Source: Girardia tigrina (lineage: Eukaryota). From it: 56,909 bases of DNA. The translations under genes were made by a program, and so were the position numbers. The number at the start of each line of letters is the position of its first letter. Within the stretch, counting starts at the first letter, position 1. The notes under the pieces are model-generated. The model saw only the letters and a list, made by a program, of their open reading frames with translations, was not told the origin of the DNA and made no database searches. Below, piece after piece: positions 1 through 56,909 of this stretch. The stretch covers positions 1-56,909 of the forward strand of contig MQRK01169664.1 of assembly GCA_001938485.1 (NCBI GenBank). The letters are read 5' to 3'.

Positions 1-37
<37 letters not shown>

Positions 38-458
38 TATAATAGTTAATATTTAATTCCATTTCAGCAGTGATTTTGAAAAATCTTTAGAATTTTTGTT
101 TCTAGAAAATTAATATCTTTGCAATTTGTAGAATTAAACATAATATCAATGTAATCAACCCGATAAAAAAGTGAAGTGAATTAAATATCGATCACTCCAT
201 TATTTTAAATAATTTAACTTAAAAATAACGTATTTTATGAGATATTTTAGCTAAATATTGGTTAGCATAAGTATCAATTGAGCGATAAAACAATCTAAGA
301 GATAATCAATCAAGTCTGATGTCTGTTCGAAGGACAACTTAAATTGTGTTTAAAATACATATTTCAAAAATAGTTGTAATATTCTCCATCATAATTTTTA
401 ATAACAAGAGATTTCAAATTTCATTATCCTGTTTTATAGAAATTATTTAGTATATATA

Positions 459-1882
459 CATGGGGTGGCCGTTTTACCCAGTTTAAATAATAATAAACAC
501 AAAATTCTAAATGATACAACTATTATNNNNNNNNNNNNNNNNNNNNNNNNNNNNNNNNNNNNNNNNNNNNNNNNNNTTAAATAATAATAAACACAAAATT
601 CTAAATGATACAACTATTATTTAATCAACGTACAATAATAATTTCAAAACAAAAACTTGAAAACAATTAAATCTTATCTTCAAAGTGTTGTCCTTTAGAT
701 TTAATACACAACTGGATTCTTCTCTGAACAGAGTGACAGATTCGTCGACACAAGTCTTTATCGTTGTTCAAGGCTGCTAATTCTGTAGTAATTCTTTCCT
801 TCAACTCGGATATGGTTAGAACATTTTGTGAGTAAACGCGTTCCTTCAGGATACCCCACATTGAATAATCAAAATGTGTCAGGTCCGGTGATCGTGGAGG
901 CCATTCAGTGGTTCCTCTCCTGCCGATCCACATCTCAAAAGTGTTATCCAAAAAGTCGCGTATATTTCTACCATAATGAGGGGGAGCACCGTCTTGCATC
1001 CAAACGTCGTTATCTGTGTCAAGCTGAGGTACGGCAAAATCACGCAGTATGTCGAGATATAGTTGAGAATTGACCGTTTCATCAAAGAAGTATGGATCCA
1101 GCACACCAGTTGAACGTATTCTTCCCCACAAACAAATTCCTGGAGAAAGATTGATAGTCTCCCATACCAGATGATGATTCTCAGTGGAGTAGTACAAGGC
1201 ATTATACAAATTAACGTGACCATTCAACTTAAATGAAGCTTCGTCGGTCCAAATTATTCTGTCCCTAATGTCAATGTTCTCATGGAGTTGTCGCTGTAAC
1301 CATTCGCAAAATTCTATGCGCCTGTCATAATCGTCATCATTCATTTGATGGAGCAAACGAGGTCACCAAACTTTCAACTCAATGTCCTTCATTATTCTAC
1401 GTAAACTTGTGCGTGGTATATGCAACTGCAAACTTGCACGAACTGCAGATGTTGATGGCGCATTCTGATAGAAAGTTCTAACATTTTCTTTATTTTCATC
1501 GGTATTCATATTGTTATGGCACCCACTTCTTTTCTTGTCGGTTACAGAACCGGTCTCATGAAACTTTTTAGCCTAAACATGCATTGATTTTCGTGATGGA
1601 GGAGCGTCATTAGGATACTCTTTTGCAAATGATGCAGCTACAGCTCTTGAATTTCTATCATGCTTTATCCACTGCTTTACTATAAAAATTCGTTGCAGAA
1701 GTGTTAATTGTCCTGCCATGCCAATATTGCCAATAACAATGGACAAAATGAAATAATTTTAAAAATTTTTAAATAAATAATTATTGAAACAAAAAATTTT
1801 ATCTGGTTTTTGTTTATAAATCATTTAGAATTTTGTGTTTATTATTATTAAAACTGGGTAAAGCGACTTATGGCCACCCCTG
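459..1882 (-). mobile_element. Tc1/mariner-superfamily DNA transposon, rosa/DD41D-like (DD40D here), full length
   Basis: About 60-bp imperfect TIRs (ca(t)ggggtggcc...tacccagttt.aataataataaacacaaaattctaaatga) at 459 and 1882, both flanked by TA. Confidence 0.9.
667..1719 (-). pseudogene. Transposase pseudogene (DUF4817-like HTH plus DD40D catalytic domain)
   Basis: ATG at 1719 (MAGQLTLLQRIFIVK) is in frame with ORF 667-1356 but interrupted by two stops (about 1573 and 1363); motifs WTDEA, MQDGAPPH, WPPRSPDLTHFDY with 40 residues between D2 and D3. Confidence 0.88.
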
Positions 1883-2356
1883 TATACATAGTAATATAAA
1901 ATAATTAAATAAAAAAAGGAAAATTAAATATATTTTATTAAAAATTCAAAAAAATTGAATATTGTTCAATTTAAAGAAACTATATCCTGTGGCTATGATG
2001 GCTCATCAAGATTCAAAGTAGCATCCGTAGCTATTAGATCGATCGACTGTTGATTTTCTGGTGTTGAAAAAGATAGGAAAATTGTTGGTAAAATTGCTCG
2101 CTCTGATTGGTTGACCAATCAAAGCGAGTAAATTAATTAATCTGGGGATTTTTAAAATCACTTTTTGTGACGTGATTGGTACGAAAATTTATGATTATCA
2201 AATTTCCGAAAGGTAATTTTTTGATTTGGTGAAATTCTAAAAACGAATCTATCGTTTTGTTTAAACGATTTGAAAGACGATTTTTGTCCATTGATTCTAT
2301 AGTCACTGAAATTAAATCGATTAGAATTATTTACGATTTAAAAAAAGTTTCAAATA

Positions 2357-3354
2357 CAGGTTTGGCTTAAAAGTATCTTCCAAAATTTCAATAACAAGTG
2401 AATATCAACAAAGTATTTAATCATCAACGTACATAAGTTTTCAAAATATTCCCCATCATGCTCAATGCATCATTGCCACCTTGATGGTAACTTGTTGATG
2501 CCATCCTGGAAGAATTGCTGCAGTTTTGAGTCAGCCCATTGTTGAAAATCGTGCATTACAGGAGATGAACTGGTGTAATTCTTTCCTTGTAAGGCAGATT
2601 TCATTGGTCGAAAAAGGTAATAATCCGAGGGGGCCAAGTCTGGCAAGTATGGTGGATGTTCAAGAATGTTGAGACAAAGCTGAGTAATCTTCTCTTGTGT
2701 GATGGTAGCCGTATGAGGTCTCGCATTGTCGTACTGGAGGTAGATATTCCCATGAGACATTCGTCTTCGTCGTTTTTCAAAAACGGATATATTTAATTTT
2801 TCTAACAGGTCGCAATAATATTGGGCAGTGATACTCTCATTAAGTGACCAAACGCCCATCAAAATAATCTCTTGTGAGTCCAAGAATAGACTCAGCATGA
2901 ATTTCATTTTGGTAAGGAGGGTTTTTGATTCCGTCACTGCTTTATCTCCAGTTTATCACCAAGACTTTTACCGTTGTTGACCACTGTTTTGCAAATAAAC
3001 CCATGTTCTGAGGCCAACTGTGCCTTCACCAATGATTCAGTTGATTTCCTTATGATTATTGGCAGTTGACAGTCCTCTCTTCCAGTTGTAATAAATGATT
3101 TTTTTAATATCTTCTCGAGAAAACTGCATTTTCAGTATGAATACTCATTATAAAAAACGTAAAACATTCGTTATAGATATAAACAATGTTTAATTTCATA
3201 CAAATTAAGTATTTTATTATAAAATTTCTGTTCAAATTGTAAAAATATTAACATATATTGTTAACCAAACTACTGAAGTGTACGTGGTAAAAATGTCATT
3301 AACCGCAAATGCATAGAACTAATTTTAGACAGCTTTATTCATCAGCCAAACCTG
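2357..3354 (-). mobile_element. Internally deleted mariner (DD34D)
   Basis: TIRs caggtttggct... / ...agccaaacctg with TA flanks; YDNARPH and HPPYLPDLAPSDY in ORF 2470-2937; N-terminus MQFSREDIKKIIYYNWKRG at about 3129. Confidence 0.9.
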
Positions 3355-5348
3355 TATATTCATCATTTTGAATATCACTTAATTAACGAATATATGCTAC
3401 TAAATTTTACTATGTTTTTGAAATTTTGAACAAAATTTACTTTCCTGTACGACTTTTTTGAAAACCTCACTTTGAATTTGAAACGAAAACTATTACCAGT
3501 TTTTGAATAGAAAATTTTATTAATTGAAATAAATTATTATTGTTTGAATTACTTGGGATTGAAACTTTTGAATTTGATTATAAAAAAATTTCTTTCGATG
3601 CTCTAATGATAAACCAAACAAAAAATTATTTTCAATAACAATTCAGCAATAAATTGAAAATGGGTCCAGAACAAAATACCCGAGCAGCAATACAACTGCA
3701 TCTCTTCAACCTGCGGTCAGTCTCTGAGGAAAACTGGGAACTGAACTGAAAAACCGTGTTGATAATTTTGTGATCAAGATTGTTAGATGTTCTTGGAACA
3801 TTCTTAGAGTCATTATTAAAAGTTCATTCCGACATCAAATTCAAATTTTATTATCTCACAATATTTTCTAAAATAAATGATTACTATAAATGACTATAAG
3901 GTGCACCTTAAAAAAAGTCTTGTAAAATTTTATGGATGTGTCTTATAATCCGGTGTGTTTTATATATTAAATTATTTTATATAAAATTTATGAATCTAAT
4001 ATAAAATCTAAATAATGTTATTAAAAAAGTGATATTAAATCTGTACTTGTTTAAATATTTTGTATTTATATAACAAAAATATGATGACAGAATTTAGAAA
4101 TTTGTATTTTGAAATTTAAAATTTATGTTTTTCAAAGATTAATTCCATTTTAGACTGATTCCATTGCTCTTCAGAAAAGCCAAGCTGTCGTTTTTGACAA
4201 CAACGCTATTTTAAACGACACCAACTTCAAGGCGATAATTCCAATTGACTTAATTTTTCTGAATTTTTATTGCTTTGCTAGATCTAAGCAATATGTCTTA
4301 AAATATCAATGTTTTCTTCAAATATGCGCCGTTTAAAATGTTCTTGAGATTATTATTGCAAATATTTTTTTAAAATCACTTTCCTCCAAAATTCTAGTAG
4401 CTTCCTTATTCTTGATTCATAAAAAACTATACTTTTGTCTGTAAAAATCCTTCTAAGACCAGTCTATGTCATCATATCCAGCGAATGTTTTTCTGCTTAA
4501 CACTAGATTTACGGTTATTGACTATATACCTTTTTATTAAAACACAAAGTTATAGATTTTTAGTTACTGTTATCTTCAATATATTTTTTAGATGTAAATT
4601 ATATCTTTGATGTACACTTTCAACATACAAAATTGTTCCATTCAATGCAAAGAGAGTTCGACCTTTTTTCTTACATAACCCAATTTGGTAAGAATTTCTC
4701 ACATTTTAATTTCGTACATCAAAAAATGAATTGAAGCTGATCGCAGAGCGGTAGGTCGAGCGTGATCGCTACGCTCAGAGTTCTTCAACTCGCATCTTGT
4801 TGTCGATTTCTGGTTATCGAAATGTTTATCGAAATTTACTGTCCAATCACAAATTTTGGCCCTAAAGAGGGCCGTATTTCCTTCGCAAATTTCTGCGTTC
4901 TCAGTTAAATCTCCCGGTAACAGTAGTACTATTCCCATTTGCTGCAGTAAGAATTCTGTAATTTGTCTTACATCTTCGGTTTTCGATTTGGGAATTGATA
5001 GAGATATTAGAAATTCTACGATTTTCTTTAATTTCGATTTTAATGTCGTTTGAGACGACTTTACCGATATTTAATAGGAAGCAGTTATTCGTGTACTCTG
5101 ATAATTGACGAATCTCTTGTCGAACATCGTTGAAATATTCGTCGGTTTAATATTCGTCTTTTTTACTTTAGATTTCTCTAAATTCTCCGATTCGATTTCG
5201 GTGGACGAGATTCAATTTTCATTAATTCTTTTTACTTTCAACAACGATAAGAAAAACCAATGAAAAAATCAATATTGCTTAGAAATCGTAATTAGTTCTG
5301 AAAACTCTGTACAAATTAATGCATTAAAACAATGCAAATAATTTTGTG

Positions 5349-5384
<36 letters not shown>

Positions 5385-5794
5385 TATAGATATATATATA
5401 TATATATAATTTAAACTTACATTTATGAATTTAAACAAAAGTCAGTTAAACATAAATAATTTACACATAAAATTTCATAACAATTAAAAATTTAATTTTC
5501 ATTTTTTTTATATTCTTAAACAGAAGCATGTATTTCTTACACATTCTTACACATTTTAAGTCCCAATATCTTACACCATAAATATAAAGCATTCAAGGTC
5601 TTTGCTTCCAATGCTCCTCGAGCATACAAGTCGCTTAAAAAGCTCGTAATACTGTTTCTTTCATTGACCAATAATCTTTTTATCCAACAATCATTTGCTT
5701 GGTGTTGCTTTTTCTTGTTCATTATTTATTTCGCAATAATTAATATATATAACTTAACCTGTAAAATATACGGAATTTCGTAAAAATAGGTATA

Positions 5795-7463
5795 TACCAT
5801 CTAGAATTCGACTAACCAGCCGTTTTTCTTCCAATCATTCAGTTCGGTGTCGATTTCTTCTTCATGGCACCAGGCTGATGAATAGCTCGCGACACTGTTA
5901 TGCACAAGAGGTGCGCCCCCCCTTCCAGTGCCATGACACAGACCAACATTGCCCATTAAATTTTTCAGTGAAATCTTGGTCTGTGATGAATGCTGGTGGT
6001 GCCAACGACCCTGTCAGATCCATCCTTGTCCCTCTAGCCGCTTTGCTCCTCTTAACTGTGGCTAATATTTCGGCGCGCTCGTTCTGGCTACCACACTGAT
6101 TCTGTCCACAGTTCTTGAAACTTGTTCTATTCCGAACGCCAGTTGCGTCCCGTTACCATTGATGGTTACACCGCTCCAACATCGCTATGACGTCCATTCT
6201 GATCAGGACACCGACCCCTATCCCGCTGGGGTCCGTTGTCAAAAGCGTCCTACATTGTATTTGCTGCCCCGTACTTTGATGTTTGCCCACGCTCCTTTCG
6301 TATTTCTCTCGGCCTGCCCACTGTTTGGATTTTCTCTGAAATTATACTCACATTGACTGACTTTATTAATCGTTGTTCAATCATAGTTGTTGAGCAACAT
6401 GTGTCCACCAGTACTCTCCCCTCCTTTCTTTCGACTCGTATATAAATTATAGGTAGTTGCGCTCTACTCCTAGTAGCCACCTCACCTGCACAATAATGGG
6501 AGGCCGCTACACGTTTCCCGAATGTCGGTACCCTTGAGGACAAGTTGCGCACCGGTGCTCATTGCTACCACATACAAATCAACCGTTGTCCCGACTATGT
6601 GCGGTGCTTTGTGACGACGGTTTCAGCCGGTATAACTGTCTCATGTGACCCGTTTTACCACATCTGAAGCATTGATTTGTTCCGGTGAGTTTTGTTCCAT
6701 TGATCGCTGCTGCTGCTGACTGGTCTGACGATCCATTCCTTCCGGTTAAAAATGTGATTTCCCCTGCTGATAAATCTGTCTGATTAACACGGAGCAGAGA
6801 GAGGGCCACTGCAATTAATTCCTGCAACGTGGCTTGAGATTTAGCCTCCTCCGATGCGATATGGCGAGCTGTATCCGTCAGGAGCCCTGCTAAAACAGCT
6901 TGCTTAATAAAATGTTCTTGAGGATCTTCCCCTTGGCATATGAATGTCGTGAACCTCCAAGGCGCGCCACAAACTCGTCGATTGACTCGCCTTGTCGAAG
7001 CTTTCGATTTCGGAATTCGTCATAAGTAGATCTTGGGTCCAGTCCGAATGCAACTGATAATAACACCTTGATCGCATGGTAGTTTTCCTGTTCTTGTAAT
7101 GGCAACCCTGTATATAGCTCGAACGCGCGGCCCTCCAAAAGAAGCGGGATCGCTCCTAATTTGTCGACTTCACAGATACAGGCTGATGCTTCAAATTTCC
7201 GACACCACGTGCCGAAATCTCCATTTCCATCAAATATGCGGACTGCGTCTGTAAATTTGATATTGCACATGCGGCGATAGCTTGTCGTCTAAATCAGAAA
7301 AAATAAATATGCGTCACAAATATTTATTTAAATCTAAACAATGCATCGGCAAGCAACCGATTAAAACAAATGAATTAATAATTAATCACAATTAATAACA
7401 TAAATAAATAAAAATTTTAACAAAATGTTGTTTTACAGTGTGGTGCTCCTGTTTCGAACAACA
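5795..7463 (-). mobile_element. Ty3/Gypsy remnant: 5' end, gag, zinc knuckle, protease, start of pol (frameshifted)
   Basis: gag-like FDGNGDFGTWCRKFE...PLLLEGRAF; degenerate CCHC CFRCGKTGH; retropepsin-like VLVDTCCS; EEIDTELNDWKKNGWL just before the truncation; starts TGTTGTTCG at 7463. Confidence 0.85.
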
Positions 7464-7998
7464 ATGAATAAAAACTTGAAGTAGTTTAAATAATGTACGC
7501 CAAAATTGAAAATTTTTGAAATTGGTTTTATGAATAAATACATGTCTCCAAAATATCTTCGCTCTGTTTCACGGTTTTCCACTTTACCACAACTTGTGTG
7601 ACTAAACTTCATATGCGATATTCACTAATCTGCAAATGGCCACTTTTATGAATAAAAAAAGATAAGAAAAAGTTTTGAAATAAGGTTAAGTTAAATATGT
7701 ACAAATTAAAATTTAGATTTATTCAAATAAATAAAGTTTGAAAAAAAATTTTTAAAATTAATAAGATCTAATTAAACTGTTAAGAATTAGGAATTTTTTA
7801 AGTAGCCTAAAATGTAATATACACATTAAAATGTATAATTTTTAAATATGTAACGATTTTTAAAAATTAATAAAATTAAATGAATCGATGAAATATTTTA
7901 AAATGTTATTGTAATTTAAAATTGATTAATATCAAATAATAATATTATAAGTATTTTTATTTATATCGGTTTACGATTTATAAAACAAATTGTTTCTC

Positions 7999-8122
7999 TG
8001 TGAGAGAAAATTCGGAATGTTGTAAGTTTGTTGTTTGTATGCTGTTTAGATTGGTGACTCTCCTACTCAGATGGGAATGTTATGTTATTGATTCATTGTT
8101 TGAATCTAATGAAATTAATTTA
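7999..8122 (+). mobile_element. 5' fragment of dispersed TGT...ATA element
   Basis: tgtgag...gtgactctcctactcagatggga; closely matches the copy at 39262. Confidence 0.75.
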
Positions 8123-9039
8123 GTGAGCAGAAGAGAAGAAAATAGGATGGTGTTTGTGTTTATGACACCGTCGGCAATAAAAAAAATATTCAGAGATGAA
8201 CGGCAAAAATTGAAGGCTGCATTTACTAAAGAAAAATCCATTCTGGATACAATGAAGGATTTGTTGAAGGATCTTCCAACCCAAAAAAAACATACAAAAA
8301 AGCAGAACTTATGAAAACACTAACAAAAGAAAAATTGCCTGAAAGGAACTACTCAACCTTGCCTGTATAAATATGGTTGACAGTTATAAGTTTGTTTAAA
8401 TATTAGATTTAAACATTTTTTGTGGATAATAATAAAATTTGGATGTTTAAAGTAACTCTCAATAATAATTCCGAGGATTTTCCAAAAACATCTATTAGCC
8501 GCGATGAAAAACCAACCGGGTTGAATTTACTGGCGGTCGATTTGAGCGAATACGATACGATCAACTCATTCGGAGACACGGAGTAGGCCGTCGGACGGTA
8601 AACTAAGGGTCAAACTGAATCAGCCGTCATCCAAGATGGGACCGATTACCACGTATATGAAGGCACCGATCGGAAAGTCCTCGAGGACTGAACAGAAAGC
8701 CGATGTCATAATGCGTGCCGACCGAGAGCCAATGGTTTGAACCACTTTACGAGCGACTGCAAAATGTGCTGTGTCATAGAGTGAAAAATAAAGAAACAAA
8801 TTTTAAGTAACCATTTATTATTTCACAATTCAGAACATGTTTCACGACAAAAAAGTTTCCTATTTTTTATTTCTTTTGTTTATATTAATCTCATATTAAG
8901 TCCTTTAAATTAATTTAAAAAAATAAAATTGACATTTCAAAATCTTTCTGAAAATTGTTTCATTAATCTGAAATTTAATAAGCTATGTTTTTTCAACAAA
9001 TCAATTTTCGTTATCAAACATGAATAATGAATTTAAAAT

Positions 9040-9136
9040 AAATTATTAAAACAAAATTTGATTGGACGAATAAAAAATTAACGATTAATTATAACAAATA
9101 TTAACACTATTTTTTAAATTAATAAATAAAGTTGCA
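9040..9136 (+). promoter_or_regulatory. Conserved proximal upstream region of LicD copy A with an inverted CCAAT (ATTGG)
   Basis: About 100 bp nearly identical to 36395-36491, containing aaatttgattggacgaa. Confidence 0.5.
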
Positions 9137-9507
9137 ATGTCTTGTTTAAGTGTGTCTTCGATTAATATAAATAATAAATACTTTAAAATATTCTTAATTT
9201 TTTGTATTATTTTCGTGTTTATTGCGTTGGTTGGTCGGAATAAGGAATTCCTGTTCTCTTACGAAGACGTAAAATCTGAAGAAAGTATTTCGTTTCGTAT
9301 TCAATATGAAATGTCTCCATCAGAGATCTTCAATTACAATCTTNNNNNNNNNNNNNNNNNNNNNNNNNNNNNNNNNNNNNNNNNNNNNNNNNNNNNNNNN
9401 NNNNNNNNNNNNNNNNNNNNNNNNNNNNNNNNNNNNNNNNNNNNNNNNNNNNNNNNNNNNNNNNNNNNNNNNNNNNNNNNNNNNNNNNNNNNNNNNNNNN
9501 NNNNNNN
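9137..9507 (+). CDS. LicD/fukutin-family protein copy A, exon 1 (3' end in the N gap, inferred from copy B)
   Basis: N-terminal TM anchor (IFLIFCIIFVFIALV); 15 differences in 207 readable nt versus the exon at 36492. Confidence 0.8.
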
Positions 9508-9597
9508 NNNNNNNNNNNNNNNNNNNNNNNNNNNNNTATATATATATATATATATATAAATAAAATGAAGAACAAACGCCATTTAAAAGTTTTTTAT

Positions 9598-9640
9598 TTC
9601 TGAAAACATGTTTCGCCATTACGGCATCATCAGTTGTGAA
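9598..9640 (-). ncRNA. Degenerate minimal type I hammerhead ribozyme of a Penelope-like element
   Basis: Minus strand reads ttcacaa-CTGATGA-t-gcc-gtaat-ggc-GAAA-catgtt-ttcagaa: core boxes, 3-bp stem II, palindromic helix III, helix I with 2 mismatches; lies just 3' of a GIY-YIG C-terminus. Confidence 0.65.
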
Positions 9641-9960
9641 GTAAATTTAAAATTACAAGTCATTTATATGGCACATTGACTATTAGGCAATTAATCTTAT
9701 TTTTTTTAATTAATAATAAACGATTTTAATATGATTGGATAATTCACTTTGAACATTTAAGCATGGTTTTAAATGCTTTATTAATAATGCCTCAGTGACT
9801 ATCCTCTCATGATGTGTCAAAATTTTTCTTCAAAACTGTAAATTCAGTTTCATAGTTAACTTTATCTCTATTTCTGCATTTTTTAATGGTGTTGGACGCA
9901 CTAGAATAGCTGAACACACCCAATTGAGTAGGAATAGTTCGATTCTAGATCACATTTATA
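9598..9960 (-). mobile_element. Penelope-like element 3' remnant (GIY-YIG) with inverted 5' piece
   Basis: Minus strand KKCRNRDKVNYETEFTVLKK...ERIVTEALLIKHLKPCLNVQ; plus strand RTRIAEHTQLSRNSSILDHI at about 9897-9956. Confidence 0.7.
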
Positions 9961-11359
9961 TTTTATATTTATAGATCACAAGTTTATTTTAAATCTACGG
10001 AAAAAGATAGTTTAAAAAATTTGTTCAGTTTTATTTCTATCGCTTTATTTCTCTTTCCCGTTTATATTAAAATCTCAATCTTCCCATTAAATAGATCAAT
10101 TATCCTCTACATCAACTACAACGATAAAATCCTTTTATTTAAGTAACATTAATTCATAACATTCTTAATAAAGACCTTCTTTCTTGTTTTTAGTGATTCT
10201 AATTCATATCTTCTTTTTGACCCGTTTGTAATTTACTGTTTACTTGTTAATATAATTTATTTATATCAATTTGATTTAATAATATTATTTTTATATTTAA
10301 ATCAAATAAAAATGAGTTGAAATATCCTCTCAAACACAAATAGTATATCAATGCGCTTTAGAAAAATAAAAGTTTTCTTTACTGTTTTAATCATAAGATT
10401 ATAATACTTTTATTAATTACAAACTTGTGGTTCTCCTGACAATTCTATTTTATGATTATGATTACAATTTTATTCGGTAAAAAACGTTTTATTAAAAACT
10501 ACTGTAAATAACGTTTTATAAATATTACGGTAAATAAACACGTAATTTGAAAATTTTTATGATCTTGTTCTGTTAAATGCAAATTGCTAGAATTGTTTCA
10601 TTCGACCAAATAACGAAAGGAATTTTGAAAATTTTGAATACCTCAAAAAGAATTTTCATTTTAAAAGGGAAATGGTGTTTTGGACCAGTGTGGAGGTCAT
10701 GAACTGTCCTTGGGGAACCGCGTGAAACAATATTAATGATTTTAAGATGATGCTGACCAAAACGATTATCTGAAGTTGTTTAGACATCATCCACAAGGTA
10801 TAGCGGGGACTCAGTTAGCTAAAGTAGAATTCAAGTCCACACTAACGACAAGAGGCGACAGAACAGAAGAACTTTTCTCTCGAGAATGGTCACCACAGTG
10901 AGCTGGTCCATCGGGAGACGCACAACAGTGAGTTCAGAGTGACTCTCGAGTGGCTACACGACCTTCGATAGAGATTTCCGGTTGATAAGACCCTCCAAAG
11001 TTGAGTGGCCCGGAGCGGAGCTAATTCGAGAAACATGCCAAACTGCAGAACTAGAAACAAAAATATTCAAATTTGTAATAAAAATTTCCAAAATCCCGTC
11101 ACTAAAAAACTAAAAAGTCATTAATCTTGTTTTAATACGTTTATCTGTGTCTGATATCTGTTGAAATTATTTCTTTCTTTTCTGTTAAATTCTGGTTAAA
11201 TAATTTACATAAATCAATCAAAATATTTTCCTTAACTGTCAGAAAAATTTAAAACATTATATTTAAATAAATAATATAAATGGTATATTTAAATTTTTAA
11301 ATGAATAAAGGTATTGTAAATGAAGGCAAGTTATTTAAAAAAATGATTGAAAGTATAGG

Positions 11360-11790
11360 TACTGTAGATTCTGTTTTTATGTGGATTTTTTATGCGGTTT
11401 TGAAATAGTGCGGTTTTTAAAAAATATATCATGTAATAAAAATCTTCCAGTGCATTGGATGACCAACATGAAAACCTTGGTAACTACCGCAATTTTCACA
11501 GAGTGGTTTAATCCATATTTTATTACAGAAGTTAAGAAATATTTGCATAGATAAAACTTTCGAGTTCAAAGGGATTTTGCTTATCGATAACTCGCCAGTA
11601 CATCCGCATATTGAACATCCCAATGTCGCGATAGTCTTTCTTCCATCAAATAATACCAACATTTTCAACCATTGGATCAGGCCATCATCTGCAGTTTTAA
11701 AAAACATTATATAAAGTGGGCATTTCAGCACGTTTTGGACAAGATAGAGGATCGACGAGATGACAGTTATGGATGTCTGGCAAAAATTTT
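11360..11790 (+). mobile_element. pogo/Tigger DDE_1 transposase fragment
   Basis: HWMTNMKTLVTTAIFTEWF; LLIDNSPVH...IVFLPSN.T..(frameshift)QPLDQAIICSFKKHY. Confidence 0.8.
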
Positions 11791-11985
11791 AGCTAGTGAA
11801 TGTACTTTAAATTTTAAAGTTTATGCAATGTTTATTTCAGTATGTTTATTTTGAGAGGTCGTTAAACCATTGTCATTCAACTTGACCAAACAAATTCAGA
11901 AGGATAATCTTTCTTGATATACTGATTCTGTCTTTCTTAAAAATTGTTTTGTAAAATTTCTAATAAATATATAAAATAAAAGATA

Positions 11986-12036
<51 letters not shown>

Positions 12037-12212
12037 NNNNNNNNNNNNNNNNNNNNNNNNNNNNNNNNNNNNNNNNNNNNNNNNNNATATATATTGGTCT
12101 GAAAGGATCTAACATAAGATTTAAGTTGCTCTTAAATTATTGTCTTCAAAATAAAGTCAATCAAGCAATGAGATTGAATCTCAATTACGAGAATAATCTT
12201 TCTTGGTATACT

Positions 12213-12629
12213 TGTGAGGAATGTTTTGAATTGTGTGTTGATATTGTGCATGTAGAATGTTGATTCGGATTGTGTCTCTCCTACACAGATGCATGATTGA
12301 TATTTTCTTTGATTTCTACTAATTAAAAATAATTTAATTTAATCTTAAAGTAAAAAGGTTTTAAATAATTATTGAATGTATTATTTATTTTTTAATGTAA
12401 TTTAAAATTTTAATATATTAATTTAATATGTTCTTTTTTTTTAAAAAATGTTTAGATTTAATTTTAACCATTTAGATTATTTATAATTAATAATTTTTAT
12501 TAACAGATTTTCATTTATTGAAAATAATTAGTTTCAACTCAGAAATATATTGATCAAGAGAGATGTCAAATAGTGAATGCGCTTGTGATATCAATAAATG
12601 TTGTAAACCTCATATTGATGTTGTTAATA
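12213..12629 (+). mobile_element. Dispersed TGT...ATA element (solo-LTR-like), full copy
   Basis: 5-bp TSD atact (12208-12212, 12630-12634); empty-site paralogue at about 11905-11950. Confidence 0.9.
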
Positions 12630-12709
12630 ATACTGATTCTGTCTTTCTTAAAAATTGCCTTGTTCTTTCAATAGCATTTTACTTTTTAAATGAACTACTA
12701 TTATTATCA

Positions 12710-13098
12710 TAACTAGTAAATCAAAAAATTAAAATTTTTATACAGAGAGAACTCAACTTTGCCAACAAAGTTTTTGAAATTTAAAAATTTAAGATTTAAA
12801 AAATTTTAATTAAAAGCAATAAAAATCAATATAAACTATTTATAATTTATAAATAGATATCTTGGAATTAATATTTTTCGGGAACTCTGAATTTTCCGTT
12901 TTTCCCATTTTGGGACCAGAAAAAGTTTTTTTCTATCAAATTTTACATAATCATTTATTGTCATCGAGAATGAGTAAGTGTGCAAAGTTTGAAGAAAATC
13001 GATTGACTAGAAGGCCTTCAAAAATAGGTTTCTAAATTCCATGGATACATATATATAGATATAGATATAGAAAGTGAGCTAATAAAAAGAATGGATTA
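12710..13098 (+). mobile_element. HINE/DINE-1-like non-autonomous element
   Basis: Starts taactagt, has gtgtgcaaagtttgaagaaaatcg and a (TA/TAGA) microsatellite near the 3' end; inverted second copy at 32318-32702; family assignment is by architecture only. Confidence 0.6.
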
Positions 13099-13256
13099 AA
13101 TTGCATCCTTTGTTGTATGGCATACAATCAACAACAACTAATAATGAATTTCATTTTTAAATTACATCACGATTTCATAAAATTAAAAATATGTTCAGTA
13201 ATAATTTTTTTATCATATGACACCGTGTTTTGATATTGCATATGAATATAAGCATA

Positions 13257-13353
13257 GAAAAACTTTGGTTCTCGGTGTGATCACTTGAACGATAACGCAA
13301 ATCCATATTCTGAGAGAAAATGATTTGATGATTTGCTCGTTGGAGCTCAATAT
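13257..13353 (+). pseudogene. Possible decayed FG-GAP repeat (integrin alpha / GPLD1-like) fragment
   Basis: In-frame ENFGSRCDHLNDN...FDDLLVGAQY resembles FG...DxNxDGxDDLLVGAP, with a ~25-nt interruption containing a stop. Confidence 0.4.
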
Positions 13354-14519
13354 ACAATCTTACAATTTCAATAAAGACTCTTTTGGAGTGGACATGCCTT
13401 GGGAAGCTACCTTCCAACCATGGAATTCTAATTAGGAGATAGATGAAACAATCGTTGATCCATAGAACACAGTTCGGTGATGACATAAAGGAATAATTTA
13501 TCAATATACCCGATTTAATATGTTTTTATATAATGCAGAAAGATTCATTGAAGAAACAACAAAGTTCAAATGAAGTAAAATTGGAGTAAATCGATCGACT
13601 ATTGTCAGTTTGAAGAATCAAACAGATACATGTAATATGCAAGTTCCAACTAGCGAATATTATGAAAACGAGAGGGTGATGAAGTTGGTTCCCATAAAAA
13701 GAGTTACGGGCTAACTCTCTTGAACAGTAATCACAGGGATCGATGGACATGCTCTGTGTACTCAAGTAAGAAAAATAGATGCGAAATTGAAATTGATGTT
13801 ATCGAAATTGAATGATAAAGAAATAAACATGCTAAATTTAAAATGAACAAAAACGCAGAGAAAATGTCAGAAATTAAACCAGAAAGTTAGAAAAGGACAT
13901 CGATAATCAAAGAAAAGAATTAGAATTGCAAATCAAAGATTTATAAGTCGATGCAGCGGTATATTTGAAGATAAGAAACCAGGAAGAAGGTTTTCCGTTA
14001 ATTTTTTTGTTTGTATCGTTTAAAGATTGTTTCAAAACTCTCAAAGAGGAAAAGCATAAAGTAGTCGAACAACAAGAAGTTTGAGATTTAAAAAAATACA
14101 AATATATGGTAATAAATTCGATGATATATTACGAAAACATTACAAAATTATTAAAAATCAGAAAAAAATGTGGTACAATAGTAAACTTAAATGCAATGAA
14201 AATAAAGAAAATTAAAATTTGGAAAAAAACTAAATGAAAAAAGAAACGAACATCAATGAAAAATTATTAGTATGAACAGCTTGACGAGTTAAAAGGCTTA
14301 TATTTTTTATATTATAATATTATTGTATTATATTATTATGTTATTATTATATATAATAAATATTCATTTATGAAACTTATCATTATATGACATATGATAA
14401 TATGACTGTTGAACGCTCAAGTAAGCAACTAAACAAACAAATACCTTTAAAATACACTTTTGAAAGAAAGAGTCATTATATCTACAATACAAAATAATAA
14501 CCAGTAAAATATAAGATAT

Positions 14520-14523
<4 letters not shown>

Positions 14524-14564
<41 letters not shown>

Positions 14565-14614
14565 NNNNNNNNNNNNNNNNNNNNNNNNNNNNNNNNNNNN
14601 NNNNNNNNNNNNNN

Positions 14615-14650
<36 letters not shown>
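14524..14650. repeat. (TA)n microsatellite; others at 1-40, 5355-5408, 9537-9558, 11988-12037
   Basis: Direct inspection; several border N gaps. Confidence 0.95.
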
Positions 14651-14653
<3 letters not shown>

Positions 14654-14866
14654 AATATAAAATAAAAATATAAAATTTAAATATTAAATATAAATATAAA
14701 ATATAATTAATATAAATAATGTTTATATAAATATTAATATGAACATACAATGTAAATATTTTTTTTAATATTTATATATTTTCATATTTAAATTACATTT
14801 TTTTTAAGATTTAAAAATAAACTAATAATAATTTACATATTTCGGTACATAAACATATTTCTTTAG

Positions 14867-14978
14867 ACACAAAGATGTTATACCTTGGGACTCGGATATG
14901 GATTTTGGAATCTCCAGTCAATATGAACAGCTTATTAGAAATATCAGTACCAGAAGAAGCGAAATGAGGGCAGATAAA
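14867..14978 (+). CDS. LicD copy A exon 2
   Basis: ctttag|A CAC... HKDVIPWDSDMDFG...RADK|gtattg; contains the IPWDxDxD nucleotidyltransferase-fold motif; phases fit exons 1 and 3. Confidence 0.92.
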
Positions 14979-15829
14979 GTATTGCTAGATACATTTTTGA
15001 AACGTTTTTTAATAAATATTTATTTATGAAACTTATCATTATATGACTTAAGTTTTATTACCTAATATGACTGTTGAACGCAAATCATTATAATTTATAA
15101 TTAAAATATAATTTAAATATTAAAATAATACATCAAGTAAATATTATCAGAATAACTAAAAATGCTGGTGAAGTGGGAGTTTCCGTGGGGTACCCATTTG
15201 CAAAAAACAAGGAAAAGACAGAAAATGATACAAAATTTATTGATCACAAAATAAATTTTATACGATTTTTTTTGCAGTTCGCTCACGGTTAAAAAAAATG
15301 TCTAAATTGCTTTGAATTTGTGACATTCGAATTATCTCCGTTGAAACATTAAAACAATTGTTTTCGTTTTTTTTATTACATATTTAATTTACATTAATTT
15401 CATGTGGAAAAATTCTTGGGTCGAATGATCCCGATATTCTTTGTGAAAAAAAACTTCTGGGAATTTTAATTTTGTAATTATTAAATAGTTTTGCGACAAC
15501 AAAAAAAATAAAAGAAATTTAAATTACATTTAAATAATATTTAAATATGTGAAAAAATTAGCGTGCTTTGATTTGTTGTTGGAAATGTTCACTACAGCTG
15601 GTATCAGTATAGGTTGAACATTAATTTGTTTTGATTGAATTTTCAAGCTTTGAACTTTGGATGCCATTGAAACCCCTTTGACACTACCTATATTCTTGTA
15701 AATACTCTTCTTAAATACTTAAAATCATTCAGAATATGGAAGTTTGATCATTTGTTTCTTATGTTCAATATTTTCTTCATTTAGTCCATTCTTAACCTGT
15801 ACAAGATACAATATTTATAAGATACTATT

Positions 15830-16853
15830 TACAAGATACAATAGAAATATTTCAAAACGTGGAATGCAAAAAAATATGGGCGAAGTATTTAAAAACAGGA
15901 GATTTGAAAGATCAGCCACGTGGAGGCAGACCTCATAAACTAAGCGCCAGATCAGAAAGAGTAAAAGTCGTTTAAACAATGATATTTCCGCGTTAAATAT
16001 TACAATGATATTTAATTCTTCTTCCTCAATAAGTAAGCCATAAGTAAGTCGACAGTCGAAAGGATTTTACAGAAATATTGAATACGGGCATTCAAAGCAG
16101 TAAAGAAACCTTTCCTTCCCGCTAAACGGAGACAAAGAAGAATGCAGTGGGCTTCATTACATCAAAATTGGGATAAAGAAACTAAGTATTCCGTTATATT
16201 TAGCGATGAATGCATTTTCAAATGTTATAATCATCGTGGTAGATGTTGGATCAGACGAACTAGAAATGAAAGGCTTAAACTCGGAAACATCCATGAAACC
16301 ATGAGCTAAGGAGCCAAAGTTCATGTCTAGGGTGCTATTCGACAAACGGGGTAGGTCTTCTTAGGAAAGTAGAAGGTTCAGTGAATGATCAAATGTACCA
16401 GGAAACTATAATACATGACATTGATATTATTGGAAAGTGCTTGGTATTTCCAAAACAACAATTCATTTTTTAGCAAGATCTTGCACTACCACACCGTGCA
16501 CTGTCGGCATTTAATTTCTTAAAAAAGAAGGAAGTCAACCTTTTACCATGGACAGGAAATTCACCAGATGCAAATCCTATCGAAAATGCATGGGGACTTT
16601 TAAAAAGGAAATTACAGACGATAAGGTGCACTCGTCAGAACAGCTGTGGGTGGCTGTTCAAAAAATATGGTAAGAACTATCAAAAGACTATTGTAAAAGT
16701 CTTGTTGAATCCATGCTTAGGCGATTAAAAATGATAAAGGACATGAAAGGACATTCAACTAAGTATTGAAAGTTCCACGTAATAAATGTTTTGTTAAAAA
16801 TTTGATCTTTTTCTAAAAAAATAAGGGGGTGAACAGACTTATGAATCATACTG
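15830..16853 (+). mobile_element. Tc1 element (DD34E), degenerate, left end not found
   Basis: QDLALPH...WTGNSPDANPIENAW with 34 residues between D and E; IFSDE motif; right end ...atgaatcatactg|ta. Confidence 0.85.
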
Positions 16854-16899
16854 TATATAACTGTTTATTTATATCATTTGGTTTTGAGCGATTATTACA

Positions 16900-18440
16900 C
16901 CAGCCTCCTTCCATAACTGGAGCGTTAGGTGTTAATTTATTAGTTGTCTTTTGTAACTAGTTTTATTCTTCTGAGTTTGAAGTATTTTTCATTATTAGGG
17001 TGCTTGTTGATTTTGTTTAGTTAGCATTATAGGTAGTCTTGTATATAATGTTTTATGTCTTTACTCATGTTTGACCATATGATTTGGTTGTGTAAAATTG
17101 TATATGTTTTTTTGTATCCAAAGTGACCAAGGGTGTGTATTTTTAAATGCCTTTTCTCTTAATTCCTTTAAATTAAACGTCGTGGTATCTTTAGATAGTA
17201 TCATATTCCTTGATTTTTTTCATTTATTAGAGATTTTGTATCTCTTGCTTCTGTTTTCACTGTTTTTTGTTTGTTGATGAGGTTGTCTTGATTTATTAAT
17301 TGTGAAAATTCAATTTGATTTATTGTTGTTCTGGATAGAAAATCTGCGACGACATTCGATTTAATGGGTATATAGGTGATTTGGCATTGGAATTCAGAAA
17401 TAAAACATGTTTGTCTAAGTTGTCGTGGCGATGGATTTTTCATTGTTAACACATGTATTAGTGGTTTATGACCTCTTTGTATGATAAATGTTCGATTTTC
17501 TGGTATGTATTGATTTATATTATTGATTTATGTATGCTTAGTAAGTCTTTATCAAACGTAGAATACTTTTGTTCCTTTGTTTTGGGTTTTTTTGTGAAAA
17601 GAATCCTAGTGGTCTATATTCTTTGTTTATGTTTTGATCGAGGGTTGCTCCTATATGCTATATTTGATGCATCTGTAGTTAGTGTGAATTCACCTTCGTT
17701 TTGTAGCATATATATTTTGGTTATGTTATTTAATTGGTTTCTGATATTTGCGAGTGTTTCATCGAGTGTTTTTTTTCCATGTGATTTCTTCTGTTTTTTG
17801 TTCTCTGTTAATTCTGACAAAGGTGCTAGTATTTCTGAGCAGACTTGAATGCACTGGTGGTAATAATTTGTCATACGTATTAGTCTTCTCATGTCTCTAA
17901 CGTTTTTCGGTTTCGGCAATTTTTAAATTTGTTCTATTTTCTCTTTTTACTGGATCGATTTTATTGTTTTTTTTATTTTACATCCTTAAAATGATATTTT
18001 TTCTGTAAAATATTCACATTTGTTTTTATTTACCTTAAGTCCATTATCATTAAGAAGTTTGAATAGTTGAATGAGGTCCTCTTTGTGATTCTTTTCATTT
18101 TCGCTACCAATTATAATATCTTCTAGATTGGCCATTGTGTTTTTCGTATTTATTAATATGATAATTATAGTTTTTTGCAATGTTGCTGCTGCGTTTTTTT
18201 AATCTGAAAGGCATGCGGTTGTATTAGTATAACCCAAACGGTGTTGTTATTGCTGTTTCTGTTGTGTCGCATGGATTTATCGGTATTTGGTAATAGGCCT
18301 CATGTAGATCAACTTTACTAAACATGTTTGCTTGATTGAATCTGGTAATAACTTATTAATGGTGGTGGATATGAGCCATTTATTGCGATTGCGTTCAGTT
18401 TGCGGTAGTCCCGCAGCAGCGTAATTCCCCGTTTTGTTTT
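16900..18440 (-). mobile_element. Ty3/Gypsy pol remnant (RT, RNase H, start of integrase)
   Basis: [37 protein letters not shown]...NVVADFLSR; many frameshifts. Confidence 0.88.
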
Positions 18441-18687
18441 TAGAAGTTTATATGAAGCACAAATAAAACAGAAGTGATATGTTTTTTTACGAAAAAATGA
18501 AAGTTGATTCCGAAGTGTTTTCTATCCAGTTTTTGAATAGAAAAAATGTGTTGATAATAAAGACAATTATATTGAAATATATTTTTTATTAACCTATATA
18601 AAAATGTACTTGTTGAAATAACCTAATTTATTACAGGACAAATATTATACATATATATTATCGTTATTTTATTTAATGTTTTTTCAG

Positions 18688-19074
18688 GTTAACCTCGTAA
18701 CCAGACCAGCCCAACATTGTCCATACAACGGTCCCCGCCTCAATTGTAAGGGAGAAAGTGTAACGTCTCAAGTTGATGATTGCGCATTCTGTGGACCTTT
18801 AGCTCGGCTGATCTATAAAACATATCGAATTGATATATTTCTTTTTCATATCGATTATTTTGATGATGAACTTCAAGTTGGCATTGAAGGAATATTCGAT
18901 TACATGGACAAAATCCCCCGCCTTCCGGTGGATGTGTATTTCCCGTTAAGAAACTGTTCTTTTATGGGTCTTAAATTGCAGTGTCCAAATAAAAAAGAAA
19001 AGGCTGTTACATTTTACTATAAATCAATTGATATGAAATATAAATGTGTGAATCAAAAATGGGTGAAAATATAA
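18688..19074 (+). CDS. LicD copy A exon 3 (terminal)
   Basis: ttttcag|VNLVTRP...RIDIF...YFPLRNCSFMG...CPN...WVKI*; 9 differences in 387 nt versus 49697-50083. Confidence 0.92.
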   Translation, partial: VNLVTRPAQHCPYNGPRLNCKGESVTSQVDDCAFCGPLARLIYKTYRIDIFLFHIDYFDDELQVGIEGIFDYMDKIPRLPVDVYFPLRNCSFMGLKLQCPNKKEKAVTFYYKSIDMKYKCVNQKWVKI

Positions 19075-19765
19075 TTTATTTTCTTTTTCTAAGTTTTTCT
19101 TGGATATAATTATAAATAAATGGTGTAAGTTTGACATTCGAGAAGACAAATTTTATTACAAACTTTTAATTTAAGATTACCGAATTAAAGTTTAATCCCC
19201 ATTTAAAAGGATCATACTTTCATAAATATTTCATTGTAATATCAATGGAAAAAATAAGTATCATAAAGTAGAGGGTTCCTTTCCAAGGATTAAGAATTTC
19301 GCCTTTTCTTTGATGTTGCAAGTGAAATCCTAAGAAAAGGATGTTCATTTATTATATCATCTATAATCACTAATGATGGCTATTGAAAGTTTAATGAACT
19401 TACAAATAAATATATAAATGATTCCTAAATATCGATTCAAAAAAATTTAGTGTAAATATAGTATAAATAAAGTTTGGTATAGCGTCATACTTGCAGAACC
19501 ATGATGTAGAACTAATGCAGAACAAACACTCTCAAAGACAATATCAGTAAAATAACATATTTTAAATCTAAATCATAACTCGAATCCAAAACAAAAATTG
19601 AGTTCCAAATAGAAAAAAAACATGCAAAATTACAAAATCAATTCAAATTGTTCAGCGCGAAATCAATCGACATTTAAAATTTGATAATAAAAATTTATTT
19701 TTTAATATAAGATTCATTATAAACAAAAATATTTAATCCTGATTTTTGGTTATAATAATATAAAA

Positions 19766-20440
19766 TAAAACATCGTTACGATTGTGAGGAATATTTTAAA
19801 TTTGGTATGTTGAAATTGGTTTGTTGAATTTTGTATGTTGAGTTTATTATTTGGAAATGTGTTTCTCCCACCCAGATGGAAAATTGATATTTTAGATGTT
19901 CACGATAAATAATTATTCGAGTATAATTTATATTTTAAAGTACAGCATAAGATATGTAAAAACATTAAAAATATTAAATCTTTTTAATTCTTCATATTAA
20001 AATTTAAATAAAATAAATAGTTTTAACTAAGTTTTGAATTAATTAAATATTCTTTCTTTACATAAAATAATTTTTAAATAAAATTAATATGTAAATAAAA
20101 ATTAATACTAATTCTACAAAATTGAATTTTAAAAATAAAATCAGAAAATAATGAAAAATTTGTTCGAATAATTGTTTATTAACAAACATTAATAAAAGAT
20201 TATCAATTTAGAACGATGTCGAATGACGAGAGTTTCGATGAGAGTTGTCCAAAAGACAATTCTGATTGTAATGAAAATAAAAGTTTGAAAAGCCATGTTG
20301 GTGTTCTTAATAACGATGATATCGGTTAATTCGATTTATCGGTTAACTCGATGAGATTAGTGAGTCCCGTGTATTTAACATTCATTAAAAATATGAATTT
20401 GAATGTTTAACTAAATTTGAACAACTCGATTAATTTATTC
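19766..20440. mobile_element. Tigger-like MITE terminus split by the TGT...ATA element
   Basis: Rejoined sequence taaaacatcgttacgatgatatcggttaattcgatttatcggttaactcga...gtcccg has the short-repeat pattern typical of Tigger ends. Confidence 0.4.
19783..20312 (+). mobile_element. Dispersed TGT...ATA element, full copy
   Basis: 5-bp TSD acgat (19778-19782, 20313-20317); core tttctcccacccagatgg; interrupts a Tigger-like MITE end. Confidence 0.88.
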
Positions 20441-20824
20441 GTTGAGATTAAATTTATCAATTGCAATTGTAATGATAATTAATTGTGAATTTAAATAAAA
20501 TAGATTTGTTTATCTGAAATAGACGAGCGACAATTTAAACCATGAGAAACAATTGTTGTTGTATAAAACATCAATTTAATAAAGTTAATTTTTTTGTTTT
20601 ACAGAAATTATCAATTAATTTAGATTAAATATGTATTAAATGATGAGTTCCCGAAAATTCCTTGGAATTCAAAGCGAGTTTGTTGGTTCGTAAGTTTCCG
20701 ACACCAATTTTATAAATCTAACAAAAGCAGTTAACCGATTTATTATAATATGTGAACTCATTTCAATTAGTTTTAATAACAGAATTATTAATAGCAATAA
20801 ATCTTAATTGATTAACAAAATAAA

Positions 20825-22635
20825 ATGACAACTATGTTTATGAAACCAATAAACTACTCAAATTGTGATAAATATAGGAAACGAAAAATTTTAGGAAACA
20901 CAGCGATGAAGAAATTTTGAATGAACTTTTGAAAAAGTGGATAAAATCTCAAGTTCCGAAGGATCGATTTTTTTTCAAATCTAACATATCAGTGGAAAGA
21001 AATGAGAGCTGATGCTAAGATTTATGAGGACAACATATCAAAACAAGAAAGAAATGATGTTTTAGCCGTCAAAACATTGTATGCAGGAATGGCAAAGAAA
21101 GACAAACATCAAGTTAGAAGATGTGAGAATCCTGAACATAGAAGAAATACAGCTCGATTGAATGAAACAAACGATAGACAACCAATATTGAGAACGGAAC
21201 GAAGAATATCATCGGAAAGATTTAATACAAGTAATGAGAGATGATCCAGTATAATGTCAGAAGATAAATAACAATACAATCGCCCGGTGCATTCGGCTTG
21301 GTACGAAGCAAGGAAGTTATATTTCAAAATAAAGAGACTTCCGACTCCAGAAGAGGAGCATTTAACCAGAGGGGATTGTTATTACTGTGGAAAACATGGA
21401 CATTTGAGGAACGATTGTCCTTTAAATAATCGTTGTTTAATCCGTGGAAAAAGTGGACATGGGTTCAGAAACTGTAATCATATTAAGAATATAAATGTAG
21501 CACGCATCAAAGATGTGTACAATGAAGAAAACGTGGATATCGTATCATATAAAGATGAATAGGAAGATGATTTAAATGCCAGAGACTCCATGATGGGCAT
21601 TTCGTCTGTGAAGTCGGTATAAAATATCCAAAAAAAATGAATTGCAGAGCTAGTAGAGGGGTAAGATGGTATATGATGGAGCGATGTTTAGCTGAACAAT
21701 CACAATGTATTAATGTTGTGGGATAGTGGAGCAGGTGTTTCAGTTATTATTTAAAGGTTTAGTTGGAAATCGGACAACTCAGATTAGAAGAGTCCAATTA
21801 TATGAAATGGAGCGTTTTCAGAAGGCCATAAGTGTTTGGGAAAAATTACAGTGAAGTTGAAATGGAAAGAAGAGTGCCATGCGGTAGATTTTTTAGTGGT
21901 GAAAGCAATCCAAAAAGCATTTATTCGAGGTGTAAATGTCATGTATAAATTCGGAATCAAACTTGAGAAAACTACCAAGAAGTCAGTTGTGATGGTGGAG
22001 AAATATATAAAGCTGCACGAGCAAAACAAACGACTGAAAGAGCTCGTGAAACGATATGATGATGTTTTCATGAAACGTGAATACGATTTGGGATTTACGG
22101 ATATTGTGGTCCATAAAATTGAAACAGAAGGTAAACCGATTTTTCTGAATCCAAGAAGGCAATCATTTAGTAAGTCAAATCGAAGGATTTTTGAAAGAAT
22201 TAGAAAAGGCATCTATAATTCGGAAATGTAAAAGTGAATGAAACTCCCTGTTAGTCATTACGCCAAAGAAAGATGGAGGTATTCGAATTTGTTTAGATTT
22301 CAGACAATTGAATGATGTATCAAAAATGTTTCCTTTCCAATACCAGACAGCCAAATGTTAATGGATGCTTTGCGTGGCTCCTGATTTTTTTCCAGTATAG
22401 ATTTAGGCAAAGCATACCATCAAGTAGCATTGGATGAAAGTTCTCAAGAAAAGACTGCATTTTGCATAAGAACACAGCAGTATTGTTTTAACCGTGTAAC
22501 GTTTGGACTTTCAACAGCAACCGGAATGTTTCAGTGAATAATGAATTCATTATTTGAATATTTACTATTCTTTGGAGTAGTAATATACCTAGATGATGTC
22601 TTAATTTACTCAAAATCATAAAAGAAATCATAAAA
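20825..22635 (+). mobile_element. Ty3/Gypsy remnant: gag (two CCHC), protease, RT
   Basis: CYYCGKHGHLRNDC; LWDSGAGVS; KKDGGIRICLDFRQLN; IDLGKAYHQV; IYLDDV. Confidence 0.9.
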
Positions 22636-23205
22636 CCGGTCGTGTTGCTACATAATGTGATTCTTTTCCTTGTGATTCTTTCTTTCGACATTTTCCAACC
22701 AACGCATTTGTCTTTGAATTTGAATAATAGATGGATGGTGACGATCTTCATGAATGCATCAGCAATCACAAAATACAAAACACGACTAAATGAAGGAAAC
22801 TCTAGGCAAGGAATGTTTACAGATTATAGACATGCATATGACAAAGACCAGGAAAACGAGGATACATGATCACAAGGAAAGGTGATCAGTGTCCTTCATT
22901 AAAAAGTAAAAATGTTGATGTATCTGATTGTGTCTATAATGATTGAGTGTTGGAAGATACCCCTATCGCAGTTTGCGAATTAGATTGTTGGAAAGAAGTA
23001 TATGATATATAATGTTTTAATAAGGAAATAAAGACAAATCAGAAAAAGTTTAACAAGGAAGAAATGTTGAAAATATGAAGGCTTAATATTCAAAATAATA
23101 TATTAATTTATGATACATTAGATATGATATATTACATCACTAAATTCAATTTTACATATACATATTTAAAATTGTAGAAAAAATGATTTAATGTACAAAT
23201 TAATA

Positions 23206-24553
23206 TTAGGTGTATAACTTAGTTTTTTGGATTTTTTTGCACAACAGACAAGTTTATTTATATGACATAATAAGTTTTATTCTAATCAAAATATTTTCCA
23301 TCGTTAATTATGACTTTCGACCATCTTTCAGACAAATTATGAATTCCATCGAAAAAAAGGTTTTGGTCTTTTGATTCGATCCATTGTTCCAGCCATTTTT
23401 TTATATGTTCCTGGTTTCTGAAGTACTGGTCCCTAAGAGCGCTTTGCATTGATCGGAACAGATGATAATCTGATGGGGCACAATCTGGTGAATAGGCAAC
23501 ATGCGGTGGAAATTCCCATTTAAGTGCTTCCAACGTGTTTTTTGCTTGTTTTGCGACATGTGGCCGAGCATTGTCATGGAGCAAAATCACTGTGCGCTGT
23601 TTGTTGGCTGGAATATGACGTTTTTCCTTCAATGCATCGTTCAATTTCATTAACTGTTGTTGGTAACGTTCTACATTAACAGTTTCATTCGAATTCAGCA
23701 GCTCATAGTACAGTACACCTTTCTGATCCCACCAAATGCACAACATAACATTGCTTCCATGAATGTTTCTTTTTGCTATTGACGTGGACGGTTCGCCGGG
23801 ATGAATCCACGATTTCTTGCGTTTAGAGTTAACATAATAAATCCATTTTTCATCTCCAGTCACAATATTATGCAAAAACGACCATCTTCGTTGTCTTNNN
23901 NNNNNNNNNNNNNNNNNNNNNNNNNNNNNNNNNNNNNNNNNNNNNNNNNNNNNNNNNNNNNNNNNNNNNNNNNNNNNNNNNNNNNNNNNNNNNNNNNNNN
24001 NNNNNNNNNNNNNNNNNNNNNNNNNNNNNNNNNNNNNNNNNNNNNNNNNNNNNNNNNNNNNNNNNNNNNNNNNNNNNNNNNNNNNNNNNNNNNNNNNNNN
24101 NNNNNNNNNNNNNNNNNNNNNNNNNNNNNNNNNNNNNNNNNNNNNNNNNNNNNNNNNNNNNNNNNNNNNNNNNNNNNNNNNNNNNNNNNNNNNNNNNNNN
24201 NNNNNNNNNNNNNNNNNNNNNNNNNNNNNNNNNNNNNNNNNNNNNNNNNNNNNNNNNNNNNNNNNNNNNNNNNNNNNNNNNNNNNNNNNNNNNNNNNNNN
24301 NNNNNNNNNNNNNNNNNNNNNNNNNNNNNNNNNNNNNNNNNNNNNNNNNNNNNNNNNNNNNNNNNNNNNNNNNNNNNATTCTAAAACGTGATTAAAAATA
24401 TGTTTATGACGCATTTAAGGTCAATGACCTACTTAATTTTAATGACTCGATTTCAGCACTTTAAAAATCTGTACGTACGACTGTAAAATAATGCTTTATT
24501 ACAAAGGTTACACCATCTCTTAGAAAATCCAAAAAACTAAGTTATACACCTAA
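23206..24553 (-). mobile_element. Full-length mariner (DD34D, Mos1/mauritiana-like); N gap inside
   Basis: Perfect 30-bp TIR ttaggtgtataacttagttttttggatttt with TA flanks; intact catalytic half (VTGDEKW, HDNARPH, YSPDCAPSDY). Confidence 0.95.
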
Positions 24554-24809
24554 TAAATACATTTAGTCACTAAATACATACTCAAGGAGGTATCTGACAC
24601 GCATAGTACAAGATTGCAAAGGTTCTTGATTTATTATTAAGTCTCCTGATTTCTATTGAATCCGATATCAGGGTTATCTTGGAATTTAAAGATTTCATTT
24701 TTGATCCGATAACAAAAGCATTATAGAATTTATAATCCATGGAATTATAGAAATGAATGGACTTTGCAGAAAATAAAGCTTGCTCGTTATGCTTCTCCAT
24801 GAAGTTACA

Positions 24810-24995
24810 GATCGTTTAAAAATTTTTAAAACGTTTATTACGCTAAATGAAGACCGTTTAAAAGTTTAAAAAATTTTAAAAAGTACCCAGGTCTATCGGT
24901 GAAATTAGATTTCATTTAATCGTTTTTTAAACGTTTAATTTGCTAAACGAAGATCGTTTAAACGTTTAGAAAATTTTAAAACGTGCCCACGTCTA
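24810..24995. repeat. Tandemly duplicated ~90-bp unit ending in a hAT-like terminus
   Basis: Two units rich in cgtttaaa, ending gtacccaggtcta and gtgcccacgtcta (reverse complement TAGACGTGGGCAC). Confidence 0.55.
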
Positions 24996-24999
24996 GGGG

Positions 25000-26012
25000 T
25001 AGGCAAGAAGGAAATTGTGTTTTTCCATTGGTTCCGAAGCAAATTAGAAGAGATTTCGTCAGGAAAATACACAGAGATTTATATCATGTAGGTATCTAAA
25101 AGACAAAGAAGTAAATCCAAAATCATTTTATGCCACCAGATTTACCGAAAGAGGTACAAATCGTTATAGGAGAATGTCAGGAATGAATAAGCAGAAAAAA
25201 TTCCAAGTGAAAAAAACAAAAGAGAAGTTGATTCCAATAATAAATGATGAGTTTTTAGAACAAGACGTGATGGATATGTGGGTGACAAGAATATCATCTA
25301 TTGGTCATGGTGGACCAGTTTTCGAAATCGGTCTCTGACAGAGATTAGAACTCAAAACGAAGACGAGTTCAATGCGTGTTGATAAAATGGATAGATATTG
25401 AAAGCCAAAAACAATATTAACAGACAATGAAAATGTTTTACTGGCGGAAAATTTTAAGATTTTTGCAGGAAATATGGAATTGAACAAATATTTAGTAGCC
25501 CATTTCAACATCAAACGGTTTGGCAGAAAGAACTATTCAAACAATGAGAGAAATTATAGTAACAAGCAGAGAAGACAGAGACAAACGATCATGGTGGCAA
25601 ATTGTTCCGAAGATAGAATTCTGTCTAAATGCAACAGTTCAGAGTACGACCGGATATTCGCCCTTTGAAGTTGTGTTTGGTAGAAAAATAAACTTACATG
25701 CGGCAGCAGGAATAGCTAAAACGGAAGAGAGCAACGTGATCAAGATGAAGGTAAGAGAAAATTTAGAGAAAGCGGTAAGATGAATGGAAAATTAGGAGAG
25801 AGAGAAGAGAACAAATCGACATTTCGAGGATGGTTAGAAAGTCTTTGTAAAACAAGATCCTACAAAACTGAGAAAGGACACTTTCCCATTCGATGGACCG
25901 TACCAAATTTTAAGACATATATCGCCACACCAATTGGAGCTACAGAATCTGAAAGATGGAAACATAATTCGTCGAAGAATTGAGTGGATTAAGAAAGTAA
26001 ACAACGAATTAT
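25000..26012 (+). mobile_element. Gypsy integrase remnant, probably the continuation of 20825-22635
   Basis: PKTILTDN; NGLAERTIQT; EFCLNATVQSTTGYSPFEVVFG; FDGPYQI (GPY/F). Confidence 0.85.
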
Positions 26013-27346
26013 AAAAGATGGGAAAGTTGCGATTATTAATTTGTTTAAGTGTTCTAAAAAGATTGTAAATATTAAATAAATTCTACTTGTTGATATTATG
26101 AATCATGAAGTGAAACCTGGAGATTTAACTATTTACATGATTTTTTTAAAATTTTTAATAATCATAATTACATTTAATTTAATTAAATGAGTCCAAATTT
26201 TATTTCGGCGATATTTAGTCCGCTATATTATTGTCGAGTAACCGTTTTACAGAAGGTGATTTGAATCACATTACAAGCTGGCTGTTCTGTCAAGCATTAT
26301 CGATAAGATACATTCATATTATGCATAAATTACAAAATTTTTTATTAATAAACAAGAATATCTTTATAATTAATATATTTTTTATTTTATCATTTTATCC
26401 TAATTAACATTCAATCCAGAGAAATCTCACGGTGGCCACGGAATGTGTATTTCTTGTTCATAAATTGTACTTTTAGATGTCTTGAATTCCAATGTCCAAA
26501 TAAAAAAGAAAATGTTAAATTTTGATATAAATATATTGATAGAAAATATAATTGTGAGTCGAGAATGGGCGAAAATATAATTATTTCGCTTTGCTGAGTT
26601 GTCTTGGATACGAATGTAAACAGTGCGTTAGGAATGGCTTTAGACAAATTTTCGCACTGCAACTGTTTAATTTAGGATTAAAGAATGAAACATTTTATGT
26701 GACTAATAATAATGAAAATATTTTCTAGAAATATGAGTTGAATAAAATTAGGGCCATTCTGTTAGGGTTTCGAAAAATACATATGAACACTTTTGATAAA
26801 ATTTTATGTAGAAAAAAATTTAAAATAAATCTTTTGGTAAAATTATTAATTTCAAACAAAAAAATATTTAGTTTAACAAAATTTGGAATCTAAAATTAAA
26901 AAAATTTTAGTCTTTGTTTTATTTTATCAATTTTCAAGGCTGATGAAAACTACTATATAAACAGCAGCAAATTTAGTTTAGTTTGACCCAAAAATTCTCT
27001 CAACAAAACAAAACCCAGGAAGCATGTAAAATTATTATCAAGAATTATTTTTATTTATTATTCTTTTAAAATATACTTTCTTTTTTAAAAACCATAAGTA
27101 ACCCGTATTGGAGAACAAGGTTTTTAAGTTTGTAATCAAATGGTCGTTCGTTTTGGAGATTCACAGTCTTTACTGTAATCTGTTAACTCGCACGAAATAT
27201 TGATTTGTGTTCTTCCATCAAGTATTGAATTATTATTATTATTTTTGACTTGTTAATTTTTGTTATTTGAAATAAAGTTTCATAAAAGAATTTGTGTTCA
27301 TTGTCTATATATTTATGTTGGAAGTCCTATCTGATTAATTGGAGTC

Positions 27347-27400
27347 AGATTAAAGATTTCAGGTTAAAGATTACAGATTAAAGATTAAAGAATAAAGACT
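27347..27400. repeat. Degenerate 7-bp tandem repeat (agattaa)n
   Basis: agattaa agatttc aggttaa agattac agattaa agattaa agaataa agact. Confidence 0.8.
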
Positions 27401-27959
27401 TGTATTTAAAACGTAAATATTTAAATTAAAGATTTTTAATACCCAACAATTCTGTGAAGTGTTCCTTTCGATGTCTCCTTTATAGTCGTTTGAGAAGTCG
27501 TATTTGTGATGAAGGAACAGGAAGAGTTTGAGATCGACTTTGATTACTTTTGAAATAATTAGTTAGGGTTATTGGAAATTCAATGTTAAATTATGAATAC
27601 ATTATATATGAATATTATAAAATAATTTGTAAAAATTTGTGTTTAAGAAAAATAAGAGATTTCATTCACATCATTAAATAAAATGTTGACATTTTGAAAA
27701 GAATGTTAGCTCTACTTATAAATATAAATCTAATGATAAATGTAAAACATTTTTTCTGAAATGAAATAAAAACTTTTATGAAATAATATTTTTGTTTGAG
27801 AATCAGTTTAATTTGGGGTTTCATGTTCCCTTTTTTTGGTCTTATTCCGCTATAAAGTTACAACAAAATTTGTAAAAAAAAACATTTAGGTAAATGTTGT
27901 TTTGATATTCAAATATTTTTGTTGTATAATTTAAAATAAAGTATTATGGAATTCGATTG

Positions 27960-29600
27960 TGTTCTTATTGGTGACCACAGTAACTCAAACCTCGAAATGC
28001 AAGAAAGCTAAAGAAAGACGAAAATTATTTTCGAAATAAAGACTAGCAACTCAAGACACATCATTTTTTGATGATTAATCATATAATGCAGCGAAATAGC
28101 TGGACGAAACAAAGAAATTTGCATTATTCAACCAAATGGAAATTTCATTCACGTTTGACATGCCATCTATTATTGAACAAATTTAGTTCAAATAGAAAAC
28201 ATTTATCCAAGAAAGACGTGTTTTCAGCAAAATTTACTAGACTGAGGATTGTCATGGACAACGTCATGCAGCTTAATAACGTTTCTGAAAAGAAACGAAG
28301 AACGATATAATTTTTTCAAGTTATCTGTAAGATCATTAGTTACAGACATTTAGAAGACGCCATTATAATAAGCAACCAGAACATTTATTTTGGAACAAAT
28401 ATTCCTGCAAAAAAGTGTCTTACAATGGCCAGTATAATGGAACAACTATCTCTTAAATAGATCTTACATTTGATATTATTACAAATAGATCTAAAAAAGA
28501 AGATAGATCGAAACGGATGATAGTTTACGGATTGAGAGCCCTAAGTGAGAACAAAAAGGGCTATTGTGTTACCAGAAAAGAATTATTAGCGTTGAAAAAT
28601 AACTTGGTATATTTCAAACATTATTTATATGGAAAAAACATTTTAGGTTCGTACCGATCATAAGGCTTTTTTATTTATGTCCCCGGCAAACAAACCCCTA
28701 AATTCTTAATTTCAAACATGAAGTGAAGATATGTGTGGTTTTCAATATGACTCGCAGTACTTGAGAGAATCAGTACATTCAAATGAAGATGGGATCTCAA
28801 TATTGTGTTTGATGTATGACAAAAAATGTTGGAGCTATAACGAGTAAAATTAAAGTAAAGTATTTTAACACTTGTAGCACAATAGATCTCCATCATATCA
28901 AGGACATTCAATGAGAAGATAAAAATCTGGAAATTATTATTGTGAGGAATGTTTTGAATTGTGTGTTGATATTGTACATGTTGTATGTTGATTCGGAATG
29001 TGCCTCTCCTACCCAGATAGATGATAGGTATTTTCTTTTATTCTTACTAATTAAAAATAATTTAATTTAATTTTAAAGTAAAAAGATATAAATAATTTTT
29101 GAAAATATTATATATTTTTTAATGTCATTTAAATTTTCAATATATTAATTTAATATGTACTTTTTAAAAATGTTTAAATTTAATTTTAACCAATTAGATT
29201 CTTTATAAATAATAATTTTTATTAAAAGATTTTCATTTATTGAAAAAAATAGTATGAATTCAGAAATATATTGATCAAGAAAAATGTCAAATAGTGAAGG
29301 CGCTTGTGATGTTAATAAATGCTTTAAAACTCATATTGATGTTGTTCATAATTATTTCATTAGAACTTAATGAACAACCTTCAATAATTCAGTCACAAGG
29401 TCCATTGTGAGCATTCAATAACCACTCGATATTAGAAAATGAATTGCTGCCTTATCGAGATAGAAATATAAAATGCATAGTTGTTCCAAAAGCTGTTCAA
29501 CAACAATTAAGTCAGTCATCAAACTTAAATTCACATAGGATATGAGAAGTTGTATTATTATATGCAGGATATTTACTTCTGGCCACAAAGAGACTCATCT
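27960..29600 (+). mobile_element. Highly degenerate Gypsy pol (RT, RNase H, integrase zinc region), interrupted by the element at 28941
   Basis: GYCVTRKELLAL...YFKHYLYGK...VRTDHKA; IVVPKAVQ...HIGYEKLY...FWP. Confidence 0.75.
28941..29350 (+). mobile_element. Dispersed TGT...ATA element, full copy
   Basis: 5-bp TSD attat; colinear with 12213-12629 along its whole length. Confidence 0.9.
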
Positions 29601-30628
29601 TTATAACAATTTTTAGTCACACCATCTTCAGAAAGAATATTTCTTTAATTGTTTTATTTTTGTTTATCGGCTTCTGGATTTCTCACAAAGCTAACCTGTA
29701 AGAACTGGTCTTCGTCATTAGTTTGTCTTTGGTTGTTGAGTTCAACCTGGCCCTTAGACCTTCCAAAACCAATGGATTTGTGTCTATGGCCTTGAGACAT
29801 TCCCACCAACACAAGGGATTTGTCTCTGACAGACACTATAATGAGCAGTTTTTATAGGTGAACCTTTGTGAGAGTTCGTATATAGATACTGGAATAGTCG
29901 AGGGATGATTTTACTGGCACATCAGGTTTACCTGACGCGTCTAATAGGTCCTGGGCTCAATGGATGTTTTAGTCCGAGCTTGATGCTCGCCATATGATGA
30001 CATTTACTCATGGCTATGCCATTTTGATTCCCCCAAATAAAAAGTTATAAAAACCTAAATTAAAAATTTGGACTTTAATAACAACTAAAAATTCGTTCAT
30101 CATTGAATCATTAATCGTTAAAAATTGAATTTTAAATTATTATAATAAATTATTGATGACGCATTTTTGGAATCATATGTATTATTAAAGAAAACTAGGA
30201 TTTATCCACTAATTTTTCTAGAAAAAATATTTATCGTTCTCCTTCTATATTACTCTTTCGGATTTTACAATTAACATTACAGGTTTCAACGATTATTGTA
30301 ATTATCTTTGTTTTTTTGTTTGTTGTGATTAAACTTAATAATATAAACAAATCTAATTGTTTTCTTATTTGTTTTTATTTGGATAAAAATGTCTCAAATT
30401 CACTACGTCGAAATTTTTATAGTAGCCTCGGAAATCATTTTGAGATTCTTTTATTACAAATTTGTGATACATTCACCAACAGAGGTCACATTTGCATGAA
30501 CGGTATAAAAATACGGTTTCATATCTCTCGTGAAAATCCTTCTGCAAGGCAACAAGACTGATCTATGGATCAGTGTGACTAACAGCCAGCTCTTCTGGAA
30601 AATGATGAATTCGAATTCGAAATTCGAA

Positions 30629-31723
30629 ATGGAAAATCAAAATGAGCATATTCATCATGTTTTGTTGCATTATTTTCGCAAAGAGAAAACTGCTGTACAA
30701 GCTCATAAGAAGATATGTTTTGTATATGGTAGTGACTCCTTAAAACTTCGACAGTGTCAATACTGGTTTTCTAAATTTCATTCTGAAAAATTTAATCTGA
30801 AAGATGCACCACGCTCCGGTCGACCAGTTGAAGTTGATGGTGACAAAATAACAGCACTGATCAAATCTAATCCACATATGACGACAATGGAAGTTGCAGA
30901 GACTCTGGAAATATCAAAATCAAGTGTTGGAAGTCATTTAAAGAAACTTTATTCGTCAGTAAACTCGATATTTGGTTACCACATGAACTGAAAGAAATTC
31001 ATTTGGTGAAACGTATAGACATTTGCGATTCCCTTTTAAAGCGAGAACAAAGTGATCCATTTTTGAAGCGCTTGATTACAGCTGACGAAAAATGGATTAT
31101 TTACAACAATGTGAAACGCCGACGATCATGAACAAAACGTGGTGAGCCTGCCAAAACGATCCCACAAGCAGAAATTCGCCAAAAGAAGGTTATGCTTTCC
31201 GTCTTGTGGGATTTTAAAGGAATTGTGTTTTTTGAACTCCTTCCGAGGAATGAAACCATCAATTCAGACAGATATTGTGGTCAGCTGGAGAAATTGGCTC
31301 ATTCAATTCAACAAGGACGCCCTGAATTGGCAAATCGAAAATGAGTTGTAATTCAGCATGATAACGCAAGACCGAATACAAGTTTGACCACTCACCCGAA
31401 ACTCTTATCACTGGGTTGCGAGGTTTTGCCGCACCCAGCGTATTGTCCAGACTTGGCCCCATCGGAATTTCACTTATTTAGATCACAGCAGAATTCCTTA
31501 AACAGAAAAAAATTCACCAGTGATGATGACATCAAATCGTTCCTAGGCGGCTTTTTTGCTGACAAAGGCAAATGTTTTTTATGAATCAGGAATAATGAAG
31601 CTAAAAAATAAAAAGTGATTGAAAATAATGGACAGTATATCGTGTAAAAATATTTTTGCATCCATGTCATTTTTTGATAATAAATATTTTAGTAAAAACG
31701 CAATGACTTTTTGACCAACCCAA
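30629..31723 (+). mobile_element. mariner, mellifera-like, degenerate (ATG to right TIR)
   Basis: MENQNEHIHHVLLHYFRK...PRSGRP; W(L)PHEL; TADEKW; HDNARP; PDLAPSEFHLF; right TIR ...ttgaccaacccaa|ta; left TIR not recognised. Confidence 0.9.
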
Positions 31724-32317
31724 TAATTAAATTTCTTTATTTTAAAAACATGTATACATTATTCAAAATTTTTTATGATTAATTTTGATAGTTCAACCGT
31801 CATCATCAGACTAAACAAATAATGATCAAAACAACGTATAAATACAGTCAGCTGCAAATGTTTGTGAACGCTTGTTTCTATAGTGCTTTTTGTTGTTGTA
31901 CTACATGTTTGTGTATTCCTTGTTAAATATACATAAACCATTTAAATGATTAAATGCATATTTTATTTTTATTACTTTTCAAGTTATAAACTGTCATTAT
32001 TTATTTTAGAATCATGCCTGTCCACGGCAAGGAGCTAACAACAGAACAGCGTGCAGAACAGAGGCCACGATTATATAATCAATTAATGTCATCACTTTTG
32101 AATTAAATACTTTGTAAAGGTTCTCTTTATTTGTCTTTTCTGAGTTTTTTTCCCTTTGTTTTTTATATTTATATTTACATTAAAAATTATATTTTGATAT
32201 TTATTTAGCTAAATTAAATCATTATGTTTAGCTACATTAGTTGAATTTTTAAGCTTACATTTAATTATTCATATTTATTTTACACCAGTATTATTATTTA
32301 TTTACATTTTTATTTTT

Positions 32318-32702
32318 TCCATTCTTTTTCTTAGCTTACTTTCTATATATATATATATGTATCTATGGAATTTAGAAACCTGTTTTTCAAGGCTTATTAG
32401 TCAATCGATTTTCTACAAACTTTGCACTCTTACTCATTCTCGATGACAATATATGAAATATGTAAAAATTTGATAGAAAAAACCTTTTTCAGGTCCTAAA
32501 ATGGGAAAAAACGGAAAATTTGGAGTTCCCAAACAATATTAGTTGCAAGATATCTACTTAAAAATTATAAGTAGTTTATATCAATTTTTAATGCGTTTTT
32601 TTAATTAATAATTTTTAAATTTTAAAAACTTTGTTTGCAAAGTAGAGTTCTGTGTGCATAAAGAATGGATATAAAAAATCAAAATTTTTGATTTACTAGT
32701 TT
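32318..32702 (-). mobile_element. HINE/DINE-1-like element, second copy
   Basis: Reverse-complement homologue of 12710-13098. Confidence 0.65.
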
Positions 32703-33364
32703 TATTTATATTAAAATTATACTTTATAATTATATATTTATTTTATATATGAAAATTTAGTAATATCGACCTTGCGATCGATATTACTATAGAAAATTAC
32801 AACTACAAATTTTAAAAATTCGTAAACTAAGGTTAATTATAAATTGACTCGCAAATATCCAGAATATATTATTCCTGGAAATCTATTGAGTGAAATTGAT
32901 ATTAATCTCTTGGAAGTTTCTATAGAGAGCACAAATCCAATAGCCCACCTACAAATCTCGAACAAGAAGATAAACACAGTTGATTGTTTTTCAATCCTAA
33001 CAAAAAATCATATCTCGTTTTCCCTACAATTCCAATCTATTAACTACCTCAATTCCATTTTTTTGGGCAATTTTAATTAAATTTATTAACTATCCCCGCT
33101 TTAAATTGGAATATCGTTATTTATTTATTTTTATTTTACAATACAGATCTACTCTGTGGTTAACCATATTGATAGTGATAACCTATTCTTGTACGTAATC
33201 ATTCTTTAAAAGTTTGATATTTGATTATAATTGTATTTGATCATTTTTTGTTAAATTATATTGCGAGATTATACTTAAAGAAAATTTGTATTTTTACTTA
33301 TATAATTCATAAAAGTAACTCATAATTTTCTCTCTTAGAGTGTTATTACTCATTTTTATAACTT

Positions 33365-34947
33365 TTAATTTGTTGAGATTGTCGCTTGAACATTTGATTT
33401 AGCATTCTGAATCCTGATTAATAAAGCTTCACATGCAACTCTCTCCCAGCAATTTGAAAAATTTGAACACAGAACATTAAAATTATTTATGTCAAAACTA
33501 TTCTTACATTTCTTTCTATGTTTAGTAATATTACTACAGGTCTGCCCAGAAAGTCTTGACCGATTTATAGTCAAATGAAAGATAAGCATTTATTGTTATT
33601 TTCATCATCATCTCTAATGTGTTCAAAGTTTTGTTCATTGTGAGCAACGCACTTCTTCAGCCGTTCTGAGAGTTTACTAATTCCTTTGGTGAAGAAACTG
33701 CGAGGTTTCTCTTCAATCCAACGCTCTAACACCACTTGAACTTCTTCCGCGAAGTTGTAATTTCGTCCTCGAATGGCGGTTTTCATATGGGACAATAAAT
33801 AAAAATCGCAGTGAGCGAGATCAGGTGAGTATGGTGGGTTAGGTAATACACTGAACCCGATTTCCTGCAGCTTATTTATTGTTTTGTTGGCTGTGTGGGG
33901 TCTGGCGTTATCATGGAGGTAAGTAATTTTTTGAGCTCATCCTCCTATAAGCCGATTTCGCTTTTCTTGTATTGCAGCAACAAGACGATTCAACTGTTGA
34001 CAAGAGGTAACCGCCGTAATTGTCTGTCTATGAGGGATAACTTCTATTAGCTATGCACCTTTGAAGTCCCAAAAAACTGAAATCATGTAATTTCTGGGTA
34101 TAAGCACACGACGAACTTCAACTGGAAGATTTTCTCCTTCTCCTCGCCAAGAGCGATGATGGTGTGAGCCTTCATTGTCCCAATATATCCAGGATTCATC
34201 CATGTTTACCAGTTGTCCCAGAAAATCAAACGTCGATTGCTTTACTAACAGCTCGTTGCATATTCCTTCTCTATTAGCCATTTTTTCAGGAAACAGTAGA
34301 TGTGGGATCCATCGATTACACAGGTACCTTTTCCCCATCTGAATGAGATGATTTCGAGCTGTCTCCGGGGAAATTGCTAATTCAAGTGCTATGGAGCGAC
34401 ACGTGCTGTATTTGTCCAAATCTAGCTATTGCAATATAGCTTCATCAATGTTCATTGACGGCCTTCCAGAGCACTGTAGATCTTCAACATTAAAATAACC
34501 GTTGTTAAATTGTGTTACCCATCGACGACAAGTGCTCTGACTAACAGTACCACTTCCAAGTGCTGCATTCATCTCTTTACATACAGTGGGGGGATTCAAA
34601 TTACGTTTCCAGTAGTAATATATCGTCATGCAAATATCACGTTGACTCAAATTCATTTTAACGCAATGAAAATACAACTTTCAAACAATATTGCAAAATA
34701 ATATTTATTTTCCAAACAATTTGTTAACTGATATTTTGAAATTAGTTTACCTACAATAGGAAAAATTTATTATTCCTGAATTATATTTAACAAAATCATT
34801 CACATATGTATATGTTATCCATACTTTAAATATCATAGACATTTATTAATGCGTTCACTAGATACTTTTAGAAAACCATCGGTCAAAACTTTCTTGACAG
34901 ACCTATAGTACCATAGGTTCGATCGTGTTCTTGGATTCGAGTGCAGA
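33365..34947 (-). mobile_element. Penelope-like GIY-YIG remnant split by a mariner
   Basis: Removing 33537-34905 and one TA restores ICTRIQEHDRTYGTSNITKHRKKC...ERVACEALLIRIQNAKSNVQ. Confidence 0.75.
33537..34905 (-). mobile_element. Full-length degenerate mariner (DD34D)
   Basis: TIRs caggtctgcccagaaagtcttgaccgat / atcggtcaaaactttcttgacagaccta with TA flanks; WIPHLL, MDESW, HDNARPH, PPYSPDLA. Confidence 0.93.
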
Positions 34948-35470
34948 TGTTGGGTTCATGGTTAAATATTAATGAAAATGCAGAAGACATTTATGAAACT
35001 TTTATTTATAATAACAATAAACATATTATTTAAACAAGTTTTTGCCGAAGTAAATTTCTGAGGAACTATTTTTTTAATTTTCTTGCACAAACCAATTGTG
35101 ATAGTTCATTTGTTTTAATTAATAATTTTACAAAAGTAGAAATTATTTAAATATAACTTTGTTCGTGATTTTTGATTTATTGGAGTAAACTTCAAGCTAT
35201 CGTGGCAATAAAAAGCATCAAGTTCACGAAAGCGGTTCAAACGTTCAATTGATCAGGGACTTCAGTTCTTGGTGCCGGAAGTTCGAGGCATCTTCGGTGA
35301 TCTGTGAAGTTGAGAGGTTGAAAGCCATTTCATTGCTTTTGAAAGGCCGCGCATTTGAGTTATTTGTTGGTTTAACACTTAATGAACAGGAAAACTATGA
35401 ATCAATTAAAGCAGCATTAGTAGTCACATTTGGCCCAGATCCTAAAACCTCGTACGAGGAGTTCACGAGT
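34948..35470 (+). mobile_element. Gypsy 5' end plus gag fragment, same family as 5795-7463
   Basis: DFSSWCRKFEASSVICEV...LLLKGRAFELF homologous to ORF 6890-7270; shared leader (caagctatcg). Confidence 0.8.
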
Positions 35471-35479
35471 CAAAACATG

Positions 35480-35950
35480 AATCATGAGTCTCATTTGAAT
35501 TTTTTAGCAATTACATTTAGAGTCATTACAACTCTCAGAAGGTCTTTCATCGTTTGCCATCAGTCTAATTGGTTTTCTTATTTCTATTTTTAATCATGAT
35601 TATTTGAACAATTTTTCTAAGTTATATTTTAAAATATTTAACCTCTAAAAAATATTAATTAAAAAATAATAATTTTTACCATTTCTCAATAAATCTCAAA
35701 ATAATAAAAATGTTATAAAATTATTAAAAATGCATTTAATTTAAATTTTACTAAAAATTATTGAACTTAATTTTAATTGTGAAATTAAAAATGTGAACTT
35801 ATCAAATGATTATTTTAATTATGTTCGAATAGTCAATCCTTTAAATTTAATAAAAAAATTCCAATTTCCATCTGGGTGGGATAATCACCATTCTAAATTC
35901 AGCATACTTAAATCAACATACAACATCCACACATTTACACATTCAAACAA
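35480..35950 (-). mobile_element. Dispersed TGT...ATA element, inverted partial copy
   Basis: Core ccatctgggtgggataatcacc at about 35869; closely related to 44240-44634. Confidence 0.65.
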
Positions 35951-36394
35951 AAATAGCAATAAGTTTAAAAGCAGTCTATTAAATAATCTTTATTACTGTA
36001 TAAAACAAATCAACTCAAGGTCAAAAGATACACGTGTACCTTGTGTCTTTAGGAATGGCATGTATGCCAACAAATCGAACTGCGTTTGGATAAATGCTAT
36101 GCGGTAAGTACAAAGCGCGCGAACTGCACTCGTTCAAAGGAAAGAAGTGAAAGAAGTAAAATATGAATATTTGGAAACCGTTATATGATATGCAAATATT
36201 AGAATATCGAGTAAATTATTGGATAGATACATATTTAATTATACATACAATAAAATTAAATTAATTTATATGGTTTCATGATTTTTAGAAATTTAATTTT
36301 TTAATATATTATAATTATTAATTTGAAATTAAAGGAATTAATTTTTTCAGCAAAGCAATTTACGTTATCAAATTTAAGTAAATAATTTGAAATA

Positions 36395-36491
36395 AATCAT
36401 TAAAACAAAATTTGATTGGACGAATAAAAATTTATCGATTAATTTAAACAAATATTAACACTATTTTTTAAAATTAATAAATAAAGTTGCA
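36395..36491 (+). promoter_or_regulatory. Conserved proximal upstream region of LicD copy B (ATTGG/CCAAT)
   Basis: Near-identical to 9040-9136. Confidence 0.5.
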
Positions 36492-36862
36492 ATGTCTTGT
36501 TTAGGTGTGTCTTCGATTAATATAAATAATAAATATCTTAAATTATTCTTAATCTTTTGTATTATTTTTGTGTTTATTGTGTTGGTTGGTCGGAATAAGG
36601 AATTCCTGTTCTTTTACGAAGAAATAAAATCTGAAGCAAATATTTCTTATCGTATTCAATATGAAATGTCTCCATCAGAGGTCTTCAATTACAATCTTAA
36701 TGAGTCTCTCCCGCCATATCAAGATTCGGATAATCTGAAAAATTGTTCCATCCAAACTAATAGAACCCTGGTTTTTGAAATGATCAAGTTCTGGATGAAT
36801 CTTACGGCTTTTTATGGTATACCCTGGTGGATAGATTTTGGTACTTTGCTTGGAAGTATAAG
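36492..36862 (+). CDS. LicD/fukutin-family protein copy B, exon 1
   Basis: TM anchor, stem, then YGIPWWIDFGTLLGSI(R), the LicD GTLLGxxR motif; donor ag|gttaga, phase 2. Confidence 0.92.
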
Positions 36863-36914
36863 GTTAGATTAATGATTTGATGTTTTTTTGGTAATTTTTA
36901 CTAAAAATTATTCG

Positions 36915-37091
36915 TTCCTCACAATATTTATATTTTATATTTATAGTTTATATTTATATTTACATTTTATATTTATATTTCATATTTATATTTAATATAT
37001 AATTTATATATTAAATATAAATATGAAATATAAATATAAAATGTAAATATAAATATAAACTATAAATATAAAATATAAATATTGTGAGGAA
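36915..37091. repeat. AT-rich perfect palindrome, 88-bp arms, 1-nt spacer
   Basis: ttcctcacaatatttatatttt...tatataa t ttatata...aaaatataaatattgtgaggaa. Confidence 0.9.
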
Positions 37092-37685
37092 TATTTGGTG
37101 TGTTGATGTTTTTGTGTTGTTTGTATGTTTAAATGTTGTGTGTTGATTTGGGATTGTGCCTCTCCTAATCAGATGGATGATTAATATTTTAATTCTTATA
37201 ATCTGAAACTAATTTATTAAAATTTAGATTTAATATTCAAATTNNNNNNNNNNNNNNNNNNNNNNNNNNNNNNNNNNNNNNNNNNNNNNNNNNGGGATTG
37301 TGCCTCTCCTAATCAGATGGATGATTAATATTTTAATTCTTATAATCTGAAACTAATTTATTAAAATTTAGATTTAATATTCAAATTTTTAATTTTTAAT
37401 ATTGTAAATTTTAAAAAACTTTATTGATATTTTTTGTAAATTTTTAAATAATTAAAATCAAATTAATGTTTAAAAATGATTATAAAAAGTAATTTTATTT
37501 TAGCCAATAAAATTTAATGTCAATATTTTAAATAAAATAATTTTCTTCTAGTTAGTTCAGATAGGAATGAGAAGTATTAAACATTGAGTGATGGATTTAA
37601 GTGAAAGCAATACTATTGATCGTCGTAGAGATCATCAAAATTGTGAATGTAATAACTGTTCTGTCTAATATGTGAGTTCTCTTAA
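37083..37685 (+). mobile_element. Dispersed TGT...ATA family element (ends ...ctcttaa); contains a gap and a gap-flank duplication
   Basis: tgtgaggaat start; core cctctcctaatcagatgg; TSD aatat in low-complexity DNA. Confidence 0.8.
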
Positions 37686-38031
37686 AATATAAATATAAAA
37701 TATAAATATTAATATAAAATATAAATATTAAATATTAAATGTAAAAATAGAATTTAAATATAAAATATAAATATAAAATACATAATTAACCAAATAGTGA
37801 CCCACTCCGATTTCTGGTCAGTTAAATCTAATATTTAACATTTTGAATAAATTTAGCAAAAAATAAAATTAAGATAAAATAATCTTCATACAAAAAATAT
37901 TTTTTATCATTATTATTTTACAAAGACTGGTCTATGCAAAACCTTTTATTCATTTAAACTATTTTGGTAGGTAAAATTTATATTATGTATAATTTTAATA
38001 AACATTTTTATTTAATATTTTTTTAATTAAT

Positions 38032-38348
38032 TATTAAGAACACCAATATGACTTAATATTTTTATTATTAAAATACGTTTGATTGTCCTCCGGACAATGT
38101 TTTTCAAAGCTTTCGTAAGATTGCATCTGTCTAATTGATTAATGACATTAATCTTATTATTTGAGTAAATAGAGAAATACATAAAATTTTATTGGTTAAA
38201 AATTAAAAAAAAATTATTATTTTAAAAATATTAAATTATTTTTTTTATTTTTTTAAAAATTTTAAATGAAATTAATAAACTTATTTGAAATTTTACAATT
38301 ATTTTAAATTAGAAATAAATTTAAACATTACATATTTTCAGATAATAA
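38032..38348 (-). mobile_element. Dispersed TGT...ATA element, inverted 3' part, abutting the SIAH fragment
   Basis: Begins tattaagaacacc (reverse complement of ggtgttcttaata). Confidence 0.7.
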
Positions 38349-38726
38349 GTGTTTTTGATAGAGATCGGCGAAACATTTCGGTGCTGGGACCATTTGCATG
38401 ACGCTCCCGGACACGGACACACATACGGGCCGATACTCACACGAGATTTCATGGTGACCTTTAATCGTGTGCTGATACGTGTCCGGACACCCGTTCGACG
38501 AATATTTGCACGGAAACAACACACTGGCCGCCAACTTCTCCATCGCCAATTTCCTGATATTATCCAGTCCACTGCGACACGATGGACAATTCGACAACTT
38601 GATCCGACACTGGGCACACATGATATGCTCGCTCTGGCACTAGATAATCGGCGGCAGCTCGTAATCGAAACTCACTGGACACTCGGACAAACTGGCCATA
38701 TCGACCTGGTTTTGGTCGGGCGACAT
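38349..38726 (-). pseudogene. SIAH: SIAH/Sina E3 ubiquitin ligase pseudogene (RING plus zinc fingers, 3'-truncated)
   Basis: DMASLSECPVSFDYELPPII*CQSEHIMCAQCRIKLSNCPSCR...IRKLAMEKLAASVLFPCKYSSNGC...CEYRP/(frameshift)YVCPCPGASCKW; stop at 38640, RING Cys to Ser; coding may extend further upstream. Confidence 0.92.
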
Positions 38727-39261
38727 TTTTCGGTTCTGACTGGTGGCGGCGACTGTGGCGATGAGATTCGTCGACGAATCGGTGACGGCGTTAACGGGCG
38801 GTAGAATCGTCAAGCGGAGACACTTGTTTGAGCAGAGAAAATCGCTGACGCAACTGTTTGAATCGTTGAGATTATTGATCTCGGACGATCGAGGAAATGA
38901 AAGTCGTTCAGCTTCAACGAAAGACGTGGATAAATAGAAATCTGCTTTCTTCAAATTGACGCTAATGCGATGCACCTTCAATTCACGTATATATCATATA
39001 AACTATTGAAATGATTCCATAAATCCGAAATGGTCACATCGGTGTTGCGGAGTTTGTTTAAAATATAAATAATTTGAAAATTTTCATCGAATCCCACGAG
39101 TAAATGATTCATTAATAAATGATAGCATTTAATTTTCGTGTTAATATTCATTACGAGTGGAATTTCAAAAAAAAATCGGCTAATAACTCAATTGAATTCA
39201 AAGTTCTCAAATTTCGAAATATTTATTTATTTTCAACAAATTACAAAATTTTTAGCGTATT

Positions 39262-39701
39262 TGTGATGAATAATTTGGAATGTTGTTTTGAATATTGTTT
39301 TGATTTGTGACTCTCCTACTCAGATGGGATTGATATGTTTATTGATTTATTATTTGAATCTAATGATATTAATTTAATGATATTAATTTTAAGTACTAAT
39401 TAATTAAAGTTTGATAATTATGAATTTTAATAATATTTATAGTAAACGATTTTAACTTATTAAATTTAATATATTTTAAAAATTAATGGTCATTTAAAAA
39501 ATTACGTAATGCCCTTTCATCCAATAAAATTTAAGAAATTAAAAATTAATATTAAAAACTTTCTCATTCATTGTTTTTTTAGATTTGAATACTTAAACAA
39601 AAACTATATCAATCAAAGAAAGATGACATCTGAAAATTGTTGTGAAGAATCTGTATGTGTTGTAAATAAATGTTTACATTCAAATTGTGATGTTGTTAAT
39701 A
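39262..39701 (+). mobile_element. Dispersed TGT...ATA element, full copy
   Basis: 5-bp TSD gtatt (39257-39261, 39702-39706); core actctcctactcagatgg. Confidence 0.9.
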
Positions 39702-42320
39702 GTATTAAAACAATTTTATTTTTTCTCATGAATGGATAATTACAAAATAACAAACTGGCATTCTTTTTCCACCATTAATTAATTACTTATATATAGGGAT
39801 CGACGATGTATCGTTTAACGATGAGTCAATGCATCGAAAAACCTAATATCGAAAATTAATTAAGCTAATTAGCAAACTTGAATAATTAAAAGTCCACGGA
39901 ATAGGCAACCATTGTTTACCTTCGTGGTAAACTTCCGGCCAAGCAGGATGTTGCGGATTCGACCATCAAACGGTGCCGACGAGTTATTACCACGGTGTTT
40001 ATTCCGTGACTTCCTGGCAAATAAACATTTATATATTTAAATAAACGTTAAACATTTTGTAATTAATTTACGCCCACAATAATTTAAATCCCGTCGTGAG
40101 GGAAAGTAGAAAGTTAAAGCATAGCTAGGCAAAACTCTTGTTATAAAATAATCATATGTTTTACGCTGATTATTGTTAATTTTAGAAATATCTTATGGAA
40201 TATTTTTACCTCATTTGCTTCAAAGATGTATTATTTAATAATGTTGATTTAATAATAATGATTTTCCCCAGGTTGATGTTTAATTGCCTAGTTCTTTAAT
40301 TATAGTTGGGGTTCTCCTTTGTCTAATATAAAAGCTAGGAATCTTCTTCGATCTTGGTAAAGTGGTAAAATGATCATCAATTTATTGACTTCTCCCATAA
40401 TTTCTTTTATAAGTTGTATATTTAAGTCCGAATGAAGTTTTCTAAGGGAGCATGAGGATTCTTTCTGTCTGGTAACGTAAATTACTTTTACGTTCAATTC
40501 ATCGATAAATCATACGTATATTCCTATCGTTCGTTACTTAACGATAAACTTTTATTCAACGAATTTCACTTGTCTGGATAAATTTCGATTCCTGATCGTG
40601 TTGGAAGTCAATGTTTATAGAATTCTTATCTTGGTTGTATGATGGTGTTGTCATTAAGCTCACTAAGTTTATCTGGGTGTAACTATGAAAGAATAAAACG
40701 TGAGGTATAATGTTCTAAACCTAAAGTTTGTCATTAACTTCACCGAACTTATCTGAAACGAATACAAGAAACAAAATACACAGTATCTTAAAGCTATTGG
40801 AACTCGGGATGTGAAATGCCGATCGCGGGAGGTCGATAAAAGAGGAAGCCCATTTGCATTTCACACCAGTTTCGTTCGTTCTTCATTTATGAAAAACTGA
40901 AAAGTGTAAATAACTCTAAACTAAAAAACAAATTTCAAATGGCCAAACCAACGGGTCAAATCTGGTTGACAAATAAAATAAAAATAACAAAAGAAAACAA
41001 AATAAAAATCAATGTAAATAACTTTTGAAATAGATATTGAAATATCTAAATAAATAACTTTTTGAAGATGAATAAACAGGCATAAAATGTCTAAATGAAA
41101 TAGAAATCAATGAAAACGAAAAGAATTCGAGGTTTAGTTTGATGATGCTTAATAATCAAAAACATTGTAGATTGTCAGAGCATAATTATTATAACAAGTA
41201 ACGTTGACTGTAGATTGAAATCNNNNNNNNNNNNNNNNNNNNNNNNNNNNNNNNNNNNNNNNNNNNNNNNNNNNNNNNNNNNNNNNNNNNNNNNNNNNNN
41301 NNNNNNNNNNNNNNNNNNNNNNNNNNNNNNNNNNNNNNNNNNNNNNNNNNNNNNNNNNNNNNNNNNNNNNNNNNNNNNNNNNNNNNNNNNNNNNNNNNNN
41401 NNNNNNNNNNNNNNNNNNNNNNNNNNNNNNNNNNNNNNNNNNNNNNNNNNNNNNNNNNNNNNNNNNNNNNNNNNNNNNNNNNNNNNNNNNNNNNNNNNNN
41501 NNNNNNNNNNNNNNNNNNNNNNNNNNNNNNNNNNNNNNNNNNNNNNNNNNNNNNNNNNNNNNNNNNNNNNNNNNNNNNNNNNNNNNNNNNNNNNNNNNNN
41601 NNNNNNNNNNNNNNNNNNNNNNNNNNNNNNNNNNNNNNNNNNNNNNNNNNNNNNNNNNNNNNNNNNNNNNNNNNNNNNNNNNNNNNNNNNNNNNNNNNNN
41701 NNNNNNNNNNNNNNNNNNNNNNNNNNNNNNNNNNNNNNNNNNNNNNNNNNNNNNNNNNNNNNNNNNNNNNNNNNNNNNNNNNNNNNNNNNNNNNNNNNNN
41801 NNNNNNNNNNNNNNNNNNNNNNNNNNNNNNNNNNNNNNNNNNNNNNNNNNNNNNNNNNNNNNNNNNNNNNNNNNNNNNNNNNNNNNNNNNNNNNNNNNNN
41901 NNNNNNNNNNNNNNNNNNNNNNNNNNNNNNNNNNNNNNNNNNNNNNNNNNNNNNNNNNNNNNNNNNNNNNNNNNNNNNNNNNNNNNNNNNNNNNNNNNNN
42001 NNNNNNNNNNNNNNNNNNNNNNNNNNNNNNNNNNNNNNNNNNNNNNNNNNNNNNNNNNNNNNNNNNNNNNNNNNNNNNNNNNNNNNNNNNNNNNNNNNNN
42101 NNNNNNNNNNNNNNNNNNNNNNNNNNNNNNNNNNNNNNNNNNNNNNNNNNNNNNAAAATATGGCTCACATTAATATTTACATTGTTTTATATTTGAATTA
42201 CTTTTTATTTAAGATTTACTTTCAAAAGTTCTTTTTACCGTCACAAACATTAATTGTCAATATATTCATAATAAACTAATAATCATTTACATATTTTGGT
42301 ACTTTAATATATTTCTTTAG

Positions 42321-42432
42321 ACATAAAGATGTTATACCTTGGGACTCGGATATGGATTTTGGAATATCCAGTCAATATGAACAGCTTATTAGAAATATCA
42401 GTACCAAAAGAAAGGAAATGAGAGAAGATAAA
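42321..42432 (+). CDS. LicD copy B exon 2
   Basis: ctttag|A CAT... HKDVIPWDSDMDFG...REDK|gtattg; 371+112 nt = 161 codons. Confidence 0.93.
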
Positions 42433-42841
42433 GTATTGCTAGATACATTTTTTTAAAACATTTTTTAATAAATATTTATCTATGAAAGATGTTAGGTTCG
42501 ATTTCAAAAGCTGAAATAATAACATAAAAATTTTATTAATATAATACAATAACATATTTTGTGAACAAATTTTAGAGGACCAATTTTTCTTTTGCACAAA
42601 CCATTTATACATAAAGATAATTTGGCCGATGATTTAGCCAAAAACTTATAACTTACAAAGTTTTTATAACTACCAAATGTTAATATTCATTCACAAAATT
42701 ACAATTAGAATCGAACTTGGAAAGCCAAGCAGTGCTATCAAAACTCAATAAAATTAACGATGCTTGTCTGAAAATAAAATGTGTTAGTGTTTTCTGCCGG
42801 ATCTCTTGAAAAAAATATACATAAAATATATTTTTATAATA

Positions 42842-43918
42842 TTAGATTGGGGAAAAAGAAATACATTATTTTGGTGTGAAATTCAAAACTTTATTTAACA
42901 TGTTTCGGATTTTCTTCTTGGAGTCAAATATGCACGGGGTTAATCGCTTGGTGCCAGGTGCGGACTATATGGTGGATGCATTAAAACTTCCCAACCAAGC
43001 TCCCTGAGTTTCTGGCAAGTCACTACAGACGTATGTGGTCTGGCGTTGTCGTGATAGAACACAACACCTCTTTTGTTGGCCAATTCTGTTCGTTTCTCAT
43101 CAATTGCTATCTTCAAACGGTTCAGTTGTTGACAGTACAGATCTGAATTTAGTGTTTGGCCATACGGAAGCAACTCATAATATATGATTCCTTTCCAATC
43201 CCACCAAATACACAGTAGAACCTTCCTGGCCGTTAGTCCTGGTTTGGCGACTGTTTGAGGTGCTTCACTGTGCTTTGACCACAATCGTTTTCGTACAATA
43301 TTGTCGTATGTGATCCATTTCTCATCCCTAGTAACCATCCGTTTAAGAAATGGGTCGATTTCATATCGTTTGGCCAAGGCTTCGCAGATGGAAATTCGAT
43401 CCATCATGTTTTTTGGTGTTAATTGGTGTGGAACCCAAACATCAAGTTTCTTTTTGAATCCTGCTTTGCCCAAATGGTTTAAAACCGTTTTGTGGTCGAT
43501 GCTACTATTACTAACATACCGGTCAACTTCAATCATGGCCTAGATTTTATCGACATTTTCAAAGATAGGCCTGCCTGTGCGAGGTGCATCTTTAACATCA
43601 AAAATGCCTCCACGGAATCGACGAAACCAGAATTGCGTGTAATTAGCTGTTACAGTATTGGTACCATAAACGCAATTCACAATGACAGCCGCCTGGCTTG
43701 CATTTTCACCTTTATCGAATAAAAACTGTAAAATGTATCGAATTTTTTCTTTGTTGACTTCCATTTTTAACACCCTGTAACTCAGAACTGAATAAAAAAA
43801 GCAAAAAATTTTTTGTGAAATTACTGTGAAATGTTACCTTGACAAAGAGTATAAATTTGAAATTGTTTGATCGATAAATAATGAATTAAAATAATGGATT
43901 ACTTTTTCACCAGCCTAA
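42842..43918 (-). mobile_element. mariner (DD34D), internally deleted
   Basis: TIRs ttagattggggaaaaagaaatacattatttt / aaaataatggattactttttcaccagcctaa with TA flanks; MEVNKEKIRYIL, WVPHQL, HDNARPH, HPPYSPHLAPSD. Confidence 0.95.
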
Positions 43919-44239
43919 TATATAAATATACATAAAATCTATACATATACATAAGCATACATAATTATATTTTAGTAAGAATAATAAGAAAGAAATAACG
44001 CATAAAGTCTATAATGTTGTTTCAATAATAAAATTTTCATTTAGATTTTAATTTTAAATATTTTCAACCCTAAAATTTTTCAATGTTTTAATCTCTAAAG
44101 ACATTTTAAATATTTTGAAAATTGAAATTTGAAATTCTCCGCCACCCGAGAATGCGGCGGGGGCTCGTGTAGTGATATTGATGTTGATATTTTGTATTTG
44201 TTCTTCATTTGAGTTGGTTTCGTTGACTGCTGGACATTA

Positions 44240-44634
44240 ATATTCAGTTGAATTTTCAAGTATTGTTGAAGTAACTTTTTTATTGATTTTCCCCATTGAT
44301 AACCTTCAGTCCATTTTTGCAGTTCAATAGTTGTCATTGTCCAAATATTGGTCCAAAAACCGAGAAAAAGGCATTTTTCTCTGAATTTTCTTTTTATTAT
44401 AACCAGATTGTGCGATTCTAATGCATTGTTTTAAATTAAAATATGTTAATTAAAAAATTTAAAAATATGAACTTTATAAAATGATTATTTTAATTATGTT
44501 CGAATAGTCAATCACTTTAAATTTAAATAAATAAAATACCAATTTTCATCTGGGTGAGAAAATCACCATTCTAAATTCAACATACTTAAATCAACATTCA
44601 ACATCAATTCAAACAATTTAAAATATTCCTCACC
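44240..44634 (-). mobile_element. Dispersed TGT...ATA element, inverted copy
   Basis: catctgggtgagaaaatcacc...aatattcctcac; 3' boundary approximate. Confidence 0.7.
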
Positions 44635-44726
44635 GATTTATTGTCTTATTTATTTGTTTTAACGTATCACTGGTAATAAATAAAAACTTGAATATAATGA
44701 ACTCTCACAATGTAAGTAGATGTTGA

Positions 44727-45840
44727 CCCCCGGGGGGTTTGTGTCTAGAATGCCTATGTATGTTTTAGGTATACTAAAAGTTTTTGTATGTCTTAAGTAT
44801 ATTATAGGTTTATATTGTGTTTTATATATAATATTAAATGATTACATCTCATGGTAACGGTAACCAATGTACTTTTGGTGGTTGATCAGTCACTTTAGTT
44901 GATTATGTAGATGTTATGTATAATGTCTATATACGTTTAAAGTATAATAGGAGTTTTATACATATAGTTTTTACATATAATATAAAAGGTTATATATCTT
45001 GGTTATGGTAACCAAGATACTTATGATTGTTGATGGGTTACATTAGGCAATTCATGTGGTAAATAATATACATATAACATATTAGTTTCATATATATACG
45101 AAAAAAAATGATTTTTAAGCACTTTTTTGAGAATTTTAGAAATATTCGAAAAAATCGATATTTCAGCACATTTAGGAAAATGTTGATATGTAATCTGAAT
45201 GCTCGTATATAGTTTTCTATTCAATTGCATCAGCATGTTTTTGATATTCTGCTTCCTTATGCCTCTAAAATTGATGTACTTTTCGTGTAAATTTCCACAT
45301 TATATTAATTATAGGAAAAAGTAATCAATATATGAAAATTCTAATTGCACATTTAGATAAAATAACAAAATGTACATCAATCACATGATATCATTTTTTT
45401 ACTCTAGCACTTTTAAATTTTTTATGTTTTGATTTTTGAACTTTTCCACATGTGCAGCGTAGATAGCTCTGTGCTTGCACATTAAAATGTCTGGTAAAAT
45501 TTGCACTATCGATTGGCACTTTAAAAATATCGATTTGCACATTAGGCACTGTATAGCGATCGATTAGCACTTTTTTCTACGGTTACTAAGGAAATGGTTA
45601 CAGTTGCTAAGGAGACGGTTAAGGTTACCATGGTTACAACCCCCTTGATTTTTTGTTGCGTTTCCAAGGTAATCAGAACCATTGCTAAGGACCCAGTGGT
45701 CAATCAGAAGCGTTTTCAAGTAAACTAGAACCATTGCTATTGTAACCGTGACCGTTGCTGTGGAAATCGCGACCATTGTCATGGTAACCACGACCATTGC
45801 GATGGTAACTGTTTCCATTGTTAAGGTGACCCCCTGGGGG
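44727..45840. mobile_element. Non-autonomous CCC-ended TIR element (EnSpm/CACTA, CMC-like)
   Basis: TIR ccccc(g/a)gggggt (11/12 match), 2-bp GA flanking duplication, many subterminal ggttac/gtaacc/ccattg repeats. Confidence 0.7.
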
Positions 45841-45932
45841 GATCATTATCGATTGATGTCGAATGCTTATTTTTATCCTACTTATCCATTTTGATTCACA
45901 TTTAATAATCGTATCGAATTTCTTTCTTCTAA

Positions 45933-46430
45933 AGAATACATTATTAATGAAATCCGATTCCGATTTCTCCACCGTCAATTATTTGGATAAATTCATAAAT
46001 AGTCACTCCAAATCATTCGATTGGTACGGCGAATATATAGAATTGATCAATCTTTACACGAAATCCATCGAACCGCAATACCGAACTCCAAAATTGTTCT
46101 CGAATCTTCAGTATCAATACCAGCGCTGTGATTTTAATACAGCAACAATGAGATCACCGGATGGACGATCAGACAGACCCGAGCTAACCGGATGTGATGC
46201 TGACGGGCAAGATGGCGGCCCCTGTGATATTGTTCGAACACCATCATGCACGGGTAATCTATTAATATTATCGGGTCTTTTTTCTCATTTCACGTTTCAA
46301 GATCAATCTCCGGTGATCAGGTCGGCGCCTCTTAACAGCTTCAGATTCTGTATTGAATATAATATTAGAATGAATATCATTCAAGAACTTTAAGAATGGT
46401 TCTTTAATCGATGTCATCTTCATATCTCTT
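45933..46430 (+). pseudogene. METTL13: METTL13 (eEF1A-KNMT)-like N-terminal methyltransferase fragment, degenerate
   Basis: LLMKSDSDFSTVNYLDKF...KSFDWYGEYIEL resembles LLPKS..EF.S.DYW..FF...AFEWYG.Y.EL; the SAM-binding GCG motif is missing; 3' limit uncertain. Confidence 0.65.
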
Positions 46431-48289
46431 GTAAAGCTAATGATTTTATCACGGATTTTATAGAAATTTATTCTCAAAAGACTTTATAAAAATTGATGTC
46501 AATGTGTGTACTGAGGAAACCATCGTAACTTTGAATTTTCTGAATGTATCTATTAAGTTCATGGTTGGGTTTGTATAAAATATTTCAACTAAATATACAA
46601 ATATTTGTGAAAACAAAAATGGGGAAAACCATTTAATTTTAAAATGAATCCCACAAAACATTAAGAGAACGAAATACGGCCCTCATCAGGGCTACAAATG
46701 ATGGTTGTCGAATTACGATCCAGAAGTGGATATTTTTAGATATTTTCGAGTTCTAAATGCATCGCTCTAGTGAGTAAACAAGAAAATAAGAAAAGGTTTC
46801 TCTGTTCTCAGTGGTGTCAGCAACCTTTTATCGTCTCAAAAAGTTCAGCATAATCTACAGCTGCTTTTAAGAATGCTTAAAAAAACAAAAGTAACAGTGA
46901 TACTTTTCTTCGATAGTGATAGAATGTGATAGAACAATCGATCACATCATCTGGCAACTCGGTGTAATATTAGCAACAGTTACTATCATTGTCCCCGTCT
47001 CTCACAATCGATCGACTAACTCACAACAGACACTTCCAATCTCTTCTGTCAGTCGCCGATTTCCTTCGATCGATTCTCGGTGGCGATTCGCGAGCCAATC
47101 TACAATTTTCATTGATCTGACGATTGTCGTAAAAACACGAACAATAATTCTCGACGATTTTCTCGTTGTCGAGTTCAAATTTTATCGTAATCGTGAGTAA
47201 TTCAATTGTTTCATTAACGGAAGATTTTTCTAATTTAATTTGATTTGTGTAGAGATATTCGAGTAAATATTTGAAAATATTCAGCTACATTTATTGTAAC
47301 ACTAACGGACTTGTGAAGTCTTTGCGACTCATTTGATTGACAAGAATCGATTTGAATATTTCACAGCGCGCAGTTAAAATGCATTTGTGACCATAAAACA
47401 ATTTCCGCTCGGGACCGATTTCAAATTGCACATCACTCATCAATTGATTGTTTATTAACTTTTTCATTTAACACACGATAACTGTCGAACTACCTTTGAT
47501 TACCTTTTCAACCATTTCGTCAATTAAATTGTTTCAAATAGAAAATTGATTATAAAAAATTGGTTAATTTCAATCAAGAACAAATTTCGCGCGTTCAAAA
47601 CGTTTATTCAATTTATTTCACTTAATTCGACAAAACAAAACAAATTTTAAATAACAATTCTATTAAATTCGATTAAACCTATTCATACAATTTCTAATGT
47701 TTTTGAATTAATACAAATTTTTAAAATTTTATATAAAACATAAAAAATAGTTCAATTATATGAATAAAATATTTTAAATCAATTTGAACACAAAAAATTC
47801 TGACAAATTTACGAATCACAATTTCGCCATCACTAATCAAAACGACAGATTCATATCCAAATAATGAAACCGATTGAAAATAATATTACAAAATAGACTA
47901 CCAAATTAAAATGATCGATTTAACATTTATTTGTTGTAAATGATCAATAAACTTGATTGAGAATTTGAAATTGCGTTTGGAAAAATCACCGTTTTCGAAC
48001 TTTTCAACAATTAGACTTTTTTATAAGAAAAGTCAAAACATCGCAAAACACTTGCTTAGTTGGAAATCTACTCCACCATAATAGTTTCTTGAATGTTTAT
48101 TCTTTGAATAAAGAATCGCGCATGCTAACTTTTATACTGTATAATAATCGGCAATGTTAAATCAGTTGATTACCAAATTGAACAACTCGAACAGCTAATA
48201 CATCTCAGCACACCGCTAGGATCTAAAAAAGGATTTAGCTTTATCAAAATTGATTTTTTTGTGAATAACTTTTCTCTTTACTAGTATCT

Positions 48290-48470
48290 CAATGTCTGAA
48301 AATAATTTAAAAGGAAAGTTTTTTTGAATAATTGTTTGTTAACGATAAATAAAAAAATCTTATCAATTTAGCGAGATGTCAAATTACTAAAGCTTTGTGG
48401 AGAACTGTTCAAAAGACATTTCAAACTGATGAAAATAAATGCGTGAAAACTCATTGTGGTGTTCTTAATA
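48290..48470 (+). mobile_element. 3' half of dispersed TGT...ATA element
   Basis: Colinear with 20140-20312; ends ggtgttcttaata. Confidence 0.75.
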
Positions 48471-48619
48471 ATCATTATTTCTTAAGAGAAGTTTAGGTCC
48501 ATGAAACCAGAAGTCATTATTTTTTTTTATTTTTCTGCTTTAATTTCTCTTGATAACATGTCGGCAGGATTCTCTTTTCCATTTACAAAATTCCATTGTT
48601 CCGGATCTGTGTTGTTCTT

Positions 48620-49480
48620 GTTTTTTACTACTCTGTTTGCAACAAATGTTTTATTGTGCTTTCTGTATTGCTTTATTCAATGAAACGTATTCAATGACAT
48701 CACATAAAGATAAGTATTGCATTTTCAAAGTTTAGAGCTATATTTATTTTTAGCACTAATTTTACAGCTAAGCAGGCTCCCAGCAATTAAAGACGAGGAA
48801 TGCTGATCATATTTATTGGAGTCACTGAACTTTTTGAAATGGTGAGTGTAGCAAGATCTCCAAACTTTGTTCTCTCTCACAAAAGTAAAAGTAAAACTGT
48901 AAATCTATCAATCTCAATCTAGTTTCCTGTAAATTGTTGTAGGAACTATCAAGATTTACAATTGTTCAAGTATCTTTTTCTGTTTTCTGACCAGTTAAAT
49001 GTGTACAAGATGTTTTCAAAGATGTTCTGAGAATCTTCAAATTTAAAGTAAAATAAGTGACCATTTTGTAATTGAAATTGAAACCTCATTTTCAATATCC
49101 GAAATTCTGAGAACCAGAGATTATCTTATGAATGGAAACTTTCTCAAGATTAAAGTTCCAAGAAACTGAAAGGAGGAACATCTCTTCTACGAGCTCTCAA
49201 GCCAACATTTTTCTCGGTTAGATGTATTTTCATCAATATATAGTTTGCTGACAAAAATGAAAAGGGAATGAATAGTTTTAGGCTTATGCTATTCAAATTG
49301 CAAGAAGGAAAAGATATAAAATATATAAACGCATGACAGTTTCTCCAAACACTTAAATTTGGTGCAAATAGATGAGATTCATGAAATTTTCTTTTTAGAG
49401 CTCCAGCAACTTTTCAAACAATCCAGACTTATCTCAAAGCATTTATCCCAACATCAATTTGATGTGAAGCATAGATTAAA
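48620..49480 (+). mobile_element. Very degenerate hAT (SPIN/GTF2IRD2-like) transposase fragment
   Basis: LYCFIQ*N resembles HC.IH.E and downstream residues are weakly compatible; no intact frame. Confidence 0.35.
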
Positions 49481-49696
49481 CCTCACTGATATATTTCTTT
49501 AAGAAAAAAAGCAAGTTGACTCCGTATAACATTCTCTATCCAGTTTTCGAATAGAACAAGTGTGTCGATAAAACAAGACAATTATATTGAAATACCTTTT
49601 TTAATAACCTTAATAAAAATGGACTTGTTGAAATAACCAAATTTTATTACAGCACAAATTTTATATGTAATTCTTTATATTAATAAAATTTCCCAG

Positions 49697-50083
49697 GTTA
49701 ACCTCGTAACCAGACCAGCCCAGCACTGTCCATACAACGGTCCCCGCCTCAATTGTAAGGGAGAAAGTGTAACGTCTCAAGTTGATGATTGCGCATTCTG
49801 TGGACCTTTAGCTCGGCTGATCTATAAAACATATCGAATTGATATATTTATTTTTCATATCGATTATTTTGATGATGAACTTCAAGTTGGCATTGAAGGA
49901 ATATTCGATTACATGGACAAAATCCCCCGCCTTCCGGTGGATGCGTATTTCCCGTTAAGAAACTGTACTTTTATGGGTCTTAAATTGCAGTGCCCAAATA
50001 AAAAAGAAAAGGCTGTTACATTTTACTATAAATCGACTGATATGAAATATAAATGTGTGAATCAAAATTGGGTGAAAATATAA
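49697..50083 (+). CDS. LicD copy B exon 3 (terminal); spliced product 289 aa
   Basis: ttcccag|VNLVTRP...WVKI*; open and in phase 0 with exon 2; missed by the ORF track because it has no upstream start. Confidence 0.93.
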   Translation, partial: VNLVTRPAQHCPYNGPRLNCKGESVTSQVDDCAFCGPLARLIYKTYRIDIFIFHIDYFDDELQVGIEGIFDYMDKIPRLPVDAYFPLRNCTFMGLKLQCPNKKEKAVTFYYKSTDMKYKCVNQNWVKI

Positions 50084-50597
50084 TTTATTTCGTTTTTCTG
50101 AGTTTTACTTGGACAAGAAAATGGTGTAAGTTTGACATTCGAGAAGACATTGTCCCAATGCAAACGTTTAATTTAAGATTACCGAATTAAAAATTTTAAT
50201 ACCTAATAATAAGGATTATATTTTAATAAATATTTCATTGAAATATCAATGGAAAAAAATGTGTCATAATGTGGAGGGTTTTTTTCCAAGGATTAATATA
50301 TTTGCTTTCTTACTTCGTCCTAATTGAAATCCGATTTGTGTGGAAGGAAAGGGATGTTCTTAACAGATTTATTATATCCTTTTTAATAGTCAAGGACGGT
50401 TTTTTTTAAATTTAATGAACTTAAAATTAAATATTGAATTATTTGTTCTAAATAGAAAATGAAACAGATTTTATTGACAACCTTGAATAAAAGATTATAT
50501 TCTACATTTTAATGCCAGGATTTTCATAATTCCAACATTAGCAATCCTGATTTATTATTATGTTTTTTATATAAATTGAATAGAAGTTAAACATGTT

Positions 50598-50995
50598 TGT
50601 AAGGAATGTTTGGAATGTTTGATGTTGTTGTGTCTCTCCTACCCAGATGGCTGATTAATAATGTAATTCTTATTACCTGAAACTAATTTAATTGAATTTT
50701 ATTTTTAATTTAAAATGATTGTAAAGTTTTTAAATGATTTGATTAATTTATTTTAGATTTTTAAATAAATCAATCAAATTAAAAATTTTAAAATAATTTA
50801 TGTTCATTTCAATTTCATCCTATTAAATTCCTAATAAATATTTTAAAAGGACCTTTAAGTGTCAAATTGATTCAGATAATTGTATATATTAATCTATTTG
50901 AATGATGTATATGAATAAATTCTATATTATAGATTGTCAGGAGAATATTTTTAATTGTATTTAAAAAAACATAACCAATGTGTGAGTTCTTTTAA
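50598..50995 (+). mobile_element. Dispersed TGT...ATA family element, TSD not preserved
   Basis: tgtaaggaat start; core gtctctcctacccagatgg; end tgtgagttcttttaa. Confidence 0.8.
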
Positions 50996-51129
50996 CGTGA
51001 CGACTTCACATCAAGTCAGAAACATTTGATAGATCCCTGCTGAAGTTAGAGGAATTTCTTTTAATTTTTAACTGATATTCAATCAATATGCGCTTATCGA
51101 AAAAGAAGAAAATCTATGTGATAACACCA

Positions 51130-52065
51130 TACAACAAACCCGCTTTAAAGAACCCGAAATTGCGAAAAACCTGGTTCAGTCAAAAAATAATGTAGCCCCT
51201 GCTGAAATCTGGAACATTACATGCACATAAACACCCGCTTTAACGAACTCTATTTTAACGAAAACCCTGATTTAACGAACATTTACTTTACACTCTATCA
51301 AATAAAAACCTCGATTTAACGAAAATTCGCATGTCGTACACCCTGCTCTCTTTCATATTCTCATATTTTTACCTTTATATTATCACGTATTGAACATCGA
51401 TAGAAAATAATGTCTTTCTTTGCCTTGTATATTGACTGAATCAGACTGTTATTGTCTGTGAATTTGATTTAATTAAACAATTGTACATTGTTATACTTAG
51501 GAAAATTCTTAATATGTAAAATTAATTAAAAATCATAAATTAAAATTTAAAAGGCATTTGTTTTTCTGTATTATTTTTTTAATGATACGAATACAGCAGA
51601 CATAATTATTCACAAGCCTCTGGAGTGTAATCAAAGCGTTTTTACATCCTCCATCGGCAAGAAAATTGAATTGATTCGAGATGCTTATGATAATCCCTTG
51701 CAAAACGTGGGATTAGCAAGGAAGTAAGTCTTTTCTGTGAGCACTGTAACGACTATTCAAACAATGAAAGAAAAAATCAAAGAAGAGTGGCACACACTGC
51801 AGCAGATTCGACAAGAAAGCACTTAAAAGCGTCCAGCCTTCTAGAGAAAGCTCTAAATAAGGCTTACACAACAGCGCATCTTGACTGTACCGATTAGTAA
51901 ATTTTTACTGGCAGAAGAGGTACGGCAAATTGCACTGAAACTCGACATACAGTACTTTAAATTGAACAACAATTTGATCAACCGTTTAAAAATAAGACAT
52001 AGTATTATCTTTAAAGCTGTACAAGGAGATTCTGGAGTTACAGATAAATATGTAATCTATCACTG
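51130..52065 (+). mobile_element. pogo/Tigger 5' part (subterminal repeats, HTH_psq, CENP-B HTH)
   Basis: Repeated tttaacgaa motifs; VPISKFLLAEEVRQIALKL...RLKIRHSIIFKAVQGDSG. Confidence 0.8.
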
Positions 52066-52099
52066 AAGAACAAGTATTCAGCCCTCTCTATTTCAGTAC

Positions 52100-52930
52100 T
52101 ATTCTGCCGGCGATTAGGGGTAAGGTCGGGGCTGTAGGCAGGGTGTGGCCAAACCTCGATCACCTGCAGCTCTTGCACTTTACCATGAGTCGACATGCAG
52201 TATGTGCCAGAACTTTGTCTTGATGTAGAAGAACTCGGTTGCAATTGACTAATGCCGGGTAACGTTCACAGAGAATGGCGTAGACCCTGTCCAGCTGCTG
52301 AGTGTAGAGATTGGCACTCAAAGTACGCCCCTCCAGAACGAGCTAGAAGTGAATCACCCCTTCAAAATTCCCCCACACACAGAGCATAACTTTGCAATTG
52401 AAGCGTCCTTGTTTAACCACGGGTTGGGCGGGCATATCAGGAAATTATTGCAATTACGGAAAAATGTCCACTTTTCATCCTCCGTCACGATACTTCTGAA
52501 GAAGCGCCTGTCGTAGGAGTGAATGAGCAAATATTTGCAGAGATCAAGTCGTTGTTATGCTTGAGTGGCTGTCAGTTCGTGGGGAATTTATCTACATCGT
52601 TTATTAGCAGGTCAAGCTGATGAAGGTGACGTTGAATAGTGGGGTTAGAAGGACCAGGCTCTGCTATAATCTCCGCGTGCTGGTGCAAGGCTTCTCCTCC
52701 ATAGCTTGATGTTAAGTGTCATCAACAACCGATGATCGCAAAGAACGAGGTTGGACTTCCAAAATAACGTCACCACTAAAGAAACGCTTGAACCACAATT
52801 GTGACACACGAACACTGACCGTACCTTCGCCATCTACATCAAATATTTTACGGGTTGCAGCAACTGCTTTGAAGCATTTTTCCAGTACTGTTGCAAAAGA
52901 ACTCGAATTCCATAATTTTCGCTCTCCATA
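52100..52930 (-). mobile_element. Degenerate mariner transposase
   Basis: MESENYGIRVLL; GEGTVSVRVSQLWFKRF; PHEL; IVTEDEKW; WPHPAYSPDLTP. Confidence 0.85.
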
Positions 52931-53164
52931 ATCTGATAACAATAAACAAACAAACGTTTAATGAATAAGCCAACACTACACAAGGGGTTGAGAGAGAAAT
53001 TTGTAAAAAAAAACATTTAATTTTGAAACAAAATTCGCAAAAATCTTGTAATTGAGATTTGTTTTAGTGTCGAAAAACAGTATTGAATGTTGAGGTGCCA
53101 GCCACAGGACCGAGCTGTGGCGATCAGCATCTCTTTGTCATGCGGGAAGTGGTCACCTGGCGGA

Positions 53165-53700
53165 ATAGATTAACTTGAACAAGTTAAGAGTTTCAAGGAC
53201 TTAAGCTATATTATCACAGAGAAAGGAAGAATGAAAGGAAGAAATCAGAAACCGGATTGGTATTGCAACAAACTCAATGATAAAGCTTCGCACAGTTTAA
53301 CTTCAAAAACATCAAATTCAAGAGCATCACAAAGTCACTAAGGCAATTGTATGGGTGCTACAAGAAAATGATGAAGATCACGTGGAAAGAAAAATAAGAC
53401 AAACGACTTTGTCTGGAGGATAGTGACAGAAACATTAGGTAAAAGACTGAAATCAATAGAAGAGACCATCAAGATAATTCTACGAAAATAATATGAAAAA
53501 CAAGCGCTAGCGAAGGTTATGATTAAAAGAAGAGTTGACGATGAAAAACAAAAGAGACAAAAGACAGATGACTTAACAGAATGGATTGGATTGAACAAAG
53601 GAAGTCTGGGAAAAGAGGCTACAAATAGAGAGATGTAGTGAAGACTTATACATAAATGAGTTCACCAAAGGCCCAACGGCAAAGGTACAAAAGATGAAAG
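53165..53700 (+). mobile_element. RTE-like LINE, fragment downstream of RT
   Basis: LEQVKSFKDLSYIITEKG..(frameshift)EEIRTRIGIA; LYGC. Confidence 0.65.
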
Positions 53701-53914
53701 AAAGAATAATATTAATTTTGAAAATTCCAAAATTAAAGAAACAATAAATTAAGTATTTGTTTTTATATTTCATTCTCTTTATGTATTAATTTTTTTGTGT
53801 AAAAGAAAAATTGTTCCTCGAAAATTTGTTCAAAAACTTGTTATTGTGTTAAATTAATAAAACCGACTTTCACTGTTAATATCGAACATAACATATACTG
53901 TATAACAATGTAGT

Positions 53915-54445
53915 GCACCATTCTAAAAAAGATAGTACTTCTCAGGCATCGCCAAATATTAGTTTTTACAGGAAGAAAGTGACGTAGTGTATTTGGTGGG
54001 ATGTAAAGGACTAAGTCTTCTATGAGCTACTACCGAATAATCAGACTATCAACTCGTTCAAGTAATGTGAACAACTTGATATTCTGAAGACAGCTCTGGT
54101 ACAAAATCGGCCTGCCTTGTTTAATAGAAGAAGAATATATGTTCAACAAGATAATGCGCGACCACATACATTTGTAACCATCCTACAGAAGTTGGTATGA
54201 TGAATTTGGGATATCGTATCTAACCATTCATATAGACCGGATGTCGCACCATCTGACTACTATTCATCTGATCCCTACAAAATTATCAAAAAGAAAAAAT
54301 ATCAATTTTTTGAACGACATGAAAATTCATCTTGATAGATTTTCCGATAGTAAATACGAAGCCTTATAGAGAGATCACATTATGTCATTGTCTGACGTTT
54401 TGTCCAGATTGTTACAAAATAATGGACAATATATTTAATAATTAA
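53915..54445 (+). mobile_element. mariner 3' half, degenerate
   Basis: WWDVKG; YELLPNNQTINS; QQDNARPH; YRPDVAPSDYY; NNGQYI*. Confidence 0.85.
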
Positions 54446-54520
54446 AGTTTTTGTTCAATATTGTATTTTGGTTTGAATTTCCAAACTCGACCGCTCTATC
54501 TTCCACAATCCAAATCGATT

Positions 54521-54811
54521 ATGATGAATCAGATTTATAATTATTCATTTACCTTCAAATACATCATAATCAGCGATATCGGAGTCCGCAAGAGTTTCTT
54601 CATGCACCAGTTCACCGTGAAGAAATTTATTGCAAATTGTCCACATACGATCAGAATGGAATTCAGCTTGAGTATCATCAAAATCAACGTTGAGAAGATA
54701 GAACTGCAAATTTTGAATACTGCGAGATAAGAGCAGTCCCAGGCTGTAATGCGGTCGTATTATTGAGGTTTAGTGGGTGCTCTGCTCGTGAATCATGTAA
54801 CACACAACTAG
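54521..54811 (+). pseudogene. RAB14: RAB14 pseudogene fragment, intronless
   Basis: [43 protein letters not shown]...[27 protein letters not shown] aligns with the Rab14 N-half; P-loop destroyed, two stops. Confidence 0.9.
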
Positions 54812-55685
54812 TGTGAAATGTTTGAATGTTAAGTGTATTTGAATGTAGTGTGTTTATTTGGGATTATTTCTTTCCTGTACAGTTGGATGATTAATATTTT
54901 GATTCTTATTATCTAAAACTAATTTAATTTAAGTTTAATGTTTCAATTTAAATTTAATTTAAATTTTTAAACGAACAAAATCAATTTGATATTTTTACAA
55001 ATAATTAGAAGTCATTTTAATTTTATCCAAAAAAATTATGAGATATCTATTTTTTAATTTTTCAAGTAAAAAAAGTCATAAAATTTGAAAAAAAAGAAAT
55101 ATTAATCTATTGAATGATGCAAATTTACAAAAGCTTTGGTTATCATTGTCCAAAGGACAAATCAAATTGTTACAAATAATATGTCTAATAATATTAGTGT
55201 TGTTGGGAACCTGTTATTGATAATAATACAATGATAATCTGTACGAGCTAGTCAGGCAAACATACACGTAGTGTAACTGGGAAACTAGAATGGGTTCCAA
55301 TCTACCCCTAAACGAAAGTGTTTGAAAGAAAGCAGAATAATGGTCCTTAAACTCCGGTTAAAAGTCATAGAACTAGTAAGCCAGTAACCCACTTACGAGA
55401 CTAAGCTATTATTCTGAGTGTGAGGTCAGTTGAGCTGATCAGCCGTAATTATGATTGAGAACAGCTGTGAAGCATGGTGAACCCGCGAATGAAAGTGAGA
55501 AAGCATTTTTATGATATCTGATGAATCATTCAGTTTGAGCAATTTTGCTATGATGTTTGTAATCAGGCAGAAAAAAACTTTAACGATAGTCAGTTTGGGG
55601 GAAAAGCTTGAAGACACTATCAGCGTCCAAGACCTACTAAAGAACATTTGACTCAATAATGACAGTTTCAGTAGTGTTCTTAATA
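54812..55685 (+). mobile_element. Dispersed TGT...ATA element split near its 3' end by another insertion
   Basis: tgtgaaat start; diverged core; terminal gtgttcttaata reappears at 55674-55685. Confidence 0.7.
55201..55670. mobile_element. Candidate solo LTR (TG...CA, 470 bp)
   Basis: tgttgggaac...cagtttca, nested inside the element above; TSD not clean. Confidence 0.5.
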
Positions 55686-55860
55686 AATAATAATTAATTG
55701 AAATAGTAACAATTATTTATATGAGTAATGCTGAAACAGGACATTTGGACGCGGATATTATTTTATTATTATCAAAAGCTGATATCGTAATTAATAATCA
55801 CTTAAGTTCAAATAAATTTAAATGTCGTTCATATTAATGTTTTGTTTGGCTATATATATA

Positions 55861-56909
55861 AGGGTGAGCCAAAAGTCTTTTCGTATTTTTTTATTAAAAA
55901 TTTAAATATAATTTTTCAACAAATAAAAACATTTAAGTTTCAAAGTAAAGGCCATTTGAATCTATAGCTTGAACCCATCTATGGGCAAGTTGTGCGATCC
56001 CACTGCGGTACCAATCCTTGTTCTTAGAAGCGAAGAACTGGTGACACCCGTTTTCGACCTCGGCCAGATTATTGANNNNNNNNNNNNNNNNNNNNNNNGC
56101 CATAGAGCGGAAAAGGTGATAGTCGGATGGCGCAAGATCCGGACTATACGCTGGGTGTGGAAGAAGTTCAAAGGCGTCGAGATTTTTGATTTTTTCCTTT
56201 GTTTATTTGGCGGTGTGCGGTTTTGCATTGTCCTGTTGTAGAAGAACTCGCTTTCGATTGATCAAAGAGGGGTAATTCTCGCCAAGTGACATTCGGTCAA
56301 GTAGGGCGCAGTAAAGGTCAGAGTCGATGGTACGACAATTGGGAACCAGCTCGAAGTGAGCTTGCCAAGAGCGTGAAGGTGTCGTACAATAGATGTTTGA
56401 GGAATATCGAGTTCGGCTGACAATCTGCGAGTACTTATTGACGGATTTGTCTCGACGGCTTCACGAATTACTCCGGAATCTACGGTGATGGGTCGGTCTG
56501 AACGTGCATTGTCTCCGAGGTCAATGTCGCCTTCGTTGAACCTTTTGAACCAATTTTGTGCAGTACGATTTGAGACCACATTATCGCCTTCAACTTCGTA
56601 TATCTTCTTTGTTGNNNNNNNNNNNNNNNNNNNNNNNNNNNNNNNNNNNNNNNNNNNNNNNNNNTAGCTTGAACCCATCTATGGGCAAGTTGTGCGATCC
56701 CACTGCGGTACCAATCCTTGTTCTTAGAAGCGAAGAACTGGTGACACCCGTTTTCGACCTCGGCCAGATTATTGAAGCTGCGAACACGACGAAAGTGTGC
56801 CATAGAGCGGAAAAGGTGATAGTCGGATGGCGCAAGATCCGGACTATACGCTGGGTGTGGAAGAAGTTCAAAGGCGTCGAGATTTTTGATTTTTTCCTTT
56901 GTTTATTTG
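55861..56909 (-). mobile_element. mariner, tangled assembly (3' part present twice)
   Basis: HPTITFS is frameshifted PSDYHLF; NRTAQNWFKRF...RSDRP; 55965-56206 repeated at 56665-56909 across gaps. Confidence 0.85.

Follow-up and report, generated by a model that had tools for sequence, protein, structure and literature searches.

The dispersed TGT...ATA repeats in the 56,909-nucleotide stretch of DNA analysed here (the window) are, with a probability of about 95%, the long terminal repeats (LTRs) of several related Ty3/Gypsy families. The copies flanked by target site duplications (TSDs) are likely solo LTRs produced by LTR-LTR recombination, and most copies end in TA, which is likely joined like CA. 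The original prediction, made from the letters of the window, had left the choice between solo LTRs and a non-autonomous element. The former reading stands; the latter is not needed, because in two metagenome contigs (L001 and L002) the same LTR flanks a PBS, gag, pol and a PPT. The repeat thus belongs to a familiar class of elements, and the TG...TA type has already been described in plants.

Copies in the window

The expected dozen copies are all present at the predicted places (Table 1), and by a rough sum the family group makes up about 8% of the window. Five copies had been thought complete with 5-bp TSDs. Four of them (12213, 19783, 28941 and 39262) do run from TGT to ATA between exact 5-bp repeats, a joint match with a chance of about 2e-11 from base composition; the fifth (37083) ends in CTCTTAA instead of ATA, and contains an assembly gap (37244-37293) with a 94-bp duplicated contig end. 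For the copy at 28941, an empty site was also recovered: contig depth, whose sum is not to be read as copy number, changes by orders of magnitude at both edges, 98 (at 28941) and 87 (at 29350) contigs of run X1 continue into unrelated flanks, and insert-free copies of the host repeat carry a single ATTAT. These depth edges and empty sites show that the TSD is real. Run X20, which bears another organism label, gave 35 reads, all less than 90% alike and placed on AT-rich parts.

Table 1. Positions of LTR copies, gag/pol remnants and example features in the window
Positions	Strand	Feature	Details
7999..8390	+	LTR head (P0156-type) fused to gag codons 8147-8390	via internal deletion
12213..12629	+	likely solo LTR, TGT...AATA, TSD ATACT	L001/L002 family, Gag P0155; 93% to L002 3' LTR
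19783..20312	+	likely solo LTR, TGT...AATA, TSD ACGAT	Gag family P0158; 31/32 residues = P0158 N-terminus
22734..23090	+	internal gag/pol remnant, L002 family	95% and 81% to L002
28941..29350	+	likely solo LTR, TGT...CATA, TSD ATTAT	inside another repeat; L002 family, 89.5%
29004..29020	+	17-nt core in U3, example
29284..29350	+	multi-use LTR end, example	predicted gag ATG and first 22 codons, AATAAA at -37, terminal ATA
35480..35990	-	LTR remnant, core and Gag N-terminal codons	neither end preserved
37083..37685	+	likely solo LTR, Gag family P0160	final two bases missing or unreadable within AAATAT repeat
38032..38348	-	headless LTR (P0161-type), ends AATA	5' side joined to broken Siah fragment
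39262..39701	+	likely solo LTR, TGT...AATA, TSD GTATT	Gag family P0156; 25/26 residues
44440..44634	-	5' part of LTR with core	3' part missing
48290..48470	+	3' part of LTR (P0158/P0159-like), ends AATA
50598..50997	+	decayed 5' LTR, P0160 family	ends AACG (C second-last)
50998..51141	+	decayed PBS and gag start after 50598 LTR	tblastn of P0160, E 6e-9 (gag match 50976-51141)
54812..55685	+	LTR ending AATA, no TSD	holds 467-bp insert 55205-55671

The LTR tails of the window show a one-to-one correspondence with five Gag N-termini, and the diverged LTR subfamilies match different Gag families that are only 47-74% identical in Gag; the last codons of copy 12213, for instance, are 82% identical to the N-terminus of P0155. 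Contrary to the claim that no copy adjoins a PBS or an internal region, copy 50598 continues into a decayed PBS and gag, and copy 7999 is fused to gag. Copy 7999 had also been considered as a carrier of host cargo, an idea rejected since the fused segment is gag. A different Ty3/Gypsy gag-pol remnant begins 630 bp after the LTR at 19783.

Gag-pol elements carrying these LTRs

L001 and L002 were found by scanning metagenome contigs for the core motif. Two of the three metagenome matches were genuine, and the third (L003), all 16 viral matches and one genome match were discarded as chance matches in other contexts; an initial metagenome search that combined the head and the core gave no matches, and no pol relatives were found in viral contigs. 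L002 has the order LTR-PBS-gag-pol(PR, RT, RH, IN)-PPT-LTR, and so supplies the LTR pair around gag-pol that had been proposed as a check. Its partial 5' LTR (1-247) and whole 3' LTR (4473-4885) agree at 228 of 246 aligned bases. Gag, upstream of pol, is a 372-aa ORF (181-1299) with two CCHC zinc knuckles, and pol, in the -1 frame, contains protease, RVT_1 (E 1e-36), RNase H, Integrase_H2C2 and rve according to Pfam searches on the ORFs; the best PDB match of the RT is Ty3 RT (E 5e-73; 4ol8, 7q5b). A slippery heptamer GGGAAAC lies in phase, with a hairpin (z -2.5), and Pol would be made through a -1 frameshift. In both contigs a PBS starting TGG abuts the LTR directly, and in L002 the PPT GAGGGGGA immediately precedes the TGT of the 3' LTR. 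L001 consists of a flank, a whole 5' LTR, the PBS and gag. L002 is without a 5' flank, a frame change within the RNase H region interrupts its pol and, as a metagenome contig, it may blend several copies; no whole element between TSDs was found in one sequence among those examined.

Read contigs connect these parts. Contigs from the two DNA runs that contain the window extend over the whole of L002, and those of X1, X2 and X14 fill 30 of 30 bins. The LTR-PBS junction is spanned by one X14 contig, a 39262-type tail is linked to the L002 LTR-PBS junction in 23 X1 contigs, and in one X22 contig the PPT runs into a 19783-type LTR head (X22, present in 11 of 30 bins, is a guessed RNA run and is not counted as evidence of expression).

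It is hardly credible that the unit of 400-500 bp is, instead of an LTR, a non-autonomous element in its own right, mobilised in trans or as DNA. Four copies in the window do occur singly between TSDs, as such an element would, but the unit flanks PBS-gag-pol-PPT in L001 and L002 and joins them in read contigs, its tails match Gag N-termini, and its ends TGTGAGGAAT and GTTGTTAATA show no complementarity above the chance level, in agreement with the earlier remark that there is no real TIR. Three known classes were rejected on similar evidence: a TRIM or other non-autonomous element because gag and pol are present, a TIR DNA transposon (Ginger, Transib) because terminal inverted repeats are missing, and Ty1/Copia because the integrase is not before the RT.

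The elements resemble Ty3/Gypsy (Metaviridae) in the LTR-PBS-gag-pol-PPT-LTR order, the PR-RT-RH-IN arrangement, the CCHC Gag, the 5-bp TSD and the solo LTRs. AATAAA and a GT-rich LTR end, both seen here, are given for Ty3/Gypsy LTRs in PMC3601003. They differ from Ty3/Gypsy in that the U5 end is ATA and forms no inverted repeat with TGT, and in that gag begins in the LTR and crosses the PBS. In a quick RT tree of 120 hits, all with automatic names, the RT falls in a long-branch clade with seven metagenome proteins (SH-aLRT 99) and no named element; therefore, no GyDB or other named clade (Mag, CsRn1, 412/mdg1, Gmr1) was assigned.

The LTR tail and its TA end

The statement that the repeat has no ORF did not hold: the last 67-97 bases of the LTR are an ATG-started frame matching Gag N-termini. 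This frame begins 22-33 codons inside the LTR and crosses its end; since gene-calling programs lengthen a frame up to its first ATG, the start inside the LTR is a prediction. The conserved tail encodes V-V/L-N, and the last A of the LTR together with the TG of the PBS forms an ATG, giving N-M-A-T in every family, while AATAAA lies 37 bases from the LTR end in 8 of 11 ends. Of the 81 Gag cluster members listed, 54 extend as far as the junction; all of these have N-M-A-T, and in 53 of them N-K, encoded by AATAAA, stands 11 residues before it. More distantly, 31 of 48 long Gag relatives carry N-M-[A/S]-[T/S] after upstream residues, a motif that fits an AAY-A end followed by the PBS throughout a broad clade. 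Thus, the tail is conserved because gag codons, poly(A) signal and PBS overlap there. The RNA would start downstream of a CCAAT-like box and be cleaved after the AATAAA at -37. In yeast Ty1, gag also starts inside the 5' LTR and its frame crosses the PBS, with the start codon and first codons in the LTR as here; unlike the present elements, Ty1 is of Copia type with TG...CA ends. Our literature search, hampered by punctuation, returned no gag start inside a Gypsy LTR.

Seven of the nine window ends and all three LTR ends of L001 and L002 are ATA rather than the canonical CA; of the two other window ends, one reads AACG (50598) and one is unreadable (37083). The consistency of the TA end across diverged subfamilies, claimed earlier, is borne out for 12213/28941, 19783/48290, 39262 and 38032, though not for 37083/50598, where the only readable junction has a C. 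Since TA is present in several subfamilies and in the three L001/L002 ends, it is not local decay. On the other hand, given the C in 50598 and the unreadable end of 37083, TA may not be clade-wide, and the P0160 family may keep CA. In the gag frame, TA versus CA is the silent third base of an Asn codon, which hides T versus C in protein; for the remaining Gag families, the last bases are therefore known only from the window copies. For the same reason, the idea that gag coding forces TA was rejected, AAT and AAC both being Asn.

We propose that an ancestral AACA end became AATA by one transition, silent in Gag; once in U5, the changed base would have been copied to both LTRs, while at the U3 end the joined strand would still carry the canonical CA. 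The integrase of the family likely joins the TA end as it would CA. There is an even chance that TA is merely tolerated, a U5-relaxed integrase and AT-biased mutation having turned the silent Asn codon into AAT independently in several families. AAT accounts for 68 of 95 (72%) Asn codons in L002, a bias under which T may be simply tolerated, and copy 50598 has C at the second-last position; TARE1 and AcCOPIA1 illustrate how far a change of one terminal base can spread. The count of ATA at 10 of 12 readable or expected ends, across families so divergent in Gag, speaks against it. Tolerance and the preferred reading differ only in the reason why TA is kept.

Non-canonical ends, TG...TA and TA...CA, have precedents in plants: AcCOPIA1 of onion (cited in PMC5659011), a TGTA class in LTR_retriever, where 89% are Copia and 11% Gypsy (10.1101/137141), and TARE1 of tomato (PMC3701649). 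Our elements share with them a single-transition change of one terminal dinucleotide, a 5-bp TSD and many copies; the plant cases described there are mostly Copia and usually single families, whereas here the genome is of animal type, the elements are Gypsy, several families are involved and the altered base is part of a coding frame. Animal Metaviridae also depart from strict TG...CA, with AGT...AYT in Zam/errantivirus and ...AMA in CsRN1 (PMC3601003 Table 3); compared by description rather than sequence, neither has TG...TA, and our elements have no env gene. Literature searching, with the same difficulty over punctuation and without recourse to Repbase, Dfam and GyDB, yielded only plant cases of TG...TA and no animal Gypsy; Table S2 of LTR_retriever may list Gypsy TGTA.

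LTR finders that require TG...CA would miss this family group, and the occurrence of both CA and TA at a silent position within one clade offers a natural test of how strict a Gypsy integrase is at the U5 end. LTR identity also offers template switching as a mechanism for host-gene scraps joined to tails. A wider, speculative and rather doubtful reading sees in these elements a highly successful Ty3/Gypsy clade, so far undescribed, with an integrase adapted to unequal ends (CA at U3, TA at U5). TA would then be under selection at a Gag-silent site, and the last 40 LTR bases would combine four roles, providing Gag codons, the poly(A) signal, the integrase site and the half of a start codon that the PBS completes; the LTR end might also be the shared tail behind host-gene capture across this genome.

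The U3 core, the primer site and internal remnants

The 17-nt core, described earlier as conserved, is found within three mismatches in eight copies but exactly in only 1 of 12 (50634). CAG is invariant in the 10 aligned cores and a CANNTG box is kept in nine of them. We lean towards a putative transcription-factor site in U3. A linear RNA-level signal, such as a second primer-binding site or a packaging signal, seems unlikely: the PBS conserves only about 8-10 bases across families, and split primer sites exist in Ty3 and reportedly in Drosophila Gypsy, but no conserved fold is present at the core (z -0.14 to +1.77 in five of five U3 heads, no better than shuffles), no Rfam match covers the LTR, L002 holds no core complement of at least 9 bases, and the CANNTG box also counts against it. 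Least probable is a splice acceptor; the pyrimidine run, the unvarying CAG and the following ATGG recall one, but the frame after the core closes within a few codons and an acceptor is not needed at the start of U3. Elsewhere, Rfam gave two weak matches on L002, both below the gathering score and outside the LTR, and the fold at the LTR-PBS junction was no better than shuffles (z -1.3).

Reverse transcription would be primed by a tRNA, possibly tRNA-Arg; no tRNA genes were found within the window. The first 10 PBS bases equal a PBS discussed as Arg or Trp (PMC4724089).

The 467-bp insert of copy 54812 sits between two near-identical 10-bp repeats near the LTR end and has no Pfam match above noise. 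The internal remnant at 22734 has a 746-bp deletion that recurs in read contigs of X1 and X2, joining 427 to 1174/1175.

Repeat identity and the Gag families

A degenerate scan of metagenome contigs for the 17-nt core gave three matches, two of which contained the whole LTR head (the 5′, U3 part with the core). One of the matched contigs, L002 (4950 bp), has copies flanking gag-pol with a PBS and PPT, as the original prediction had proposed to look for, the 5′ LTR being partial. Its Gag has zinc knuckles and its Pol contains, in order, protease, RT, RNase H, integrase zinc finger and integrase core (Pfam), with Ty3 RT as best PDB match; a frame change breaks pol within its RNase H part. Positions 1248–1295, where the −1-frame pol opens, are a likely −1 frameshift site: a GGGAAAC heptamer stands there in phase, a hairpin (z −2.5) comes after it, and 6/7 Gag types retain Q-G-N. 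A second contig, L001, holds flank, an entire 5′ LTR, PBS and gag. The LTRs of both are 93% like copy 12213 and 90% like copy 28941 of the window.

L002:100–4620 is covered in 30/30 bins by contigs of the sequencing runs X1, X2 and X14 and in 11 bins by those of X22; one X14 contig spans its LTR-PBS junction, 23 X1 contigs join a 39262-type tail (LTR 3′ end) to this junction, and one X22 contig passes from PPT to a 19783-type head. All 12 listed copies were found in the window, and the claim that none adjoins a PBS or internal region proved wrong: 50598 is followed by a PBS and gag in decayed form, 7999 has been joined to gag sequence, and 22734–23090 is an internal piece with a deletion whose joint recurs in X1 and X2 contigs. 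On this structural evidence the copies are LTRs, solo or partial, from a Ty3/Gypsy clade (probability about 0.95), the TSD-flanked ones being solo LTRs; of the two proposals made earlier, solo LTRs or a non-autonomous element, the former is upheld.

The Gag search returned seven clusters with 43–74% mutual identity, whose N-termini match the LTR tails in the window one to one (see table); what had been taken for diverged subfamilies is thus a set of LTRs from separate families within one clade. In a quick tree of 120 hits, the L002 RT lies on a long branch with seven unnamed proteins and no named member. A large set of distant Gag relatives (P0237–P0298) came from metagenome and read assemblies, the N-M-A-T junction being common among them; all ten looked up were unnamed. 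Among 48 long ones, 31 carry further residues upstream of an N-M-[A/S]-[T/S] junction and 7 begin directly with M-A-T; of the rest, 5 show a different form and 5 lack the junction. The window (29% G+C) is crowded with mariner-type and Ty3/Gypsy remnants; the decayed remnants of other Ty3/Gypsy families (see table) are 27–39% like L002 Pol or have unrelated Gag.

Coordinates of LTR copies, L002 parts and neighbouring features
Feature	Position	Remark
Full copy, TGT...ATA, exact 5-bp TSD	12213-12629	tail matches P0155
Full copy, TGT...ATA, exact 5-bp TSD	19783-20312	tail matches P0158 (31/32)
Full copy, TGT...ATA, exact 5-bp TSD	28941-29350	tail matches P0155
Full copy, TGT...ATA, exact 5-bp TSD	39262-39701	tail matches P0156 (25/26)
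Copy 37083		tail matches P0160
Copy 38032		tail matches P0161
L002 5′ LTR part	1-247	ends AATA
L002 PBS		TGG-starting; abuts LTR, no spacer
L002 gag	181-1299	
L002 pol		-1 frame
L002 purine tract		GAGGGGGA; precedes 3′ LTR
L002 whole 3′ LTR	4473-4885	TGT...AATA; flank beyond
LicD-family exon pieces	9095-9343, 14853-15026, 18622-19071, 36459-36869, 49637-50080	
Decayed remnants, other Ty3/Gypsy families	6253-7288 (-), 35189-35490 (+), 17200-18350 (-), 20945-22620 (+), 25431-25993 (+), 28460-28800 (+)	

LTR ends and the terminal TA

Four of the five copies described as full with TSD stood, the joint chance of their exact 5-bp repeats being about 2e-11. The fifth, 37083–37685, did not: it terminates CTCTTAA within an AAATAT repeat, and holds an assembly gap and a duplicated contig end. 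Contig depth in runs X1, X2, X14 and X20 was compared over 28700–29600. In X1 and X2, summed depth over the head reaches about 4 million, against hundreds or thousands in the flanks, with sharp edges at 28941 and 29350, through which 98 and 87 X1 contigs, respectively, exit into unrelated flanks. In read contigs, insert-free versions of the surrounding host repeat carry one ATTAT. These edges, together with the single ATTAT, demonstrate that this copy's ends and its 5-bp TSD are genuine. The LTR family of this copy is clearly very abundant, although the depth is not a copy number.

The ATA terminus is present in 7/9 window copies having a 3′ end and in 3/3 LTR ends of L001 and L002. At 50598 the LTR-PBS junction reads AAC-G-TG, one step off canonical AACA; in 37083, which belongs to the same family, the terminus cannot be read. 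The TA end, predicted to be consistent across subfamilies, is genuine in at least four families and perhaps absent from a fifth. Given the general 3′ att consensus YNYAACA (available part of PMC3601003), and since AACA plus a TGGCG PBS also reads N-M-A, TA likely derives from an ancestral CA by a single C-to-T transition, silent in the Gag Asn codon. Gag coding as the cause of TA was rejected, as AAT and AAC both encode Asn (AAT = 68/95 in L002). A change in U5 is copied into both LTRs at each cycle, and the U3 end would still present CA on its joined strand. Whether the integrase prefers TA or merely tolerates it appears nearly balanced, leaning slightly towards tolerance. An integrase adapted to asymmetric ends, together with an LTR tail that serves several functions and promotes gene capture as well, is a rather unlikely reading.

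The PBS may be one for tRNA-Arg. In its first 10 bases it is identical to a site for which the available part of PMC4724089 considers Arg or Trp. In the portions available of the respective sources, TG...TA ends form the plant TGTA class of LTR_retriever (10.1101/137141) and occur in onion AcCOPIA1 (cited in PMC5659011), TARE1 is a mirror case that spread to 354 copies (PMC3701649), and the LTRs of animal Zam and CsRN1 deviate from strict TG...CA (PMC3601003, Table 3); those of PMC4202319 and PMC4558846 hold nothing further on LTR ends. No animal Gypsy with TG...TA ends was found in the literature searched; Repbase, Dfam and GyDB lay outside the search, and the family may already be catalogued there.

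The core and the LTR tail

The core, claimed to be conserved, is exact in one copy only and has at most three mismatches in eight. It lies in U3, about 35–80 bases after the LTR start, and a CANNTG box is kept in 9/10 cores. A putative transcription-factor site, E-box or YY1-like, is somewhat the likelier function. The core seems unlikely to act as a packaging signal or as a second site for primer binding: no conserved fold was detected (5/5 heads at shuffle level), nor an Rfam match, nor a complement of ≥9 bases within L002. A splice acceptor is improbable.

In the tail, the Gag frame opens 22–33 codons upstream of the LTR end. An open frame of this length has a chance of 0.04–0.11 per family at this composition, and gene callers favour upstream ATGs. 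The LTR-encoded N-terminus is Cys- and His-rich in most families (L002 181–247, window tails) and might bind metal; its stretch terminates V-V/L-N; the last A of the LTR plus the TG of the PBS form the M of N-M-A-T, invariant in the 54/54 members reaching the junction (81 listed). In yeast Ty1, the gag start lies within the LTR. An AATAAA, encoding Gag N-K, starts 37 bases from the LTR end, being exact in 8/11 ends checked, at 35 in one and decayed in two, with the same spacing in 53/54 members; a CCAAT-like box is found 160–180 bases before the end in 8/11. The two may be a working poly(A) site and promoter, respectively, since poly(A) signals of LTRs usually consist of AATAAA followed by GT-rich sequence (PMC3601003, available part).

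Host-gene fragments beside the LTRs

A broken, intronless 5′ Rab14 fragment of about 85 codons (54520–54800, +; PDB Rab14, E 3e-21) stops directly at the 54812 LTR, in the same orientation, possibly through LTR-mediated retrocopying or chance insertion. A broken 5′ Siah/sina fragment (38349–38990, −; Pfam Sina_ZnF, Sina_RING) takes the place of the 38032 LTR head, joined at the position expected for the core. The arrangement fits template switching between host mRNA and element RNA (PMC5131818, available part), but neither a TSD nor a PPT was detected. The 54812 LTR end also contains a 467-bp insert (55205–55671) between gag ATG and tail, with near-identical 10-bp repeats on both sides and no Pfam support; by eye, it bears a weak likeness to a pogo-type transposase start. 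LTR-mediated capture, as described in the available part of PMC5131818, would explain all three joints.

Among the LicD-family exon pieces, two are each present in duplicate (9095/36459 and 18622/49637), which suggests a tandem gene duplication with most of these insertions in its introns. An isolated BTB/POZ fragment (47294–47467, −; E 4e-6) is another host-gene scrap, and many mariner/Tc1/pogo pieces are also present in the window.
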